A stretch of DNA of 64,000 nt, from positions 2,816,001 through 2,880,000 of the forward strand of contig OZ251539.1 of NCBI GenBank assembly GCA_965243135.1. The letters are read 5' to 3'. Below, piece by piece: positions 1-64,000 of the stretch (the first letter of the stretch is position 1; each line of letters opens with the position of its first letter). The translations under genes were made by a program, and so were the position numbers. The stretch comes from Alphaproteobacteria bacterium. GTDB taxonomy: Bacteria; Pseudomonadota; Alphaproteobacteria; MPNO01; UBA830. Under the pieces are notes generated by a model. It was not told the origin of the DNA, did no database searches, and saw only the letters and a program-made list of their open reading frames with translations.

Positions 1-84
1 TACTGTTCTCGTGCTGCCGACCGTCCGTGTTGCACTTCGGAGTGGATAGGGGGGCAATGAGTTAATTGATGAGGGAGAAATACG

Positions 85-450
85 TTGCTGGTCGATTCGA
101 ACAGGCCAATCGAAAAAATTCCTTTTCGCGATACATTCGATCTCACTAAAATGAGATTGAGCGAGGACGAATTCAACGAAATAGTGGACGGTATCAACGA
201 ACGGATCGACGAGGCTGGCAGTGAAGTCGCTACCGCAGGTTGGCTGCCGGGTGCCGATTGGTCGAACACGCCCTTCTGGAGCCTCTACAAGAGAGCCGCC
301 ATGAGGAACAGGGATTTCGCGGCGAGAATGTTTGGCATCATGGTCTGGTTTACAATCATGAAACGTCCCGAGCGCTGGGGGTCGGGCCGGTACAAGGTGG
401 ACGACCGCGACATCGGCAGCCGCACATACTTCATTCTTGGTTCTTGCTGA
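85..450 (+). CDS. Small hypothetical protein (121 aa) directly upstream of the kinase-helicase gene
   Basis: TTG start with GAGGGAG RBS at about 71-77; protein-like composition (TAGWLPGADWSNTPFWSLY); stop lies 35 bp before the next likely start. Confidence 0.7.
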   Translation: MLVDSNRPIEKIPFRDTFDLTKMRLSEDEFNEIVDGINERIDEAGSEVATAGWLPGADWSNTPFWSLYKRAAMRNRDFAARMFGIMVWFTIMKRPERWGSGRYKVDDRDIGSRTYFILGSC

Positions 451-484
451 AAAGGACCAATACGCCTCTTCCGTGAGAGTGCAG

Positions 485-3400
485 ATGACAAGATCGCACC
501 GAAATTCGAGCTTCCTGGACCGCTTCAGGTTGGAAGAAAGAGTTCTCCGCCGATCGGACCGGAAGCTGGGCCGCCCCAGAATGACGGCCGGGACGGAACG
601 CGAAACCGGCTCTGGCATCGTCCTCAAGGAATGGCTCCGGGATCCGAAGGTAGCGGACGACGATTTGCGCGAAATCTGGCGACATGAAATCCGGCAGCTG
701 CATCGGCTCGCGGGTTACCCAGGCGCCCGCGAGCATATCGTACTGCTGCACGACTCCGCCGAAGACTCCAAAGCTTTCTATCAAGCTCTGAATTCCGGGC
801 AACGCGCGCCGTTGCGAACGTTCCTCGACAGCCCACATAAAGAAGGTTGGCTCCATAACCCGCGCCGGGAATCGAGCCGACTCCATTTATGGAGAAATCT
901 GCAGCGAGTAGCAAAGGGTTTGGATATCCTGCACATGCAGGGCCTTCTTCACCGTAATCTCGACGATTGGTCCGTGTTCACCGATGCAGGAGACGAACCC
1001 GACTTTCAGTTGAGCGGGTTCGAATGGTCGATCCGCCTGGCCGGAGGAAGCGACGCTCCCCGCATTGACCACGGCAGAGACGACGACACGGCGATCCATT
1101 CCTTCCTGGAGGACTGGAAGGCTTTCGGACAACTGGCGGCACTGTTGCTGAATATAGACTCCAGAGCGTTGCTCGCCCATCGACCGGGCTTGCGCAACCC
1201 TGCCGAGTTTCTTGATGCGTCGGAGCGCACTCTATTACTTCTTCTACTCCGTGCGGATCCTCTCAAGCATATAGATGGTGATCTGATCGACGACCGCATC
1301 TGCACTATCGTTTCCAACCTCGAAAGAAAGGTCACAGCTCATGGACTAAAATTGTACCTCACATGTTCATTGGGTTCAGGTCAGCGCCTATCGGAAAAGA
1401 TTCGTACCGTAAGTGAAGGCTCCATAGAAATGGGCGATACGGACCGGCAGTTGGCATTTATTCGCGAGGATCTTTCAAGCAGTCCCAACCTTATCATCGT
1501 GGCCGATAAAAACGCAGAAACAGGTCGACGCTATTTATTGGTCGGCCATGACTTGATCTATAAACTCCGGCAGTACAGACCGCGCGGAGGAAACCCGACT
1601 TGGGACGTGGCGTATTGTGACCGACACGAAGATGAACTACCGCTGCAGCCTGCGATAATCGGCGAGAAAACGTTGTCAAGCAATTCGCTAGAATTGCTGC
1701 CACTGCCCGAAGCGAAACGTCGCTTTGTCCGTCTTCAGGGAAAGGCGACGCGATGGGAACGACAGATAGAATCTCCCCCACAAAAGAGTCACCTCGATGA
1801 GCGTGCCGAACGGCGATATCGCGGGCTTGTCCTGGTTCAGCTTCTTGAATCGTTGCGGACCGCAGCCGAAATCTGGCCCATCTCCGTAATCAAACGCGCT
1901 AGAGAGGGTGAACGTACGTTGATCCACGTGAAGCCGCGTGCCGATTCCCAGATCGAAGGACTTTCCCAAGCGTTGGGCCTGGATTCCCCGGCTGCACGGT
2001 TCCGGGAGACTTTTGAATCCGAGCAGGCCGATGGGGAATACGAATGGAAACTGACCGAGGAAGGAGTGCTCGGCGAGTGGGATCGGGAGACCGCTCAATG
2101 GAGTTTCGTAGAGGTCGAAGAAAAAGAGGGCGCGGAGCCACTATATGTCTTCGAATCCGTTGGCGAGCCGCCGATCGACGACAGCCTTTTCCTGCGGAAC
2201 AGCGGCTTCGTCGGCCAAGACCTTTTGCTGAAACGACAGATCAAGGCATTGCGCGCGCTTCGGGAACACGTCGAATTGCTGGCGATGCTAACCGATCCAC
2301 GCATTGGCCTTCGCCCGACCCATGACGACCCTGCCGAAGACGAGGCCTTCGCCAATATGGACGAATCGAAACAGTGCGCGATCAAGGAGCTGTGGGGAGT
2401 ATTGCCAGCCTATTTCATTCAAGGCCCTCCCGGCGTCGGCAAGACGAGGCTCGTGCGTGAACTCGTAGCGAGACGGTTCGCGGAGGACAGCACGACGCGC
2501 ATCCTGTTGTCCGCGCAAAGCCATCAGGCAGTTGATCACCTGTCAAATGAAATCCACGACGTACTCACGCGCACGGACGGCGAGACACCTTTGAGCATCC
2601 GGTGCTTCGCAAAGAACCGTGATGGCAGGCCCGGTCCTTTCGATCTCCGTGAACAAGCGCGATCGATCATTGATCGCTTGATGAAGAGCAAATTGGCTGC
2701 AGACGCGCCGGACAACCTACTGGCCAAGCTTGAGGACCTGAGAAACACTTTCGGAAACGGGCAGGAAGAAGAGGGCGAGTTTGAGGCGGAACGGCCTGAC
2801 CGCGCCTTCGAAGCCATGCTACTGCGATCCGCAAACGTTGTTTTGGCTTCGACCAACGCCGGAGATCTGGAACGCTTGATCGAGGAGCACGCGTTGTTCG
2901 ACTGGACCATTGTCGAAGAGGCGGGAAAGGCAAGCGGCGTCGAGCTTCTGTCCCCGCTGCTGCTTTCTCACAGGCGCCTTATGATCGGCGACCACCTGCA
3001 GTTGCCGCCTTTCGAAGCGGATCAGCGAACCCGTCTCCTCAACGATCCTTCAAAGATCCGCGATGCGCTCACATTGGGTCGAAACCTTGTCGGAAGGCTG
3101 TTTCCCGCGGCCGAGATGGACGAATTGATCAGCAGTATCGAAGGGGAGAACGCACTTGCGGCGGCTTGCGGTGAAGCCGCCGATGCCCTCATGATGTTTG
3201 AAACGATGGTGAGGAAGGAATTGGACGGACGCATTTCTTCCGGGCCAAGGCTGCCAATCGCGACCCGCCTCTCCCGGCAACATCGAATGCATCCGGCGAT
3301 AGCTCGTTTGATTTCACAATCGTTTTACGACGGATCGTTGTCGACCGACCGAAGCTGCGAACGAAAATACCAAGAAGAATCCGCTCCTTTTTCAATTGCG

Positions 3401-4048
3401 GACAACAGCCGGTTGCCGGATTCACCTGTCGTCTTCATCGATATGCCCTATGTGCAGAGCACGATGGGGAAACGAGATGTCGAGCGACAACCAAGATACC
3501 ATAATCCCGAGGAAGCGGAAGCCGTAACGACAGCACTTTCGCTTATCCAAGCCAAACCGGTCGAGAGCGGGGTGCCATCCCTTGCCGTGCTCAGTCCTTA
3601 CCGGGAACAGGTGCGCCGCCTTGAGGAGCGTATCGACGAATTGCGCCCCGACAGACTCGCACATCTGTCCGGATTTTCGATCGAGGGCAAACAAGGAATT
3701 CATATCGGCACCGTAGACTCCTTTCAGGGGAGCGAAGCCGACGTGGTTTTGGTTTCGTTGGTGCGAAATAATCATCATTCAGGTCGGCGCGGGTTGGGCT
3801 TCCTCGGCGATGCACGGCGGATGAACGTGCTGCTCAGTCGAGCGAAATGGAAACTCATTCTTGTGGGCAGCCTAGAATTTTTGCAAAAGAGATTCCAAAG
3901 CGGATCCACTGTGTCGTCGAGCGATTTGTTGGCATTCCTGAAGAATATCCTCGATACGATGGATGAGTTACGTCTTGAAAATGACGAAAAAGGAGAGCCG
4001 TTGGCGGCGATCGTTCCCGTCTCGACGTTAATGGGCGAGGCATCATGA
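485..4048 (+). CDS. mkoA: Ser/Thr kinase-like domain fused to an SF1 (UPF1/DNA2-like) helicase; Mokosh type I MkoA-like
   Basis: Kinase-like VLKEW...LLHRNL...LSGFEWS; helicase motifs QGPPGVGKT, IVEEAGKA, MIGDHLQLPP, QHRMHP, SPYREQV, TVDSFQGSE, RRMNVLLSRAK. The ORF track starts at 437; ATG 485 is the more likely start. Confidence 0.85.
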   Translation: MTRSHRNSSFLDRFRLEERVLRRSDRKLGRPRMTAGTERETGSGIVLKEWLRDPKVADDDLREIWRHEIRQLHRLAGYPGAREHIVLLHDSAEDSKAFYQALNSGQRAPLRTFLDSPHKEGWLHNPRRESSRLHLWRNLQRVAKGLDILHMQGLLHRNLDDWSVFTDAGDEPDFQLSGFEWSIRLAGGSDAPRIDHGRDDDTAIHSFLEDWKAFGQLAALLLNIDSRALLAHRPGLRNPAEFLDASERTLLLLLLRADPLKHIDGDLIDDRICTIVSNLERKVTAHGLKLYLTCSLGSGQRLSEKIRTVSEGSIEMGDTDRQLAFIREDLSSSPNLIIVADKNAETGRRYLLVGHDLIYKLRQYRPRGGNPTWDVAYCDRHEDELPLQPAIIGEKTLSSNSLELLPLPEAKRRFVRLQGKATRWERQIESPPQKSHLDERAERRYRGLVLVQLLESLRTAAEIWPISVIKRAREGERTLIHVKPRADSQIEGLSQALGLDSPAARFRETFESEQADGEYEWKLTEEGVLGEWDRETAQWSFVEVEEKEGAEPLYVFESVGEPPIDDSLFLRNSGFVGQDLLLKRQIKALRALREHVELLAMLTDPRIGLRPTHDDPAEDEAFANMDESKQCAIKELWGVLPAYFIQGPPGVGKTRLVRELVARRFAEDSTTRILLSAQSHQAVDHLSNEIHDVLTRTDGETPLSIRCFAKNRDGRPGPFDLREQARSIIDRLMKSKLAADAPDNLLAKLEDLRNTFGNGQEEEGEFEAERPDRAFEAMLLRSANVVLASTNAGDLERLIEEHALFDWTIVEEAGKASGVELLSPLLLSHRRLMIGDHLQLPPFEADQRTRLLNDPSKIRDALTLGRNLVGRLFPAAEMDELISSIEGENALAAACGEAADALMMFETMVRKELDGRISSGPRLPIATRLSRQHRMHPAIARLISQSFYDGSLSTDRSCERKYQEESAPFSIADNSRLPDSPVVFIDMPYVQSTMGKRDVERQPRYHNPEEAEAVTTALSLIQAKPVESGVPSLAVLSPYREQVRRLEERIDELRPDRLAHLSGFSIEGKQGIHIGTVDSFQGSEADVVLVSLVRNNHHSGRRGLGFLGDARRMNVLLSRAKWKLILVGSLEFLQKRFQSGSTVSSSDLLAFLKNILDTMDELRLENDEKGEPLAAIVPVSTLMGEAS

Positions 4049-5844
4049 ACACGCGTGTGGCCTTTCCGGTTTTACTCCTGAAGTTGAACCTGACTCTGGA
4101 AAAAGGTCGCCGTTGGAGCGTTGTCGAACACCTCATCCTCCATTCGCTTTGCCAGAGGCCGCAATCAGCGGCCGAGTTGGCAGCCGCCGGGAACTTGCCC
4201 CGGCGTCTCGTCATCGAAACTGTTATCCTTCTGATGCGCGCCGGATGGGTGGAATTGCAGCAAATCGACGATCAACACGGATTCCGTGCGACGGCCGCGG
4301 GACGGAAAGCTGTCGATCAAGATCCGCTTCCGGCAATTTCCCGATTATTGAAACGTTCAGCCAGCATCGCTATCGACAAGATTTCATGTACGGTATTCAG
4401 AACACGAGACTTGAATCTTGTGAATCGGCGGCGTTTGCAGAAAATCAAGAAACAAGGCGAATTAACGATTTTGCCCCTTGCAGATTCAGAACCCCCAATA
4501 CAGTCGTTGCAGGGTGAAATGATCGAAAGAGTACTAGAGCACGATGAGACATGCTGCTCCGTGGCCTTGAGAGGAGGGCAACCAGTAAACCTTTATGCTC
4601 TTGTGACGGTGCGAGAAGAATCGATAAAGGGGCTTCCTGACGGTACACCTCAGGTGTTGAAGGATGCGATCATACGCGCGGCCACGAAGCGAGTTTCCAG
4701 CACTGCGACGCCTTCAGCCCGAACGGCCCGTGAAACATTTGAAGAGCGCCAGAGAATTTTTAACATCATTTTCGACAACCGGAATCTCGTCCTCGGCGGA
4801 GACGAACACAAAGCGGCGTTTGAACGTCTCGTGCGCGAAGCGCAATCGCGAATAGTCATACACTCGACATTCATTTCCGCAGATCGATTTCGTGATCTGC
4901 TCCCAATGCTTGACGATGCAGCACATAGAGGCGTAAAGATCGACATCCTATGGGGTCAATCTTCGATCATCGACGGGTCCACCGCCGAAGAAGTTCGCAG
5001 TTGCCGCGATATGCTTGCGGACAATGCCTTGAAAGAACAGATCAGATTACACTCGTTTTCCACAAAATCTCATGCAAAGTTACTCCTTGCAGACAACGGA
5101 AAACAGCAGATGACCGGAATAATCGGATCATGCAATTGGCTGAGTTCGAGTTTCGACAGTTTTGAGGCATCCTTGCGGTTTTCCGACACGCGCATGATCG
5201 CGGAAGTAGCGCAGTGTCTGGCGACGCTGGCTTGCGGTCCCAATGACCATTGGAGAGAACTGACGAGAGATCTGGCCGTCCTGGCGGCCAATTGCCGAAA
5301 GCGGGCACAAGCCACAACCAGCGATACAATGGCCTCAATGGTGCTTGGCGCACAGCATGGCGATTATATCCGGCGCGCGCGCGACAACGCCGAACGCCGT
5401 ATCGTTGTAGGCAGTCACCGCTTGGGCGGCTCCGCTGAAACTTCGGTGTTCGTGCCCGCGCAAGCGGCGAGTGACCAAGGCATCGAGGTCGTCGTCTATT
5501 ACGGCAGAACCTCGGGGCCGGCCAGCGGTACGGACCCAGAGAAAAATATTCGCGATGGAATAGCGAACGGTCTTCGGATTCAACGGATCCGTAATCCGCG
5601 GATGCACGCGAAGTTTCTCGTCTGGGACGATGACCATTTATTGATCACCAGTCAAAACTGGCTATCCGCCGATCCTTCGGACCGCAATCCATACGCCGAG
5701 ATAGGCGTCTATATTCGTAATCACGGCATTGGTCGGGAATTCGTCGCCCGGTTCAATCAAGCGGTCAACCATGGTTTGCAGGTTTCCGGGCAAGGGCAAA
5801 GCAACGGGGATGGAACTTCTGAGATTATGAACGCATCGGGCTAA
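4045..5844 (+). CDS. mkoB: Phospholipase D-family nuclease with N-terminal HTH-like region; Mokosh type I MkoB-like
   Basis: Two HKD motifs (SHAKLLLAD...GSCNWLS and MHAKFLVWD...TSQNWLS); ATGA overlap with the upstream gene. Confidence 0.85.
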   Translation: MNTRVAFPVLLLKLNLTLEKGRRWSVVEHLILHSLCQRPQSAAELAAAGNLPRRLVIETVILLMRAGWVELQQIDDQHGFRATAAGRKAVDQDPLPAISRLLKRSASIAIDKISCTVFRTRDLNLVNRRRLQKIKKQGELTILPLADSEPPIQSLQGEMIERVLEHDETCCSVALRGGQPVNLYALVTVREESIKGLPDGTPQVLKDAIIRAATKRVSSTATPSARTARETFEERQRIFNIIFDNRNLVLGGDEHKAAFERLVREAQSRIVIHSTFISADRFRDLLPMLDDAAHRGVKIDILWGQSSIIDGSTAEEVRSCRDMLADNALKEQIRLHSFSTKSHAKLLLADNGKQQMTGIIGSCNWLSSSFDSFEASLRFSDTRMIAEVAQCLATLACGPNDHWRELTRDLAVLAANCRKRAQATTSDTMASMVLGAQHGDYIRRARDNAERRIVVGSHRLGGSAETSVFVPAQAASDQGIEVVVYYGRTSGPASGTDPEKNIRDGIANGLRIQRIRNPRMHAKFLVWDDDHLLITSQNWLSADPSDRNPYAEIGVYIRNHGIGREFVARFNQAVNHGLQVSGQGQSNGDGTSEIMNASG

Positions 5845-5970
5845 GCGTTTGATCGGAAAATTGGGGAAAGACGGTAGCGAAATCGCGAATTTTGCAAGCC
5901 GGAGATGAGAAGCTCTCGAGGAACCTTCAGATGCAACCGAAATTCAGCGCCATTTGCCGGAGCGTTTGGA

Positions 5971-6780
5971 TTTAGGGTTCGGTCGCGGGGCGGTCTACTT
6001 GTTCAGGATCCGCGTCCAGTCCCGACGCGAGGCCACCGGGAGAGCACGTCCGTTCCGCAAGTCGAGCTTGCCGCGCCCTTGAGTGCAACCGACCCCGGTC
6101 CAGTTGGCGGCCCAGTAGCAAGTCCCGTCGAACCTCGGGATCTTGCAGAGGGTCTCCACCGGACGCAACGCGTAGCGGCCTTCCCAAGGCAGGCGACACC
6201 AAGGCAAGGGACGCGAGGTTTTTGATTCGGACTCACGGGAAGGCCCTCGCCTCGTTGATCACGAGGAGGCAGGTTGCGGCGACGAGTTTCGGGCCCGACG
6301 AGCTTGTCCCGAGGCGCGCCATGCGGCGGCACCGAAGCCGAAGACGGCGAGGGGTTCGCCGCTGGCAGCACGGAAGAAGTAGCGCCCGCGGGCCGCGTCG
6401 AGCAGCCGAAGTAGCGCTCGTGGAGAAAAAATAACTCCGGTGGCCGTCGCCAACCGAAACACGCGGGTCGCCTGGGCGAAGCCTGCCGGCCTCGCGCCAC
6501 CGAGCTTTCGCCCCCGCAGGCTCATGGCCAGCGTCGCAGGCGGCTCGCCGTCCAGCTACGGCGCAGCGACTCCATTTCGGGAGCGGAGCGCACAGGCAAG
6601 CGCGTCCGCGGGTTCGCGCGCATTGCGACGCGGGCCGGCGATGGGCCGTGCGCTGGCGCGATCTCCACCAGGCAAGCGCGTCCACGAGTTCGCGCGCATT
6701 GCGACCCCTTCGGTATCAACGGACGCGCGAACCCGCGGACGCGCCAGGCAATCAAGAAGATCATACATGACAGCCTGAAA
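5971..6780 (-). mobile_element. Decayed right part of an IS66-family element: tnpC C-terminus plus DUF4338 pseudogene
   Basis: Frameshifted fragments GFGAAAW, RRNL, GTCYWAANW..VG.TQGRGKLD; degenerate terminus GTTCGGTCGCGGGG at 5977-5990. Confidence 0.75.
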
Positions 6781-7066
6781 CAGCACCGCGAGCCCGCTGC
6801 ATTTTCGCTCCCTCTTTGGGCAACGGGAAGCCTGGACGACAGCGGCAGTCGCGCCGCCGAATATCCGGTACCATTGCGGCTGCGACAAGAGCCATTCGGC
6901 CGAGGCTGGACTTCGGCGAGCCTTCACGCAACTACCGACCGGGGGACATGCCACAGGAATTCCTGTTGCCGCCATGACGCAACTCCCTGCCGCTGGCACC
7001 CGAACGCGGCCTGCGGATGCCGCGGTCGGACATGTCGAAGAGTCGCCCGGACGACGAGACCACCGG

Positions 7067-7705
7067 TTATCGAAACAGGCTCTTCAGAGCGGCGGCGCTT
7101 TGCTTGCGACCGATGATCTTGTACCGGGAGAGATGCGGAAGGTGCACGAACTTCCCGCCATCGAAGATCCCGCGCCACGCCTTCACGTTGCCCCAACATA
7201 CGGGAATCTTGTCGACAGAACGAACATCGAGGATCCCGGCAATGGTGTCCCTCGCCTTGTTCCCCATCGTGATGACCAATTCCGGCCGGGCGCGATCAAG
7301 GATATCCGTCCAGAGCGATTTTCCGAACCTGCTCGCGTACTCTGGATTCTTGAGGCTTTCCCAGTTGGGCGCACGGAACGGAACGAAGTGACCAGCCAGA
7401 ACTTCGCTGCATTCCACTTCCAGAAAGTCACAAAGGCCACGGATCTGCCGCTGTAGCGAGCTCTCGCCGGGAGGACGGCCGTCCCAACTCTCCAGCTCGT
7501 AGGCGCTGCCTTTCCGCATGGCGAATTTGCCATGAGCGGCCGGCTGGTGGTCGCCGCCCGGAGTCTGGTCGATCAGCGCAATCTTCGCGGAATCGAGCGT
7601 TGCCGCCGGGCTAGAGAGAAAACGCCACCCGCAATCATTTCCGCTTTGGCGGTATGCGATCTCAATCCGCCGCTCCAGCGAAGCCGCAAAACTCTCGCCG
7701 TTCAT
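7067..7705 (-). CDS. Uracil-DNA glycosylase superfamily-like protein
   Basis: KIALIDQTPGG (motif A-like), PELVITMG and LPHLSR (motif B-like); GAGGAAG RBS before ATG 7705. Confidence 0.65.
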   Translation of the reverse strand: MNGESFAASLERRIEIAYRQSGNDCGWRFLSSPAATLDSAKIALIDQTPGGDHQPAAHGKFAMRKGSAYELESWDGRPPGESSLQRQIRGLCDFLEVECSEVLAGHFVPFRAPNWESLKNPEYASRFGKSLWTDILDRARPELVITMGNKARDTIAGILDVRSVDKIPVCWGNVKAWRGIFDGGKFVHLPHLSRYKIIGRKQSAAALKSLFR

Positions 7706-7919
7706 TTGTTCTTCCTCATTCTGTCTTGCTAATGCTCTTTCGCACAACTACGGTCCCGGGTGCAACCACCAAGGCCGTTAACTATCAGGGACGCATGCCA
7801 GAACCATCGCTGGATCAAAGCGCCGCCAGAGCCGGGGAAGGAATCAGTCTCGACTGTCCTGATTGCGGGCATTCTTGAGAGTCGGCTGCCGGGCCGCAAA
7901 ACAACGGTTGTCATTCGGT

Positions 7920-8261
7920 CTAATCGTCGTTTAGTCGCCTCAGAGCGTGTTCCGCCTTCATCTCCATGCCTGGCCGGTACAGCAGGTCAGCCTCTTCCTT
8001 CGATACCCGCTCGGCCAGCCATTTGTGAGATTTCGTGAACATCGAGTCGAAGATGCGCGCCGCCTCTTCGCCTGCACTTCGATGGGCGTTGCTGTCCGAA
8101 TTTTCGGCCAGAGCCCATCTGAAAAGCCAGAAGACACTTCTGGGGTTCAACCCGCCCCGCTCGTCGCTCACCCAATGTTTAGCCAATCCCCGTTCGAATA
8201 CGGAGTGGTTAATGACGCTTAACCGTTTTCGCGCCTGCTCCACGGTGATTTTCAGTTGCAT
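7920..8261 (-). CDS. Hypothetical protein (about 113 aa)
   Basis: GGGAGG RBS before ATG; protein-like ORF; no motif recognised. Confidence 0.55.
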   Translation of the reverse strand: MQLKITVEQARKRLSVINHSVFERGLAKHWVSDERGGLNPRSVFWLFRWALAENSDSNAHRSAGEEAARIFDSMFTKSHKWLAERVSKEEADLLYRPGMEMKAEHALRRLNDD

Positions 8262-8425
8262 CCATGGTTCCTCCCCTCTCCCTCGGCAGGAAGACCTTAC
8301 GGTCGCCTCGCATTGGAGCAATCAAAATATCAGGTTGTTGTTTTCGAGGGAACCAGTGGTTATGTTTCCTACCCCATACCTGTTCCGCTTGGTAGGATTT
8401 GACAACGGAAAGTAGATCGATGGCG

Positions 8426-9224
8426 GCCGCTATCAACCATGAAGCGCAACGCAGGCAGTCGGCAGCGAAGGGGCGGGGCGACGGGCGGGTCAAGGCACCG
8501 CGGCGGCGGGGCCGGTCTCGACCGAGCGAGCCGGGGGCTGAACCCGGCGGAGCATGCGTAGCGGACAAACACCTTCTCGGCGGGCCGTTGCGGCGGGAGG
8601 GCTCTTTCTCTATCTCAACGTGCAGGACAGCCTTTCCGGTCGCCCGCCTCGCCGCCTGCCGCTCCGACACGGAGACTCCCGTACCCTCAGCATGGCCAGC
8701 ATCTCCATCCGCGCTCTCAACGAGGCCGCCCACCTGCCCCGGCTCTTCGACGGCATAGCTCGTCAGACCCGCAAGCCCGACGAGATCGTCCTCGTCGATT
8801 CAGGATCGATGGACGATTCGGTCGCCGCTATCAACCATGAAGCGCAACGCAGGCTGTCGGCAATCTCCGCCGAGAGGGCGGGCGACGGGCGGGTCAAAGC
8901 GCCGCAGCGGCGGGGCCGGTCTCGACCGAGCGAGCCGGGGCCTGAACTCGGCGAGCATGCGTAGCGGACAAACACCCGCTCTGCGGGCCGTTGCGGCGAG
9001 AGGGCTCTTTCTCTACATGTAGACAGCCTTTCCGGTCGCCCGCCTCGCCGCCTGCCGCTCCGACACGGAGACTCCCGTACCCTCAGCATGGCCAGCATCT
9101 CCATAGTCATCCGCGCTCTCAACGAGGCCGCCCACCTGCCCCGGCTCTTCGACGGCATAGCTCGTCAGACCCGCAAGCCCGACGAGATCGTCCTCGTCGA
9201 TTCAGGATCGACGGACGATTCGGT
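8426..9224 (+). repeat. Imperfect tandem duplication (about 398 bp period) of a glycosyltransferase leader plus 5' coding end
   Basis: GCCGCTATCAACCATGAAGCGCAACGCAGG at 8426 and 8824; both copies run into MASISI..RALNEAAHLPRL; a third copy is inverted and ends at 32857. Confidence 0.9.
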
Positions 9225-9744
9225 GTCGATCGGCGAACGGGCCGGCGCGCGAGTCGTCTCGATCGCGCCTTCCGCGTTCACCTTCGGACGCGCCCTCAAC
9301 GTCGGGTGCGACGCGGCGTCGGGCGATCTTCTCGTGTTCGCCAGCGCCCATACCTATCCGGCCGACGAACATTGGTTGGAGCGCCTGACGGCTCCGCTGG
9401 AAGCGCATGACGATGTCGCGCTCGTTTACGGGCGACAGACCGGCGACGAACGGAGCGCTTTTTCCGAGATCGAGATCATGCGACGATGGTTTCCGCTCGA
9501 AACGGGTCAGGACCATCCTTTCTGCAACAACGCCAACTGCGCGGTGCGGGCGGCGTACGACGAGGAGTTGACCGGGTTGGAAGACATAGCGTGGGCTTTT
9601 CGGATCCAGCAGGACGACCTCCGAATCTGGTACGAGGCCGACGCCGTCGTCGTCCACGTGCACGAGGAAGGATTCTCGCGGATCGTGAACCGGTACCGGC
9701 GAGAGGCGATCGCCCACAAGTCCTGCGCGGAGCCGACCTCGTGA
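9088..9744 (+). pseudogene. GT2 glycosyltransferase (rhamnosyltransferase-like), truncated with internal deletions
   Basis: SIVIRALNE, VLVDSGSTDDS, FGRALNVG, LEDIAWA; ends soon after EAIAHK, whereas the copy at 31850-32591 continues. Confidence 0.75.
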
Positions 9745-9755
9745 GGAGAAGGGGC

Positions 9756-12413
9756 GTGACGAAAGCGATGACGGCTCCGGGGGCGGAGCATGAAGCGCGG
9801 CTTCAAGAGAAAGACCGAGAGATCGAGGTTGTGTTCGACAGGATCAAGGCGATGCGGCGAGGGCAAGCCGCCAAAGAAAAGGCGGTTGAAGCGCTCGAGG
9901 GTCGGATAGAGCATCTGTTACGAGCCGCCCAAGAACGGGACGAAGAGATAACCGCGCTCAAGGCGGAACGGGACGAAGAGATAACCGCGCTCAAGGCGGA
10001 ACGGGACGAAGAGATAACCGCGCTCAAGGCGGAACGGGACGAAGAGATAACCGCGCTCAAGGCGGAACGGGACGAAGAGATAACCGCGCTCAAGGCGGAA
10101 CGGGACGAAGAGATAACCGCGCTCAAGGCGCGGCTCGCGGAAATCTTGTGCTCGAACAGTTGGGCCGTGACGGGGCCGCTGCGCGTGGCGAAGAACCTGC
10201 TGTCGCGCGTGGTGATGCGGTTGAAACCCCTCCCCGCGGTCGTGGGGAGCGAGGCCGCCGGGGCCGACCGAACGCTCCCGGGCAAAGAAGCACCCCTCCC
10301 CGCGGTCGTGGGGAGCGAGGCCGCCGGGGCCGACCGAACGCTCCCGGGCAAAGAAGCACCCCTCCCCGCGGTCGTGGGGAGCGAGGCCGCCGGGGCCGAC
10401 CGAACGCTCCCGGGCAAAGAGGCCGACAGCCGACGCGTCAGCGTCATTATCCCCGTATACAACAACCTTTACGGCACAAAACATTGTATGGAAAGTGTTC
10501 TGGCGTCGCTTGAGGAGAACGAATGCAAGGGAACAGTGACCGTCATCAATGATGGCAGCACCGAGGAAGGGGTCAGCGAATACCTGCGAGAAATCGCAGC
10601 TATGGGCTGCGTGGTGCTGCACAACCGGAAGAACTACGGGTTCATAAGAGCCGTCAACTACGGGATCCAAAACACGCACCCACAGGACGACATCGTCCTT
10701 CTCAACAGTGATACGGAAGTCAACGGGGACTGGCTGGACCGGTTGCGACGATGCGCCTACCACGACGGGAACATAGGCACGGTCACCCCGTTTTCCAACA
10801 ACGCCGAATCATGCAGCTTCCCGTCCATGTTCCATGAAAACACGTTGCCGGCGGGCGTCACCGCCGCGGCTATTGATGCAGCGTTATCGAATATTTGCGG
10901 TTATGACCCGGTCGATCTTCCAACGGCCGTAGGCTTCTGTATGTTCATCAAACGGGACTGCTTGGATGCCGTCGGTGCCTTCGATGAATTCTACTATGGG
11001 CGGGGTTATGGAGCAGATGGCGACTTTTCCTTGAGAGCGTCCCAGAAAGGTTGGCGCAACGTCTTGTGTCCTAACCTGTTCGTATTCCATGAAGGCGGTG
11101 CCAGCTTGGGTTTGGAGAAGGAAGAACGTATGAGAATTGCGGAGAAAACGATAGACACCGCGCATTCGCATTATTGGAGAGATGTGGCTACATACAGGAA
11201 AATCGACCCCGCGAAGGACATACGCTTGGAGGCCATGTTGCACCTGCTGAGATCCTCGGATAAGCCGGTCATCTTGCACCTGACACACGGTTTGGGAGGC
11301 GGAACGGACAAACATGTGTTCGATTTGATCGACTTTCTCGGCGATCAGGCCTTCGGGATCATTGCGCAGCCCTCCGGGCCGGATACATGTGTTCTCGTAC
11401 TGGATGGCAGGAAGAAAACGCTGACGTTGCGTTTCATGCGCGGGCAGTGGAGGGAACTCATCCGCCTCTTGACGTCCCTCCGTGTGGGCAAGGTGCATGT
11501 GCATCAAGGCTGGCGCGTTCCGGATTGGATGGTCGCCTTGCCGAAACGTCTAGGTGTCCCCTACGACATGAGCGTGCATGATTATTTCTGCATCAACGGC
11601 AACCCGCATTTGATCGATGAGAACGGTTTTTTCTGCTCGGACCAAGGAACACGGGACGAGTGCTGCGCGATCGATGAATACCCCGTACCTGAAAACTTGA
11701 CCGTAGAGCTTTTTCGCGAGCGTAAAGAACGCTTGTTCAAGGATGCGCACAGGGTCTTAGTCCCGAGCCAATATGCGCGGGATTTGATCGGCAGGTACTT
11801 CCCAGACGCCAACTACATCCTCGCGGACCACCACGACCGGGAACTCGCGGGGCTCTACCCTCCTGTCGTCGTCCGCCCGACCTACCGTGACGAAAAGATG
11901 CGGATCGCTGTCTTGGGGAACCTGGGGCCCCACAAAGGCGCGGATATTCTCGATTATGTGGCCATGCAGACGGAGGCGGAATGTGAATTCCATCTCATCG
12001 GGAGCGCCTACCGCTTTTTGGACGCGGCGATCATACAGCACGGGCCCTATGCTGAAGACGACTTGCCAGCCCTGATCGACGGGGCCGATCCTTTACTTAT
12101 CTGGTTTCCTGCCCTTTGGCCGGAGACGTATTCCTATACGCTGAGCGAAGCCCTGTATAGTGGACGCCCGGTTGTGGCGCCGGACATAGGGAGCTTCCCG
12201 GAGCGGACGCGCAACCGCCCCTACACGTATATCGAGCCCTGGAACAAACCCAAGTCCGACTGGATCGCGTTCTTCAGGGCGCTCAAGACGACTTTCCAAA
12301 ACGAAACGCCGCGAGCCCACCCTTGGCGAGATCAGCCCCGGTTCGTTTTCCGGTACAGGCGCGACTACCTTTCCAACCACAACGAAGTGTCAGAAAAGAG
12401 TAGCATAGAATGA
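9756..12413 (+). CDS. Multidomain glycosyltransferase: coiled coil, SxSWxxTxPLR motif, GT2 domain and GT4/GT-B domain
   Basis: VSVIIPVYN, INDGSTE, LLNSDTEV; HGLGGGTDKHV, PSQY, GPHKG, WPETYSYTLSEA; GAGGAG RBS before GTG 9756. Confidence 0.85.
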   Translation: MTKAMTAPGAEHEARLQEKDREIEVVFDRIKAMRRGQAAKEKAVEALEGRIEHLLRAAQERDEEITALKAERDEEITALKAERDEEITALKAERDEEITALKAERDEEITALKAERDEEITALKARLAEILCSNSWAVTGPLRVAKNLLSRVVMRLKPLPAVVGSEAAGADRTLPGKEAPLPAVVGSEAAGADRTLPGKEAPLPAVVGSEAAGADRTLPGKEADSRRVSVIIPVYNNLYGTKHCMESVLASLEENECKGTVTVINDGSTEEGVSEYLREIAAMGCVVLHNRKNYGFIRAVNYGIQNTHPQDDIVLLNSDTEVNGDWLDRLRRCAYHDGNIGTVTPFSNNAESCSFPSMFHENTLPAGVTAAAIDAALSNICGYDPVDLPTAVGFCMFIKRDCLDAVGAFDEFYYGRGYGADGDFSLRASQKGWRNVLCPNLFVFHEGGASLGLEKEERMRIAEKTIDTAHSHYWRDVATYRKIDPAKDIRLEAMLHLLRSSDKPVILHLTHGLGGGTDKHVFDLIDFLGDQAFGIIAQPSGPDTCVLVLDGRKKTLTLRFMRGQWRELIRLLTSLRVGKVHVHQGWRVPDWMVALPKRLGVPYDMSVHDYFCINGNPHLIDENGFFCSDQGTRDECCAIDEYPVPENLTVELFRERKERLFKDAHRVLVPSQYARDLIGRYFPDANYILADHHDRELAGLYPPVVVRPTYRDEKMRIAVLGNLGPHKGADILDYVAMQTEAECEFHLIGSAYRFLDAAIIQHGPYAEDDLPALIDGADPLLIWFPALWPETYSYTLSEALYSGRPVVAPDIGSFPERTRNRPYTYIEPWNKPKSDWIAFFRALKTTFQNETPRAHPWRDQPRFVFRYRRDYLSNHNEVSEKSSIE
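9933..10130 (+). repeat. Perfect tandem repeat, 6 x 33 bp (ERDEEITALKA)
   Basis: GAACGGGACGAAGAGATAACCGCGCTCAAGGCG six times, in frame. Confidence 0.97.
10227..10424 (+). repeat. Tandem repeat, 3 x 66 bp (PLPAVVGSEAAGADRTLPGKEA)
   Basis: Read directly; in-frame linker before the GT2 domain. Confidence 0.95.
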
Positions 12414-12710
12414 GCGCACGAGTTTCACGCAGCCGCCAAGAGCGGCGACGCCGCTGCCATTGACCGCCACAGCTCGACGAGGGGGCGGACATCGAGGCCC
12501 GGACGAGCAGGGCATGACCGCTCTCGAATGGGCGTGCGCACGGGGCCACGTCGAGGCGGCGAGCATGCTCCTCGACCGGGGCGCGCATATCGAGCGTGCC
12601 GGCCGGCCGGCTGGACCCCGCTGTGGCACGCGACGGAGACCGGGGGGCACGTCGAGATCGTGCGCCCGCTGCTCGACCGGGGCGCGAACCCGCAGGCGAG
12701 GGAGCGCGGG
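12410..12710 (+). pseudogene. Ankyrin-repeat protein fragment (frameshifted)
   Basis: GMTALEWACARGHVEAASMLLDRGA and GWTPLWHA..GHVEIVRPLLDRGANP in different frames. Confidence 0.8.
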
Positions 12711-12715
12711 CGGGA

Positions 12716-12819
12716 TGATTGCCTTCCTGAATGGCTGGATCGACCGCGATCGCCTGGCCGCGCTCGCCCACGGCAAAAGCTCCTACGCCACCTACCTCCT
12801 CCGCCTCGCCGAAGAGTGA
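12716..12819 (+). pseudogene. rmlA: C-terminal fragment of glucose-1-phosphate thymidylyltransferase
   Basis: [29 protein letters not shown] matches the C-terminus of the intact gene at 62523-63413. Confidence 0.7.
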
Positions 12820-12864
12820 GACAGGCTCAGGACTCACAACCGGTATTGCTTGATACATAATTCT

Positions 12865-12975
12865 CATGGAGTAGGATCGATAGCAATTCGGCAATTTTTG
12901 CGATTTTGCATTGTCGGCAGCGTCGGATTCGGGATCGATGCTGGCATACTTTCCTTCTTGAACTCCGTGGTAGGC
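12865..12975 (+). pseudogene. GtrA-family protein N-terminal fragment
   Basis: RQFLRFCIVGSVGFGIDAGIL, then abruptly replaced by other sequence. Confidence 0.6.
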
Positions 12976-13450
12976 GCGCCTGAGCGCGCGCGAGGCTCTC
13001 TCGGCGTCGAGAACGTGCCGCAGCCAGATGAGATGCCTGATCGACAGGTCGATCCCGTTGCGTTTTTCCAGGGAAAGAGCCACATCCAAGGGATTGCGGA
13101 TCGGCGAAACGATGAAGGGAGAGACACCGAAAGTCCGCACGATTCCAACCCAGAGGGGCAGCAGGCGGCATATGCGAGGGTCCTTCAGAACGAACAGACG
13201 GCTGTCGGCGAACTCATTCTCAAGTATCGCGCGGGCCCGCTCACGGAACCCTTGCGCGACCGGCGAGGCGTACCAAGTCTCGTCGAGTGCGCTCCAGTCG
13301 TCCCATGCGGAGCCGGAAGATGCCAAGATCTCGTCGTTCAAGGTCACGATGCCTTGGGGCTCCCAATGTCCGGCCGGATTGGTCGGGTCGGCCTTGAGCA
13401 GAGTCCGGGGTAGCCCGCAACCGAGCAGATTCAGGGTGCACGCCATTGCC
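12975..13450 (-). pseudogene. Sulfotransferase-family domain fragment, paralog of the N-terminus of 34361-37270
   Basis: LNLLGCGLP..NPAGHWEP..LNDEILAS, LKDPRICRLLP.W, RNPLDVA. Confidence 0.75.
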
Positions 13451-13496
13451 GACCTGTCACCCTCCCAGATTTGACTCGGCATCTCTGAAGGCGCGG

Positions 13497-16400
13497 TGTG
13501 GCTGTGCAGGGATATGCACAGGTTTCCTGTGGATTTTAATCAAAATATTTGAGGATCCCCCTCGGTGAGCTTGCCAGACAAGCGCCGAGGGGGATGTGTC
13601 TTCCGGGTCCGTTACCACCCAAATGGAAGACACGACCATTGTCCCACGATTTTCCCGTCGACTCCACAACCTGGGCTTTTCTCGAACGCATAGACGAGGA
13701 TCTGGCGGCCCATCCCTGCCCGCACTGCGGCGGCAGGCTGCGTCCGCGAAAGCCTCGCGGCGTTGAGCGACCGCTCGTCGCCGGAGCGCGGCGTCTGAGT
13801 TTTTGTTGCGCGAGGTGCCGCCGCCGCGTCACGCCGCCCTCGGTTCGGTACGCGGCGGGTGTACGTGGCCTTCGTCTTCGTGTTTCTGACAGCCATGTCG
13901 CAGGGGAAGCGAAGTCCCGAGTTCCGGTCGGGCCGTCTGGGCGTTGGCAAACGTACGCTTCAGCGGTGGCGGCGGTGGTGGCGCGAGACCTTCGTCGAGA
14001 CCTCCCTGTGGCGCAAGCTGCGCACCCGTTTCTCAAAACAGCCGACGACGCTGCCGCTGGTCGGGATGTTCTCCGACCCGGTGGCTCTTCTGCAACGGCT
14101 ATCGCCGTTGACGAGCAAGTTCGGCGACGGGGCACCCGCAGAACTTGCCGTCTCTTCCAAGAGGGGGGTTTAGGGTCCGCGCCAAAACGGGAGGCGGGCA
14201 GCAAGACACAAATCGGGGGGTGCGATTGCGCTTCGCCGTCGTCGGCACCCTGCTGGCGGCGCCGCCGGCGCACGGCGAACTATGCGCCGAGGCCCTGGCG
14301 AAACAGGAGTGGCGGCGTGACCGACGCGCCAGCGCGCTTCTCCTTCGTGACGACGCTGGTACTATCAGGCACGGCGAGCCGAACAGGATCCGGTCGGCGC
14401 CCTCCGCCGCCGGGTACGGTCGGACGCAGCACGCACGCTGTTCGCGCCGCTGGGCGCTGCAATTGCAATACCGGCAAAATCCCGACTGGTCGGCGCAACT
14501 GCACTACGACAACCTCAAGGCATTGGCCGACCGTCGCTCGGTCCGCTGCCCTCCTATGCCACTGTGGCCCGTTACATGCGAACGCTGCAGCGCAAGCGGC
14601 GGCTGAAGAAGGCGGGGGAAGCAGCGGCGGCGGCACGGCGCGAACAACGCGAGATACGCAGTTACGAGCATACCCACGGCCTGTGGCATGCGGACTTCCA
14701 TCACGGCTCGCTCCGCGTGCTTGACAAGCGGGGGCAATGGCGGACGCCGCTGCTGCTGGCTGTCCTCCACTCCCGCCTCGCCTGTCATCTCCAGTGGTGG
14801 GAAACCGCGCAGAACTTCGTGCACGGTCTGTCGCAGGCCCTGATGAAACACGGCCTGCCGCGGGCGACGGACAACGGCAAAGCCGAGACCGCTGGCGAAG
14901 TGCGAGACGGGCTGCACGAGCTCGGCATCCTGCATGCCACTACGTTGCCTTATTCTCCGAACCAGAACGGAAAAGCCGAACGATTTTGGTCGATTATCGA
15001 GGGTCGCCTGCTGGCGATGCTACGAGGCGTCGATTCCGTTTCCCTGGCGCAACTCAACCAGGCGACGCAGGCATGGGTTCAGAAAGACTACAACAATCGT
15101 GTTCACCGGGAGCTCGGCGCCACGCCGACAGCCCGTTTCCTTGAAAGCCCCCGTCGCGAATGCCCTCCCGGCGCTGCGCCGCGCATTCCGCACCGGACGC
15201 CGACAGCGGCGCGGCGACGGCTCGCTGTCACTCGAAGGCGTGCCGTCGCAGTACCGTGCGGGATCTCCACCTCGCATCTTGGGACCTGTCGACGATTGAC
15301 CTTGTCGATCCCAGGCACAGAACCTGGCTGTGCGCACTCTACCCGCTCGACAAGAACGCCAATGGCGAACGCCGACATGTGAGACCAGTGGAGACAGTGC
15401 CGACAGCAAACGAGATGGCGCCGTTGCTGAAACAGATCCTGGACGACGCGGCCGCGACCGGCCTGCCCCCTGCCTTCCTTCCAAGCAAAGAGGACATGGA
15501 AACGTAGACTGCTTTCCCTTCACGGCCTCAAATGGAATCCATTCTCGCCTGCCGGTCGAGGCGCTATTCACCACGCCGCGCGTCGAAAGCTTCTGCTGGC
15601 GGGTCGAAGAGCGCCGCGATGGCGGCTTCGCCGTCGGCGAACCAGGCGCAGGCAAGAGCGTGGTTTTGCGGCTGCTTGCAAACCGGCTGACGCGCAACCA
15701 CGGTGGTTGCCGCTCTGACCCGTCCAACCTCGCCGACTTCTATCGCGGGCGAACTGTTCGAGGCACCGTTGCGCCCCCATAAGGGGCGGCTTCAAGGCGC
15801 TGCGCGGGCGTTGGCCACCTTGAAGCGGCGCGCCCCATCCTGCTGCGAAGCGCAGGAACTTCAGCCCGCAGTGCTCGGCGAATTGCGTCTGCTTGCTGCC
15901 ACCGAGTTCGACCCATTCTCAGCGTCGTGCTGGCGGGCGATGCACGTCTTACCGACAAGCTGCAGCGCGACGAGTTGCAGCCTCTGGAGTCCCGCCCAAC
16001 GCCTGGCCAACGCCGAACGAAAGGAACTCGCCGCCTGCCTCAACCACCTCCTCGAGCAAGCCGGCAACCCGAATCTCATGACGCAGAGCCTTAAGGACGC
16101 CCTTCATGCCGCCGGCAACTACCGCTCCCTCACGGCCGACAGCCTGCTCGCCTCTGCCGCCGAGCGCCACCGAACTCGACGAGAAACTGTTCTTCGAGAT
16201 CTTCACGCCCGACAAACGCAGGGGAGCGCGGTCATGAATGCTTTCCCCACCCGTCGGCCCGCGGAACTCGCCGAACAACCGCAGGAGCGGCGCTGGCTCG
16301 TCGAACAGCTGTGGAGCGAGCAGGCGGTCGGCATTGGAGAGCCAAAGTGCGGCAAATCCTTTCTCGCTCTCGACTTCGCAGTCGCCGTCGCGACCGGCAC

Positions 16401-17293
16401 GCCCTGCCTGCGGCGCTTCTTCGCTGCTTCCGGCCGCGTTCTGCTGTTCGCCGCCGAAGACGCTGCCCACATCGTTCGAGAGCGCGGCATCGCACAGGCC
16501 GCCGGAACCTGTCTCGACAACCTCGATATCGACGTGGTTCCCGCCGTGCGTCTTGACCTGGCCGACGACAGGCAGCGCCTGTTCGAGACGGTCCGCCGCG
16601 TCCGACCACGCCTGCTGGGCCCTCTGGTTCGCCTCCACCGCCGAAAACGCCGCAGGCGAGGTCGCGCCGTTGCTCGCCTGCCTGCGCGACCTGCAACGCA
16701 ACTTCGAAACCGCCGTCATTCTCGTCCACCATGCCCGCAAGAGCGCTCATGCGCGAGGCGGACAGGCGTTGCGCGGCTCTCTGCACGCCTGGGGCGACTC
16801 CAACCTACGACGCAAGAAGCGTTTGCTGACTGTCGAACATCGCGCTTCCAAAAGTCCTGACGAATTGAGTTGCGCGAAACACCGGTCTTGTCGCTGCGTC
16901 GAGGCCGCCTCCGAAGCACCCGACACGTCGCCTCGCCAACGCAGCCTCCTTGCCGACATCCCGCTTCCTCAGCGGCAGATCCGAGACGCAGCGCAAATGC
17001 GTGCCAGCACCGTCAGCAGCGTTCTCAGGGAGTTGGTCTCCACGTCACTCATACACGGGTATCGTCTCTCGCGCGGCAGCGGCTCGGGGGCGGCGGCCGT
17101 AGGGAGGGCGTAGCCCGACCGAAGGCGGACGCCCCCGAGCCGCACCAACATGCTTCCGGTTCCCTGCAACTCTGTAGGCCAAGGGGAAACGGAAACCGGA
17201 AACCCCCTGTTGACCTGTTCCTGACGCCGCACGGAAATCTGAAACCATCAAAAAGGACGATAAAAGCGACATCAATTATCGTGAACGCTCATA
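13497..17293 (+). mobile_element. Decayed transposon: Zn-finger ORF, rve/Mu-like DDE transposase, ExeA-type ATPase and AAA_25 (RepA-like) ATPase
   Basis: CPHCGG/CCARC; LWHADFHH, DNG, PYSPNQNGKAERF; GEPGAGKS; GEPKCGKSFLALD, LFAAED, ILVHHARK. Many frameshifts; ends approximate; right end repeated at about 25640-25700. Confidence 0.7.
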
Positions 17294-17304
17294 CTCCTGA
17301 CCGC

Positions 17305-17663
17305 TAAATGCGGCAGAATGTTGGCTTGACCCCACAACATCAGGAGCATTCCCATGTCAGTCTCGCAGTCTTCGAACGGTTTGTCCCTTTCCAGGCTCTC
17401 CCCGGCGGCCGCCGAGGCGGTGCGGTCTTTCGCGTCCATCGTCGAGAAAGGAGCCGCGACCGCCAAGGCATTCGGGGAGCCTTCCTCAAGGCGGGGTCCG
17501 AGGGGGAGGGTCCCGAGGCGTTCGCCGATTTCGAGCTTGGGTTGGGTAAGCAGGTCGCTGCGCTGTGCCGGACGGTGATTTGCAACGAGGACCGAGACGA
17601 GAGGGGAGGCCCGATTCGCAAGGACGACAAAGTCTTCTATCGGGCTGCGCGGACGCAGAAGAC
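17305..17663 (+). mobile_element. ISKra4-family 5' fragment cut by an IS66 end
   Basis: Near-identical to the reverse complement of about 30545-30895; stops at the GTAAGCG terminus at 17664. Confidence 0.8.
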
Positions 17664-18965
17664 GTAAGCGTTCGCTCGTCAAGTGACGGTCTATTTTTTG
17701 AGGATCCGCTTCCAGTCCCGCCGCAGGGGCTTCAGCGTCCTTTACCGGGAGAGCGCGTTCGCGCCGAGTGTCGAGCTTGCTGCGGCCCTGGGTCGCGCCG
17801 ACCTTGCTGGCGGCCCGGTAGCAGGTTCCTGAGAATCGCGGCGTTTCGCAGAAGGTCTCAAGCAGGACCGGAGCGTAGCGAGACTCCCAGTCGTCGGGCA
17901 GCCGCCGTTCGACCAAAGTGAGGACATGGGATGCGAGGTTCTTGGCCAGGGCAGGGCTCTGGCGTTGTTGACCACGAGAGGCAGGTTGCGGCGGCGGGTT
18001 TCGGGATCCCCGCACTTGTCCCGCGGCGCGATCTTCCAGGCTGCGGCGCCGAAGCCGAGGACGGCAAGGGCTTCGCCGTCGGCGGCCCGGACGAAGTAGC
18101 GCCGCGCCGGGCAGCGTCGAGTGGCCGAGGTAGCGAGCGACGAACTCGTTTCAGAGGCGGCCTTCGTTCGCGTTCCGGCAGGGAACGACGGGTTGGACGT
18201 CGGCGAGACGTTCGGGAGTCGGGACCGGGGGCTGGTCGGTCGCGGGGCCGGGCACGGGCGGGCGGCGGACGGATGGCGTTTGCCTTGGCGGCGGCAGGAC
18301 GGCCGTCGCGGTGCATGCGCAGCATGGCGACGCGCGCGCTCATGTCCTTGAGTCCGCCGTTGGGCTTGCGCCAGTCGAGATGTCGGCAGACCTCCTGCGA
18401 CAGCGCCCGGCGGGTGAGGCCGCCCTTTCAAGGTGCGGGTCGAGTTCGTCCTCGGAGAAGTCGCGCCCGCAGTAGCGGCGGGGACCGACGTTCATGGTCC
18501 CTGGGGAAGAGCGGTCTTCCAGGAACGGAGGCGCTCTCCGTCGGCACCCCACGGCAGCCAGGCGGCCGGGCCGCGCGGGCCGCCGTGCCGGGCGCAGGCG
18601 GCGAGATAAGCGGACAGCCAAGGGTAAGGCGAGACGCCGCTCAGCGTGCCGAAGATGGACATGCCGGCCAGCCGCGCCCCGTCCACGCTGTGCGACCCGA
18701 ACGAGAGCTTGCGGCCGACCGCGATTCCGCGCAAGCCGCGTTCGGCGGCGTTGTTGTCCATGGGAACGGCTGCGTTGTCCACGAACACGGTCAGGCCGTC
18801 GCGGTGGCGCGCCAGGGAATCCAGGGGGCCGCGTTGCGCTGCGCTCGCCGGAAGCGCGTCCCGCGCCTTTTTCGCCGCCGCGAAGAACGCTTCGACGAAC
18901 CTTGCAAGCCGTCGCTGGGCGGTCGCGTCGTCCGGGTTTGCCAGACGCTCGGAGTTGAACCTGTA

Positions 18966-21220
18966 TAACTTCAGACCTCCTGACATCGCGTAAATTCAAT
19001 TTTCCAGCAGGGGTCCCTCGAACGCCAGTTTCAGCCCGGTGCCGGGGTAGGCATGGCCTTCGCGAGTGGTCATGGCACAGAGTTCCCGAAGCGCCTTGTT
19101 GAAGCGGGGCTGCGACATGGAATGGAAGCGCACGGTGAGGCATCCGTCACCCGGGACGAGGTCGGCCGGGGTTCGAAACAGGGTTTGGAGAAAGGCGCGG
19201 CCTTCGTCCTCGCTCCGGTTCAGCAGCGGACCGAGGGGAGCGAGCATCGCGCTTTCCGCCCGGTAAGCCGCCATCCTGACGAGGTCGGTGAAGATCTTCC
19301 GCTCGGGTTCGAGTCTGACGATCTCCTCCTCGTCCATGGTTTCCTTGACAGGCACTCTTTCCGGCAGGGTTTCCAGGCGCGCCTCGCATTCCTCGATCAG
19401 GACTTCGAGTTCCTTGATGCGTTCTTCCGGGGATGCCTTGCCGCTCCTCGCGGTTCTGCCTTTCTTTTCGTCCTTCCACTGCTGTTTCCGGATGCGCCCG
19501 ATCTTCGCTTCGAGGCTTTCGATCCGCGCCTTGCATTCCTTGTACGGCGGGTTGGGGATTATCCGTTCGGGGTCGGCCGGCTCGGTCTCGTAGGTGCAAA
19601 GATGGTCGAGCGCGAACTCGTGCCGCATGTAGCGAAAGTAATTCTCCTGGTTCCAGCGGGCGAACATTCGCGAGGCGACCTCGACGGTCGGCAGGTCCCG
19701 GCGGGTCGTCACGGTCTGATGGCCGTTGTCGCACAGCCGCCGCACCTCGCGCATCTTGAACCTTTTCTCGCCGAGACCCGTCTCCCGTTCGGCCAGCCGG
19801 TAACGGACGCCGGACGCGGGGTCCTCCACCGTCGTGAAGCCTTCCTCCGGCCAAGGGGAATAATGGCCCTTCCGGTAGGTCATGACATCGACGCCTTCCG
19901 CCGCCCAGCGCCGGAACGTTTCCGGGCTCCAGCCCTCGCGATCGAAAACGACGGTCACGCGCCCCTCCTTTCGTATCCGCGGCAGGACATCCCTGTCCAG
20001 CGCCTGCAGCAGGCCGTCATTGGCCTCCATGGAAACGAAGAACCACGGCTGCGCCCGAGCGTCGTTGACCCAGGTGTCGGTCGTCGCCGGCATGCACAGG
20101 CGCCGACGCGGCACGAACGTTTCGGGAAGGCGGTGCTTGCGTCCGTGGTAGGGTCGCACATGTCCGTCGACGTACAGGAAGCCGAGTGCTTCCGGCTCGG
20201 CCTCCGCCCACCGTCGGGTAAACGCTTCGGCCAGTCGCCGCGCCAGACCGCGCCGACCGACCTCCTTCAGCTTGCGGCGCAGCGTCTTCATCTCCGGAGC
20301 CCGGTCGAGACCGAGCAGCAGGCCCAGCTCTCCCGGGGCATGGCCCTTCAGTTGTTCCGCGTTCCTGATGCGCAGCAAGGCCATGAAGGCCAGCGTCAAC
20401 AATATGCTGCGCAAGCCGAAGAACCCCTTCTCAAGCTGTCCGTAAACCTCCTCCGTAACCTCGACCAGCCCCTCGTGCAGCAGCGCCGGCAACGCCAGCA
20501 AGACACCCGCGCCGGGCACCGATTCCGCCGCCTCGAAACGCGTCGAGGCCTCGGCGAGTTCTCCCACGCTCGCAAGCACCCGTTCCTCGACCCGCTTGAC
20601 CGCGACGCCGCCTTCGCAGCGCCCGTCCGTCGCGGACCGCACCGATGGCTGCGTTCCCGGACCCTGCCGCCGGTCCGCGCGCAGGGTCCCCTGCCGCAGG
20701 GCATGGCGGATCGTCCCCTCGGTCACGCCCGCGGCCTTCGCCGCCGCAACTTGCGACCGCCCTTCGTCGAGTGCCTCCTGTGCCCGTTGCAGTGCCAGCT
20801 CCGTCAGCTTGTACCCTCCGCGCGGTCCGCGCTCTTTGGCGAAGGCCGCCACGTTGCGGGACCGGTAGGCGTCCCGGTTGCGACGGATGGTGAGGCGGGA
20901 AACGCCGAAGACGCGCGACAGCGCCGCCACCGTCGCCAGCCCGAGGTCGCCGAGCAAACCCTGCGCCAGACGCAGGCCCGCCTTGTCGTCTTCCGCGCAG
21001 CGATAAATCGGGCCGCCCGGATTGAAAAACTCAAGATGTCCATCGTCGCGGACACAGGCCAGTCTGTCGCTGATCACGGTCGCATTTTCGGGCAGGACGG
21101 CGAGGCGGGACTGGAACATGGTATTCTCCAGAAAGTGGTACATTCTAATTTACGACGCCCTGGAGAAAAGTCAAGCAAAATCTTCAAGTTCCGCATACCA
21201 TGTCAGGAGGTCTGAACTTG
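18966..21220 (-). mobile_element. Insertion sequence of about 2.25 kb carrying the 715-aa transposase
   Basis: 17-bp inverted repeats TTCAGACCTCCTGACAT (18970-18986) and ATGTCAGGAGGTCTGAA (21200-21216); inserted in IS66-A tnpC; exact ends approximate. Confidence 0.8.
18996..21143 (-). CDS. Intact large DDE transposase (HTH plus DDE domain with IS4-like RWxxENxF motif)
   Basis: LYVDGHVRPY, VFDREGWS, RWNQENYFRY; no frameshift over 715 aa. Confidence 0.85.
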   Translation of the reverse strand: MYHFLENTMFQSRLAVLPENATVISDRLACVRDDGHLEFFNPGGPIYRCAEDDKAGLRLAQGLLGDLGLATVAALSRVFGVSRLTIRRNRDAYRSRNVAAFAKERGPRGGYKLTELALQRAQEALDEGRSQVAAAKAAGVTEGTIRHALRQGTLRADRRQGPGTQPSVRSATDGRCEGGVAVKRVEERVLASVGELAEASTRFEAAESVPGAGVLLALPALLHEGLVEVTEEVYGQLEKGFFGLRSILLTLAFMALLRIRNAEQLKGHAPGELGLLLGLDRAPEMKTLRRKLKEVGRRGLARRLAEAFTRRWAEAEPEALGFLYVDGHVRPYHGRKHRLPETFVPRRRLCMPATTDTWVNDARAQPWFFVSMEANDGLLQALDRDVLPRIRKEGRVTVVFDREGWSPETFRRWAAEGVDVMTYRKGHYSPWPEEGFTTVEDPASGVRYRLAERETGLGEKRFKMREVRRLCDNGHQTVTTRRDLPTVEVASRMFARWNQENYFRYMRHEFALDHLCTYETEPADPERIIPNPPYKECKARIESLEAKIGRIRKQQWKDEKKGRTARSGKASPEERIKELEVLIEECEARLETLPERVPVKETMDEEEIVRLEPERKIFTDLVRMAAYRAESAMLAPLGPLLNRSEDEGRAFLQTLFRTPADLVPGDGCLTVRFHSMSQPRFNKALRELCAMTTREGHAYPGTGLKLAFEGPLLEN

Positions 21221-21347
21221 TGGCCGACCCACTTCCGGGCGAACGGCGCGAGGTTCGGGTAGCCGGTCTCAAGGTTGACGAAGTCGCGTCTGGCATGGGC
21301 CCAATTATGTTGAATTCAACATAACTGGGCTTATGTTGCGGATCCAG

Positions 21348-21696
21348 TTATGTTGCGGAGGAGCGCTAACGGCTTGAAAAGTAATGGAACCCGACGCATT
21401 TCCGCAACATAATATTTCGCAATCACAGTGCATCAAGAAAGGCCGTCAACCTTTTGTTCTCTTTCCACGAGCGAACCGATTCTGCGCAATGCCTGAGATA
21501 GTTCAGGCGTTCCTCAAGCAGCGGTGCGGCGCGAGGCTATGGCGCCGTGATCGACAAACAGATCCTCGAACATGGTCGTATCTCCTTGTGGTCGGAGACA
21601 TGACCACGGCAAACGAATGCGAGTCGAAATATTATGTTGCGGAAATGCGTCGGATTTTATTGTTTTTCAGTACGTTGCAACCAATCCGCAACATAA
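21348..21696 (-). mobile_element. Internally deleted RIT (recombinase-in-trio)-like mini element
   Basis: Inverted ends TTATGTTGCGGA / TCCGCAACATAA with internal inverted CCGACGCATTTCCGCAACATAATATTTCG. The minus strand has an AAGGAG RBS and MFEDLFVDHGAI...LEERLNYLRHCAES (RitA-like N-terminus) joined to WKENKRLTAFLDAL* (RitC-like C-terminus). Confidence 0.6.
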
Positions 21697-21706
21697 CTGG
21701 ATCAGT

Positions 21707-24380
21707 GTAAGCGTTCGCTACCCGGGTGATGGTCCGCAATTGAGGATCTTCTTCCAGTCCCGCCGCAGGGGCTTCAGCCAGATATCCTTGACCGGCAGCG
21801 CATACTCGTTTTTCACGTCGAGCTTGCCGCGGCCCTGCGTTTTACCGACCCGGATCCAGTTGGCCGCACAGTAGCAGGTTCCTTCGAAGCGCTGCGTTTC
21901 GCAGAAGGTCTCGAGCAGGACTGGACGCAACGCGTAGCGGCGGTCCCAGTCGTCGGGCAAACGTCGCTGGACCTGTGCGAGGATATGGGATGCAAGGTGT
22001 CTGATTCTGACCCAGGGCAGTATGAGGAATCTTGCGTTGTTGACGACGAAGGGCAGATTGCGCCGACGACATTCGGCATCCCAACCGCTGTCCCGTGGCG
22101 CAATCTTCCACGCGGCGGCGCCGAAGCCGAGCACGGCCAGCGGTTCGCCCTCCGCGGAGCGGACGAAGTACCGAATCTGTGCGCCGGGCATGGGCGTGAA
22201 GCCGAGGTAATGATAGCGGTCGATGAAGGCGTTCCAGAGACGGCCCTCGCTGGCGTTGCGGATAGGTTCGCAAAGGACGGACCTGATCGAGACGTTCGGG
22301 GGGTGGGAACGGGGGCGGCTCGGTTTCGGGAGACGGCGGAGCGGCGAACGCGGGCGGACCGGAGCTGCGACGGCGGCAGAACGACGAGGCCGTCGCGTTC
22401 CATCCGCAGCAGGGCGACGCGAGCGCTCATATCTTTCAAGCCGCCGTTGGGCTTGCGCCAGTCGAGGCGTTCGCACAGGATGCGCGACAGGGGCGTGCGT
22501 TTGAGAGGCGGATCCCGTTGCGCGGTCGCGGCTGAGGTCGGCTTCCGAGAATTTCCGCCCGCAATACCGGTAGCTCACGGTCCTTGCGGAAGCTGGTTGC
22601 GCCAGGCGCGGACGCGGCCCGGGTCCGCACCCCAGGGAAGCCAGGCATGCGCCTCTTCGGGCGCTCGTCCGCCACGTTCGGCGCAGGCTTGCAGATAATC
22701 GCGGAGCCAGTGGCGCGGCGAGAGGCCGGCCAGTTCGAGCGTACCGAACACGGAGAAGAGCAGCCCGGCCAGTTGCGCGCCCGCCTCGCTGAACGAGCCG
22801 AACGAGAGCTTGCGCCCAACGGCCGCGCCGCGCAGGGCGCGCTCGGCAAGATTGTTGTCCATCGGCACGGCTGTCGACGAAGACCTCCAAGCCTTGACGC
22901 AACAAGGACTGCAACGGCTTGCGCTGCGGCGCGTCCTCCGGCAGGTCGTCGAGTTGCCGCCTCGCGTCGTCGAAGAATGTGTTGCTCTCAAGCTCCCGTT
23001 GCGCCTCGTCAAAGGCGGCGGTTTGTTCGCTCGCTCCGGGGAGCCAGTGCCGCGACCGCTCGGCATTGCAACCATACAGAGCCGCGATCTTAACTACCCA
23101 CTCATCGCCGAAAGACTTCATGTCGGGGCGCCCGACTCCGATGTCCATGAAGTCGCGGCGCACATGCGCCCAGCAGTAAACGAGCACGAACTGGTCCGGC
23201 AGATCCTTCGCCAGCTTCTTGTAAGCGGAGTACCGGTCGCGATATACCGGCTCGTCGACACCGAGGCCTCCGAACAACTTCTGCGCCGCCGCTGCGCTGC
23301 GGGAAGGGTCGATGATCATCCTCACGGCGTCCGGGGTCTGGCAAACCCAAAGCCAACTGCGGGGATTGTCGCCTTCCTCGCCGCGGACGTGAACCCTCCA
23401 GCTCGTCTCGTCGCCGTGAGCTAGCCGCTGCCTGATGTTCAGCAATAGCATCGCCGAGCGGCGCGAACAAGGGAACGAAGCGCTTGACGCTGTCCCCCAG
23501 CGTGCCCGGCGCGACCTCGAAGTCGAACATCGACAGCTGTCGCGGTACAGATCGCAACGGACGGTGCAGGGCGTAAGTCTCGGTCAGAAACCAGTTCCAG
23601 ACGCTCAGGCCGTACGGCGTGTTCGCGAACAGCCGCGGGGCCGGCGGCACCTCCTGCTTCGGCGCGCACGAGCATGTCGAGCGGTACCGGGGCCGGCGGC
23701 AACGCCGCTTGTAGGCGCGAACCTCGACCTCGACGAACTCGGTGACCTTTTCTCCGTTTCTCGCGTAAGGCTTGCCGCAGTTCGGGCAGCGGCATTCCTC
23801 AGGTTCAATGACCTCTACCTCTACCGGCAAATCCTCGCGCGGCGTGCGTCCGTGCGACGACGACCCGGGCTGTCGCCCCCGACGCCGCCGGGCCTCTCGT
23901 TCCGCGCCGTCCTTCCGCGAACGTCGGGTGCGCTCGCTCTTGCGACCGAACTTGTCCTGAACAAGCTTGCGGTTGCGCGCCGCGGGCGTTCTCGCGTTCG
24001 CTCTCGTCGAGTCGCTTCCCCAACTTCGCAAGATCGTGCCGAAGGCGGCCCGTTTCCCGCTCAAGCTCGTTCATCGAGGAGGCCGACTTCAGGCGCTTCA
24101 GCTCGTTGCGCAACGCCTCCGCCCCGCGCCCGACCGTGCTGCGCCTTCCAGAACGTCGCCTGCTGACGAGCGCTTACCTCCTTCCAGCGCGACGCTTCCG
24201 CTTCCTGGCGCGCCTCGTCCCGCTGCCCGAGGGTTATTGCCAGCAGCAAGGCCCACTGTCGGTCGGTCGCTTCAAAGCAAAAATCTGGTGTCGCCAACTC
24301 CATGAAGGCGCAGGGGTCAGCGAATCGTTTCCAGTCCCCGGGGCAAATTTTTTTTCGTCCCCCGGGTAGCGAACGCTTAC
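21707..24380 (-). mobile_element. IS66-family element B: frameshifted tnpC plus DUF4338 gene
   Basis: Perfect 20-bp TIR GTAAGCGTTCGCTACCCGGG; CPNCG, HGDETSW, DRYSAY, CWAHVRRDF, DNNLAERALR; DUF4338 at 21718-22578; ACTGGATC at 21696-21703 and 24381-24388 (imperfect TSD, 3 extra bases on the left). Confidence 0.9.
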
Positions 24381-25815
24381 ACTGGATCCGCAACATAAGC
24401 CCAGCAATATGAAAGGACGATGCCCCCGTCCATGTCGCGCGCCAGTTTCCGGTAAGCGGAGTAACGGTCGCAGACCAGGTAAGCCGCCTGCTCGGGCGAG
24501 CCGAGGCCCCCGAACAGTTCGCGGGCGGCTTCCGCGCTGCGCGACGGCGATGGTGCGCGTCGCGTCTTGGGACCGGGCGATCCAGGCGCGGGCGCTGCCG
24601 CCGTCTTTCTCGCCCAGTTCCCGTCCACCCCGTTTCGTCGCCGTTGACGACCGGAGCTTCCCACAGACGCCGGGAGATCTCTTCGTCGAGTTGCCAGCGG
24701 CAGCAGGCGTCGCTGCGCGTCCGCCAGTGTGCCGGGCGCGAGCCCGTGCTGGCGCAACGCGCGGCAGACCGAACGCAGCGGACGGTGCTGCCCGAACCTT
24801 TCCGCCAGGACGAACGCCCAGACGGACACTCCGTATCGGGTGAAACACCCGCTCCGGGGCCGGACCGACGACCTCCTTTTCCTGCCCGCAGGCGCAGGCC
24901 GGGCGCAGGACGTCGAACATGCCGAACGCGATCCTGTACTCGAGGGTGTACGTCTCGTTGTAGCCGTTCGAGACCCAGGCCTTGCCGCAGTTCTTGCACT
25001 TGCAATCGTCCGGGACCGAATCCTCCTCGCGGACAGGCAGGTCCGGAAACGGCGTGCGGCCGTGCGACGGCGTTCCCGAACGTCGCCCCCGGCCCGGAGG
25101 CTGTGGGCGGCCGCTCGCTGCTGCGCCCGTACAGATCCCGAGCGAGCCTGCGGTTGCGGGCTTTCACGTTCTCTACGCCGCTCTCCGCAGCTTCCGGCTT
25201 CGCCAGCGACGCTCCGCATCTCTTGGCCAGCGCCCGGTCGCGCTCTTCAATCTCCCGGGCGAGAACCGCGTTCTCCGAGGGCCGCGTTCTCCCGGTCGCG
25301 CCCTGCAATCTCCCGGAGGAGCGCCGCGTTCTCCTGGACGAGAGCCGCGTTCTCCCGGAGCAACGACGCAAGTGGAGTCTGACCGTCGCTCGACAGCTCG
25401 GTTCCGAGGAGTGCGCCTGCAGATTCGAACGCCATGGCGTACAAGAACTACAATCCGGTTTCCAGCTAAAAATTTTGTCCGGCTGGACAGGCCGCTCCGC
25501 CCGCGAGACGCCGCGCCAAAGCCTGTTGCCGGGCTACCTGCCAGGCGTGGCGCGCCGCCGCCGTACCCGGCAGGCCGAACCCGGGACCGAAGACGGCTCC
25601 TCAAAAAAATAGATCGTCACTTGACGAGCGAACGCTTACGAAATCTGAAGCCATCAAAAAGGACAATAAAAGCGACATCAATTACCGTGAATGCTCATAC
25701 TTCATGGCATACTGACCTTAGCGCGGGTATTGTTGGCACCCAACAAGTCAGCGCTTATGGGAGGCCGTACCCACCAGAAGAAAGCGTCTTTCCACGGCGC
25801 ATTGAGCTACGCCAG

Positions 25816-26523
25816 TTAGCCTGACGGACACAAATTGCGGATCCACCCGCTTACCGAATCGCACCCGCACCACATCAGCGGATCTATGATCGAAAGATCT
25901 GGGATCGGCATGAATGTTCCGGTCTCATATCTCACTGGCCGATGTTCGTGAAAGCTCAAGCGGATGCCTTCCGCCTCAAATTGCGTAGCATCGAACAAAC
26001 CTCTTCCACCGGACGCGTTTCTATATTCAGCGGCCCCTAGCGCTTTTGAAACGAGTAACCCCCATTCGCCCGCAGCGGCGCGTTTCGGCAAATCGAGCCC
26101 CAGTTCGCTCAGCCGCTCGATTCGAGTGCTAATCCCGAAATGACGGCAGATCACCCGCAGGCCCCATGCGTTGAGATCGGCAAACGTCACATGATCTGGT
26201 GCCAGAATTTCGTCTACCAGTGCACAGATATCGACGTAGAATGGAGCCTCGCCAGCGTAGACCGTGAGCCGTCTCTTCACCCCCGTTCGCCAGCTGTCAG
26301 TGCCGAATCTAGCAGCGAATACCGGATTCAGGCTCGCTCTCTTGGCCACGGGAACGGAGAGGTAACTCCATTTCGTATCTCGATTGATGATTCGGTTTCG
26401 ACTCATCCAAGATTTGCGGCGAAAGAGCACTGTGTCGAAGATCACCCATTGATCGCAAGCTGCAACAAGTCTGAAGTGTTCGAGATAAGGAAAAAAATAA
26501 GGTTGCATTAATCCGAGGATCAT
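25816..26523 (-). CDS. WbqC-family protein
   Basis: MQPYFFPYLEHF, WMSRNRI, YRNASGG, LSIID signature. Confidence 0.85.
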   Translation of the reverse strand: MILGLMQPYFFPYLEHFRLVAACDQWVIFDTVLFRRKSWMSRNRIINRDTKWSYLSVPVAKRASLNPVFAARFGTDSWRTGVKRRLTVYAGEAPFYVDICALVDEILAPDHVTFADLNAWGLRVICRHFGISTRIERLSELGLDLPKRAAAGEWGLLVSKALGAAEYRNASGGRGLFDATQFEAEGIRLSFHEHRPVRYETGTFMPIPDLSIIDPLMWCGCDSVSGWIRNLCPSG

Positions 26524-26694
26524 GGCGCTCTCACCGTCGACAATAATGTTGCCTGCAGAAAATGGTCCGCGATTGTAGAAAGATCAACATTCATCCGCAT
26601 GCCCTCGTAGATTGATGTCAAGTGCAAGAAACTCCCATGCAGGCCGGAATCCGGATTTGAAAATCCATGTACCGGATAATTTTCGCAAACTCTA

Positions 26695-27393
26695 TCACCA
26701 AAAAATTTTCGCGTCAAAACGATAATGACTCCAGTATAACCCTGGTTGATCGATCAACTTGCAACGAAGCCCGAACTCATCGCATAGCGCAATCAAATCT
26801 CTACGATCCCACCAATGACCTATTTGCTCCGTGCCTTCGGCTAAACGTCTTTCGTAATACGTCCATCTTTCGTGCGTATTATAGAATGCTTTTTTTCTTG
26901 AATTATCAGGAATCCCGCCAACAAAATAGATCAAATCATGTCCGATTTGATCGATCAATCTGCCGAACAGGTCGCTCGTCTCTTGAGTGGTCAGATGCTG
27001 CAGCACTCCATAACTGTAACATTTTTTTACCCCATTGATGGGAAGCGGTTGTAGCCGAGCGATATCTCCCAAATGATAACTGCAGTTCGCACGAGCGTAG
27101 TTAGCTTGAGCGGTTCTGATCATACCATCGGAAATGTCGATACCAACGATCTGGGCAACCTTAGCCGCAATCTGCGCCGTAATCAAACCGTTTCCACAGC
27201 CAAGGTCGGCCACGATGTCATGGGGTGAAAGGTCTAGATTTGTGGCGATTACATCTGCAATCTTGTCTATATAGTAATGTGCGACTGGATGACCTAACAC
27301 AGTCATGCCGACCTGGCTGAGAGCTTCATCTGTAGTAAGAGAAAATCTGGGCCTGGTTTCACGCCAATATTTTCGCCAATTTTGCATCCTCAT
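26695..27393 (-). CDS. Class I SAM-dependent methyltransferase
   Basis: VADLGCGNG, GIDISDGMI, YGVLQHL; AGGGAGG RBS. Confidence 0.85.
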   Translation of the reverse strand: MRMQNWRKYWRETRPRFSLTTDEALSQVGMTVLGHPVAHYYIDKIADVIATNLDLSPHDIVADLGCGNGLITAQIAAKVAQIVGIDISDGMIRTAQANYARANCSYHLGDIARLQPLPINGVKKCYSYGVLQHLTTQETSDLFGRLIDQIGHDLIYFVGGIPDNSRKKAFYNTHERWTYYERRLAEGTEQIGHWWDRRDLIALCDEFGLRCKLIDQPGLYWSHYRFDAKIFW

Positions 27394-27403
27394 CCTCCCT
27401 TTA

Positions 27404-28408
27404 TTATCTCCGATATCTAAATATATGCCGAAACCTCCCCGACAAACGTCTGAGTGTCGACAATCCGGCTCCCTCACCCTCACCTGTGTCAAGAAAAGGA
27501 TACGTTCCGCCTGTTGCTTCATATACGCTCCGTCTAAAGATTTCGTTAGATCCTTCCAAGGTCATATTCAAAAATGAAGAAAAACATTTTACACCCGCGA
27601 ATATCTGATGCCTATCAAATTTGTCTGTCCTCAAATAATGAAGAAATTTGATGTCTCTCATGTCCTCTGGATACATGCTGTCCGCTATGGGGTCGTTTGG
27701 ATAATTATACTTCATAGGCAAACAAGCCGTTGGTAAGTTTAGCTCTTTGCAAACAAGTGGAACGGTAATTTGCTCCGTAAACCAGCTTTTTGTCATTTCA
27801 TATACTCTGGAGCGGAGTTGGATCGCACGGGAATGGAATTCCTTCAATAAGTCAGGCGTTCCAATAAACACGCCATAGTTGATGTAGAATGGGCATTTAC
27901 CCCCATCGTTGCCGGCACATAAGGAATACCGATACGGCAGTTCAATGTCTTTTCCGATAATGGTTTTGGAAACCAAAAGCCAATCCATTTCCGGATTGCC
28001 TGTCAACTTGTCTCCGTGGGCAAAATGGTAGTGAGCGATTACTCCAGAGATAGCGGGCTTCGATCCCAGCTTCTTTATCAGCTCATCGAACGGAGTTAGA
28101 ATGGCTACGTCGGCATCGCATAAAATCGCTAAATCCGCATCGGGTCTAACTAGCTCAAAACGACGATAATGCCTTCTGTAGAACAGAGGATCGATTTCCG
28201 CCGGTGAATTATCCCATTCTATTTCTATATTTTCGAAATATCTCTTCCATTTTTTCGGAATATTCCTCGCGTGATGGTCACCAAAAACCGTCACCAATCG
28301 CGCATCCCGATATGCTCCTCCAAGCTTATCTAGACACAATCGAAAAAATGCGATCTGGGAAAAGAAAGAATCTGTCGCACTTCCGCACAAAAGAAAATCC
28401 AACTTCAT
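27404..28408 (-). CDS. Putative GT-A fold glycosyltransferase (GT8-like)
   Basis: LCDADVAI (DxD), INYGVF, EQI, YNYP, FLHY; operon context. Confidence 0.6.
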   Translation of the reverse strand: MKLDFLLCGSATDSFFSQIAFFRLCLDKLGGAYRDARLVTVFGDHHARNIPKKWKRYFENIEIEWDNSPAEIDPLFYRRHYRRFELVRPDADLAILCDADVAILTPFDELIKKLGSKPAISGVIAHYHFAHGDKLTGNPEMDWLLVSKTIIGKDIELPYRYSLCAGNDGGKCPFYINYGVFIGTPDLLKEFHSRAIQLRSRVYEMTKSWFTEQITVPLVCKELNLPTACLPMKYNYPNDPIADSMYPEDMRDIKFLHYLRTDKFDRHQIFAGVKCFSSFLNMTLEGSNEIFRRSVYEATGGTYPFLDTGEGEGAGLSTLRRLSGRFRHIFRYRR

Positions 28409-31157
28409 AATTGCCCCAGCACAGACAGAAGATTTCCGGTATCAAGTTGTTCGATATCGGGATGTGATGGAATATTCACAATACGTTCGTAAATTGAGCT
28501 CGCAGATGGAAGCGGAATAAGTGGCATATAATACTTTCCCAAAGTCAGTAATGGATTGTCAAGGCGGGCGACTTCGATGGGTCTATTTCCAAGAAAAGGC
28601 AGGCTCGTAGCCACAACGGTATCATCAAACGGAAGCAAAGGCTCAAGACCCGCCGCTTGTGCGATGCGCAATATTCGCGTCGCCTGCTCCTGATAGCGGG
28701 GCACCCAGTCGGGAGATCGCTCAAGCCGATCGAGGTGGAACGCGCAGGCAAGATCCGAAAGTTTGCCGTTGTTCAGCCAGAACTGAGTTCGACTTGGCGC
28801 GAGAGAGCGATAATCGATCAACTCGAAGAACTCCTCGGCTTGCGCAGTCGGCAATACGGCAAGCCCGCCTTCGCCGACCCCGAACGGCTTGGTGTGATGC
28901 AGGCTTAGCGCTTGATATTCCACTTCCGGCACGGAATTGCCAATTCCAGCAGCATTGTCAACAACCAGAACTTTGCCATTTTGTTCAGCGAACCTGCGAT
29001 ATTGGTCGAAGTTGCTATAGAGGCCGAACGGATTTGTGACGATGATTCCATCATAGGTCTCCGGCGATAGCTCGTTTAGGGAACGGAGAGATAAGAGGCC
29101 ACAATCATCGCAATCGATCACCTTGGCGGCGCTGAAATAACCCCGTCCGAGATTCCGAAAGGAAAAAGAGCTCACAACCCAGCGTAGACGTTTTCCGGCG
29201 CGGGCACTGTGAAGCCTAACAAGTACTTCAACGGCAATTCCGCAATTGGCGCAAGGAACTACCGTAAGGTCAGATTCAAGGCCTAAATATTTATGATATG
29301 CTGCTCCTAAAACAGATTGAAGAGGGCCACGATTGGTCCAATGGTTTCTACGATCTGATATTTCGAGTAATTTTTTAACGCGTTCGAAATTCGGTTTTTT
29401 TGCTTCAACAAAGGCAACCTGAACCTGACCTGAGGTTGACGATGTATGTGTAGAAAAATGGGAGGGGTAAGAAGGGGTGCAGATCTATTTTTGCCAAACT
29501 CCTTGTTTTTATTTATGGAATCGGGATTTCCGCCGTCAGGCCGCGATGACGTTCAATGCCTGATTGTCGTTCGCAGCCCCAGTCATTGCCCGCCATGCCG
29601 ACTCGAAGCGACCCGACCAACGCTCTGAGGGTGAGGACGTTCTGACCGCCTTCGACGCTCCAGCGCATGCCGGCCCGCTTCATGCGCTGGTTGACCAGCA
29701 CCTTGTTGGCGGCCTCCACGACGCCCGACCCATAGCCGCTGGCCCTGAGGCTCGCGTAGCGCATGCGGCGCCTGTGCTTGCGGAAAAGCTCGCGCCCGAG
29801 AACCTTGAACGCCGTTTCCGTCGTCGCCTTGTCGCGGAGATAGCGGATTGCCGACCTTGTCGACGCCCTTTTCGTCGTCGCGCAGGACGGCGCGGTACTT
29901 TTCGTACCAGTTGCTTGCGACGGTCGGAGACCTCGTTGAGATGTTCGCACGCAAAAATCGACCGCCCGCTCGTCGGGCTGGAGTTCGTCGAGAAACGTCC
30001 AGTTGTCGGGCGCGGCGTCGGCAACGGCGACCACCTTCAGGTCGGGCCGCACCTTGGTGGGCGACCTCTTCGGCGAGTTGCGCCTTCAGCGTCGCCTTGC
30101 CGGCCTCCGGCCCGAAACTGAGCGTTTTCAAGCGATTGCCTTCCGCGTCGTGGAAACTGACCGTCCCGCAGGACGCCTCGCGCCAGCACGCTTCCTCGTC
30201 TCCGTCCGGACGAAGCGAAACCCCGTCAAGCGAAACGGCGCAGGAAACCGCCTCGCACCGTTTCCGCCTCGCGGATGCTTTCCATGGCTTCCAGCCCCTT
30301 TTCCTTCCAGAGACTGCCCGTCGTCTCCAACAGACGCGTGGCTCGACGACGGGTTCATGCCCCCCAACTCCTCGAAGAGTTGGGCCGTTTCCTGCGGCGT
30401 GCAGTGGTCCAGGAGCAGGAGAGCGCGATAAGCGGCCGGGTTCGTGAGATAGCCGCAGGCCCAGGTCGTTGTCGACCGGCGAGAACGACCCGTTTTCCGA
30501 GCGCGTCCGAAAATACCGGACCGGACCGAACAGCGTATGGACGGTCTTCTGCGTCCGCGCAGCCCGATAGAAGACCTTGTCGTCCTTGCGAATCGGGCCT
30601 CCCCTCTCGTCCCGGTCCTCGTTGCAAATCACCGTCCGGCACAGCGCAGCGACCTGCTTACCCAACCCAAGCTCGAAATCGGCGAACGCCTCGGGCCCCT
30701 CCCCCTCGGACCCTTCCTTGAGGAAGGCTCCCCGAACGCCTTGGCGGTCGCGGCCCCTTTCTCGACGATGGACGCGAAAGCTCGCACCGCCTCGGCGGCC
30801 ACCGGGGAGAGGCTGGAAAGGGACAAACCGTTCGAAGATTGCGAGACTGACATGGGAATGCTCCTGATGTTGTGGGGTCAAGCCAACATTCTGCCGCGCG
30901 GCAGGAGCATTCCTTTTTTTCGTCCTCCAGCCCCCTGATCGTGTCAAAATCCGCGCCCGGAACGGCATTTTGTCACGAAATCGCCGATTTCGTCCTTGAA
31001 GCGTCGCAACTAGTACTCGAATAATTGTTGAAAATCAACAGGTTGCGGATTTTCCCGTTTGGCAATATCAGACCTGCACCCGGTAAGAAGCAGTAACTTC
31101 GGCAACAGCTTCAGAAACTCCTGTGAATAAGGTCGGTGATGCTTGTTTAGCCCGCAT
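28405..31157 (-). pseudogene. DegT/DnrJ/EryC1/StrS aminotransferase interrupted near its 5' end by ISKra4
   Basis: WTNRGP, TNPFG, VDNAAG, SLHHTKPFGVGEGG; the frame continues across the IS to ATG 31157 (MRAKQASPT...VTASYPSHF...VAFVEAKKPNF). Confidence 0.8.
29475..31081 (-). mobile_element. ISKra4-family insertion sequence with frameshifted transposase
   Basis: Ends GGGTGCAGATCT / AGACCTGCACCC; 9-bp TSD GGTAAGAAG at 29466-29474 and 31082-31090; SLDGV, WREASCG, ADAAPDNW, GSGVVEAANK, RMKRAGMRWS. Confidence 0.85.
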
Positions 31158-31599
31158 ATTTCAGTGTCCCGTGAAAAGGCGCTTTCTTAAACTGCGACGG
31201 TCACCGCCAGCCGCATCACCCCGAGCACTTCCGCGGCCGGGTCGCCCTGGCCGATGCCGATGTCCGACCTGGCAATGAGGTGAACGCAGGGGTAGCCAGG
31301 GCCGTCCTGAGCATCCGCCGCACCTTGGAGAAGATCTCCACGCGCCCGTTCAACATGTCCGGTGCCTTGTCCGGGGCAATCAACTGTCGACCTCGCCACC
31401 GATCTTCAGGTCCGCCGCAGGATCGTCTTCGTGGTCGAAGCCGGGCTTGACGCTGTTGCCAAAGCGGGCCTTGAAGACCGCCTCCTCGCGTACCTGCCAA
31501 TTGTTCATCCCGAACCTCCTGCCCGTTGCCTGAACAGCGCATGGGCTACGAAGCCGCGCCCGGCCGCGATGTCCGCCTGCCAGATATGAGCATTCACGG

Positions 31600-31850
31600 T
31601 AATTGATGTCGCATTTATTATCCTTTCCGCGGAGGTAATCTAACAGAATGTCGGAGTCTTGGTAAGCGTCCGTGTCCAGCGCGTAGTCCGCCTCTTGTCG
31701 CACCTTCTGCAACGCGACGAACGCCTCCGCGAAGTCGTGGATTCCCGCCGGGAACTCCCCTGCCCTGGCAGGTGCGCGCTTCTGGCCCTGCCCGGCGCGG
31801 TAGATGCCATGCCGGGCCGCGCACCGTGCCGATGAAGACGCAGAAGCGTG
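31600..31850 (-). pseudogene. HEPN-like fragment, possibly joined to a PIN-like fragment
   Basis: FPAGIHDFAEAFVALQKVRQEADY followed by DSDILLDYLRG. Confidence 0.4.
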
Positions 31851-32591
31851 ATCGCGTAGGCCATATCGCGGAATCACCAGCAGTCGCCGCCGGGACACGG
31901 CCGCCAGATAGCCGCGCACCGTGTTGGCGAAAAAAAGGCCGACCGTTTCCGGCATGTACATCCTGTGATTGCCGAAAATCCTCTTGTGCGCCTCTCGCCG
32001 GTACCGGTTCACGATCCGCGAGAATCCTTCCTCGTGCACATGGACGACGACGGCGTCGGCCTCGTACCGGATTCGGAGGTCGTCCTGCTGGATCCGAAAA
32101 ACCCACGCTATGTCTTCCAACCCGGTCAGTTCCTCGTCGTACGCCGTCCGCACCGACGCCCGCAACGCGCAGTTGGCGTTGTTGCAGAAAGGATGACCCG
32201 TCTCGGGCGGAAACCATCGTCGCATGATCTCGAGCTCGGAAAAAGCGCTTCGTTCGTCGCCGGTCTGTCGCCCGTAAACGAGCGCGACGTCGTCAGGCGC
32301 TTCCAGCGGCGCCGTCAGGCGCTCCAACCAATGTTCGTCGGCCGGCGGGCGCTGGCGAACACGAGAAGATCGCCCGACGCCGCCTCGCACCCGACGTTGA
32401 GGGCGCGCCCGAAGGTGAACGCGGAAGGCGCGAACAACTCGCGCGCCGACCCGTTCACCGACCGAAGCGTCCGTCGATCCTGAATCGACGAGGACGATCT
32501 TGTCGGGCTTGCGGGTCTGACGAGCTATGCCGTCGAAGAGCCGGGGCAGGTGGGCGGCCTCGTTGAGAGCGCGGATGGAGATGCTGGCCAT
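31850..32591 (-). pseudogene. Second copy of the GT2 rhamnosyltransferase-like gene, frameshifted
   Basis: Near-identical to 9088-9720 in inverted orientation, with different small deletions. Confidence 0.8.
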
Positions 32592-32859
32592 GCTGAGGGT
32601 GCGAGAGTCTCCGTGTCGGAACGGCAGGCGGCGAGGCGGGCGACCGGAAAGGCTGTCTACATGTAGAGAAAGAGCCCTCCCGCCGCAACGGCCCGCCGAG
32701 TAGATGATTGTCCGCTACGCATGCTCGCCAAGTTCAGCCCCCGGCTTGTTCGGGCCCGCAATTCGGTTGAGACCGACCCCGCCGCCGCGGTGCCTTGACC
32801 CGCCCTCTCGACAGAGATTGTCGACTGCCTGCGTTGCGCTTCATGGTTGATAGCGGCGC

Positions 32860-33360
32860 CAGAAAGCCAGAGAAAAGCGCAGTGAAAAATGTGGAATCGC
32901 GCCGCAACCCCGGCGTGGGACCGCTCTGTCCGTCGCACCGACATTGTGCCGCCCGGCGCGAACTCCTGGCCTCGCCGCCGCCGAGGCGGCGCGCAACGAG
33001 CCTAAACGCCTGAAGTCGGCCTCTTCGGCAAACGAACGGGCCGCCCGCGGCGAAGTCGAGGAAGCGACTCGACGAGCGACACCCGCGGCGCGCAAGCTTT
33101 ACAAGCGCGGGCGCGCGCCGCGCTTGCCCGGTTTTCGGGGAATGCCGCCGTCCGCGGCAAGCCTTGCGCGAAAAACGGAGAAAAGGTCTCCGGGCAGGTC
33201 GAGTTTCGCGCCTGCAAGCGGCGTTGTTGCCGGCCCCGCGCGCGCCAAAGCGGGAGGCGCGCCGGCGCCGCGGTTGGTCGCGAACGACAGCGCCGGTGCC
33301 GGGACTTGCGCTCCGTGCGACCGCGACAGTCGCTCAACTTCGAGGTCTCGCCGGCGGGGA
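32860..33360 (+). mobile_element. IS66 tnpC N-terminal remnant
   Basis: AEAARNEPKRLKSASS matches the N-terminus of IS66-B/C. Confidence 0.6.
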
Positions 33361-33699
33361 ACGGCGTCAGGCGCCCTTTGTTCCCGCCCCGTCGTCCGTT
33401 CGGCGACGGTTTCCGGCGCGGCGGTCTGGCAGCCGGCTATCAGCGCCTTGAGCGCCGTCATGTTCTCCTCGTGGCGGCGTTCGTCGGCTTCGCGCTGTTG
33501 CAGCATGGCTGTGCTCTGCTGCTGCGTGGCCGCGCGCTGTTGTTGCCCGCGTTCGTCGTTGGCGCGGACCATCGCGACCGTACGCCGACGGCCGCGGCGG
33601 CGTTGGCGGAAGCGACGGCGAGGTTGGCGATCGCGAAGGCAGTCATGAGCGTCCTTTCCAGAGACGGTTCCGGAGACAGTATCCGCGGCACCGATCGTC

Positions 33700-34008
33700 A
33701 AGAGAGAGACGCTTGCGCCAGGGCAAGAACGGGGCGGTGGCGTTCATTGCCAGGCTCTGTCCTTGAGGCTGCAGCAGGGGCGGCGCACGCATGCGCCGCA
33801 AGCGGCGAAACGCCTGAACTCCAGCCTGCGGTTCCGTCGAACGGGAGCGTCGTCCGGTCGAGCGAGGCGGACTTTCGCCGTCGAACCTCCAGGGTTCGCT
33901 CGAAGCCATGGGTGGAAAGCCTGAGGAAACATGCAACCAGCGTGGGCCTGCCCTGCTTCGGGACTGGAGACGGAACGGGCAGGTGTCACCCCGCGACCGA
34001 ACGCTTAC
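33700..34008 (-). mobile_element. IS66-family left-end fragment
   Basis: CCCCGCGACCGAACGCTTAC at 33989-34008 is a GTAAGCG-type terminus. Confidence 0.6.
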
Positions 34009-34360
34009 GTGTTTTTTTGCCGATATGATCCAAAGGATCAATTCAACATAAAAACAAGGATGTTTATCGACGACGCAACTTAATGTGAAGGTCTTTGTCG
34101 CGGCCTGCGAAAAATGTGCCTGCGGCTCGGCCTCGTGACGGTGGTCATGATGGGGATGGCGCTCGGCATCTGCGGGCGGAACGTCGGAACCACATGCGGT
34201 CACTGGCCGCTCCGGTCGAGCTGCGCGACACGGGATGACCGCTGCGGTCGTCTGACCGCCCCCAAACTGGCTGCCTGCGTTCAGGCCACGCTTGGCTCGC
34301 CCCGGGTTTGCGGTGAGGCGATGCGGCATGTCACCGTGGCCCCGAACGGAGAATGGGTAG

Positions 34361-37270
34361 CTATGCATTATCAACTGAGCCGTTAAAAAGCGCAACCATT
34401 TTATACAATCGATTTTCGCTTTCTTTAATCATTTCAGAATATACTGCATTGTTGAATCCCCACAAAACAGAATCGTATTTTTCGTTTTGTCTAACAAGAA
34501 ACGGCAGGGTTACAACGACCTTGAGATTTGGCAAATTCTCGATAAATCTATCAATAGTGTTTTCTGAGTTCAAATTGTCAAAATCCCACGAAACAATACG
34601 TTGAAACAATCTTTCATTATATATACAGAATACAGTCGATGTCATTTTATCTATAGTAACGAACGTCGTTCCATCGAAAACTTCGACAGACAGAATTTTA
34701 GTATTTGAATTTAGGTCAGATATAAGTCCGCAAAATAAATCCCATGAACCTTCTTTTTGATCAAGAAATTTGTGTACCGATTTGATCTTTGTCGGAAAAT
34801 CCTTTCCAAACACTACGTCATCTTCCGCAACCTGAATTCGCTTCATTCCGCTAATCTGTGCATAGCGCGCAATTACATAATGACTCATACCACAACCGAT
34901 CCAGCTAGGCTGTCGGCGTATACCATCAAATACGGTCCATTCATTAAATAAAAATTCCCCAATCATGTCATTCCGCCGCATGAACGTTTCTGGCATAGAA
35001 ATGAGAATCTTGTCACCTGACAGTACGGGAGGACATATTTCTCTAATATATGAACTCGGAAGAATACCAATAGCGATCAAAAACCTGTCGAACATGAATG
35101 AAAATCTTTCGTTAGACGCTTTTACGGAAAGTGACATTTTTTGTTTCGACGGGGGGTTTTTCAGTGCATCTTCCACAGCATACAGCATAGAAGCGACAGA
35201 TCCTTGTCCAAAGAATGTCACTACGCCCTCAAGCTCTGGATAATCTTTCTGATCACTTGAGGATTCCGAAACGACTGGGGTTCCTAGCGAAAGGCACTGC
35301 CAAATTCGCGGAACTTCTAGAAGCCCATTTTCATAGTGATGCAGATTAATGACAACTCGTGCAGATTGAATTATTTCTTCCAAGGGAGAGCCAAATACGT
35401 CATTGACTATCAAAACGTTATATTTCTTCTTCAGTTCTGACAGCAAGCGTTGTCGTCTAGGGGAACTGAGGTTATCTCCATAAAACAGGATCTCACATGT
35501 TTTTCTGGCCTCATTCTTCGCACCCTCGTAAGAAGGTAGACCACAAATGGGGAGATAGTGGACGTGTGGGAAAGCTATCTTCATTTCATTAAGAAAGGGA
35601 AAGTTATGAGTTGCATATTCGAGAACAGAAAAAGAGTTATTCAATATATATAAATATTTTTCGTCAAACCAGCGAGAAGAAACTGTCTGTTCCACTTGAA
35701 ACGATATGAGTTTATCAAAAGGTGGAAGCTTTTCAAAAAATTGAGGACATATCACAATGTAATAGGCTAGAGAAAAATCATCGGGAGGACTCGTCGTCGT
35801 ATGGACGTTCCAACCATGCGCCTGTAATCGGCGTTCGATAGCTTTTGCTATGAATAAAGTATGAGGCGTTGCCATAATGCCCCAAGAAATCGGATATTTT
35901 TTTCTCTCGTATAATCCGGTAATTTGTTTCTCCACCTTCCAAGCGTTGTATCTGCCAGAGTGCTTTAGAAACGGCAATGGTGTTCGTTCAAAAATTAGAT
36001 TCCTTACTCGAATTTTAGTTGCTGAAGAGAGCGGTATTTGGCGCCATACCACGCGGACAGTTCTAGCTATTGTTCTACGCACGCCCCAACCCAGCGCAAC
36101 CGACAATCGTCGTAGACCCCGAAGCGGGGCAGTCACACGCCAACTCTTGGATATGTATATACTTTCGATCTCGCCGTCGCGCTTCGCCAGCGCATCCCCC
36201 AACGTTCCGATCCGGGCGTTCAGTTCCGCGATCTCGCCGTCGCGCTTCGCCAGCGCATCCCCCAACGTTCCGATCCGGGCGTTCAGTTCCGCGATCTCGC
36301 CGTCGCGCTTCGCCAGCGCATCCCCCAACGTTCCGATCCGGGCGTTCAGTTCCGCGATCTCGCCGTCGCGCTTCGCCAGCGCATCCCCCAACGTTCCGAT
36401 CCGGGCGTTCAGTTCCGCGATCTTGATGTCTGGTTTTATGGCGTCGAAGTTGGATTTTATTCGACGGAGCTTATCTAAATCTCCGCTGTTCATATCACCA
36501 TATGACCAACGGTTAAATATCTCGAAACTTGATACGAGCAGAGGCGAGAGGGTTGGATCTGTTTCTAACTCCGTGCAATCGGTGTGATGATGGCGTAATT
36601 CCAACGACAAAAAATCTTCAACCTCGGTTTGGATATTTGCTGACATATGCTTCGGCCATGTAACCCCCAAGGCATTTTCGAGTCTATTCATAACCTCATA
36701 CGGCCGTGAAAGAACTTCGTCGTAGCTCAACCAAGCTCGCCGAAAGTCCCGTGTTTTCTCGTCAACATCAAGAAAATGTCTTAGCCACAAATTATGCGCG
36801 ATCCATGGTTCGATTCCATCACGGATATAAAGGGATGCAGCGACATCCAGAGGATTGCGTATTGGTGAGACGATGAGGGGGGTGGCACCAAAGGTCGACA
36901 AGACCTCGATCCAGAACGGCAGTAGACGGCATATTCGAGGATCTTTCAGGGCAAATAGAGAACTGTCTCCGAAATCTTCGTCAAGCGCAATTAGCGCTCG
37001 TTCCATAAATTTGTTTTCCAGCTGATAATCGTGCCAACATGAATCCAAATTTGCCCAGTCATCCCAAGAAGAGTGCATAGATGCGAGAATTTCTTCGTTT
37101 AGATTAACCACTCTTAGTGGTTCCCAATATCCACTAATGTTGCTCCAATTAGCTGGCACTAGCAATTTTGGAAGATCGCAGCCAAACAGTCCTAGAAGGC
37201 GCGTGATTGCCGATGTACCGCTTCGGTGCATGCCGGCGACGAGAATGACAGTTTTGTTCTTTTCGCGCAT
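34361..37270 (-). CDS. Sulfotransferase-like domain, coiled coil, SKSWRVTAPLR motif, glycosyltransferase domain(s) and a GT25-like C-terminus
   Basis: VAGMHRSGTS, LKDPRICRLLPFW, RNPLDVAASL; INLHHY..LLEVPRI..LSLGTPVVSE; GCGMSH, VAEDDV; AT-rich. Confidence 0.8.
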   Translation of the reverse strand: MREKNKTVILVAGMHRSGTSAITRLLGLFGCDLPKLLVPANWSNISGYWEPLRVVNLNEEILASMHSSWDDWANLDSCWHDYQLENKFMERALIALDEDFGDSSLFALKDPRICRLLPFWIEVLSTFGATPLIVSPIRNPLDVAASLYIRDGIEPWIAHNLWLRHFLDVDEKTRDFRRAWLSYDEVLSRPYEVMNRLENALGVTWPKHMSANIQTEVEDFLSLELRHHHTDCTELETDPTLSPLLVSSFEIFNRWSYGDMNSGDLDKLRRIKSNFDAIKPDIKIAELNARIGTLGDALAKRDGEIAELNARIGTLGDALAKRDGEIAELNARIGTLGDALAKRDGEIAELNARIGTLGDALAKRDGEIESIYISKSWRVTAPLRGLRRLSVALGWGVRRTIARTVRVVWRQIPLSSATKIRVRNLIFERTPLPFLKHSGRYNAWKVEKQITGLYERKKYPISWGIMATPHTLFIAKAIERRLQAHGWNVHTTTSPPDDFSLAYYIVICPQFFEKLPPFDKLISFQVEQTVSSRWFDEKYLYILNNSFSVLEYATHNFPFLNEMKIAFPHVHYLPICGLPSYEGAKNEARKTCEILFYGDNLSSPRRQRLLSELKKKYNVLIVNDVFGSPLEEIIQSARVVINLHHYENGLLEVPRIWQCLSLGTPVVSESSSDQKDYPELEGVVTFFGQGSVASMLYAVEDALKNPPSKQKMSLSVKASNERFSFMFDRFLIAIGILPSSYIREICPPVLSGDKILISMPETFMRRNDMIGEFLFNEWTVFDGIRRQPSWIGCGMSHYVIARYAQISGMKRIQVAEDDVVFGKDFPTKIKSVHKFLDQKEGSWDLFCGLISDLNSNTKILSVEVFDGTTFVTIDKMTSTVFCIYNERLFQRIVSWDFDNLNSENTIDRFIENLPNLKVVVTLPFLVRQNEKYDSVLWGFNNAVYSEMIKESENRLYKMVALFNGSVDNA
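36167..36418 (-). repeat. Perfect tandem repeat, 4 x 63 bp (IAELNARIGTLGDALAKRDGE)
   Basis: Read directly; in frame; visibly more GC-rich than the host gene. Confidence 0.97.
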
Positions 37271-37989
37271 TTCCAAACTCCGGCACTCTGTGCAGCATGT
37301 AACCGGGAACTTGTTGAGTGGGCGCAATCCCCGTATATTCCCCGTGTGGTCAAAGTCCACCAAATTGTTTTTATTGTCAAGTGTGAGATGTCGGGCGTTT
37401 GTGGTGTGCCATTTTTTGTCGGCTTGGCACCCGGCTGGCACCCTACGGATCGCCTTGATCGCCCTTCGGCACGCAGGGTCGCACGGACGACTGGTTCCGA
37501 TCCCTGTCCCCGTCGGGGCGAAGCGGAACCATGACGCCATCGAGCGAGACGGTGCACGAAGCCGCTTCCTCCTGCACCGTTTCCACCTCGGACGTCCCTA
37601 GCCGTCCTTTCCTTCTCGTTCCAGCGCTCGCCGCCCTCGTCGACAGACGCGCAACTGGACGGGCCTCCCGGCTCCGTTCGTCGGCGTGCGGTGGCGCAGG
37701 AGCATCGCTGCGAGCCGCCGGTTTCTACAGCCTCGGGCTTTCGGCGTCCACGCCAAGGTAAGCGTTCGCTGCCCGGGGGACGAAAAAAATTTGCCCCGGG
37801 GACAGGAAACGATTCGCTGACCCCTGTATATCGCCTTTATGGAGTTGGCGACACCAGATTACGCACCTTCGGTGCTTTTTTGATTCCAACCCTTTGATAT
37901 AGCGCGTTCTTTTCTCGCGAACCGATAGATCGGGAAGGCAGAGGATTCCTCCTGCTTCCCCGGTTGCAACAGCTTCGGGGGAAAGAATC

Positions 37990-39090
37990 ATGGTCCGTCT
38001 CAACCAGCGCAGGGTCGACGCCCTCAAGCCGCGCAAGTCCGCTTACGACGTTCGCGACGACGATCTCAAAGGGTTCGGCGTCCGGGTGCTGCCGTCCGGC
38101 GGAAAACGATACTTCGTCCACAGCCAGCACGAAGGACGGCGCGTCTGGAAGGTCGTCGGTAAAGACATCGCCGAGGAGGAGGCCCGCGCGCGGGCGAAGG
38201 CCGCCCTGGCGGCGATCCGAAACCGGACGTCGGCGATCGTGCCGGAACAGACCCTGTTCGAGGCGGTTGCCGAGGAGACGTTCGAGCGTTACGGGCGGAA
38301 CTGGAAACCGCAGACGTTCGAGGTCAACCGCGGGTACTACAGGAACCATATCCTGCCGTGGTTCGGGGGACGCCAGATCGCCGAGATCGCGCGGCGGGAC
38401 GTCCGGCGCTGGTTCGCTTCGTTGCGCGATACGCCGGCGGCGGCGGATCGCTCGGCGCCGGTCCTGTCGGTGATCATGCGGCAGGCGGAGGTCTACGGCT
38501 ACCGGACGGAAGGCAGCAATCCGTGCACGGGCATCCGGCGCTATCGGCGGCAGGGGCGCGAGCGGTTCCTGACGGCGGCGGAACTCCGCCGCCTCGGAGC
38601 GGTCCTGGCGAGCCGCGAACCCGACTGGCGGGTCGCGGCGGTGCGGCTTCTGCTGCTGACCGGTTGCCGCAAGAGCGAGATCCTGACCCTGCGATGGATC
38701 GGCTACCGCGAAGGCAATCTGTTCCTGGAGGACAGCAAGACGGGGCCGCGAACGGTCTGGCTGTCGTCGGCCGCCCGGCAGGTTCTGGACGGGCTGGAGC
38801 GACGAAGCAGGTGGATCTTTCCATCTCCAGCGAAGGACGGCGCCCTGAGCGCGGAAGCGATCGGGCGTTTCTGGCGGAAAGCGAGGGCGGAAGCCGGACT
38901 GCAGGACGTCCGGCTGCACGATCTGCGCCATACCTACGCCAGCGTGGCGCTTCGGCACGGCGAGACCGTGCTGACCATCGGCCGGTTGCTCGGCCACAAC
39001 GATCCGGGGACGACCCTCAAGTATGCGCATCTTGCCGACGCGGCGGTCCACGAAGCGGTCGAGGCGGTTGGCGCGGTCTTGGAGGGATGA
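37990..39090 (+). CDS. Tyrosine recombinase/integrase with arm-binding domain (copy 1)
   Basis: GFGVRVLPSGGK, TGCRKSE, KTG, HDLRHTY, LLGH, Y. Confidence 0.93.
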   Translation: MVRLNQRRVDALKPRKSAYDVRDDDLKGFGVRVLPSGGKRYFVHSQHEGRRVWKVVGKDIAEEEARARAKAALAAIRNRTSAIVPEQTLFEAVAEETFERYGRNWKPQTFEVNRGYYRNHILPWFGGRQIAEIARRDVRRWFASLRDTPAAADRSAPVLSVIMRQAEVYGYRTEGSNPCTGIRRYRRQGRERFLTAAELRRLGAVLASREPDWRVAAVRLLLLTGCRKSEILTLRWIGYREGNLFLEDSKTGPRTVWLSSAARQVLDGLERRSRWIFPSPAKDGALSAEAIGRFWRKARAEAGLQDVRLHDLRHTYASVALRHGETVLTIGRLLGHNDPGTTLKYAHLADAAVHEAVEAVGAVLEG

Positions 39091-39093
39091 GAC

Positions 39094-40188
39094 ATGCGGA
39101 CTCGTCTGACCGACGCCAAGATCGCCGCGCTGCGGCCGCGCGAACGGGAGTACACGGTCTGGGACGAGCGGATCTCCGGGCTCGGGGTTCGCGTGCGTCC
39201 GTCCGGGCATCGCAGCTACGTTTTTCTCCGCAACGGTCGCAGGGCATCGCTCGGCCCGGCAGCGCTCAAGGCGGTCGACGAGGCGCGCCGCGAATGCCTC
39301 GAGGGCGTCGCGCCTGCGGAAACGGCACCGTCGTTCGGGGATTTCGTCGCGAACCAGTGGAAAACCGCCTGCTGCATGCATTTCAAGCCGTCGACGCAAC
39401 GGACGGTGAACTCCATTCTGAACAGCCAGTTGCTGCCGACCTTCGGTTCCACGCCGCTCGACCGGATCACCGCGGCGGAAGTCGGCCGCTGGTTCGACCG
39501 GTACAGCCGGACGGCGCCCGGCGGAGCCAACGGGACGCTGGACATATTACTGCAGATAATGAACCATGCGATCATGCGCGGTCACATCGAAAGGAATCCG
39601 GCGCAAGGCATCAAGCGGAACAGGCGTCCAAGGATCACCCGCTTCCTGTCGCGAGAGGAACTCCGTCGTCTCCATGCGGAACTGGACGTTTGCGGGCGCG
39701 GGACGCGCAAGCAGCAGGCGGACATCATCCGTCTTCTGCTGGCGACCGGCTGCCGGAAGAACGAAATCGTGAAGCTGCAATGGCGCGAAGTGGACGAAAC
39801 CGCGCTCAATCTCGCGGACAGCAAGACGGGACCGCGAAAGGTCTTTCTGAACGCGCAGGCCCGCGCCATCGTCGAGCGCCAGATCCGGACCGGGAGCCCA
39901 TACGTCTTTCCGTCGGCATCGGACCCGCGGCTCCCGCAATCGGACAAGCTTCCGCTCTGGCACGAGGCGAGGAAGCGGGCGGGGATCGAAGATGTCCGCC
40001 TGCACGATCTGCGGCATACCTTCGCCAGCCACGCCGTCATGCAGGGGGTTCCGCTGCCGGTCGTGGCGCGGCTGCTCGGTCATCGGGACGTGCAGATGAC
40101 TTTGCGCTACGCGCATGTCGCCGACAGGGATGTCGAGGCGGCGGCGGAACGGATAGGAAGCACAATCTCAGGTCTTCTGGACGGTTAG
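39094..40188 (+). CDS. Tyrosine recombinase/integrase with arm-binding domain (copy 2)
   Basis: VWDERISGLGVRVRPSG, TGCRKNE, KTG, HDLRHTF, LLGH, RYAH; starts 3 bp after copy 1. Confidence 0.93.
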   Translation: MRTRLTDAKIAALRPREREYTVWDERISGLGVRVRPSGHRSYVFLRNGRRASLGPAALKAVDEARRECLEGVAPAETAPSFGDFVANQWKTACCMHFKPSTQRTVNSILNSQLLPTFGSTPLDRITAAEVGRWFDRYSRTAPGGANGTLDILLQIMNHAIMRGHIERNPAQGIKRNRRPRITRFLSREELRRLHAELDVCGRGTRKQQADIIRLLLATGCRKNEIVKLQWREVDETALNLADSKTGPRKVFLNAQARAIVERQIRTGSPYVFPSASDPRLPQSDKLPLWHEARKRAGIEDVRLHDLRHTFASHAVMQGVPLPVVARLLGHRDVQMTLRYAHVADRDVEAAAERIGSTISGLLDG

Positions 40189-40343
40189 CCCCATCTGCAC
40201 ACCAGCGCGATCCAGCCAGATACGGAACCGTCCGTTAAACTTTCGACCGCCGCAAGAGTTCCAATTTGGCCGGACGATCCTGAAACAGGAACTGATAGAT
40301 CGTAAAGAACGATGGATGTTCCTGCCGCAACCATTTCCGAATG

Positions 40344-41558
40344 TCATTCTGTCCTGCAGCCGTTATGCGGATTCCAAATTAATCTTCCTTCCGGTTCCAT
40401 TTTCGAGGGATTTTCCAAAAAGGCCAAGCCATCTCTGTACATGACATATTCGGTACCTCGGAGTTCCGTTGAAGAAAAACCGGCAATTTCGGACTTGGGA
40501 ATATCAGGATGTTCCGTCGGAATTTCTCTCTCTACACCAATTATATGGCTCAAATAATCTAGAAAATTTTGACAAACTTGTTTTGCGATAGCGAAATTCC
40601 CAAAGATTTGGGGAGCAATTTCGTAGTAATATCTTGGAAAAAAGTGATATCTTGGAAAAAAGTGATAGGGATCTGAAAAAATAACAAATTCCTTATCGAC
40701 GTAACGCAAAATTTCAAATTCTAAATCATAATCCTCTGGGCGGTCTATATGGAACAGGATCCACTCAATCCATCTTACGATTTCCGTTGCGCCCAAGAGA
40801 GAGAAATTAGAGCGAAACGTCGCCATAACGGGCGGCATCGGCGGATTTTCGGATTTCGAACCAGCTGAAGACGATCCGGAAGGCTGCGTCACGGGATTGG
40901 ATGTGTCCGCGACGCATAAAAATGAACCCGACCTGTTGGGTCTCGATCCAAATCCGATACTGTAACCGTTTATCACGTTTCCGTACTGGGAATGGACAGC
41001 CAAATTTGGCGTCACCTGCCTTTCGAGTTTTTTTATTGTCCTTCTCCTTATTTCTTTCGATGTAATTTTTTTGGCGAAGGATCCATGCGCTTCCACGATT
41101 ACGATCCCATGCCCGGCAGCGGGACCATCGCCGTAAATGAAATCCGGACGCGGCCTAGAAGTTGAAAATGAGCTCTCTCCGTTGTCGCGCCATGTATATC
41201 CCAGCTGATTCATGACCAGATCGGCGATCCCTGCTCCTACGCTGCCTGCAAAGGACGCCCTTGCCGCATCGGCTAGACCTCCAAAGTCAGGTGAAAGAGT
41301 GAATGAATGCCTGTTTTCGATCAACAATAAGGCTTCAATGAAGGATTTTATGCCCAAAAAAACAAGCATTCCGGGGGACGCCTGCCGCAGTGTTTCGGTT
41401 CTTGCTATCGATGCCGCAAGAGCGATCCGGTTAAAGGTCAGTTTCGCGGGAAGACCCGGAGGACGAAAGCCGGGGGTAACCCGGCTGACGCCGGCATGGC
41501 AGCGGTCAATTGGATTTACCTCAATCGGGGTAGGCAGGCTGGCGACCGGCCTGTTCAT
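40344..41558 (-). CDS. Hypothetical protein with a PD-(D/E)xK-like motif
   Basis: RPDFIY...IVIVEAHGS; ATGA overlap with the type ISP stop; AT-rich. Confidence 0.6.
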   Translation of the reverse strand: MNRPVASLPTPIEVNPIDRCHAGVSRVTPGFRPPGLPAKLTFNRIALAASIARTETLRQASPGMLVFLGIKSFIEALLLIENRHSFTLSPDFGGLADAARASFAGSVGAGIADLVMNQLGYTWRDNGESSFSTSRPRPDFIYGDGPAAGHGIVIVEAHGSFAKKITSKEIRRRTIKKLERQVTPNLAVHSQYGNVINGYSIGFGSRPNRSGSFLCVADTSNPVTQPSGSSSAGSKSENPPMPPVMATFRSNFSLLGATEIVRWIEWILFHIDRPEDYDLEFEILRYVDKEFVIFSDPYHFFPRYHFFPRYYYEIAPQIFGNFAIAKQVCQNFLDYLSHIIGVEREIPTEHPDIPKSEIAGFSSTELRGTEYVMYRDGLAFLENPSKMEPEGRLIWNPHNGCRTE

Positions 41559-44500
41559 GATCGGCCTTCCGTAAAGACATCGGGGAGATTTCGGACAGTG
41601 CTGTCGGTTTCGACGCTGACGTGGACGATGCGGCGAATGGCGGCGATCAGGTCGCACGGGTCTTCGAACCAACCATTTGGGTCGTTGACTATGCCGCTCT
41701 TGCTATCCTGTACGATCCTGTATCGGTCGATAAACCATTCCAGCGGCGTTCTTCCGTTGATCTGATATCGGTGAGCGGCATCGGGAATGCCGCTCAGGCG
41801 GACATGATCGTTTATCCGCAGGGTCGTTTTTTCTTCGCCGATGAACCGCATTGCCCGCTCGCCGAAGCGAAAATGTTCCGGTCGAGGCTCTCCGGAACCG
41901 GAAAACTCGACATCGAGCGGGTACTCGTCGCAGTTCTCGTATTGAAGATGAAGATCGGCGAGTCTGCATCCGGCCTCGGCGAAAGCATGGAAATCCGCCG
42001 CGAACGGTATGCGAGGCAATTCCTTGGTCAAGTCGTTCGCGAAACGCTCCCGATAATCCGGATGATGCAGGACTGCGTAGACGTAATCGAATATCGCGTC
42101 TTTCGAGATGGAGTTGTCGCCGTATTTTATGCGAAACACGCGAAGGGCCGTATCGGTGACGTTGTCCGCTCGTTCGAGTTCCGGTTCAAGCCCCGGAAGC
42201 TCGTTCTGCGCGTTTTCCGAGCGCTGATAGCGGTATCGCGGAAAGCACTGACCGAATTCGATCAAATGAAGATCCGGTATCGAATCCACAATCAATGCGG
42301 AAAACGGCTTTGTAGAACCCATACCAGGAAGGCATATGGCCACGTTCCGCTGCGACCTGCCCGGAAAAATCGAGTCGATCTGATATTTCCTTTGAGCGAA
42401 GAAATGATCGGCATATAAATTCATCGCAATAAACGGACGATAAGTTGTCTTGCAGATGTTGTTTTCTTCGAACGTTCTGTATTTTCTTCTTCTCAGATTA
42501 TCCTTTAGCGTTTGATCCCAATGCAGCCTGGAAGAAGATACGACGACGTCGACGATTTGATTTATTTCCAACTTTGAAACACTTTTCTTGTTTTGCAGAG
42601 CTTTCTCGAATTTCTTGAGTGCGTCACAGTAGTCGTCAACCATCCTACGCGCTTTCTCCGTGCAAGCAGAGCGAGAAAAATTGTACACATACGCATCCCT
42701 GCCGGTCTTGTAACCGTTGCTGAACAGTTTGAATATCGCCTCGTCCGTTTTGCCGGCCTTCGCGTCCTTCGAACCTATCGGATAGAGGTTCCCGAACTCC
42801 TCGCTGCGTTGTCCGATCCAGTCGTGATGGCGGTCGGGCGCGATTTCCTTCCAGTCGTCGATGCCCGCGATCGATCCCTTTTCCTGCAGGAAGGTCAGCT
42901 TCTCCTCGCGCGTCAGGTAGTCCCCGACGTCGCGATAGAGGATGCGGCAGCCGTCGCGGTCCGCCTTCGGGTTGCGGACCAGCACCGTGATCGCCACCGG
43001 CGCGCGGGATCCCTGCCCGAATACGTTATCTCCCTCCTTGCGTCGCAGTTCTCCCGAAGTCCTCGCGTTGCCCCGCAGGTTCAGGACGTGGATGGACGTG
43101 AACTCCTCGGCGAGGCAGGCCCGCACGCCGGAATCGACATGGCTGTCGATCCACGAGCCGTTGGTGACGACGGCGACGACGCCCTGCTCGCCGATGCGGT
43201 CGGACGCCCAGCGGATCGCCATCTTGTAGGTGTCGTAGAGGCTGTTCTTGTTCGTCGCCCGCGATCGCGCGGCGTAGGTCTCGGCGACCCGGCGTTCGAG
43301 TTCCGGATAGTCGACGTTCGGATTGTCGTCGGCTGAACTCTTCTGCCATGCCGACCAAGGCGGGTTGCCGACGACGACCTGGATCGGCAGGTTCTGCTGC
43401 CGTTCCACGCGCTCGCTGTTGCCGGGAAGCCATTCCTTCGGAAAACCGGTCCGCTCCGTGTGAAGGTTGAAGGTGTCGGCAAGCGCGATGCCATTGAACG
43501 GTTCGTACCCCCCCCCCCCCCCCCGCCGGCCGTGGAAGGCCTCTTCGATATGGACCGCCGCGATGTAGTAGGCGAGGAGAACGATCTCGTTGGCGTGAAG
43601 TTCCCCGCGGAACTTCCGTTCCAGATCGGCGTCCGCGATCAGCGCGGACTGGAGAAGCCGGACGAGGAAGATGCCGGTGCCGGTGAACGGGTCGAGCACG
43701 TTGACGCCCTCGTCGCTCAGCGAGCGACCGAATTCCTCCCTCGATACATGGTCGGCGCTGCGCAGGATGAAGTTCACCACCTCGACCGGCGTATAGACGA
43801 TGCCGAGCTTGTCCGCCTCCTTCTTCAGCGCCGTCGCGAAGAACTTCTGGTAGAGTTCCATCAGCACATGCTGGCGCGCGTCGCTGTTGTCGAGGCCGCG
43901 AGCGCGCATTCGGACGCTCTCGTAGAAGCTCTCCAGACCCTCCAGTTCGTTTCCCAATCCGAATTCCCCGAAATCCTCCCGCAACGCGTCCAGCGCCTGC
44001 GCCACCGGATTGCTCTTCGCGAATTCGTAATGCTCGAACAGCGCCTCGAAGACCGGCTGCGTCAGGACATGCTGCGCCATCATGTCGACGGCGCCGACGC
44101 GGGTAATCGACTCGTTGATCGACGCCTTGAGTTCGCCGAGAAAGGCGTCGAACCATTCCCGCAGGGTCTCGTTGGCAGAATCGTCCAGAAGGTTTCCGAT
44201 CCGGAGGACCAGACGCGCGAAGATGTCGGCGACGTCCTTCGCCCAGCTTTCCCAGTACCGCCGGTCGCCGCATTTCTCGACGACCCCGGCGAAGATCGCG
44301 CCGGGCGGAACGTCGAGCGGCGGAAAGGGCAGCGTCCGTTCGGAGGGTTCGTCGTTCCCGGCGGATCCGCCGTTTCCGTCCCAGATGACGATTCGCGGGG
44401 TAGGCGTGTTGTTGAGGTCGATCCTGTTGATCTCGGCGTCGAACCGGTCGTCGTGGGAACGCAGGGAGCGCAACACGCCCCAGACGGCGGCGAACCGCTC

Positions 44501-46312
44501 GTTGTCGTCCAGAGCGCGGTCCGGATCGACATCGGGCGGAACGGCGACCGGCAGCACGATGTAGCCGTATTCCTTGCCCTCGGCCTTGCGCATGGCCCGA
44601 CCGACCGCCTGCACGATGTCGACCTGGGAGTTGCGCGGACTCATGAACAGCACCGCGTCGAGCGCCGGCACGTCGATCCCCTCCGACAGGCAGCGCGCGT
44701 TGGTCAGTATTCGGCAGGCGCTCCGATCGCCCTCCTTCAGCCATTCGATCCGCCGCTTGCGGTCGAGCGCGTTGTGCTGTCCGTCGACGTGCTTGGTCTC
44801 GCACCGGAAATCCGCAGGACGCTCGTCCTCGGGCAACAGTTCCATGGCCTGCGCGACGATCGGTCCCCAATGCCGCTCCAGTTTCTGCGAATCCTTGATC
44901 CTGCCGTTGAACGCGATCGCCCGGCCCAGCGGCATAGATTCGTCGGCGTTCTCCGGATTCTGAAGCACCCGCCAGCACCCGACGATCTTCGCCGCGTCGG
45001 TCAGGTTGATCTCGCCGTCGCCCTCGGCCAGATGCGCCCGGAGCGCCGGATCCGCCGCATCCTCCCGCACCACGAGGATCACCACCTTGTAGTCGGACAG
45101 CAGGTTCCGTTCGATCGCCCGCGAAAACGGCAGACGATGGAATTCGGGGCCGAAAGTCTCCTCGTCGTCCATCGAGAACACTTCGACGGCCCGGTTCGCC
45201 GCTTTCGCCTTCGCCCCCTCGGCATAGATGCGCGGCGTCGCGGTCATGTACAGCCGCTTTTCCGCCGCAATCTTCTCCGCGTCGTGGATCAGCACGAACG
45301 GAGACGTCGACTTGTCGGGGATTTCCACGCCGGTCGTCCGGTGGGCTTCGTCGCAGATCGCGAGATCGAACCCGGGAGCGCCCTGCGCCTGCGCCCGCTC
45401 CACCAGAGGCAGCGACTGGTAGGTGCAGAAAACCACCGTCATCGCGTCGTTCCCCGCGCCCCGAAGCGCTTCCAGGATCGCGTCCGGATTCGTGGTGACC
45501 GGAATTTCCAGTTCCTCCATCGAGGCGTCCTCGTTCGTGCGGCCGGCCCGCGTGTCGGAGCAGATCCCGACGTAGCGGTGCGGAATCTCCCGGTGGGTCG
45601 CCCACTCGCGCATCGATTGCTGGAAGAGGGAGATCGACGGAACCAGATAAAGCACCCGCCGGCCGACGCCGGCAACGGCTTCCGCGATGCGCAGCGCCGT
45701 GAAGGTCTTGCCGGTGCCGCAGGCCATGACGAGCTTGCCGCGGCCGCGGTTCCTGAAACCCCCGACCGCGTCGTCGAAAGCCTCCCGCTGATGCGGGCGC
45801 AGGCTGAACGCCTCGCCCCGCCACGAAAGATTCTCGGGTTCCTCGCTGGCCAGATCCGGCCAGTCGAAAGGCCGGCCGGCCAGATCGCCGAAACGCAGGA
45901 CGCCGCAAGACGGCTTCAGGCCCTTGACGATCTTGAGAGCGTTGGGCCCCCAGCCGTCGCCGGTGTCGACGACGATGCGGGCCGTGAAGGGATCGCGCGC
46001 CGACGCGGAAATGAAAGAATCGAGATCGGGCTTCGAAATTCGCGTATCGGAGGCGTAGCACTTGCACTGGATGGCGCAGAAGCCGCCGTCCCGCTCATCG
46101 GCGACGAGATCGATTCCGATGTCTCGTCCGTCGAAGTCCGGCCTGATTTCCGCCCATTCGGACCACAACCAGACATTCGAAAAGCGTTCCGCATAGAGAG
46201 GATCCCTGACGAAGAAGGTCTTCATCAGCCGCTCGAACAGACGGCCCTTCTCCGCCTGCGACTCGGCGATCGCCCGGATGTGGTCCAGCGTTCTCTGAAA
46301 TCCGTCGATCAT
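41555..46312 (-). CDS. Type ISP restriction-modification enzyme (Mrr-like nuclease, SF2 helicase, N6-adenine MTase, TRD), LlaGI/LlaBIII-like
   Basis: GIDLVA..AIQCK; MACGTGKT, DEAHRT, MTATP, QAVGRAMRK; LDPFTGTG, GNPPW, NLRGN. Confidence 0.93.
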   Translation of the reverse strand: MIDGFQRTLDHIRAIAESQAEKGRLFERLMKTFFVRDPLYAERFSNVWLWSEWAEIRPDFDGRDIGIDLVADERDGGFCAIQCKCYASDTRISKPDLDSFISASARDPFTARIVVDTGDGWGPNALKIVKGLKPSCGVLRFGDLAGRPFDWPDLASEEPENLSWRGEAFSLRPHQREAFDDAVGGFRNRGRGKLVMACGTGKTFTALRIAEAVAGVGRRVLYLVPSISLFQQSMREWATHREIPHRYVGICSDTRAGRTNEDASMEELEIPVTTNPDAILEALRGAGNDAMTVVFCTYQSLPLVERAQAQGAPGFDLAICDEAHRTTGVEIPDKSTSPFVLIHDAEKIAAEKRLYMTATPRIYAEGAKAKAANRAVEVFSMDDEETFGPEFHRLPFSRAIERNLLSDYKVVILVVREDAADPALRAHLAEGDGEINLTDAAKIVGCWRVLQNPENADESMPLGRAIAFNGRIKDSQKLERHWGPIVAQAMELLPEDERPADFRCETKHVDGQHNALDRKRRIEWLKEGDRSACRILTNARCLSEGIDVPALDAVLFMSPRNSQVDIVQAVGRAMRKAEGKEYGYIVLPVAVPPDVDPDRALDDNERFAAVWGVLRSLRSHDDRFDAEINRIDLNNTPTPRIVIWDGNGGSAGNDEPSERTLPFPPLDVPPGAIFAGVVEKCGDRRYWESWAKDVADIFARLVLRIGNLLDDSANETLREWFDAFLGELKASINESITRVGAVDMMAQHVLTQPVFEALFEHYEFAKSNPVAQALDALREDFGEFGLGNELEGLESFYESVRMRARGLDNSDARQHVLMELYQKFFATALKKEADKLGIVYTPVEVVNFILRSADHVSREEFGRSLSDEGVNVLDPFTGTGIFLVRLLQSALIADADLERKFRGELHANEIVLLAYYIAAVHIEEAFHGRRGGGGGYEPFNGIALADTFNLHTERTGFPKEWLPGNSERVERQQNLPIQVVVGNPPWSAWQKSSADDNPNVDYPELERRVAETYAARSRATNKNSLYDTYKMAIRWASDRIGEQGVVAVVTNGSWIDSHVDSGVRACLAEEFTSIHVLNLRGNARTSGELRRKEGDNVFGQGSRAPVAITVLVRNPKADRDGCRILYRDVGDYLTREEKLTFLQEKGSIAGIDDWKEIAPDRHHDWIGQRSEEFGNLYPIGSKDAKAGKTDEAIFKLFSNGYKTGRDAYVYNFSRSACTEKARRMVDDYCDALKKFEKALQNKKSVSKLEINQIVDVVVSSSRLHWDQTLKDNLRRRKYRTFEENNICKTTYRPFIAMNLYADHFFAQRKYQIDSIFPGRSQRNVAICLPGMGSTKPFSALIVDSIPDLHLIEFGQCFPRYRYQRSENAQNELPGLEPELERADNVTDTALRVFRIKYGDNSISKDAIFDYVYAVLHHPDYRERFANDLTKELPRIPFAADFHAFAEAGCRLADLHLQYENCDEYPLDVEFSGSGEPRPEHFRFGERAMRFIGEEKTTLRINDHVRLSGIPDAAHRYQINGRTPLEWFIDRYRIVQDSKSGIVNDPNGWFEDPCDLIAAIRRIVHVSVETDSTVRNLPDVFTEGRS
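43508..43524 (-). repeat. Homopolymer G17 (coding strand) inside the type ISP MTase domain
   Basis: Run of 17 C on the plus strand; encodes RGGGGGY. Confidence 0.9.
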
Positions 46313-46459
46313 TTGTTTTCCTCGCGGCAACCGTCTGACTTCCTTTATCCTGACGCTCGTTCGTAAAGTCGAATCCCGATGCCGGGTCTGCCGAAGCGGC
46401 GCCGCGGGCCGGAGGCGGGTTCCCGCGGCAAGCGGGGTGCGGCGGACAGTCCGCGCCGC

Positions 46460-47125
46460 TCAAGGCCAGACGATCTCGCAGCGCGCGTTTTTTCCCGCCC
46501 GGCGCGCCGCGGCGATGCAGTCCCGGAGTTCGGGGCCGTAGCGGTACCAGAGATAATCCCGCCAGCCGTCCGAGGGGTCCGGGAGAACGCCGCGGTCGCG
46601 CTGAAGCAGCGCGCCGGCGTACGCGGCGGCAGCCACGGCCGCAGCGACGGCGAGGGCCAGCGCCAACCGGCGGAGAAAGGAGCGCCAACCGGCGCGGGGC
46701 CGCAGAGATTCCTGAAGGTCCGCCACGTTGTCGGCGAGGCGGCTCTCGCGCGCGGCGCGGTCGCGGATCTCCTTCAGGACCTCCGAAGCGGGCAGCGCGC
46801 GCTCGGCGACGGCGGCGATGCCGGCGGCGAGCCGGCCTTCCGTTTCGGCGAGGAGGAGGCGGAGGTCTCTCCGGTTCAGCGGCGGGTCCGCCGGAGCCGG
46901 CGCAGTCCGGGAGGCCGCCTCGCCCGGCGCCGGATCCGCGCCGGAGACTCCGCCGTGCAGCGCGGGAGGCGCGGCAGGGCTCGAGTCCCGCTTTTCGCCG
47001 CGCGGCGGCGGGGCCGCCCGCTCGCGCCTGCGGAGTTCCTCTTCGATCCTGCGGTCTTCGTCCACCGGCGGAACGTCTCCGTCGTGGTAGGATGGCGGGA
47101 TGGTCGCGACCGTCACCGCCATCAC
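46460..47125 (-). CDS. Hypothetical protein with one transmembrane helix, divergent from the relaxase (start uncertain)
   Basis: Hydrophobic LALALAVAAAVAAAAYAGALL; Trp/Cys-rich C-terminus. Confidence 0.5.
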   Translation of the reverse strand: MMAVTVATIPPSYHDGDVPPVDEDRRIEEELRRRERAAPPPRGEKRDSSPAAPPALHGGVSGADPAPGEAASRTAPAPADPPLNRRDLRLLLAETEGRLAAGIAAVAERALPASEVLKEIRDRAARESRLADNVADLQESLRPRAGWRSFLRRLALALAVAAAVAAAAYAGALLQRDRGVLPDPSDGWRDYLWYRYGPELRDCIAAARRAGKNARCEIVWP

Positions 47126-50100
47126 GTCGTCGTCCTCGACAGTGCACTATTTCGAGAAGGACGGCTACTACGCGAAGAACGATCCCGAGCACCGGCGCGC
47201 CAGCCGCTGGCGCGGCAGCGGCGCGAAGGAGCTCGGGTTGCGCGGACAGGTCGATCCCCGCAGGTTCGAGCGGATCCTGCAGGGCCACGTTCCCGGAACC
47301 GATCTCCGTCTCGGGCGCGTCCGCGACGGGGAGCACCAGCACCGTCCGGGGGTGGACGTGACGTTTTCGGCGCCGAAGTCGGTGTCGCTCCAGGCGCTGC
47401 TGCACGGCGACGAGGCGGCGATGCGGGCGCACGACGAGGCGGTCGCGGCGACGCTGGAGTTCATCGAGGCGCGGCTGCTGGAGACCAGGGTCTACGACCC
47501 GAAGACCGGGCGGCGGAACCGGACGCGGTCGCGGAGCCTGGTGGCGGCGACGTTCCGCCACGTGGCGAGCCGCAACCTCGACCCGCAGCTGCACACGCAT
47601 TGCGTGATCGCGAACATGACGCGGGGGCCGGACGGGAAGTGGCGGAGCGTCGAGGCGACTTCCCTGCACCGGAACGCCCGGCTGATCGGGACGCATTACC
47701 GCAACGAACTGGCGAAGCGGTTGCGGGACCGCGGCTACGCGCTGGCGCCGGCGATGGTGGGCAAGATTCCGGGATTCGAGATCGCGGGCTACGGGAAGTC
47801 GACGCTGGAGGCGTTTTCGAGTCGTCGGCGCGAGGTTCTGGACTACATCCGGAAGAAGGGATGGACGTACGACGCGGCGCGGGCGCAGGCGGCGACGCTT
47901 GCGACGCGGCGGCGCAAGGCGGAGCCGCGCCGGGAGGAGCTGGAGGCGCTGTGGCGGCAGCGCGCCCGGGATCTTGGAATCGCGACCGGGGGACGGCGGC
48001 AGCGGCCGGGGCGAACGGGAAGCGGGCCGTCGGCGCTGGAGATCGTGAGCCGGGCGGCGGAGCGTCTGGAGGAGCGGAGTTCGGTGCTCGCGGCAAGCGA
48101 GCTGACGGCGCTGGCGCTGGCCCATTCTCCGGGGCGGCACGGGATCGCCGACATCGACGCGGCGATCCGGCAGCTTCAGCGCGACGGCCACCTGATCGCG
48201 GCGAAACGGTCGCGGACGGGGCCGGCGTTCGTCACCGACCGGGCGGCGCGGGCGAAGAAAGAGATCGCCTCCCGAATGAAGAAGGCGCTCGGCGCCGCGG
48301 CGCCGCTGGCTTCGGAACGAGCGGTCGAGGAACGGCTGGCGGGAACCGACCTCTTCGCCGGACAGAAGGACGCGGTTCGAACGATCCTGCTGAGCGCCGA
48401 CCGGGTGGTCGGGGTGGAAGGCTATGCCGGGGCCGGGAAGACGGCGACGCTGCGTTGCGTCCTCGATCTCGCCGGCGATCGCCCGGTTCTCGGCCTCGCG
48501 CCGTCGGCGAGCGCCGCCCGCGCCCTGGCGCGCGAGAGCGGCATCCCGGCCCGGACCTTGCAGTCCTTTCTCTGCCGGCACCGCGACGTCGCCGACAACG
48601 CGGCGAACGCCGAAACCCTGGCCGTCCGGCGCGCGGAGTTCGGCGGCGCGTTGCTGGCGGTCGACGAGATGTCGCAGGCGAGCGCGGCGCAGGCGCGCGA
48701 CCTGATGCGGATCGCCGACCGGCTCGGCGTCGGGCGGCTGGCGCTGATCGGCGACAGGAAGCAGTTGCGGGCGGCGGAGGCCGGCCAGCCCTTCCGGCAG
48801 TTGCAGGCGGCGGGGATGAAGACGACGGACCTGCGGCAGCGCTGCCCGGACCTGAAGGCGGCGGCGCTCGACGCGGGCCGTCCGGCGGCGCCCGGCAGGT
48901 TCGGCGACAACCTTCACGAGGTTCCGGCCGACGAGCTCGGCGGCGCGGCGGCGGCGATCTGGCTGCGGCTGTCGCCGGAGGACCGGGCGGAGACCGCGAT
49001 CCTCGCGCCGACCCGCGAACTGCGGGCGGCGATCAATGACGCGGTGCGCGAGGGGCTGGCGCAGGAAGGCGCGCTGCGCGGGCGGGAACTGGAGATCGAG
49101 ACCCTGGTCGATCTCGGCATGACGCGGGCGCAGAAGGGCGACGTCCGCAACTGGCGGGAAGGCGACGTGGCGGTGTTCGCGTACGACCTCTACCCGTACC
49201 GCATCCGGGCCGGGGAGGCCTGCGCGGTGACCGGGATCGCGGACGGCCGGGTGACGCTGGCCCATCCGGACGGCAGGCCGCGGCGGATCGACCCGTCGGG
49301 CTACCTCCGCTACCGGCTGGACCTGTTCGAGGCGCGCCCGATCCGCATCCGGGCGGGGGACGCGATCCGCTGGACGCGCAACGACGTCCGGCGCGGGCTG
49401 ATCGACGGCGAGCGGGCCGAGACGCTCCGGATCGGCACCCGCGCCCTGCGGCTGCGGATCGCGGGCGGCGGGGAGTTGACGTTGCGGCGCGACGATCCGC
49501 ATCTGCGGCACGTCGCGCACGCCTGGGCATCGCCGGCGGCGCAGGGGATCGGGCGGAACAACGTGATCGCGGCGCTGGATTCGGGGCACGGGCAGCTGAG
49601 CGACCAGCGGACGCTCTACATGGAGATCAACCGGGCGCGGCGAAACGCGGTGGTGCTGACCGACAACCGGGAGGCGCTGATGGAGGCGCTCGAGGCCGGC
49701 GAGCGGCTGGCGGCGGGGGAGGATCTCCGGCCGGCGCCCGGCAAGAAGCTGGCGCCGGTCCGCCGTCCGGGCCCGAGCCGGGCGGAGGTCTACCGCCAAT
49801 GGCGGACGGACCGCGATCGGCACGCCGGGGCGGCGGCGCGGGCCGGGCTGCATCCGATCCATCTTCCCGGCTACGAAGCGCTGCGCGCCCGGCTGGGGGA
49901 TCTCGCGCTGCCGCCGCGCCTTCCGGAAAGTCTCCGTCGGCAGGTCGCGGGCGAAATCGTCCGGCACGACGAGGCGGTCGCGGAGGCGGCGCGCGCGGCG
50001 CGATGTCTGGAAAGCGTCGAGACCGGTCTGGCGCGGCGCGAGGCCGGATTGGCGCCCGCGTCATACGAAGACTGGCGCTTCGAACTGGAGTCGGCCGTCG

Positions 50101-51002
50101 CCGCCGGGCGCGGCGTTCTGGAATTCCTGGAACCGGATCGGCGGGCGCGGATGGAGCGCGGCATCGAGGAAGCGGAAGGCCATCTCGCCCGCGACGACGC
50201 CGCGTTCGCCGAAAGGACCGCGGTCGACCGCTTCAGGGAATGGGAGGAACGCGGCGACATCGGGGAGGCGCGGACGCTCGCCGCCGACCCGGCGTTGCCC
50301 GAGGAGCTCCGGCAGCGCGCGGAACGGGTCGTTCGCGCGCTGGAGGAACCCCGCCGGGAAGCGGGGACGGAGCGCGAAGTGGAACGGAGGGCGCGAACGG
50401 CGCGGCAGGCGCCGGCGCGGCGAGAAGCCGAACGGGCGCGGGCGGCGCTGGACGCGAGCGCCGAGACGGTCTCTCGCGGACGTCGGGCGGTCGCGAACCG
50501 TGCCTTGTCGGAGGCCGAACGCAGGCGGCGCGAAGACGCTTTCGAACGCGCCGGGGAGGCGCTCGACCGGCGCTGGCGCGACCTCCGCAGCGGCTGGAAA
50601 AGTTACCGGGACGAAGTCCGGGCCGAAGGCGGCCATCCCTTCGCCCGCGACGACTGCAAGCCCTGGATCGACGCGGCGCGGGCGCTCGCCGCGGAACCGC
50701 GCCTGCCGGACGGCAGGCGCCGCCTGCTCGCGGACTTTCTTCGCGGCCGCGACGAAGCATGGCCCGCCGACCGCGAGCGTCTGGCGGCCCTGCGGGACGA
50801 CTGGAAAGCGGTGCGCGACGAAGCGCGGCGGCAGCGGGCGTCTCCCTTCGAAATGCCCGAATGCGCGGCGGTGATCGACCGCATGCGGGACATGGAACGG
50901 TCCGACAACCTCGCCGAAAGCGAGAAGCGCGGCCTGCGGGAAATCGTCGGCGACCACGACGAGCATGTCTCCCGGCAGCGCGGGAGATCTTGGGGCGCGT
51001 AG
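47100..51002 (+). CDS. MOBF (TrwC/TraI-type) relaxase-helicase
   Basis: YF..DGYY, DVTFSAPKSVS, H..SRNLDPQLHTHCVIAN, FSSRR; EGYAGAGKT, VDEMS, LIGDRKQL. Confidence 0.92.
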   Translation: MVATVTAITSSSSTVHYFEKDGYYAKNDPEHRRASRWRGSGAKELGLRGQVDPRRFERILQGHVPGTDLRLGRVRDGEHQHRPGVDVTFSAPKSVSLQALLHGDEAAMRAHDEAVAATLEFIEARLLETRVYDPKTGRRNRTRSRSLVAATFRHVASRNLDPQLHTHCVIANMTRGPDGKWRSVEATSLHRNARLIGTHYRNELAKRLRDRGYALAPAMVGKIPGFEIAGYGKSTLEAFSSRRREVLDYIRKKGWTYDAARAQAATLATRRRKAEPRREELEALWRQRARDLGIATGGRRQRPGRTGSGPSALEIVSRAAERLEERSSVLAASELTALALAHSPGRHGIADIDAAIRQLQRDGHLIAAKRSRTGPAFVTDRAARAKKEIASRMKKALGAAAPLASERAVEERLAGTDLFAGQKDAVRTILLSADRVVGVEGYAGAGKTATLRCVLDLAGDRPVLGLAPSASAARALARESGIPARTLQSFLCRHRDVADNAANAETLAVRRAEFGGALLAVDEMSQASAAQARDLMRIADRLGVGRLALIGDRKQLRAAEAGQPFRQLQAAGMKTTDLRQRCPDLKAAALDAGRPAAPGRFGDNLHEVPADELGGAAAAIWLRLSPEDRAETAILAPTRELRAAINDAVREGLAQEGALRGRELEIETLVDLGMTRAQKGDVRNWREGDVAVFAYDLYPYRIRAGEACAVTGIADGRVTLAHPDGRPRRIDPSGYLRYRLDLFEARPIRIRAGDAIRWTRNDVRRGLIDGERAETLRIGTRALRLRIAGGGELTLRRDDPHLRHVAHAWASPAAQGIGRNNVIAALDSGHGQLSDQRTLYMEINRARRNAVVLTDNREALMEALEAGERLAAGEDLRPAPGKKLAPVRRPGPSRAEVYRQWRTDRDRHAGAAARAGLHPIHLPGYEALRARLGDLALPPRLPESLRRQVAGEIVRHDEAVAEAARAARCLESVETGLARREAGLAPASYEDWRFELESAVAAGRGVLEFLEPDRRARMERGIEEAEGHLARDDAAFAERTAVDRFREWEERGDIGEARTLAADPALPEELRQRAERVVRALEEPRREAGTEREVERRARTARQAPARREAERARAALDASAETVSRGRRAVANRALSEAERRRREDAFERAGEALDRRWRDLRSGWKSYRDEVRAEGGHPFARDDCKPWIDAARALAAEPRLPDGRRRLLADFLRGRDEAWPADRERLAALRDDWKAVRDEARRQRASPFEMPECAAVIDRMRDMERSDNLAESEKRGLREIVGDHDEHVSRQRGRSWGA

Positions 51003-51032
51003 CGCGCGCCTCTTCCCGTGCGCCGCGAAGAA

Positions 51033-51544
51033 CTATCGCCGGTTCCGTTCGTAGACCGCGGTGCCGATTCGCTCCGCCCTTTCGGCGTCGAACACCTCGT
51101 CGAGCAGCGCCTTCATCTCGGCGTAGCGCCCCCTTCGCGTCATCTCGTCGAGCTTCGTCTCGAACAGGACGCGCACCGCATTGGCCATGTTCGGCGACCC
51201 CGCCGCGTCCTGGAACATCTGTCCCGACATGTCCGCCGCAATGCGCGTCACGGCGTCGCAAAGCGCGCGCTGCTCGTCCGCGCCGAGGACCAATTGCGCG
51301 TCCTTTTCCGGGTCGCGGGGCTCCCGCGTCAGCGCGCGGTCGACGACGTAGCGCGACATCGACTTGCCCTCGGCCGCGGCCCGCTCGCGGATGCGTTCCC
51401 ACTCCGCTGGCGTGCACGAAATCGAGTGGACCGCGACATCGACTTGCCCTCGGCCGCGGCCCGCTCGCGGATGCGTTCCCACTCCGCCGGCGTGCACGAA
51501 ATCGAGTGGACCGCGGCCCGAACCTTGCCCGGCTGCCGGCTCAC
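51033..51544 (-). pseudogene. Ribbon-helix-helix/MobC-like gene frameshifted by an 80-bp tandem duplication
   Basis: HSISCTPAEWERIRERAAAEGKSMSR occurs twice, 80 bp apart (about 51352-51514). Confidence 0.7.
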
Positions 51545-51897
51545 TTCCCGCCTCCGTCGAAGAGTCCGGGAAGGACGTCCCGCACTTCGTTTCGAGGCGG
51601 TGCCGTCCGCATCTTGCGCTCCGCCCGGTACAGGAACTCCACCGCCTCGCGCAGCGTGACCTCGCTCCCGGGAAGCGGCCGGAGAAGATCCTGGGTCGCC
51701 ATTAAAAGGAGGTTGACCCGGTTGTAGAGAGCGCGCTGCTCCTCCTCCGAAAGCGCCAGCCGGTGCGCCGCGCCGTCGTCCAGCGCGCACCCCAGAACGA
51801 ACCGCGAGACGCTCGTTCCCGCCGCCGCCGCCCGCTCCCGGATCGTCTCCCATTCGAGCGGCATGCAACTCACGCTGTACTGCCGGGACCGCGCCAT
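51541..51897 (-). CDS. Ribbon-helix-helix/MobC-like protein
   Basis: YSVSCMPLEWETIRERAAAAGTSVSRFVLGCAL; GGGAGAGG RBS. Confidence 0.7.
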   Translation of the reverse strand: MARSRQYSVSCMPLEWETIRERAAAAGTSVSRFVLGCALDDGAAHRLALSEEEQRALYNRVNLLLMATQDLLRPLPGSEVTLREAVEFLYRAERKMRTAPPRNEVRDVLPGLFDGGGK

Positions 51898-52220
51898 CTT
51901 TCCTCTCCCGCGATCTCGGCGTCCGCCGCCGCGACGATCCCGTTCCAGTCCTCGACCGCGCCCGCTTCGCCGTAGCGCAACTCCTCGATGCGCGACAGGA
52001 CCAGCACGTCCCGCGCCATCCGGCGCTGCAGCGAAACCGGCAGCGGGCCGTCGTCCCGCGGCGGGTCCAGCAGCCGCTCGACGACGAATCGGGAGATCGT
52101 CTTGCCGGCCGCTTCGGCGCGTTCGGCGATCCGCCGCCACTCGCTGTCGGTGGCCATGACGCAGCGCGCCTTGCGCTTTTGACCGCCGAAATCCCCGGAC
52201 GGTTTTGCTTCCTTGACCAT
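51870..52220 (-). CDS. Ribbon-helix-helix/MobC-like protein
   Basis: CVMATDSEWRRIAERAEAAGKTISRFVVERLL. Confidence 0.7.
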   Translation of the reverse strand: MVKEAKPSGDFGGQKRKARCVMATDSEWRRIAERAEAAGKTISRFVVERLLDPPRDDGPLPVSLQRRMARDVLVLSRIEELRYGEAGAVEDWNGIVAAADAEIAGEERWRGPGSTA

Positions 52221-53988
52221 ATGGTTTCATTTGCCTCTACAATGGTTACGCCCTGAAAAGAAAAAAGGATTGCTTGCTTTTCCGGGCGCCTGATTGTAGA
52301 TAGCGGAATCGTCCCAGGATGTCACGGACGGCCCGGCCGGGAGTCGTCTTGTAGATTCCCCGCCTGTCGGAAAGTCTCTTGACATGCGCCGTAAAGGAAT
52401 GTATATACAGCATATTCGCGAGGAAGGGAACCGCTGCCGGCAGGCTTATATATCGACAGGGCGAAGGATGGGTTGTCCACACCAGATTTTTGATGCGACC
52501 GACCGACAGTGGGTCTTGCTGCTGGCAATGACCCTCGGGCAGCGGGACGAGGCGATTCGGCAGCGGGACGAGGCGCGCCAGGAAGCGGAGGCGTCGCGCT
52601 GGAAGGAGGTAAGCGCTCGTCAGCAGGCGACGTTCTGGAAAACGCAGCACCGCCGGGCGCGGGCGCGTGCAGAGGCGGCGCGCAACGAGCTGAAACGCCT
52701 GAAGTCCGTCTCTTCGGTGAACGAGCTCAAGCGGGAAGCGGGCCGCCTTCGGCACGAGCTTGAGAGCAACACATTCTTCGACGACGCGAGGCGGCAACTC
52801 GACGACCTGCGAGGCGCCGCAGTGCAAGCCGTTGCAGTCCTTGCTGCGTCAAGGCTTGGAGGTCTTCGTCGACAGCCGTGCCGATGGACAACAACCTTGC
52901 CGAGCGCGCCCTGCGCGGCGCGGCTGTTGGGCGCAAGCTCTCGTTCGGCTCGTTCAGCGAGGCGGGCGCGCAACTGACCGGGCTGCTCTTCTCCGTGTAC
53001 GCTTGAACTGGCCGGCCTCTCGCCGCACCACTGGCTCCGCGATTATCTGCAAGCCTGCGCCGAACATGGCGGACGAGCGCCCGAAGAGGCGCATGCCTGG
53101 CTTCCCTGGGGCGCCGACCCGAAGCGCGTCCGCACCTGGCGCGCCGCGGCTCCGCAGGGGCCATGAGCTCTGCGGGCGGGCCGAGGACGAACTCAACCTG
53201 ATTCGCGACCGCGCAATGGAACCCGCCTCTCAAACGCACGCCCCTTTCACGCGTGCGAGCGTCTCGACTGGCGCAAACCCAACGGCGGCGTCAAAGACAT
53301 GAGCGCCCGCGTCGCCCTGTTGCGGATGGAACGCGACGGCCTCTGCCGCCGTCGCAGGTCCGCCCGCGTTCGCCGCTCCGCCGTCTCCCGAAACCGAACC
53401 GCCCCCGTTCCCAACTCCCGACCGTCTCGACCAGGTCCGTCCGCTGCGCACCGAACCCGTCCGCAACGCCAGCGAGGGCCGTCTCTGGAACGCCTTCCCG
53501 CTACCTCGGCTTTACGCCCATGCCCGGCGCACAGCACTTCGTCCGCTCCGCAGAGGGCGAACCGCTGGCCGCGCTCGGCTTCGGCGCCGCCGCGTGGAAG
53601 ATTGCGCCACGGGACAAGCTGATCGGTTGGGACCTCGAATGCCGCGGCCGCAATCTGCCCTTCGTCGTCAACAACGCAAGGTTCCTCCCCTGGGTCAGAA
53701 TCAAACGCCTTGCATCCCATGTCCTCGCACAGGTCGAGCAACGTTTGCCCGACGACTGGGACCGCCGCTACGCTCTGCGTCCCGTACTGCTCGAGACCTT
53801 CTGCGAAACGCAGCGATGGAACCTGCTACCGTGCGGCCAACTGGATCCGGGTCGGCAAAACGCAGGGCCGCGGCAAACTCGACGTGAAAAACGAGTATGC
53901 GCTGCCGGTCAAGGATGTTGAAGCCCCTGCGGCGGGACTGGAAAAAGATCCTCAATCGCAGACCATCACCCGGGTAGCGAACACTTAC

Positions 53989-54370
53989 GCCGAAGGTGCG
54001 CCCACAGGTGTGGAACACGATGCTGGAGGAGGAGCATCCGTGTGGTGCGGTGCCGGTCCGTTGGTCGGTTGTCAGTTACGGAACCTGGTGGGGTCGGCGC
54101 ATGGCTGGCTGAGGGCTGTCGGGTTCGCGGCCTCTGCGCACAAGCTCGAGTGCCGCGCCCTTCGGCTGGGACGACGCGGGAAGGTGCGCAGAGAACTCGT
54201 GTGGCAGCGTCTGGAGGTCGAACGTTCCTCGGTGCGCAACGGCGCCCGAGATCGGAAGGCCCGCGACGCACGGGTCGCTCTGCGCTGGTGTACGGTGGAC
54301 CTGCCGGTACAGGTGCGGAAAGAGGAACCGGCTTCCCTTTCCGCACTAGCGCAGGTCTCCCACGCTGCAA
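53989..54370 (+). pseudogene. Fragment of a DUF4338-fused IS4-family transposase
   Basis: WNTMLEEEHP..AGPLVGCQLRNLVGSAHGWL.AVGFAASA followed by RKARDARVALRW..VDL. Confidence 0.5.
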
Positions 54371-54394
54371 GAACGAAGTGCACCACCTGATCGC

Positions 54395-54550
54395 GCCGCC
54401 GCCGATTGAGGAACTTCTCGTCCGCGCAGTGCGCCTGAAAAAAGCGCTTGCCCAAGTCTAGCCCGACCATGCTAATATCTTCCATGGATGCTCCCCTCGT
54501 CTGTGGTTCATGGCGTGCCGCAAGAGGTGGGGGGGGGGGGGGTCCATCCT
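54395..54550 (-). mobile_element. IS110-family 5' fragment
   Basis: MEDISMVGLDLGKRFFQAH N-terminus with GAGGGGAG RBS. Confidence 0.6.
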
Positions 54551-54818
54551 ACCGGAGTTGATAGGGGAAGTTCAAAACGGTCTCGACAGGCGGCGGGACA
54601 GCAAGGCGAATCCGAGAACGGTTCGGCTGAGGGAGGCGTTCATTGCCAAGCGCTGCTCGCGAGGAGGCGGTAGCGGTGCGAGAGTGCGAGAGTTTCCACC
54701 TTGACTTTCGGTGCTCTGTTTGCCACCATGCTGTCCTCTGAAGCGAGGTTGCAACTATTGCGCGAATTTCTTGATCAGGACGTCAGTAAAAAATCCTTAA
54801 GGATATCAGGATAAGGTA

Positions 54819-56909
54819 ATGATGGTCATGGTGAAGAATCGGATGATTTTTACTGCTGCTAGAATTGTATACGGTTGCTTTTTTTTGGTCTTTTTCAGCC
54901 AAGTTTCTCTAGCTAACATCATTTCAGAAAAGAGATGGCCTGCGTTTCAAAAGGATTTTCGAAATATTTACGAATTGATCGTATCTCGCGATCCCGTTGT
55001 ATCTTCTGTGTTTAACATATTCCTCATAGGGAATACGCTATTCTATGTGAAAGAACCGTGCGAGTTTGCGGACGTTGACGCGAAAATGATTTTACATATT
55101 ATTCCGTCCAATAAAGAAGATCTTCCTGAGCATAGAAAAAATTATAGTTTTGACAATTTGGACTTTGATTTCATAAGCAAGGGGATGATGTTCTCTGGCA
55201 AGTGCATAACCGCATCCGGTCCGCTTCCCGATTATGACATCTCGGCTATCCGTATCGGCCAATATATTCCCGGGAATGAAAAACCGGTTTGGGTTAAAGA
55301 ATTCGCTTTCCCGGACAAAGACAGCGAGGACGAGAAGAAACTAAACACGCATTTGTACTCTCTAGGGGTAACGGAAATAAAATTAAAAAAATTTAACGGT
55401 GTGGGGGGAGCAATAGAAAAATTTGGCGATAACTTATTGCTAGCTACTCCGGACGGGAGCTTTGCTTTGGTTCACGCAGATGGTACGGTGCGGTATCTTG
55501 ACGAGAGAGTTCCAATGGGGCTGGAGGACGTCAAACAGAATACTACTTATCTTGAGGATTATCCGGCGCATCGCCGGCTTCGAGTGAGTGATATTCTTGT
55601 TCGACGACAATCACAAACGCAGTTTGACTTGTTCGTTACTCATCATTATTACACCGGGCGATGTGTTGTATTCAGATTATCGCAGGCGACTTTGCACTAT
55701 GAGAATAACGATATTCTTTTATCGCAGCCATTCAGGACGGTATTTGACGCATCTCCTTGCATCTCTCTGCCGTTCGACCCACATCAGTCAGGTGGGAAAA
55801 TAGTGGACGATAACGATTTTTTGTTGATTATCATCGGGGATCATGGACAGGATGGATGGCATAAAGAAGATCAATATGTCCTAGCAAACGACTTGCAATC
55901 TCAACATGGAAAACTTGTCCGTGTCGAAATCGAAACGGGAAAGGCGGAAACGCTGACAATTGGCCATAGAAATCCACAAGGGCTTGTAAGAGATCAAGAT
56001 GGAAACCTGTGGGCTGTAGAGCATGGACCACAGGGAGGCGACGAATTGAACCTGTTGTTGCCTAACAGAAATTATGGTTGGCCTTCAGTCACTTATGGTG
56101 TCGACTACGGTGGAAGAATACCCATCCGGTCGAATGCTAATGAGAAAGTTGGCTCGCACGATGGTTTTACAAGGCCGCATTACGCTTGGGTTCCATCGAT
56201 TGGTGTTGCCAGTATCGCAGTCAACAGAACCGAGAATTTTCCGTTATGGAAAGACGATTTGTTGATTACATCACTTGCGTCACCAGCGGGTGGTGATCTA
56301 TTCCGAGTTAGGCGTCATGGACGTAATATACAATATGTAGAGCGGATCAAAATCTCGGAAAGAATTCGGGATATTGCACATACGAGTGATGGTCGTATCG
56401 CGTTGCTCCTTGACAAATCGTCGATTATGTTTCTAGCACGATCCGACGATTACTGTCACGAGAAGTTCCGACGCAATCGAAGTGTTTATGCGCTACATTG
56501 TTGGGGAGCTTCCAACGACAACGCGGCGGCGAATATTCAGAAGGATGTGCGAAAATCCGCCAAACCTACCAAAATAGTGGATCTCCCAAGCGTAACGAGG
56601 CCTGCTGTTGGTGAACAGTTGTTCGGTACTCATTGCGGTACCTGTCATCGCCTGAACGAGGGAGAACATGATGTCGGTCCACACCTTCACGATGTGATCG
56701 GGCGTCGTGCTGGGGAAGTTGATGGCTATTTCAATTTTTCTCCTTTTCTTCAATTTTCGAATGTTATCTGGACGAAGGACAATCTTAAAAAATACATTGC
56801 TAGCCCACAGCGACTCATTCCGGGGACAACTATGCCTGCCTCGGACATTACTGAGAAAGAAGCAGATTCTATAGTTGAATTCCTGAGCAGGCTTAGCGAT
56901 GGACTTTAG
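54819..56909 (+). CDS. Secreted PQQ-dependent glucose/sorbosone dehydrogenase-family protein fused to cytochrome c
   Basis: Signal peptide; GHRNPQGL, EHGPQGGDELN, NYGWP; C-terminal CGTCH, GPHL, PGTTM. Confidence 0.85.
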   Translation: MMVMVKNRMIFTAARIVYGCFFLVFFSQVSLANIISEKRWPAFQKDFRNIYELIVSRDPVVSSVFNIFLIGNTLFYVKEPCEFADVDAKMILHIIPSNKEDLPEHRKNYSFDNLDFDFISKGMMFSGKCITASGPLPDYDISAIRIGQYIPGNEKPVWVKEFAFPDKDSEDEKKLNTHLYSLGVTEIKLKKFNGVGGAIEKFGDNLLLATPDGSFALVHADGTVRYLDERVPMGLEDVKQNTTYLEDYPAHRRLRVSDILVRRQSQTQFDLFVTHHYYTGRCVVFRLSQATLHYENNDILLSQPFRTVFDASPCISLPFDPHQSGGKIVDDNDFLLIIIGDHGQDGWHKEDQYVLANDLQSQHGKLVRVEIETGKAETLTIGHRNPQGLVRDQDGNLWAVEHGPQGGDELNLLLPNRNYGWPSVTYGVDYGGRIPIRSNANEKVGSHDGFTRPHYAWVPSIGVASIAVNRTENFPLWKDDLLITSLASPAGGDLFRVRRHGRNIQYVERIKISERIRDIAHTSDGRIALLLDKSSIMFLARSDDYCHEKFRRNRSVYALHCWGASNDNAAANIQKDVRKSAKPTKIVDLPSVTRPAVGEQLFGTHCGTCHRLNEGEHDVGPHLHDVIGRRAGEVDGYFNFSPFLQFSNVIWTKDNLKKYIASPQRLIPGTTMPASDITEKEADSIVEFLSRLSDGL

Positions 56910-57900
56910 AAACAACTCGTGTTTCCTCTCCGTTGTCGTCCCCTGCTTCAATGAGGAAGAGGTCGTCCGCGAAACCCATCGCCGTCTCGTCGGCGCGCTT
57001 GCGGGTATCTCTAACCTGGATTTCGAAATCGTCTATGTGGACGACGGCAGCCGCGACAGCACGCTGGATATCCTGCGGGAGCTCAGAACCGCCGATTCGC
57101 ATGTGCGGGTCATCGCGTTGTCGCGTAATTTTGGGCACCAGATCGCCTTGACAGCCGGTTTGGCCGAGGCTGCCGGCGATGCGGTCGCCGTCATCGATGC
57201 AGACCTTCAGGATCCGCCCGAAGTTATCCCGGAGATGGTGGCGCGCTGGCGCCAAGGCGTCGACGTCGTTTACGGCGTGCGCGACGAACGCGAGGACGAG
57301 ACCGCCTTCAAACGTTGGACCGCCAAGGCATTCTACAGGCTTCTCAACCGCGTCGCTGACATCTCCATCCCGCTCGACACCGGTGACTTCCGGCTGATGG
57401 ATCGCCGGGTAGTCGATGCGTTCCTCAACATGCCGGAACGCGACCGCCTCGTGCGCGGCATGGTCGCCTGGATAGGCTTTCGCCAGGAGCCCGTTCACTA
57501 CCGCAGGGCGCCCCGGTTGGCGGGGAAGACGAAATACCCGTTGAGGAAGATGCTGCGCTTGGCCACGGACGGCATTCTGTCTTTCTCCCTCGCTCCGCTG
57601 CATCTGGCGACTTGGCTCGGCTTCCTCGTCGCGGGGCTGGCTCTGAGCGGGATCATATATGCCCTCTTCCTCCGTTTGACCACTGACTTATGGGTCAGCG
57701 GCTGGACGCTGCTCTTCATCGCCATCCTATTTCTCGGAGGGGTGCAGCTCATGCTTGTCGGCGTGCTTGGAGAGTATCTGGGCCGCGTTTACGCGGAAGT
57801 GAAACGCCGCCCGCTCTATCTGGTTCGAGAACGGCTCGGTCGCGCTCCCGCAAGCCATCGAGCGGCGGCGCGGGACGAACCGGCACCGGCGGATGAGTAA
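56899..57900 (+). CDS. GtrB/DPM-like polyprenol-phosphate glycosyltransferase (GT2)
   Basis: SVVVPCFNEE, VDDGSRD, SRNFGHQ, DADLQDPP, GDFRL; two C-terminal TM helices. Confidence 0.92.
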   Translation: MDFRNNSCFLSVVVPCFNEEEVVRETHRRLVGALAGISNLDFEIVYVDDGSRDSTLDILRELRTADSHVRVIALSRNFGHQIALTAGLAEAAGDAVAVIDADLQDPPEVIPEMVARWRQGVDVVYGVRDEREDETAFKRWTAKAFYRLLNRVADISIPLDTGDFRLMDRRVVDAFLNMPERDRLVRGMVAWIGFRQEPVHYRRAPRLAGKTKYPLRKMLRLATDGILSFSLAPLHLATWLGFLVAGLALSGIIYALFLRLTTDLWVSGWTLLFIAILFLGGVQLMLVGVLGEYLGRVYAEVKRRPLYLVRERLGRAPASHRAAARDEPAPADE

Positions 57901-58882
57901 AGGTCGGTGGCTGAAACTCGCCGTGGGCTGTGCTGCGACCACGGGTTTCGCGTGGCTGTTCGCCATCGAACTGGACGTGGACTCGTTGGGTCGGGCGTTC
58001 GCCGGCCTGTCGGCGCTAGCCATCGTCCTCGCCTTGGCCTGCATCGCCATCGGTGTCGCGGTACGCCTCGTGCGCTGGTGGTGGATGCTGCGTGCGCTGG
58101 AGCCGGGCCTACCGGTCGGTGCCTGCATCCGCCCATTCCTTGCTAGTATGGCTGTCAACAACGTGCTGCCGTTCCGGGCCGGCGACATGCTTCGAGTCGT
58201 TGGGTTCCGTCGGCAGCTCCGGTCTCCGGCCACGCGGACGCTCGGAACGCTCGTGATCGAGCGTGCCTTGGATGTGGTCGTCCTGTCGGGTTTTTTTTTC
58301 GTCTGCTTGCTCGGGTTGCCGAACGATGCCCTACCTCGTGGAATCGTAGTTGCGGCGATATGGCTGGCTAGTGCGGGCGCGGCTGCGATACTCGCTTCGA
58401 TGCTGCTCCTGCCCTTGTTCGAGCGTTTCCGGTGGCACCTGCCCGGACGCAGATTCCTTGCGGCACGGCGCTGGGCGGGGGTGGTCTCTAGGCATGGCGC
58501 GCATCTGATCGGGGCGCTCAGCCTCATGCGCTCGCTGCCAAGGTCGCTCGTGCTTGGCGTGTTGTCGGTGGCCGCCTGGCTCTGCGAGGGTGCTGCCTTC
58601 GCTATCGTGGCTACCGCACTCGGGGCAGATGCCAAACCACTCGGTCCATGGTTGTCGCTCTCTGCAGGTTCGCTGGCGACGGCCATCCCTAGTGCGCCGG
58701 GCTATGTTGGAACCTTTGATTATTTTGCCGCCCAAGGCCTCGCTGCCTACGGCGCGGCTCCCGAAACCGCTGCCGCTTTCGCGCTGACCATACATGTGCT
58801 ATTGTGGGCACCGTTAACTGTCGTAGGACTTCTTCTTCTGCTTTTCCACAGAAGCCGCCAAGGGTACGGTTCCGATGAGTGA
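57893..58882 (+). CDS. Lysylphosphatidylglycerol-synthase TM/flippase-like membrane protein
   Basis: RWWWML, NNVLPFRAGD..R, ERALD, PSAPGYVGTF. Confidence 0.85.
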   Translation: MSKGRWLKLAVGCAATTGFAWLFAIELDVDSLGRAFAGLSALAIVLALACIAIGVAVRLVRWWWMLRALEPGLPVGACIRPFLASMAVNNVLPFRAGDMLRVVGFRRQLRSPATRTLGTLVIERALDVVVLSGFFFVCLLGLPNDALPRGIVVAAIWLASAGAAAILASMLLLPLFERFRWHLPGRRFLAARRWAGVVSRHGAHLIGALSLMRSLPRSLVLGVLSVAAWLCEGAAFAIVATALGADAKPLGPWLSLSAGSLATAIPSAPGYVGTFDYFAAQGLAAYGAAPETAAAFALTIHVLLWAPLTVVGLLLLLFHRSRQGYGSDE

Positions 58883-60767
58883 ATACGAAGAAAACAACCA
58901 AGGAGACAAACAGGGAAGAATCGTTAAGGCTGTTGCAAAATTTCGTTCGACTTCGTTTGAAAACTGGTTATCCGTATCGGTTTTTTTGGGGTGCTTTTTT
59001 CTTCTCTTAGCGACAACCTACTATATTACACCCATTGTTCTTCTACATGACGGCTCCTACAATTTTCAGGTCGTCGATTCATTAGTAAAGGGCGAGGGTT
59101 ATGCTAGCTACGGAGCGTTACGGGGAGGCGGAAAATGGTTGTTCGATCCTCACGTAACTACCGGACCCGCCGTTCTCATTCCGCTATCCCTCGTCTGGTA
59201 CGTTACAGGAAAAAGCATTCTTGCAATACATATAACTCTTGCCTTCACTCTTTGGTTGTATGCGGTCGGTTTGTTCTTCGTGCTCAGAAATTGGAGCGCT
59301 GAATCTGCTCTTCTGCCCGCTGCTTTGGCGACCGGCGTTTCGCTATGTGCCGTTCCTAATGTAGTAGGCGAGATTTTGGGAGAAATTCCAGGAGCGGCAG
59401 CTATCGTTTGGGCTGCTTGGGCCGTCGGAAAAAACAAGCCTGCTGTTGCGGCGGTGTTCGCGGGCATTGCCGTACAAATGAAAGTCCTATTCGTAATTCC
59501 CGGAATATCTCTAATTCTGATCTATTTCGTATGGGATTTAATGAAAAACCATAGAATCCGAATTAAGAAAATTTTAACTTGTGGTTTGATTTTCATTTTG
59601 CCAACGCTTTTATTTGAGATATACCGTTTCTTCTCCGTTGGAAGTGTTGAAAACTACCTGCATTCCGTGGAAGAGTACCAATGGTTCACGGCCCAATATA
59701 GCGTCCATCATGTGGGAAAATGGTTTTCTCCCGAGGTAATCGGAGGAAAGCTATCCACACTCTACGAATCCCTCCATGATTTGGCTTGGATGGCGTGCGT
59801 CGTGTCTCTATTATTATGCTTGCCGATATTTATTTTCTCTTTGCGATTTAGAAAAAACTCTTATGAGCGTCAAGGTTCAGATAAAGAGGAACTCGTTCGT
59901 GCGGGTTTGGTCAGTTTGATGGTTGGCGGGTTAGCTATTGCCGTCATGTGGACGCAGATTAAAGTTGCGAATCACCGTCTTTCGATGGTCACTTTGTTGT
60001 TATTTATGCCAGCATTCATGGCGATCTGTGGATACAATTATATCCTACTGTTGAAATTTTTTAGGGTGAGGAAGAGTATAAAGATATGCTTACGAACGGT
60101 CCTTGCGTTGTGCGTCTCTCTTTTGATCTCAGCTCTTGTCGAGAAGGCCTTGACAGTTCGTCAAGATAGTTGGATTCGGACTGAATTATCTGTGGAACAA
60201 AGGCGGGTTTTTGATCTGATCGTCGCCGAACGGCCGACATCCTTATATGTGGACGGATGGCATCAGAACCCGAATTATTTGCTGTTGACCGGAATTCAAG
60301 GTATACCGGCGAAGACAGGCGAAAATCAGATTATGGTAATTCAAAAATATCAAACTAGGGAATTGAACAAAAGTTTTGAGAAATATAAAGACGAATGCAA
60401 CAATATACTGTATTTTTCAATGCTGACGCTCGTATGTCGGCTGCCAGATTACCATTTAATAGATGATGATTTGCACGTTATGGATTGGGGACCCCGAAAT
60501 ACTCTATCCGGCTTCGTTCCCAACAGAAACTTTGATGGCAGCATGGGTATTTGGGTGCGTGTCGACAAAGTGGATCGTAGGAGTTTCGGTCCGGTGCGGA
60601 TTTATTTTGCCGGATACCCGGCCATACACGGGCATTTCCGCGGAGGCGATATCGCCACAGGGGCTTTTCCTCCACGGCGAGTTCGGGAATCGGGGAAGTA
60701 CGAGGTGACGATCAAACAAACGGCGACGGGCCGCGTGTTTCATGTAGGATATTTTATCGTCGAGTAA
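58875..60767 (+). CDS. Polytopic membrane protein, probable GT-C glycosyltransferase
   Basis: HDGSYN loop after TM1, FDPHVTTGP, GEIPG, many TM helices; AT-rich. Confidence 0.65.
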   Translation: MSEYEENNQGDKQGRIVKAVAKFRSTSFENWLSVSVFLGCFFLLLATTYYITPIVLLHDGSYNFQVVDSLVKGEGYASYGALRGGGKWLFDPHVTTGPAVLIPLSLVWYVTGKSILAIHITLAFTLWLYAVGLFFVLRNWSAESALLPAALATGVSLCAVPNVVGEILGEIPGAAAIVWAAWAVGKNKPAVAAVFAGIAVQMKVLFVIPGISLILIYFVWDLMKNHRIRIKKILTCGLIFILPTLLFEIYRFFSVGSVENYLHSVEEYQWFTAQYSVHHVGKWFSPEVIGGKLSTLYESLHDLAWMACVVSLLLCLPIFIFSLRFRKNSYERQGSDKEELVRAGLVSLMVGGLAIAVMWTQIKVANHRLSMVTLLLFMPAFMAICGYNYILLLKFFRVRKSIKICLRTVLALCVSLLISALVEKALTVRQDSWIRTELSVEQRRVFDLIVAERPTSLYVDGWHQNPNYLLLTGIQGIPAKTGENQIMVIQKYQTRELNKSFEKYKDECNNILYFSMLTLVCRLPDYHLIDDDLHVMDWGPRNTLSGFVPNRNFDGSMGIWVRVDKVDRRSFGPVRIYFAGYPAIHGHFRGGDIATGAFPPRRVRESGKYEVTIKQTATGRVFHVGYFIVE

Positions 60768-60861
60768 TGGCGCTTTTGTGTGTTTTGCGATGGTCTTTGG
60801 ATGTTGCCGGGGCTGCATGCGTGTGGCGTCGTTAATGCGAGGGTAAGGCGAGGAATCGGAG

Positions 60862-62259
60862 ATGAGAACTAGCGGTAACTATAAGATGATGTGCGAGGGT
60901 TCCGGACGGGAGGCACCCGGACCGCATGTCGCTGTCATCGGCGCTGGTTTCTGCGGCCTCGCTGCGGCATACGAGCTCGCCCTCCGGGGTGTTCGGGTCA
61001 CCGTTCTGGAACAGGACGCCGAGGTCGGCGGGCTGGCCGGTAGTTTCATCGCTGGCGGAGCGCGGCTGGAAAAATTCTATCACCATTGGTTTACCAGCGA
61101 CCACCACATCATGCATCTCATTGCCGAACTAGGCTTGTCAGATCGTGTCTTGGAACGTCCCACACGCACCGGTATGTACTACGCCCACAACTTCTTTAAG
61201 CTCTCGACGCCCGCCGACCTGTTGCGCTTTTCTCCGCTGTCCTTAGGGAGCCGTCTCCGGCTAGGACTTCTGGCACTGCGGGCACGTCGGGTTCAGGACT
61301 GGCGGGCACTCGAAGACATCACAGCCGCTGACTGGTTGCGGCGCCTCGGCGGGGAGTGCGTCTGGCGGGTTGTCTGGGAGCCCCTGCTGCGGGGCAAGTT
61401 CGGCGACTTGGCGGAGGAAGTGGCAGCAGTCTGGTTCTGGAACAAACTCAAGCTGCGTGGTTCGAGCCGCGGCAATGGCGGCGAGGAACGGCTTGCCTAT
61501 TTCCGCGGCGGCTTCGCCGCTCTCGCCGACGCCCTCTCGGATGCTGTCCGCGCTCGCGGCGGAGAGGTGAGGATCGGGTTCCGGGCGACGGGCTTGAGGG
61601 TGGAGGATGGACGCGTCGCCGGGATCATCGGGCCGGACGGAACCGTCACCGCCGACGCGGTGATCGCGACGCCAGCGTTGCCGGTCGTCTCGGCCCTCGT
61701 CGAACCGCATGTGCCGCCAAGTTACACTGCGCGCCTGCGGCGCATCCGCTATCTCGCCAATGTCTGCATCGTCTTGGAACTGAACCGCAGCCTGTCGGAC
61801 CTGTACTGGCTGAACGTCAACGACCCGGATTTCCCCTTCGTGGGGGTGATCGAACACACGAATTTCGAGCCCGCGTCGAGCTATGGCGGGCGGCACATAG
61901 CATATCTCTCAAAGTATCTGCCGGAGACCGATCCGTTCTACCGAATGCCGAACGGCGAGGCGGTCGACTTCGCGCTCGGCCATCTGCGCCGGATGTTTCC
62001 ACGGCTGACGGACAATCAAGTCCTGGCTGCCCATGTCTGGCATGCCCGCTATGCGCAGCCCGTAGTGGAGTGCGGCTACAGTCGATTGATTCCTGATACG
62101 AAAACTCCTCTGCCGGGCTTGTTCTTGGCTACCATGGCACAAATTTATCCAGAAGACCGGGGGACAAATTACGCTGTCCAGCAAGGGCGGAACACCGCTC
62201 GAATATGTGCCGAGGAACTCGGGGCCGCAGACGGCAACCGTTCCCACCGTTCAGTTTGA
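60862..62259 (+). CDS. FAD-dependent oxidoreductase (amine oxidase/protoporphyrinogen oxidase-like)
   Basis: VIGAGFCGLAAAYEL, GGLAG, EKFYHHWF, IYPEDRGTN. Confidence 0.85.
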   Translation: MRTSGNYKMMCEGSGREAPGPHVAVIGAGFCGLAAAYELALRGVRVTVLEQDAEVGGLAGSFIAGGARLEKFYHHWFTSDHHIMHLIAELGLSDRVLERPTRTGMYYAHNFFKLSTPADLLRFSPLSLGSRLRLGLLALRARRVQDWRALEDITAADWLRRLGGECVWRVVWEPLLRGKFGDLAEEVAAVWFWNKLKLRGSSRGNGGEERLAYFRGGFAALADALSDAVRARGGEVRIGFRATGLRVEDGRVAGIIGPDGTVTADAVIATPALPVVSALVEPHVPPSYTARLRRIRYLANVCIVLELNRSLSDLYWLNVNDPDFPFVGVIEHTNFEPASSYGGRHIAYLSKYLPETDPFYRMPNGEAVDFALGHLRRMFPRLTDNQVLAAHVWHARYAQPVVECGYSRLIPDTKTPLPGLFLATMAQIYPEDRGTNYAVQQGRNTARICAEELGAADGNRSHRSV

Positions 62260-62522
62260 CCGTTTGCAGTGTCGCCGTAAGCTTGGATTTCTTAAACCTG
62301 TCGCGGAGTTAGGGTTTTGGCGCGTGGTTGTTTCGGGAGTGGGCCTGTACAAAGGCTATGTAGCGTTTTGAGCGTTTGTTCAAGTGGCTGCCGTTTGTCG
62401 GATGGGTTATTCCGACGCTGCTTCGATCTTGTCGAGGGGATAAATTGAGCGGGATGCAACACCTCAAACTGCGGCACGCTATGCGACTAAGTGGTTGAAC
62501 GGACCGTCAGGTCGGCCAGAGC

Positions 62523-63413
62523 TTATTGCCGGAACAGCCTTTCGTCCACCTCGCTGGCCAGCTGCAATAGATACTTCCCGTATGTGCTCTTGCGCAGATC
62601 GCGTCCGAGCTTGGCCAGATCGTCGCTTCCGATCCAGCCGTTGAGGAAAGCTATCTCTTCGGGAACCGCGATTTTCTGTCTCTGACGCTTCTCGACGGTC
62701 TGGACGAAGCTGGCGGCCTCCAGAAGACTGTCGCTGGTTCCCGTATCGAACCAGGCGAATCCGCGCCCGAGCAGCTCCACGTGAAGTTCGCCGCGTTCGA
62801 GATAGTGCGCGTTGACGTCGGTGATCTCCAGCTCGCCGCGCGCGCTCGGTTCGATTTCGGACGCGACGCGGACCACTTCGTTGTCGTAGAAATAAAGACC
62901 CGTAACCGCCCACTGCGACTGGGGACGGACAGGCTTTTCCTCTATGGCGGTCGGGCGGCCGGACGCGTCGAGTTCGACCACGCCGTAGCGCTCCGGATCC
63001 GGAACCCCGTAGCCGAAAACCGTCGCCCCCTTGCGCCGGGAAGCCGCGTTTCGCAATTTCTCCGTCAGGCCGTGCCCGTAGAAGATGTTGTCCCCGAGAG
63101 CCAGGGCGCAGGAATCGTCGCCGATGAAGTCCTTGCCGATGAGGAAGGCCTGCGCCAGCCCTTCGGGGCGCGGCTGCACGGCATGGCGGAGCGCGAGGCC
63201 CCACTGGCTGCCGTCGCCGAGCAGCCGCTTGAAGGCCGCGGCGTGCTGCGGCGCGCAGATCACCAGAATGTCCCGAATTCCCGCCAGCATCAGCGTGCTC
63301 AGCGGATAGTAGATCATCGGCTTGTCGTAGACCGGCAGGAGCTGCTTGCTTACCGCGCTCGTCACGGGATGCAGACGCGTCCCTTCCCCTCCGGCCAGGA
63401 TGATGCCTTTCAT
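62523..63413 (-). CDS. rmlA: Glucose-1-phosphate thymidylyltransferase
   Basis: [53 protein letters not shown]. Confidence 0.95.
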
Positions 63414-63973
63414 CGCGGCGCTCCTCCGGGGAACGCGCCGCCCGCCGCCGGTCCGCCGTGCCCCTTGGCGTAGCGCTCGAGCGCTTCCTGCCGCAGGCCG
63501 CCGAACGCGGCCGGGATCCTGGCGTTGTCGAGCGCGCTGTACCGGGGGCGCAGGGCGCGGGCAGGGCGCTCGTCGCTCGCGCAGGGCGTCACCACGGCCT
63601 CGATTTCCGCCATTTCGTTGGCGCGGGACGGTATCGTGCCGCTGTTTCGTCGGCGACGACGCCCTCCTCCTGAAAACCGTAGATGCTGCGCGACGACGGG
63701 TATCGGCGCACGCCCGCTTCCTTGGCCGTGCGGGCGTTTCGAACCCGCGAATCCCGGCTCCCGGGTCGCCTCCTGAAACGGTTCGCCCGACGGGTCGTTG
63801 GGCAGCGAGGCGCCGCGTCGACGCCCCGCTCGCGGGTTGCGGTTGTCTTCGGCCTGCAAGCCGTTCCGCCTCCGGCATGCCGCCCGAAGAAGAACTGTCC
63901 ACGGCCTTGACGGCGTGGTTTGCCCAAGCGGGGAACAAGGGTGTCCGCCCACGCCGGTCACCAAAACCTTCAA
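63410..63973 (-). pseudogene. rmlD: dTDP-4-dehydrorhamnose reductase remnant (internally deleted)
   Basis: [10 protein letters not shown]-terminus and [15 protein letters not shown]-terminus; total length too short. Confidence 0.6.
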
Positions 63974-64000
63974 GCTCGTCCGCGGAACGGTGAGTTTCCT

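Follow-up and report, generated by a model that had tools for sequence, protein, structure and literature searches.

The window analysed here, a stretch of 64,000 nucleotides from an Alphaproteobacteria bacterium genome (GCA_965243135.1 OZ251539.1:2816001-2880000), contains a decayed IS66 transposase gene (IS66-A) that is split by a short element with nested, dif-like palindromes at its ends, among them an inverted copy of its 6-bp target. What is this element, and do the 6-bp spacers in its ends record earlier targets, as had been proposed from inspection of the DNA of the window alone (hereafter the sequence-only reading)?

The element (21305-24398) is, to judge from its sequence, a non-autonomous, internally deleted RIT (recombinase-in-trio) transposon, a mini-RIT of 409 bp if a second IS66 element (IS66-B), inserted later, is left aside. 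It is located at the Cys-Trp|Ala-His codons of IS66-A; read on the minus strand, the host gene continues as ...GIVLSYCW to the right of the element and as WAHARRDFVNLE... to its left, both being IS66 transposase (Pfam DDE_Tnp_IS66). The DDE_Tnp_IS66 match of the 5' part stops at profile position 153 of 284, and that of the unrelated locus L028 stops there too. The genes and gene remnants are the following.

21219-21298, minus strand: IS66-A tnpC remnant on the 3' side of the insertion point (WAHARRDFVNLETGY...), from translation; homology to other IS66 copies starts near 21219
21423-21479, minus strand: ritC 3' remnant (...SVRSWKENKRLTAFLDAL, then stop), whose residues 17-32 share 69% identity with residues 322-337 of the L051 RitC (E 8e-6)
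21480-21573, minus strand: ritA 5' remnant with its start codon at 21571-21573, MFEDLFVDHGAIASRRTAA and then a stop; a 1-nt frame change leads on to LLEERLNYLRHCAE
21704-24380, minus strand: IS66-B, a later insertion in the right inverted repeat of the mini-RIT, with Pfam DDE_Tnp_IS66 and 27-nt terminal inverted repeats
24405-25219, minus strand: IS66-A transposase on the 5' side of the insertion point (...GIVLSYCW), from translation and Pfam DDE_Tnp_IS66

In the core of the mini-RIT, codons ~1-34 of ritA are joined to the final ~16 of ritC, while none of the end sequences has been lost. The ritA remnant peptide is 73% identical to RitA residues 20-34 of L055; NCBIfam and Pfam hold no dedicated Rit model, and the window itself can be assessed by its two short remnants only (E 7e-6 and 8e-6). 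Full-length relatives with the same ends contain three overlapping tyrosine recombinase genes (in L055 at 147-1367, 1364-2317 and 2292-3305; also in L051), whose products match RitA, RitB and RitC of the Cupriavidus necator plasmid pHG1 one to one (E 4e-23, 5e-40 and 4e-64), the RitC match taking in the C-terminal tail. The identification as a mini-RIT in the sequence-only reading is thereby supported. A three-recombinase parent, which that reading had called for, was found in these relatives and not in this genome, where 24 PF00589 matches were examined and tblastn reached an identity of ~26-32% at best to RitA, RitB or RitC. The adjacent, overlapping ritA, ritB and ritC genes that characterize a RIT are absent from the window element. 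Because only the ritA and ritC remnants are left and the genome contains no trio, the window copy is a RIT derivative and not a complete RIT.

The ends of the element, in which every string quoted in the sequence-only reading is present at its coordinates, have the following composition.

21299-21304, no strand: flank hexamer GCCCAA on the palindrome side (direct reading)
21305-21324, no strand: perfect 20-bp terminal palindrome TTATGTTGAATTCAACATAA, made of two back-to-back arm-like half-sites, TTATGTTGAAT / ATTCAACATAA
21325-21330, no strand: inner hexamer CTGGGC, reverse complement of the far-side flank GCCCAG
21331-21359, plus strand: left inverted repeat with arm1 TTATGTTGCGG (21331-21341), spacer ATCCAG (21342-21347) and arm2 TTATGTTGCGGA (21348-21359)
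21360-21412, no strand: loop A of 41 nt (21360-21400) and inward-facing arm3 TCCGCAACATAA (21401-21412)
21632-21702, no strand: inner part of the right end with arm3' TTATGTTGCGGA (21632-21643), loop B (21644-21684), arm2' TCCGCAACATAA (21685-21696) and the fixed spacer CTGGAT (21697-21702)
24388-24398, minus strand: arm1' CCGCAACATAA, outermost arm of the right end (direct reading)
24399-24404, no strand: flank hexamer GCCCAG on the non-palindrome side (direct reading)

Hexamer, arm, spacer and arm form a terminal inverted repeat of ~35 bp, which is seen uninterrupted in the two other copies in this genome (copies 2 and 3), and the arms 21325-21348 and 24381-24404 are 100% complementary. The 20-bp palindrome is an addition at one end alone, followed there by the flank hexamer; at the position of this flank, GCCCAA, intact IS66-A-type copies carry ACCCAA or ACCCAG. 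Two features had escaped the sequence-only reading: the inward-facing arm copies (21401-21412 and 21632-21643), through which each end has a stem of 12 bp and a loop of 41 nt, located in a 79-nt inverted repeat (81%), and the 8-bp target duplication of IS66-B (ACTGGATC, at 21696-21703 and 24381-24388). With up to one mismatch TTATGTTGCGG occurs 7 times in the window versus 0.74 times expected, a number reached in 0 of 100 shuffles, and TTATGTTG occurs 9 times (0.67 expected; 0 of 100 shuffles). The end-motif pattern of the window is thus far above chance.

Three mini-RIT copies are present in the genome, at 1.97, 2.84 and 5.92 Mb, all of them at the identical Cys-Trp|Ala-His codons of IS66 and 87-88% identical to one another; copies 2 and 3 do not contain IS66-B. 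In the absence of a RIT trio they represent old orphans, and they are most probably immobile relics. Copies 2 and 3 differ by a flip of the whole body, both loops being identical at 41 of 41 positions; between copies 1 and 2 the core alone, between the inner arms, is flipped. That such copies are moved by the host recombinases XerC and XerD, as hitchhikers of the IMEX type on a dif-like site, is a very improbable explanation. The arms do share the inner CATAA / TTATG and a 6-bp spacer with the candidate dif site of this genome (TTGTCGCATAA-TGCATA-TTATGGATTAT at 1,650,262, at the cumulative GC-skew peak at 1.64 Mb), and the genome encodes Xer-like proteins while lacking the trio. However, none of the three copies is located at dif, all being in IS66 genes, a position-by-position reading finds agreement with the dif arms at ~5-7 of 11 arm positions, the full-length relatives encode three recombinases of their own, and the age of the copies is consistent with loss of a mobilising trio.

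The end plan of the window element is conserved. In 29 non-redundant RIT ends from many phyla the order is flank hexamer, arm, 6 bp, arm, 41 nt, inverted arm, and so on to the mirror image, inner hexamer, 20-bp palindrome and flank hexamer, and the end motif was found in Alpha- and Gammaproteobacteria, Gemmatimonadota, Binatia, Acidimicrobiia and Acidobacteriota MAGs. Read by eye, the same plan is present in one Mesorhizobium plasmid (flanks ACGGTA, inner hexamer TACCGT) and in the archetypal RIT of pHG1, where it is built with different arms (arm, 6 bp, arm, ~44 nt, inverted arm): its arms are of the TTATGCCG type, and at one end they lead to AGCCGGCATAA, followed by CGCGGT, a perfect 20-bp palindrome, ACCGCG and IS66. 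In each lineage the palindrome half-sites vary together with the arms, and the palindrome is always at one end. It is a standing part of the RIT ends examined, pHG1 included, and not a local product of repeated events as initially supposed. With flanks read by eye, 16 of the 29 palindrome ends adjoin the His side of the Cys-Trp|Ala-His site of IS66; the targets of other lineages are the Pro-Leu-Tyr-Arg site of IS66, a TrwC relaxase, a Tn5-like transposase and a B12-binding gene.

Which of the hexamers follows the target? Of the 29 palindrome ends, 16 have an inner hexamer that is exactly the reverse complement of the flank next to it; in 5 it agrees with that flank at 5 of 6 positions and in 8 at 4 or fewer (at just 3 of 6 in L055 and L068). 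When the 20 distinct flank classes are taken together, agreement is found at 99 of 120 positions, which was reached by none of 10000 permutations. Since it mirrors the flanks across 20 target classes, the inner hexamer must be linked to the site of crossover. The second spacer behaves differently: the counterparts of ATCCAG/CTGGAT (CCCGGA, ATCGGA, ACCGGA, AGAGGA and others) are constant within a lineage whatever the target and alike across lineages with unrelated targets. It is a lineage-fixed part of the inverted repeat, unrelated to any target, and records nothing. In this genome CTGGGC and ATCCAG, both of which had been expected to change with the target, are unchanged in all three copies despite differing flanks (GCCCAA/GCCCAG, ACCCAG/ACCCAA and GTCCAA/GTCCAA), an outcome that the sequence-only reading had itself named as its refutation. 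Here hexamer mismatches are inseparable from ordinary mutation, because the host IS66 copies share only 82-93% identity with intact ones.

The two flanks are equal in 11 of the 21 elements for which both are known and unequal in 10. L028 and L045, from one genome, have bodies that are identical at 430 of 430 positions after flipping one of them, with the asymmetric palindrome flipped too, yet their far flanks read CTGGGC and TTGGGC; the flank mismatch is therefore not due to mutation. The view that the flanking 6-bp repeats are no ordinary target-site duplication thus held up. It also speaks against an ordinary DDE-transposon MITE that has duplicated 6 bp of its target and acquired the palindrome as a tiny insertion of unrelated origin. 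Such a MITE would fit the small size, the terminal inverted repeats, the presence of several copies and the 11 elements with identical flanks; the interior of the element, however, consists of ritA and ritC remnants, the parent elements encode tyrosine recombinases only, and neither the unequal flanks, including those of the pair with identical bodies, nor a palindrome that is always at one end and whose half-sites co-vary with the arms would be expected. We consider this explanation hardly conceivable.

In three elements the inner hexamer is another natural variant of the target, as expected of a record of an earlier site: in L078 it reads TATCGC next to the flank TACCGT, both encoding Tyr-Arg with synonymous codons, in L037 it reads CTGGGC between two TTGGAG flanks, and L048 is the third. 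The elements L028, L048 and L078 suggest that a foreign hexamer may be carried over from one site to another. The sequence-only reading went further and regarded every spacer, CTGGGC as well as ATCCAG, as an inverted crossover hexamer left behind in a series of insertions, excisions or inversions, with the stack of arm-spacer units as a ledger of targets. The co-variation of the inner hexamer with the target across lineages and its occasional identity with another target variant are in line with this, and for the inner hexamer the idea of a record stands. On the other hand, ATCCAG/CTGGAT is identical in all three copies here and lineage-constant elsewhere, and the number of arm-spacer units is invariant, with exactly two per end in every element compared. 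The units are thus not stacked records of targets, the second spacer being lineage-fixed and without relation to any target. In its full form the ledger is improbable, and the original interpretation as a whole is only partly supported.

The explanation that we consider best, and probable, is that the window copy is an internally deleted RIT and that RIT elements move by Xer-like recombination at a 6-bp overlap via a junction with two mirror-image core sites. The RIT recombinases, acting in trans on the mini element, would join the two ends and thereby excise the element, with an excision junction consisting of arm, hexamer, palindrome, hexamer and arm. In this junction two Xer-like core sites, each consisting of an arm, 6 bp and a palindrome half, would stand back to back as mirror images of each other. 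Either of them could recombine with a target that is similar to its spacer in the central 6 bp, the strands being exchanged in a staggered manner over the 6-bp overlap; the core site used would be split and yield the two flanking hexamers, and the unused site would be left intact beside the palindrome. Such a junction would explain the inverted inner hexamer, the constant position of the palindrome on the same side of the target, the presence of element bodies in both orientations, flanks that differ because one comes from the target and the other from the element, and an inner hexamer that can keep the crossover hexamer of an earlier site. Flips of body and palindrome together are seen in L037 and L029, which agree at 496 of 500 positions when one is flipped, palindrome included, and in three Binatia copies. 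At genome position 460527 and in L057, deletions stop precisely at the inner hexamer, which was taken as activity of the inner site.

Several observations do not fit easily. The junction form, with arm, hexamer, palindrome, hexamer and arm in a row, was found in 0 of 105 records, nor was a circular form seen, and in contigs from public runs the joints were accounted for by paralogous copies. L048 and L050, from one genome, show the opposite phase of body and palindrome, so that a second kind of flip is needed, and the flip of the core alone between copies 1 and 2 is unpredicted by the proposed model. The 8 of 29 palindrome ends that match the flank at 4 or fewer positions of the inner hexamer also count against it; classical tyrosine recombinases are not known to tolerate recombination over 2-3 mismatches within a 6-bp overlap. 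Experiments on RIT movement were not found in the literature searched, which does not include the main descriptive paper, Ricker 2013.

Alternatively, the mobile form might be a folded single strand or have hairpin ends. The palindrome would then pair arm, hexamer and palindrome half with their mirror image to form one duplex core site, as in CTX phage attP and integron attC, and a single strand exchange would be followed by replication. As single-stranded DNA, the palindrome plus its hexamers folds with -10.1 kcal/mol and the arm-loop A-arm stem-loop with -12.9 kcal/mol, and the z values of the palindrome with its hexamers and of both arm-loop-arms are -6.1, -3.2 and -3.05; these figures are not discriminating, since any inverted repeat folds as a single strand. 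A whole hairpin at one end and the last arm at the other might be the remnant expected of such an integration, and a mobilome study reports that RIT DNA was protected from exonuclease but that no circle could be closed, and proposes hairpin intermediates (PMC5737581). As the sequences show no strand bias and bodies occur in both orientations, we regard this route as unlikely. Both ideas could be joined in a possible, though rather doubtful, scheme in which a RIT moves via the junction, maybe as a folded single strand, with the palindrome bringing the two mirror-image core sites together. If these were used alternately, the inner hexamer would be a heritable copy of the crossover sequence of the previous site and the spacer pair would set the next target; the three recombinases may match three half-site classes (tandem arms, palindrome halves, target arms), and the two core domains of RitA could read the two direct arms 17 bp apart. 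Two DNA-binding core domains are reported for RitA in the relevant part of one study (PMC8138268).

The element can be compared with several known systems. Xer/dif and its exploiters (IMEX, CTX phage) share with RIT an 11-6-11 core with inner CATAA/TTATG and recombinases nearest to the XerC/XerD models. The 11-6-11 geometry of the sequence-only reading is real; the trio proteins score best against these models, at 145-164 bits and thus below the family cut-offs of 330-335. The RIT end layout resembles a folded attP. Unlike IMEX and CTX, the element lies away from dif, and its parents have recombinases of their own with scores below the XerC/XerD cut-offs. In Tn916-type conjugative transposons non-identical flank hexamers travel along as in RIT, which implies strand exchange over a mismatched overlap; Tn916, however, uses one integrase plus Xis, has low target specificity and is not known to have a terminal palindrome or mirrored internal hexamer. 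Like the mini-RIT, MITEs of DDE transposons are non-autonomous, end-only deletion derivatives that occur in several copies and are presumably mobilised in trans, but the RIT parent uses tyrosine recombinases and the flanking repeat is a crossover core rather than the result of repair at a staggered cut. Tn554, SE and GInt elements also encode several tyrosine recombinases, are site-specific and carry 6 bp of donor-site sequence to the new site, according to sections of PMC10214605. They are reported to have no target duplication and a one-sided 6-bp footprint, in contrast to the hexamer on both flanks and its third, inverted copy by the palindrome seen here, and in the classification given in part of PMC8138268 our proteins fall into the RitA/B/C groups and not into the TnpA/IntA groups of Tn554-type elements.

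Closest are the RIT archetypes of Cupriavidus metallidurans CH34 and C. necator pHG1; the window copy shares the end plan of pHG1 and remnants of ritA and ritC, but is only 409 bp long and lacks all three recombinases. A RIT inverted repeat of 34 bp is quoted in a passage of PMC10214605, compared with ~35 bp here, and insertion of CH34 ritA1B1C1 in an IS66 transposase gene is noted in a section of PMC2864759. RIT elements as such are known; the mini form and its site anatomy, including the mirrored hexamer beside the palindrome, the precise codons of the target and the exchange of hexamers, are absent from the literature searched, to which Ricker 2013 and Van Houdt 2009, which may contain them, do not belong.

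In this genome the mini-RIT is a fossil within a stack of nested insertions, and its legible ends display the layout of the recombination sites of a poorly understood transposon family, for which the need for three recombinases was still unexplained in 2012 (PMC3414803). This anatomy offers several handles: a core site defined as arm, 6 bp and palindrome half, a predicted palindromic junction, targets that are conserved codons of IS66 transposase and relaxase genes, and natural non-autonomous substrates of 400-540 bp that are usable as reporters. From the occurrence of their end motif, RIT elements are widespread across phyla, and they represent a transposon family whose members are mostly lodged within other mobile elements, at little cost for the host and with free rides for the element.

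The small element (21305-24398) interrupts the transposase gene of IS66-A, and every string that the sequence-only reading had listed for its two ends is present at its position in the read-out of the window.

Features of the small element and its flanks in the window
21299-21304, left side: flank hexamer GCCCAA
21305-21324, left side: perfect 20-bp palindrome
21325-21330, left side: inner hexamer CTGGGC
21331-21341, left side: arm TTATGTTGCGG
21342-21347, left side: spacer ATCCAG
21348-21359, left side: arm TTATGTTGCGGA
21685-21696, right side: arm TCCGCAACATAA
21697-21702, right side: spacer CTGGAT
21704-24380, right side: IS66 copy (IS66-B)
24388-24398, right side: arm CCGCAACATAA
24399-24404, right side: flank hexamer GCCCAG

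The interrupted gene lies on the minus strand and its translation reads ...GIVLSYCW on the right and WAHARRDFVNLE... on the left of the element; the right part matches the Pfam family DDE_Tnp_IS66. With up to one mismatch, the 11-mer arm occurs 7 times in the window where 0.74 occurrences are expected, a number reached in none of 100 shuffles, and its 8-nt core occurs 9 times (0.67 expected). Each end has a 12-bp stem with a 41-nt loop owing to two extra, inward-facing arm copies (21401-21412 and 21632-21643), and both stem-loops sit inside a 79-nt inverted repeat. IS66-B has 27-nt terminal repeats and is bordered by an 8-bp duplication (ACTGGATC, at 21696-21703 and 24381-24388), which indicates a later, ordinary IS66 insertion in the right end of the small element. 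The large ORF of this IS66 copy (21718-23451, minus strand) matches DDE_Tnp_IS66 over residues 7-187 and, strongly, the Druantia family DruA (PF14236) over residues 397-548 (E 7e-38). Elsewhere in the window, a run of 63-bp tandem repeats extends from 36166 to 36423 (BLAST self-matches offset by 63 and 126 bases).

The 219-nt core of the small element contains two remnants, both on the minus strand. The first has a ribosome-binding site and a start codon (21571-21573) and reads MFEDLFVDHGAIASRRTAA up to a stop; the second, one frame over, reads LLEERLNYLRHCAESVRSWKENKRLTAFLDAL up to a stop. Scanning one genome per species for an arm followed by 38-44 nt and an inverted arm yielded 39 matches, several of which are hairpin pairs about 3.3 kb apart enclosing three overlapping tyrosine recombinase genes (406, 317 and 337 aa at locus L055; L051 is arranged alike). 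The window peptide aligns through its residues 1-15 with residues 20-34 of the first trio protein (73% identity, E 7e-6) and through its residues 17-32 with the final 16 residues of the third (69% identity, E 8e-6), and the trio proteins match RitA, RitB and RitC of Cupriavidus necator pHG1 one to one (E 4e-23, 5e-40 and 4e-64). From these ritA and ritC remnants it follows that the window element is a RIT (recombinase-in-trio) whose interior has been deleted, and mini-RIT, the label it had initially been given, is thus a fair name. Mini forms of 468, 489 and 538 bp in other genomes have other deletion end-points and keep varying amounts of ritC, which suggests that such derivatives originated repeatedly. 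The top NCBIfam matches of the trio recombinases are XerC and XerD, at 89-164 bits against cut-offs near 330; the RIT recombinases are Xer-like. A tandem integrase pair in the window (37990-40188) was rejected as a mobiliser, being of another, arm-binding type without TTATGTTG ends. Its two adjoining phage-type genes (37990-39090 and 39094-40188, plus strand) form a 2.3-kb unit (37862-40159) that is not a RIT and adjoins an IS66 end at 37757-37860; three more copies with 72-79% identity are found in the genome, one of them 4 kb from the third mini-RIT copy described below.

For a comparison of element ends we parsed the 39 genome matches and 44 metagenome matches, leaving out seven of the former in which no other RIT feature was seen by eye (L041, L042, L044, L046, L049, L052, L053) and all but the 27 rows with parsable ends among the latter; with the three copies of this genome, 29 non-redundant palindrome ends were obtained. 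Each of them reads, in the outward direction, inner arm, fixed 6 bp, outer arm, inner hexamer, palindrome, flank hexamer and host DNA, with 14-20 of the 20 palindrome positions being symmetrical, and the opposite end terminates after the outer arm and a flank hexamer, without a palindrome. The same plan is found on a Mesorhizobium plasmid (ACGGTA flanks, TACCGT inner hexamer), where an IS91-type element has landed between inner hexamer and palindrome. The archetypal RIT of pHG1 has different arms (TTATGCCG...) with spacing equal to that of the window-type ends, and one of its ends reads AGCCGGCATAA, CGCGGT, a perfect palindrome and ACCGCG, followed by IS66. The layout that had been read as a local product of repeated recombination is therefore the standard RIT end and not a local accident. 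Two further plasmid loci deviate in their organization. At L059 (Sagittula sp. MA-2 plasmid p4, 2100-5760) the trio lacks ATGTTGCG arms, and on either side of it lie inverted copies of a segment of a toprim-domain gene; its RitC shares 67% identity with the L051 RitC. This locus may stand for a lineage that uses other ends, or it may have arisen by inversion. On pHG1 (L060, 18345-27678), one RIT lies inside the ritC of another and is followed by an inverted second ritA-ritB copy, a "maze" of recombinase genes that was reportedly pointed out in 2010.

At 16 of the 29 ends, inner hexamer and adjacent flank are perfect reverse complements; they agree at five of six positions at five ends and at four or fewer at the remaining eight. 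Taking one representative for each of the 20 distinct flank classes, 99 of 120 positions agree, which was reached in none of 10000 permutations. In the 21 elements for which both flanks are known, the flanks are identical in 11 and all three hexamers agree in nine. Mismatch between flanks is not simply the result of decay, because two elements of one genome (L028 and L045), whose bodies are identical at 430 of 430 positions after flipping one of them and whose asymmetric palindrome is flipped too, have CTGGGC and TTGGGC, respectively, as far flank. Inner hexamers that deviate from the flanks tend to be identical to another natural version of the target, as judged from cases such as L078 (TATCGC inner and TACCGT outer, both encoding Tyr-Arg) and L037 (CTGGGC inner, TTGGAG outer).

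More than half of the palindrome ends (16 of 29, flanks read by eye) adjoin the His side of a Cys-Trp|x-His site in IS66 transposase genes, and the window element and the unrelated L028 both sit at position 153 of the 284 positions of the Pfam profile DDE_Tnp_IS66. A second IS66 site, Pro-Leu-Tyr-Arg, is hit in L030, L061, L078, L098, the Mesorhizobium plasmid and a genome of the same genus (G009). Further targets are a TrwC relaxase gene (three Binatia copies), IS66 tnpB (L057), a Tn5-like transposase gene and a B12-binding gene; the target of L019 has the look of an IS110-type transposase by eye and gave no Pfam match. A publication of 2010 mentions that ritA1B1C1 of CH34 lies inside an IS66 transposase gene (excerpted text of PMC2864759).

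Within the 6.1-Mb genome the 11-mer arm occurs 19 times, accounted for by three elements, the window element (copy 1) and two others (copies 2 and 3), and by two single copies. All three elements interrupt diverged IS66 transposase genes at equivalent codons (Cys-Trp|Ala-His), each having its palindrome towards His, and CTGGGC and ATCCAG are unchanged across them; the flank hexamers, in window orientation, are GCCCAA/GCCCAG for copy 1, ACCCAG/ACCCAA for copy 2 and GTCCAA/GTCCAA for copy 3. Between copies 2 and 3 the whole body is flipped relative to palindrome and target, with both loops identical at 41 of 41 positions; between copies 1 and 2 the core alone is flipped, between the inner arms. 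The mini-RIT copies are 87-88% alike, and their host IS66 genes are just 82-93% identical to intact copies. Since this divergence from the nearest intact IS66 copies leads one to expect one to two changes per 12 nt from drift, an in-genome test for imported flank hexamers was set aside, and the identical-body pair L028/L045 was used instead. No RIT trio is among the 24 tyrosine-recombinase matches of the genome, tblastn with RitA, RitB and RitC found nothing in it above about 32% identity, and a full-length parent of the window lineage was not found there. In a family search 2 of 26 genomes matched, this one and one of the same genus with related, truncated RIT ends, and a 28-mer of the left end had no match in metagenome contigs. 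The three mini-RIT copies are old orphans. Candidate joints of present-day excision or inversion in four public runs (contigs only), namely those that "skip 3100", the opposite-strand joints 21393/21650, 21417/21626 and 21326/23173, and 21695-24381, were rejected, as all are what would be expected from the intact IS66 paralogues together with copies 2 and 3 of this genome.

A solo palindrome lies at C1:460527-460546 (genome coordinates; loci L013/L014) between perfectly mirrored ACCCAG and CTGGGT and separates an IS66 transposase gene from unrelated DNA; it looks like a rearrangement ending exactly at the inner hexamer, and L057, in tnpB, is a similar case. At C1:671856-671873 there is an isolated 18-nt stretch of outer arm, fixed spacer and one more base, with no other RIT sequence nearby; the idea that it is the reciprocal counterpart of the rearrangement at the solo palindrome was dismissed, because the hexamers do not fit. 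About 25 genome sites (e.g. C1:631288, 1969248 and 2261750) carry a highly repeated sequence ending in ...GCTTTCGTTGGTTATGTTTCCCCCTGAAGAACCTGCTA, which probably marks the terminus of an abundant insertion sequence.

We observed directly the anatomy of the ends, their strict polarity, the co-variation of the hexamers, the flips and the deletion end-points at the inner hexamer (460527, L057). In the mechanism that we consider likely, joining of the element ends would create a junction of arm, hexamer, palindrome, hexamer and arm. Such a junction would hold a pair of core sites in mirror image, each consisting of an arm, 6 bp and half of the palindrome. Either core site could recombine with a target across the 6-bp overlap; the site used would give rise to the two flanks, and the unused one would remain beside the palindrome. 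This model would explain why the inner hexamer is inverted, why the palindrome never changes sides relative to an asymmetric target hexamer, and why body and palindrome are flipped jointly (L028/L045, L037/L029, three Binatia copies); it does not predict the core-only flip of copy 1, which would need an exchange between the inner arms. The inner hexamer could also preserve the sequence at which crossover took place in an earlier site, and in this limited sense the suggestion of the sequence-only reading that the ends may record earlier targets is plausible. It does not hold for the second spacer, which is constant within lineages and alike between lineages with unrelated targets (ATCCAG, CCCGGA, ATCGGA, ACCGGA, AGAGGA). 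Eight ends with poorly matching hexamers and the opposite body-to-palindrome phase of L048 and L050 speak against the model, and neither the junction nor a tandem form was present among 105 records scanned. The mobile form may be either a double-stranded circle or a folded single strand: a hairpin intermediate has been proposed for RIT (excerpted text of PMC5737581) and the ends fold well, but folding is expected of any inverted repeat.

CATAA/TTATG and the 6-bp spacing are common to the arms and to the candidate chromosomal dif of this genome, TTGTCGCATAA-TGCATA-TTATGGATTAT at 1,650,262 (C1:1650250-1650290), which lies where the cumulative GC skew peaks (1.64 Mb). A pair of TTATGTT motifs, spaced 15 bp apart inside a 13-nt inverted repeat (ATACATTATGCCG/CGGCATAATGTAT, C1:5338500-5338560), is apparently unrelated to the RIT arms. 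The naming of RIT elements dates from 2009-2013. A 2023 table, as excerpted, lists RITs with 34-bp inverted repeats and gives target specificity and movement as "not tested" (PMC10214605). Mini-RITs, the terminal palindrome with its mirrored hexamer, the exact IS66 codons and hexamer exchange were not found in the excerpts of the RIT literature searched; part of this may be in print, in Ricker 2013 or in supplementary files. The locus itself is a fossil, of value for the anatomy of the RIT site that is exposed there.

Follow-up and report, generated by a model that had tools for sequence, protein, structure and literature searches.

The window analysed here, i.e., the whole stretch of 64,000 nt from an Alphaproteobacteria bacterium (GCA_965243135.1, contig OZ251539.1, positions 2,816,001–2,880,000 of the forward strand), contains an insertion of 14,628 bp (37861–52488) with ACACCAGATT on both sides, which splits an IS66-family transposase ORF 22 nt from its start. 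The features discussed below are the following:

21707–24380, − strand: uninterrupted IS66-family copy B, with an unoccupied site at 24282–24291
37501–37721, − strand: remnant of an older sibling element, “O”, corresponding to the region after int2 in the 5.92-Mb sibling
37758–37860, + strand: left terminal inverted repeat (TIR) and the transposase ORF from its ATG (37839) through nt 22, repeat included
37851–37860, + strand: attL core ACACCAGATT, 10 bp (repeat search)
37863–37875, + strand: left-end dyad GCACC-TTC-GGTGC, then a T run, conserved in the family (terminator-like, predicted)
37901–37921, + strand: left subterminal inverted repeat (local alignment to the reverse complement of 52415–52435)
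37990–39090, + strand: int1, tyrosine integrase, 366 aa, with an Arm-DNA-bind_3 N-terminus (Pfam)
39094–40188, + strand: int2, tyrosine integrase, 364 aa, 37% identical to int1 (Pfam)
40344–41561, − strand: 405-aa ORF within low-GC sequence; overlaps the type ISP stop codon
41555–46330, − strand: type ISP restriction-modification enzyme, 1591 aa (Pfam, PADLOC)
46460–47125, − strand: 221-aa protein with one hydrophobic segment
47100–51002, + strand: MOBF relaxase-helicase, 1300 aa (Pfam TrwC and AAA_30)
51033–51497, − strand: RHH mobilization protein 1, NikA-like (34.8 bits, cut-off 27)
51541–51897, − strand: RHH mobilization protein 2, NikA/MobA-like (Pfam, NCBIfam)
51870–52220, − strand: RHH protein 3, weak NikA-like match (23.7 bits, below the cut-off of 27; E 5.5e-5)
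52415–52435, + strand: right subterminal inverted repeat, within the right end homologous to that of the sibling (alignment)
52479–52488, + strand: attR core ACACCAGATT (repeat search)
52489–53988, + strand: remainder of the interrupted IS66-family copy, with an internal deletion of ~1 kb, a decayed DruA-like ORF and the right TIR (53964–53988)
53989–54020, − strand: remnant attL of O (13 nt of left end, then ACACCTGTGG, then a DruA-type IS)

The 10-bp border repeat, which the initial annotation had placed on both sides of the element, is indeed found at 37851–37860 and 52479–52488, and a third copy lies inside IS copy B (24282–24291, − strand); these three matches compare with 0.03 expected in the window, and at least three were obtained in none of 100 shuffles. 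It corresponds to codons 5–8 of the IS66-family transposase, and four of its six other sites in the genome are IS66 starts, all unoccupied. The TIRs of the interrupted copy (left at 37758, right at 53988) mark the same ends as in copy B, to which three segments align (37758–37860, 91.3%; 52468–52765, 81.9%; 52756–53413, 87.3%), and the left part is 98.1% identical to an IS66 copy at genome position 5.92 Mb. The downstream half lacks ~1,030 bp (copy-B positions 376–1405). Directly after the core, it reads TTTGATGCG instead of the TTTGCTTYGAAGCG of the other IS66 copies, so that the ORF “restored” by removing the element would stop at codon 9. The gene name tnpC used in the initial annotation is loose: canonical IS66 carries a tnpA-tnpB-tnpC trio, whereas here a single transposase ORF precedes a DruA/DUF4338 ORF and no such trio exists, which makes the IS an IS66-family variant. 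DDE_Tnp_IS66 (PF03050) matches this IS in two further genomic copies (81.9 and 133 bits), the interrupted copy itself being too decayed for a score.

Members of the IS66 family have terminal inverted repeats starting with GTAAGCG and produce an 8-bp target duplication. All of the four other full copies are bordered by such a duplication, which in copy B is shifted by 3 nt; the interrupted copy has none, and the flanks of the latter show that it replaced part of the older element O. The suggestion that the island could also move in trans as a 16.2-kb IS66 unit is therefore left without support, even though both TIRs are present. The split transposase of both other IS66 copies whose ORFs were listed likewise speaks against the suggestion.

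Regarding its contents, the left-end dyad is paired in 94.6% of the cells of 37 aligned sequences, with compensatory changes in two of its five pairs, and the two subterminal inverted repeats lie at similar distances from their respective junctions. The int2 gene starts 3 nt past the int1 stop; the two integrases carry the Phage_integrase domain (71.8 and 94.3 bits) expected of the recombinase of an integrative mobilizable element (IME), and keep, as read from their sequences, catalytic-type motifs in which the roles of the residues are presumed. For the 405-aa ORF, no match was obtained in Pfam, PADLOC or NCBIfam, and its nearest named Atlas clusters are type II restriction enzymes, at just 0.79–0.81. 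The large enzyme matches Mrr_cat_2, ResIII, Helicase_C, ISP_coupler, N6_Mtase and Type_ISP_C (314.9 bits for the last), i.e., an Mrr-type nuclease, an SF2 helicase, a coupler, an N6 methyltransferase and a specificity region, in this order along one polypeptide, as in type ISP systems. Paralogues of the 221-aa protein adjoin coupling-protein genes elsewhere in the genome, and the relaxase matches the NCBIfam MobF model at 280 bits (cut-off 100). The gene list of the initial annotation is thus confirmed for the two integrases, the type ISP enzyme, the MOBF relaxase and the three RHH genes (one below its Pfam cut-off), but not for the label “nuclease-fold”. The reported lack of a coupling protein and of a type IV secretion system (T4SS) also holds, since nine ORFs tile the element and leave no room for them; the coupling-protein family PF02534 is found at four places elsewhere in the genome and nowhere within the element. 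With a relaxase and neither coupling-protein nor mating-pore genes, and with a 10/10 repeat within an interrupted target whose flanks are colinear with uninterrupted IS66 copies, the locus has the make-up of an IME. Altogether, the 14.6-kb island is real and looks intact, with a cargo for defence (type ISP) and transfer (MobF), and the evidence supports a single IME with matched ends, conservatively inserted into the 5' end of a transposase gene of the IS66 family.

A sibling element lies at 5.92 Mb in the same genome. It spans 8.65 kb, part of which is an IS66 that arrived later, and is bordered by a 10/10 repeat, ACACCAGGCG. Its host is a DruA/Tnp_DNA_bind IS, the three intact copies of which read ATACCAGGCG, and it carries a relaxase remnant along with a right end homologous to that of our element. 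The remnant of O at 37501–37721 is 79.7% identical to positions 4384–4581 of this sibling, in reverse orientation. The remnant attL (53989–54020) shows TGTGG where intact copies of the adjoining DruA-type IS have AGGCG, a difference that counts against the reading preferred below. IS66 itself is found inserted into sibling elements, and this region of the genome is a nest of mobile elements, one inside another.

Using Int1 as the query, 70 loci were found in other genomes. A full int2-type gene directly follows an int1-type gene at 44/70 loci, and a partial one at 9/70; of the remainder, 11 show no second integrase, one is cut by a contig end and five have another arrangement (four with an int1-type gene as the best second match, one with int2-type alone). 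Junctions were surveyed in 82 loci, of which three were too short and 15 without an anchor. In 56 of the 59 unique anchored left junctions, ACACC stands 5–7 nt ahead of the CGCACC..GGTGC dyad and is the sole feature shared by the flanks (all other flank columns ≤0.5 bit). Every flank inspected among the homologous modules is unrelated to the IS66 start, and module copies that are 97% identical nonetheless differ in their variable halves (GCGCG, ATGCG, GGACG). Two loci of the same genus, with modules ~60% identical, have a junction without ACACC, which does not fit the preferred reading. Nor does one locus where an ABC ATPase gene is interrupted and no match to its remaining part turned up in the surrounding 40 kb. 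No close relative (>90% identity) in an IS66 start was recovered from 60 related genomes, a contig pattern scan and a metagenome scan. The initial annotation had expected homologues to recur at the IS66 5' site and took unrelated sites without a shared core as a refutation; the outcome is in between, with unrelated sites but a common short ACACC core.

Both ends could be defined for five elements, right ends being not found for the other family loci. Their border repeats are identical at 10/10, 10/10, 9/10, 9/10 and 8/10 positions, and consist of ACACC followed by five variable bases, of which 5, 5, 4, 4 and 3 match between the two borders, against ~1.25 by chance. Beyond the element and its sibling, these are a 51.2-kb element (ACACCGCGCG / ACACCTCGCG), for which the empty orthologue reads ACACGTCGCG and then the same right flank; a 14.0-kb element (ACACCGGACG / ACACCTGACG), the flanks of which are contiguous in two orthologues; and a 4.15-kb element (ACACCACCGG / ACACCATCGC). 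Both insertions compared with empty orthologous sites (51.2 kb and 14.0 kb) occurred in ordinary chromosomal sequence. Against the preferred reading, empty relatives often lack an exact ACACC (ACACG and AGACC, GCCCC and GCTCC, or ATACC), which reflects either ascertainment or an element that writes ACACC at both junctions; such writing is not predicted by the simple model. In the sequencing runs, kept as contigs, neither an excised circle nor an empty site of the 14.6-kb element was seen, and the contig joints from 37860 to 52495 carry 10–11 extra letters matching other IS66 copies.

The anatomy, the repeats, the pattern of junctions across the family and the two empty orthologous sites are observed. 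We regard it as probable that a heteromeric integrase pair uses a fixed ACACC and a drifting, near-matched overlap, and that the IS66 start is the current address of one member of a widespread IME family. The family would be defined by a conserved 2.4-kb left module (terminal dyad, int1, int2), a variable cargo and a short right end with an inverted subterminal repeat. From the conserved int1–int2 adjacency alone, we infer that Int1 and Int2 act jointly as a heteromeric tyrosine recombinase, which may still be active today. The core would consist of the fixed ACACC and ~5 variable bases forming the strand-exchange overlap, and the circular form would integrate where the target nearly equals the current 10-bp core of the element. 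About one mismatch would be tolerated and inherited at one junction, so that the variable half would drift from hop to hop and preferred sites would be lineage-specific. As the current core, ACACCAGATT, equals codons 5–8 of the transposase, IS66 copies would be the main matching sites in this genome. Transfer would involve the MobF relaxase, the RHH accessory proteins and a borrowed mating pore.

Low-specificity insertion, in which ACACC suffices and the next five bases are irrelevant, the location in an IS being seen because harmless insertions survive, would agree with ACACC being the only family-wide flank signal, with the nesting of mobile elements in the region and with the insertions of IS66 itself into sibling elements; we nevertheless hold it to be unlikely, as it predicts chance matching between attL and attR rather than the 5, 5, 4, 4 and 3 of 5 observed. 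Slightly less likely still is that the family, or at least the lineage of the window, has a fixed and dedicated attB in the 5' end of the IS66 transposase gene, in the manner of tRNA or dusA islands. The perfect identity of the 10-bp core with the IS66 start, the same site in four further copies and the location of both complete elements of the genome in insertion sequences speak for it. Yet the view of the initial annotation that IS66 is the attachment site holds only in part: the sibling has another IS and another repeat, 56 of 59 junctions elsewhere have ACACC alone in common, with the inspected flanks unlike IS66, the two insertions verified by empty sites lie in ordinary chromosomal sequence, the other four IS66 sites are all unoccupied, and the attP and attB arms are without similarity outside the 10 bp. 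With relatives at many unrelated sites, IS66 appears as a matching landing pad, not a dedicated one.

That the locus is a composite, with an autonomous 2.4-kb twin-integrase module beside an unrelated older relaxase island already in IS66, strikes us as very improbable. Among many copies, similarity seemingly stops right after int2, and ACACCAG also occurs 10 nt past the int2 stop (at 40199), but only 12 of 65 loci have ACACC in the 90 nt that follow int2 (estimated near chance), and apparent module-only copies share cargo once IS insertions are allowed for. Moreover, the 10-bp repeat and the subterminal inverted repeats lie at the two ends of the full 14.6 kb, and the sibling, besides sharing the right end, retains a remnant of a relaxase. 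Finally, we give hardly any credence to an assembly artefact that would have mis-joined IS66-family repeats to an unrelated island. Short-read contigs do break at the IS repeat (one starts at 37831), but contigs without differences span attR (51458–52524 in runs X6 and X7, 52055–52524 in X9) and attL (37831–38983 in X6 and X7). Runs X6–X9 may derive from the source sample and thus not be independent. Run X1, from another study, has 51953–52492 with three differences.

If the preferred reading of a drifting, near-matched core is true, target choice is neither fixed, as in tRNA-specific islands, nor random, as in many transposons, but determined by a short heritable sequence that is altered with successive moves. 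This would explain why a single conserved recombinase module of 2.4 kb is found next to widely differing cargo at dozens of positions per symbiont genome, and how mobile elements come to nest inside one another in such genomes; the integrases would form a naturally re-addressable two-subunit system. A bolder version, which we put forward tentatively and consider rather doubtful, is an undescribed class of tyrosine-recombinase transposons, in which two co-evolving P4-like integrases form one heteromeric enzyme acting on a bipartite core of a fixed ACACC and a 5-nt overlap, the latter being rewritten at slightly mismatched sites, so that each copy has its own heritable, drifting address. Such a class would have reached dozens of sites in individual genomes among sponge-associated bacteria of several phyla. 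The lineage of the window would have become tuned to the start codon region of the multicopy IS66, where it would find several landing pads that are identical, harmless and mobile in their own right. For the window itself, the message is more modest: IS66 would be a matching address for the island, not a dedicated dock.

Compared with known systems, the element resembles IMEs with a tyrosine integrase and a MOBF relaxase in its integration module at one end, its border direct repeats, and its relaxase and RHH accessory proteins without coupling-protein or mating-pore genes. It differs from them by a pair of integrases, adjacent and inherited together, where IMEs have one, by the lack of a recognisable excisionase, by a core with only five fixed bases, and by an insertion sequence as host instead of a tRNA or housekeeping gene. 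The integrases of dusA-specific islands are P4-like, with a DUF4102-type arm-binding N-terminus, and Int1 likewise has an arm-binding N-terminus. These islands also integrate at the 5' end of a protein-coding gene but have one integrase and keep one conserved target gene in >200 bacteria (PMC4482086), whereas the target gene of the twin-integrase family varies from copy to copy.

RIT elements share with the family several tandem catalytic tyrosine recombinases and a multicopy presence in genomes but, as described in PMC10214605, number three recombinases, end in 34-bp terminal inverted repeats and carry neither cargo nor a relaxase. SEs, as described in PMC9345347 and PMC10214605, similarly combine two catalytic tyrosine recombinases with variable cargo and a small number of preferred sites, and in E. 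coli one was seen to enter the IS3 gene insJ, so that the targeting of an IS gene has a precedent. According to the same accounts, their core genes are intA, tfp, intB (encoding an unusually large IntB) and srap, their terminal inverted repeats span 19 bp, and their attL differs from attR owing to a 6-bp “fingerprint” of the old site left at attR. No relaxase figures in these accounts, unlike in our element, where the adjacent integrases are of ordinary size (366 and 364 aa, 3 nt apart), no further gene is conserved, and the 10-bp border repeats are near-identical. The attL–attR difference of SEs and Tn554 is likewise not seen, borders being identical in the element and its sibling and 9/10 in two others. 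GInts carry ginABCD, i.e., three integrase-like genes and a small protein, against two ~365-aa integrases and nothing else conserved in the family; with only two integrase genes, the element is not a GInt, and the sole NCBIfam match to a trio integrase, GmtZ, scores 18.4 bits (cut-off 600). GInts nonetheless show the same three-part order, with a recombinase operon followed by variable cargo and then a short 3' end, and imperfect direct repeats flank them as well; their excision is described as yielding att variants able to shift target specificity, which matches the drift proposed here for the twin-integrase family.

The window lies in a single-contig genome (6.10 Mb, 65% GC) in which IS66-family copies and fragments are abundant (66 pieces of at least 100 bp by blast). 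One of these copies is split at 37861-52488 by a 14.6-kb insertion flanked on both sides by the 10-bp core ACACCAGATT. The window has three copies of this core, at 37851 (+), 52479 (+) and 24282 (-), against 0.03 expected. As the initial annotation had it, the two halves continue one ORF, both terminal repeats of the interrupted copy survive, and copy B (21707-24380, -) is uninterrupted. Copy B and three further full genomic copies all have ATGGAGTTGGCG-ACACCAGATT-TT across the site. The features of the region are as follows.

Features of the element and its surroundings (window coordinates)
37501-37721: older-element region, as found after int2 in the 5.92-Mb sibling, left of the IS66 copy
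37758-37860: left terminal repeat and first 22 nt of the IS66-family ORF
37990-39090: int1, 366 aa, Phage_integrase with an Arm-DNA-bind_3 N-terminus
39094-40188: int2, 364 aa, Phage_integrase, beginning 3 nt past the int1 stop
40344-41561 (-): 405-aa ORF of low GC, no family
41555-46330 (-): type ISP enzyme, 1591 aa, full domain set
46460-47125 (-): 221-aa protein with one hydrophobic segment
47100-51002: TrwC/MobF relaxase-helicase, 1300 aa, MobF model passed
51033-52220 (-): three RHH ORFs, NikA/MobA-like, one under the Pfam cut-off
52479 onward: continuation of the interrupted IS66-family ORF
53988: right terminal repeat of the interrupted IS66-family copy
53989-54020: older-element left-end stub, right of the IS66 copy (13 nt of left end, then ACACCTGTGG, then the DruA-type IS of the sibling)

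Since the 10-bp repeat brackets the entire 14.6 kb, the subterminal repeats (left 37901-37921, right 52415-52435) are inverted at similar distances from the junctions, and the right end is homologous to that of a related int1-int2 element at 5.92 Mb (the sibling), the insertion is one element. Its removal had been said to restore the start of the IS66 ORF; the uninterrupted copies do carry the site, but in the interrupted copy five bases are deleted just past the core, which is directly followed by TTTGATGCG, so that without the element the ORF would run ATG GAG TTG GCG ACA CCA GAT TTT TGA and stop there. This copy is decayed (~1,030 bp gone), and the 8-bp target duplication present in the other four full copies is absent from its ends. 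In two other genomic copies, DDE_Tnp_IS66 is followed by a DruA/DUF4338 ORF (Pfam). A further IS66 left end beyond the window (G000:C1:2511198-2511290, on the source contig) breaks inside the core after GGCGACAC, with unrelated sequence following.

Besides the pair of the element, the genome contains three more int1-int2 pairs. One of them, the sibling, has definable borders. This insertion spans 8.65 kb, its integrases are frameshifted and its relaxase is a remnant, and an IS66 was later inserted into it with its own 8-bp duplication. Its borders are a perfect repeat, ACACCAGGCG, and its host is a different 2.38-kb IS (DruA-like region and Tnp_DNA_bind), of which three intact copies read ATACCAGGCG; hence, site and repeat both differ between elements of this kind. 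The proposal that IS66 serves as the attachment site is only partly borne out: the core of the present insertion equals the IS66 start, as do four of the six other genomic occurrences of ACACCAGATT, but the sibling lies in another IS. Remnants of a third, older element stand on either side of the IS66 copy in the window; this copy has therefore taken the place of that element's integrase module, which accounts for its missing target duplication. Nesting goes both ways, IS66 inserting into int1-int2 elements and one such element having inserted into IS66. The right end found in the sibling recurs a third time 2.5 kb past the window end (G000:C1:2882520-2882740), where it terminates in ACACCGGCAC; this is probably a duplicated piece, because its distance to an IS66 terminal repeat is almost that seen in the sibling (111 nt vs. 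118 nt).

Nine ORFs, each supported by coding-type GC3 or a family match, tile the insertion and leave no space for coupling-protein or pore genes, and the predicted cargo of two integrases, type ISP enzyme, MobF relaxase and three RHH ORFs is borne out. The nuclease fold ascribed to the 405-aa ORF is not: neither this ORF nor the 221-aa one matches Pfam, PADLOC or NCBIfam, and Atlas leads are weak only. Both integrases retain the catalytic-type arginine, lysine, H-x-x-R, histidine and tyrosine motifs, as read from the sequence. In the genome, the VirB4 family (PF03135, one model) has no match. Three full coupling-protein-like genes lie outside the element. Two of them, which sit in ~1570-aa open frames, directly adjoin paralogues of the 221-aa protein (G000:C1:483154-485065 and 5533887-5535741), which suggests that this membrane protein is part of a transfer module. 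At its beginning, the first RHH gene bears an 84-bp tandem duplication (51352-51515, 98.8% identity) repeating the N-terminal RHH motif, and the type ISP region (41606-46444) has a 90.4%-identical 4.8-kb copy at G000:C1:738186-743025.

An Int1 query retrieved 70 loci in metagenome-assembled genomes, with titles naming Alphaproteobacteria, Rhodospirillales, Acidobacteria, Vicinamibacterales, Dehalococcoidia and Longimicrobiales. The int1-type gene is directly followed by an int2-type gene in full in 44/70 loci and in part in 9/70, and genomes carry 6 to 24 close Int1 matches (E ≤ 1e-120). Left junctions were anchored on a conserved dyad, GCACC-N3/4-GGTGC (94.6% paired, compensatory changes in 2/5 pairs, 37 sequences). 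The flanking genes are unrelated to one another (e.g., ABC ATPase, catalase-like and TauD-like, by our own reading of translated flanks), but a shared core did emerge: ACACC stands 5–7 nt upstream of the dyad in 56/59 unique junctions, all other flank columns being at or below 0.5 bit. Genomes of the same genus yielded six modules (57–68% identity); one of the two inspected sits in an apparent duplicated leader of another copy. Pattern scans for the left end of the lineage gave no hit in genome_contigs and, in metagenome_contigs, one stretch dismissed as an unrelated chance match.

Several other arrangements were observed. The Shewanella oneidensis MR-1 megaplasmid carries an adjacent, overlapping pair (L090 8992-11489), annotated only as integrases, the first 42% identical to Int1; many of the plasmid matches listed alongside have two or four matching places per record. 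In one subfamily (L003 ~8298-8345, L014 ~8295-8335), the int2 stop lies in sequence resembling a tRNA 3' half, from anticodon loop to CCA-less acceptor end, where ARAGORN called no tRNA gene in three loci. Two modules point towards each other across 25.6 kb that includes several IS copies (L082/L083, G002:C1:3355327-3381919), and in L015 and L043 modules stand back to back, separated by a few hundred bases.

Right ends are hard to locate because of the many IS copies in these genomes. In ~13-kb loci, no exact 9-mer of the left junction recurred further downstream; 10-mers with up to one mismatch gave a sole convincing match (L075) in twelve 20-kb loci; the remainder of the ABC ATPase gene that is interrupted in L025 was not found within 40 kb; blast of reverse-complemented left ends returned noise, its positive controls being weak too; and the element's own right end was not found among 60 related genomes. 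The 2.4-kb left module as an ACACC-bounded element in itself was rejected, ACACC lying within 90 nt past the int2 stop in 12/65 loci, an estimated near-chance rate. Two 97%-identical modules have common cargo once IS insertions are allowed for, and for one of them an orthologous empty site fixes the right border, which gives a span of 51.2 kb (attL ACACCGCGCG, attR ACACCTCGCG), the empty orthologue reading ACACGTCGCG, then the same right flank. The right-end motif of this lineage identified two more elements: one of 14.0 kb (ACACCGGACG / ACACCTGACG), its flanks contiguous in two orthologues, and a 4.15-kb candidate (ACACCACCGG / ACACCATCGC). Across five elements, two of them from the source genome, the five variable bases following ACACC match between attL and attR at 5, 5, 4, 4 and 3 of 5 positions. 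Single mismatches fall at the first variable base, with the target-type base once at attR and once at attL, and near-identical modules bear different variable halves.

From these sequence comparisons, we infer a mechanism in which the two integrases, adjacent and co-inherited, most likely act as one enzyme on a core whose first half, ACACC, is fixed and whose second half varies. As the latter is near-identical at both borders, it may be the strand-exchange overlap, which targets must nearly match; single mismatches with the target-type base now on one side, now on the other, are what replication of a heteroduplex overlap would produce. The different variable halves of near-identical modules suggest that the address drifts between copies, ACACCAGATT presumably being the current one here. 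GInts offer a precedent, in that att variants born at excision are described as shifting target specificity (PMC5385486). Against this model, however, ACACC is often imperfect in empty relatives, the attL of the wrecked older element has an unrelated variable half, and the junctions of two distant modules from the same genus are without ACACC.

As for activity, the assembled contigs of four runs matched to the element gave no sign of excision or of a circle joint, and the joints of 37860 to 52495 in them carry 10–11 letters matching other IS66 copies. A promoter scan called none at either end; an outward-facing TTGACA-17-TATATA (~52379-52411), seen by eye and failing the rule of the scan, would, as a lead only, point at int1 in a circular form. 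An ATG at 52468 opens a frame that crosses the core and is the one in which the decayed IS66 copy encodes its transposase N-terminal peptide.

Altogether, the initial observation is confirmed and its interpretation partly supported, and the family with its apparently drifting address is a more interesting result than the IS66 insertion itself. In the literature searched, whose coverage is incomplete, no account of paired, adjacent P4-like integrases with an ACACC core was found. Prokaryotic transposons with tyrosine recombinases have been divided into five groups, i.e., ICE/IMEs, SEs, GInts, RITs and Tn554 (PMC10214605). By its content, the element belongs to the IMEs, whereas its recombination module matches none of those five groups that have several recombinases.
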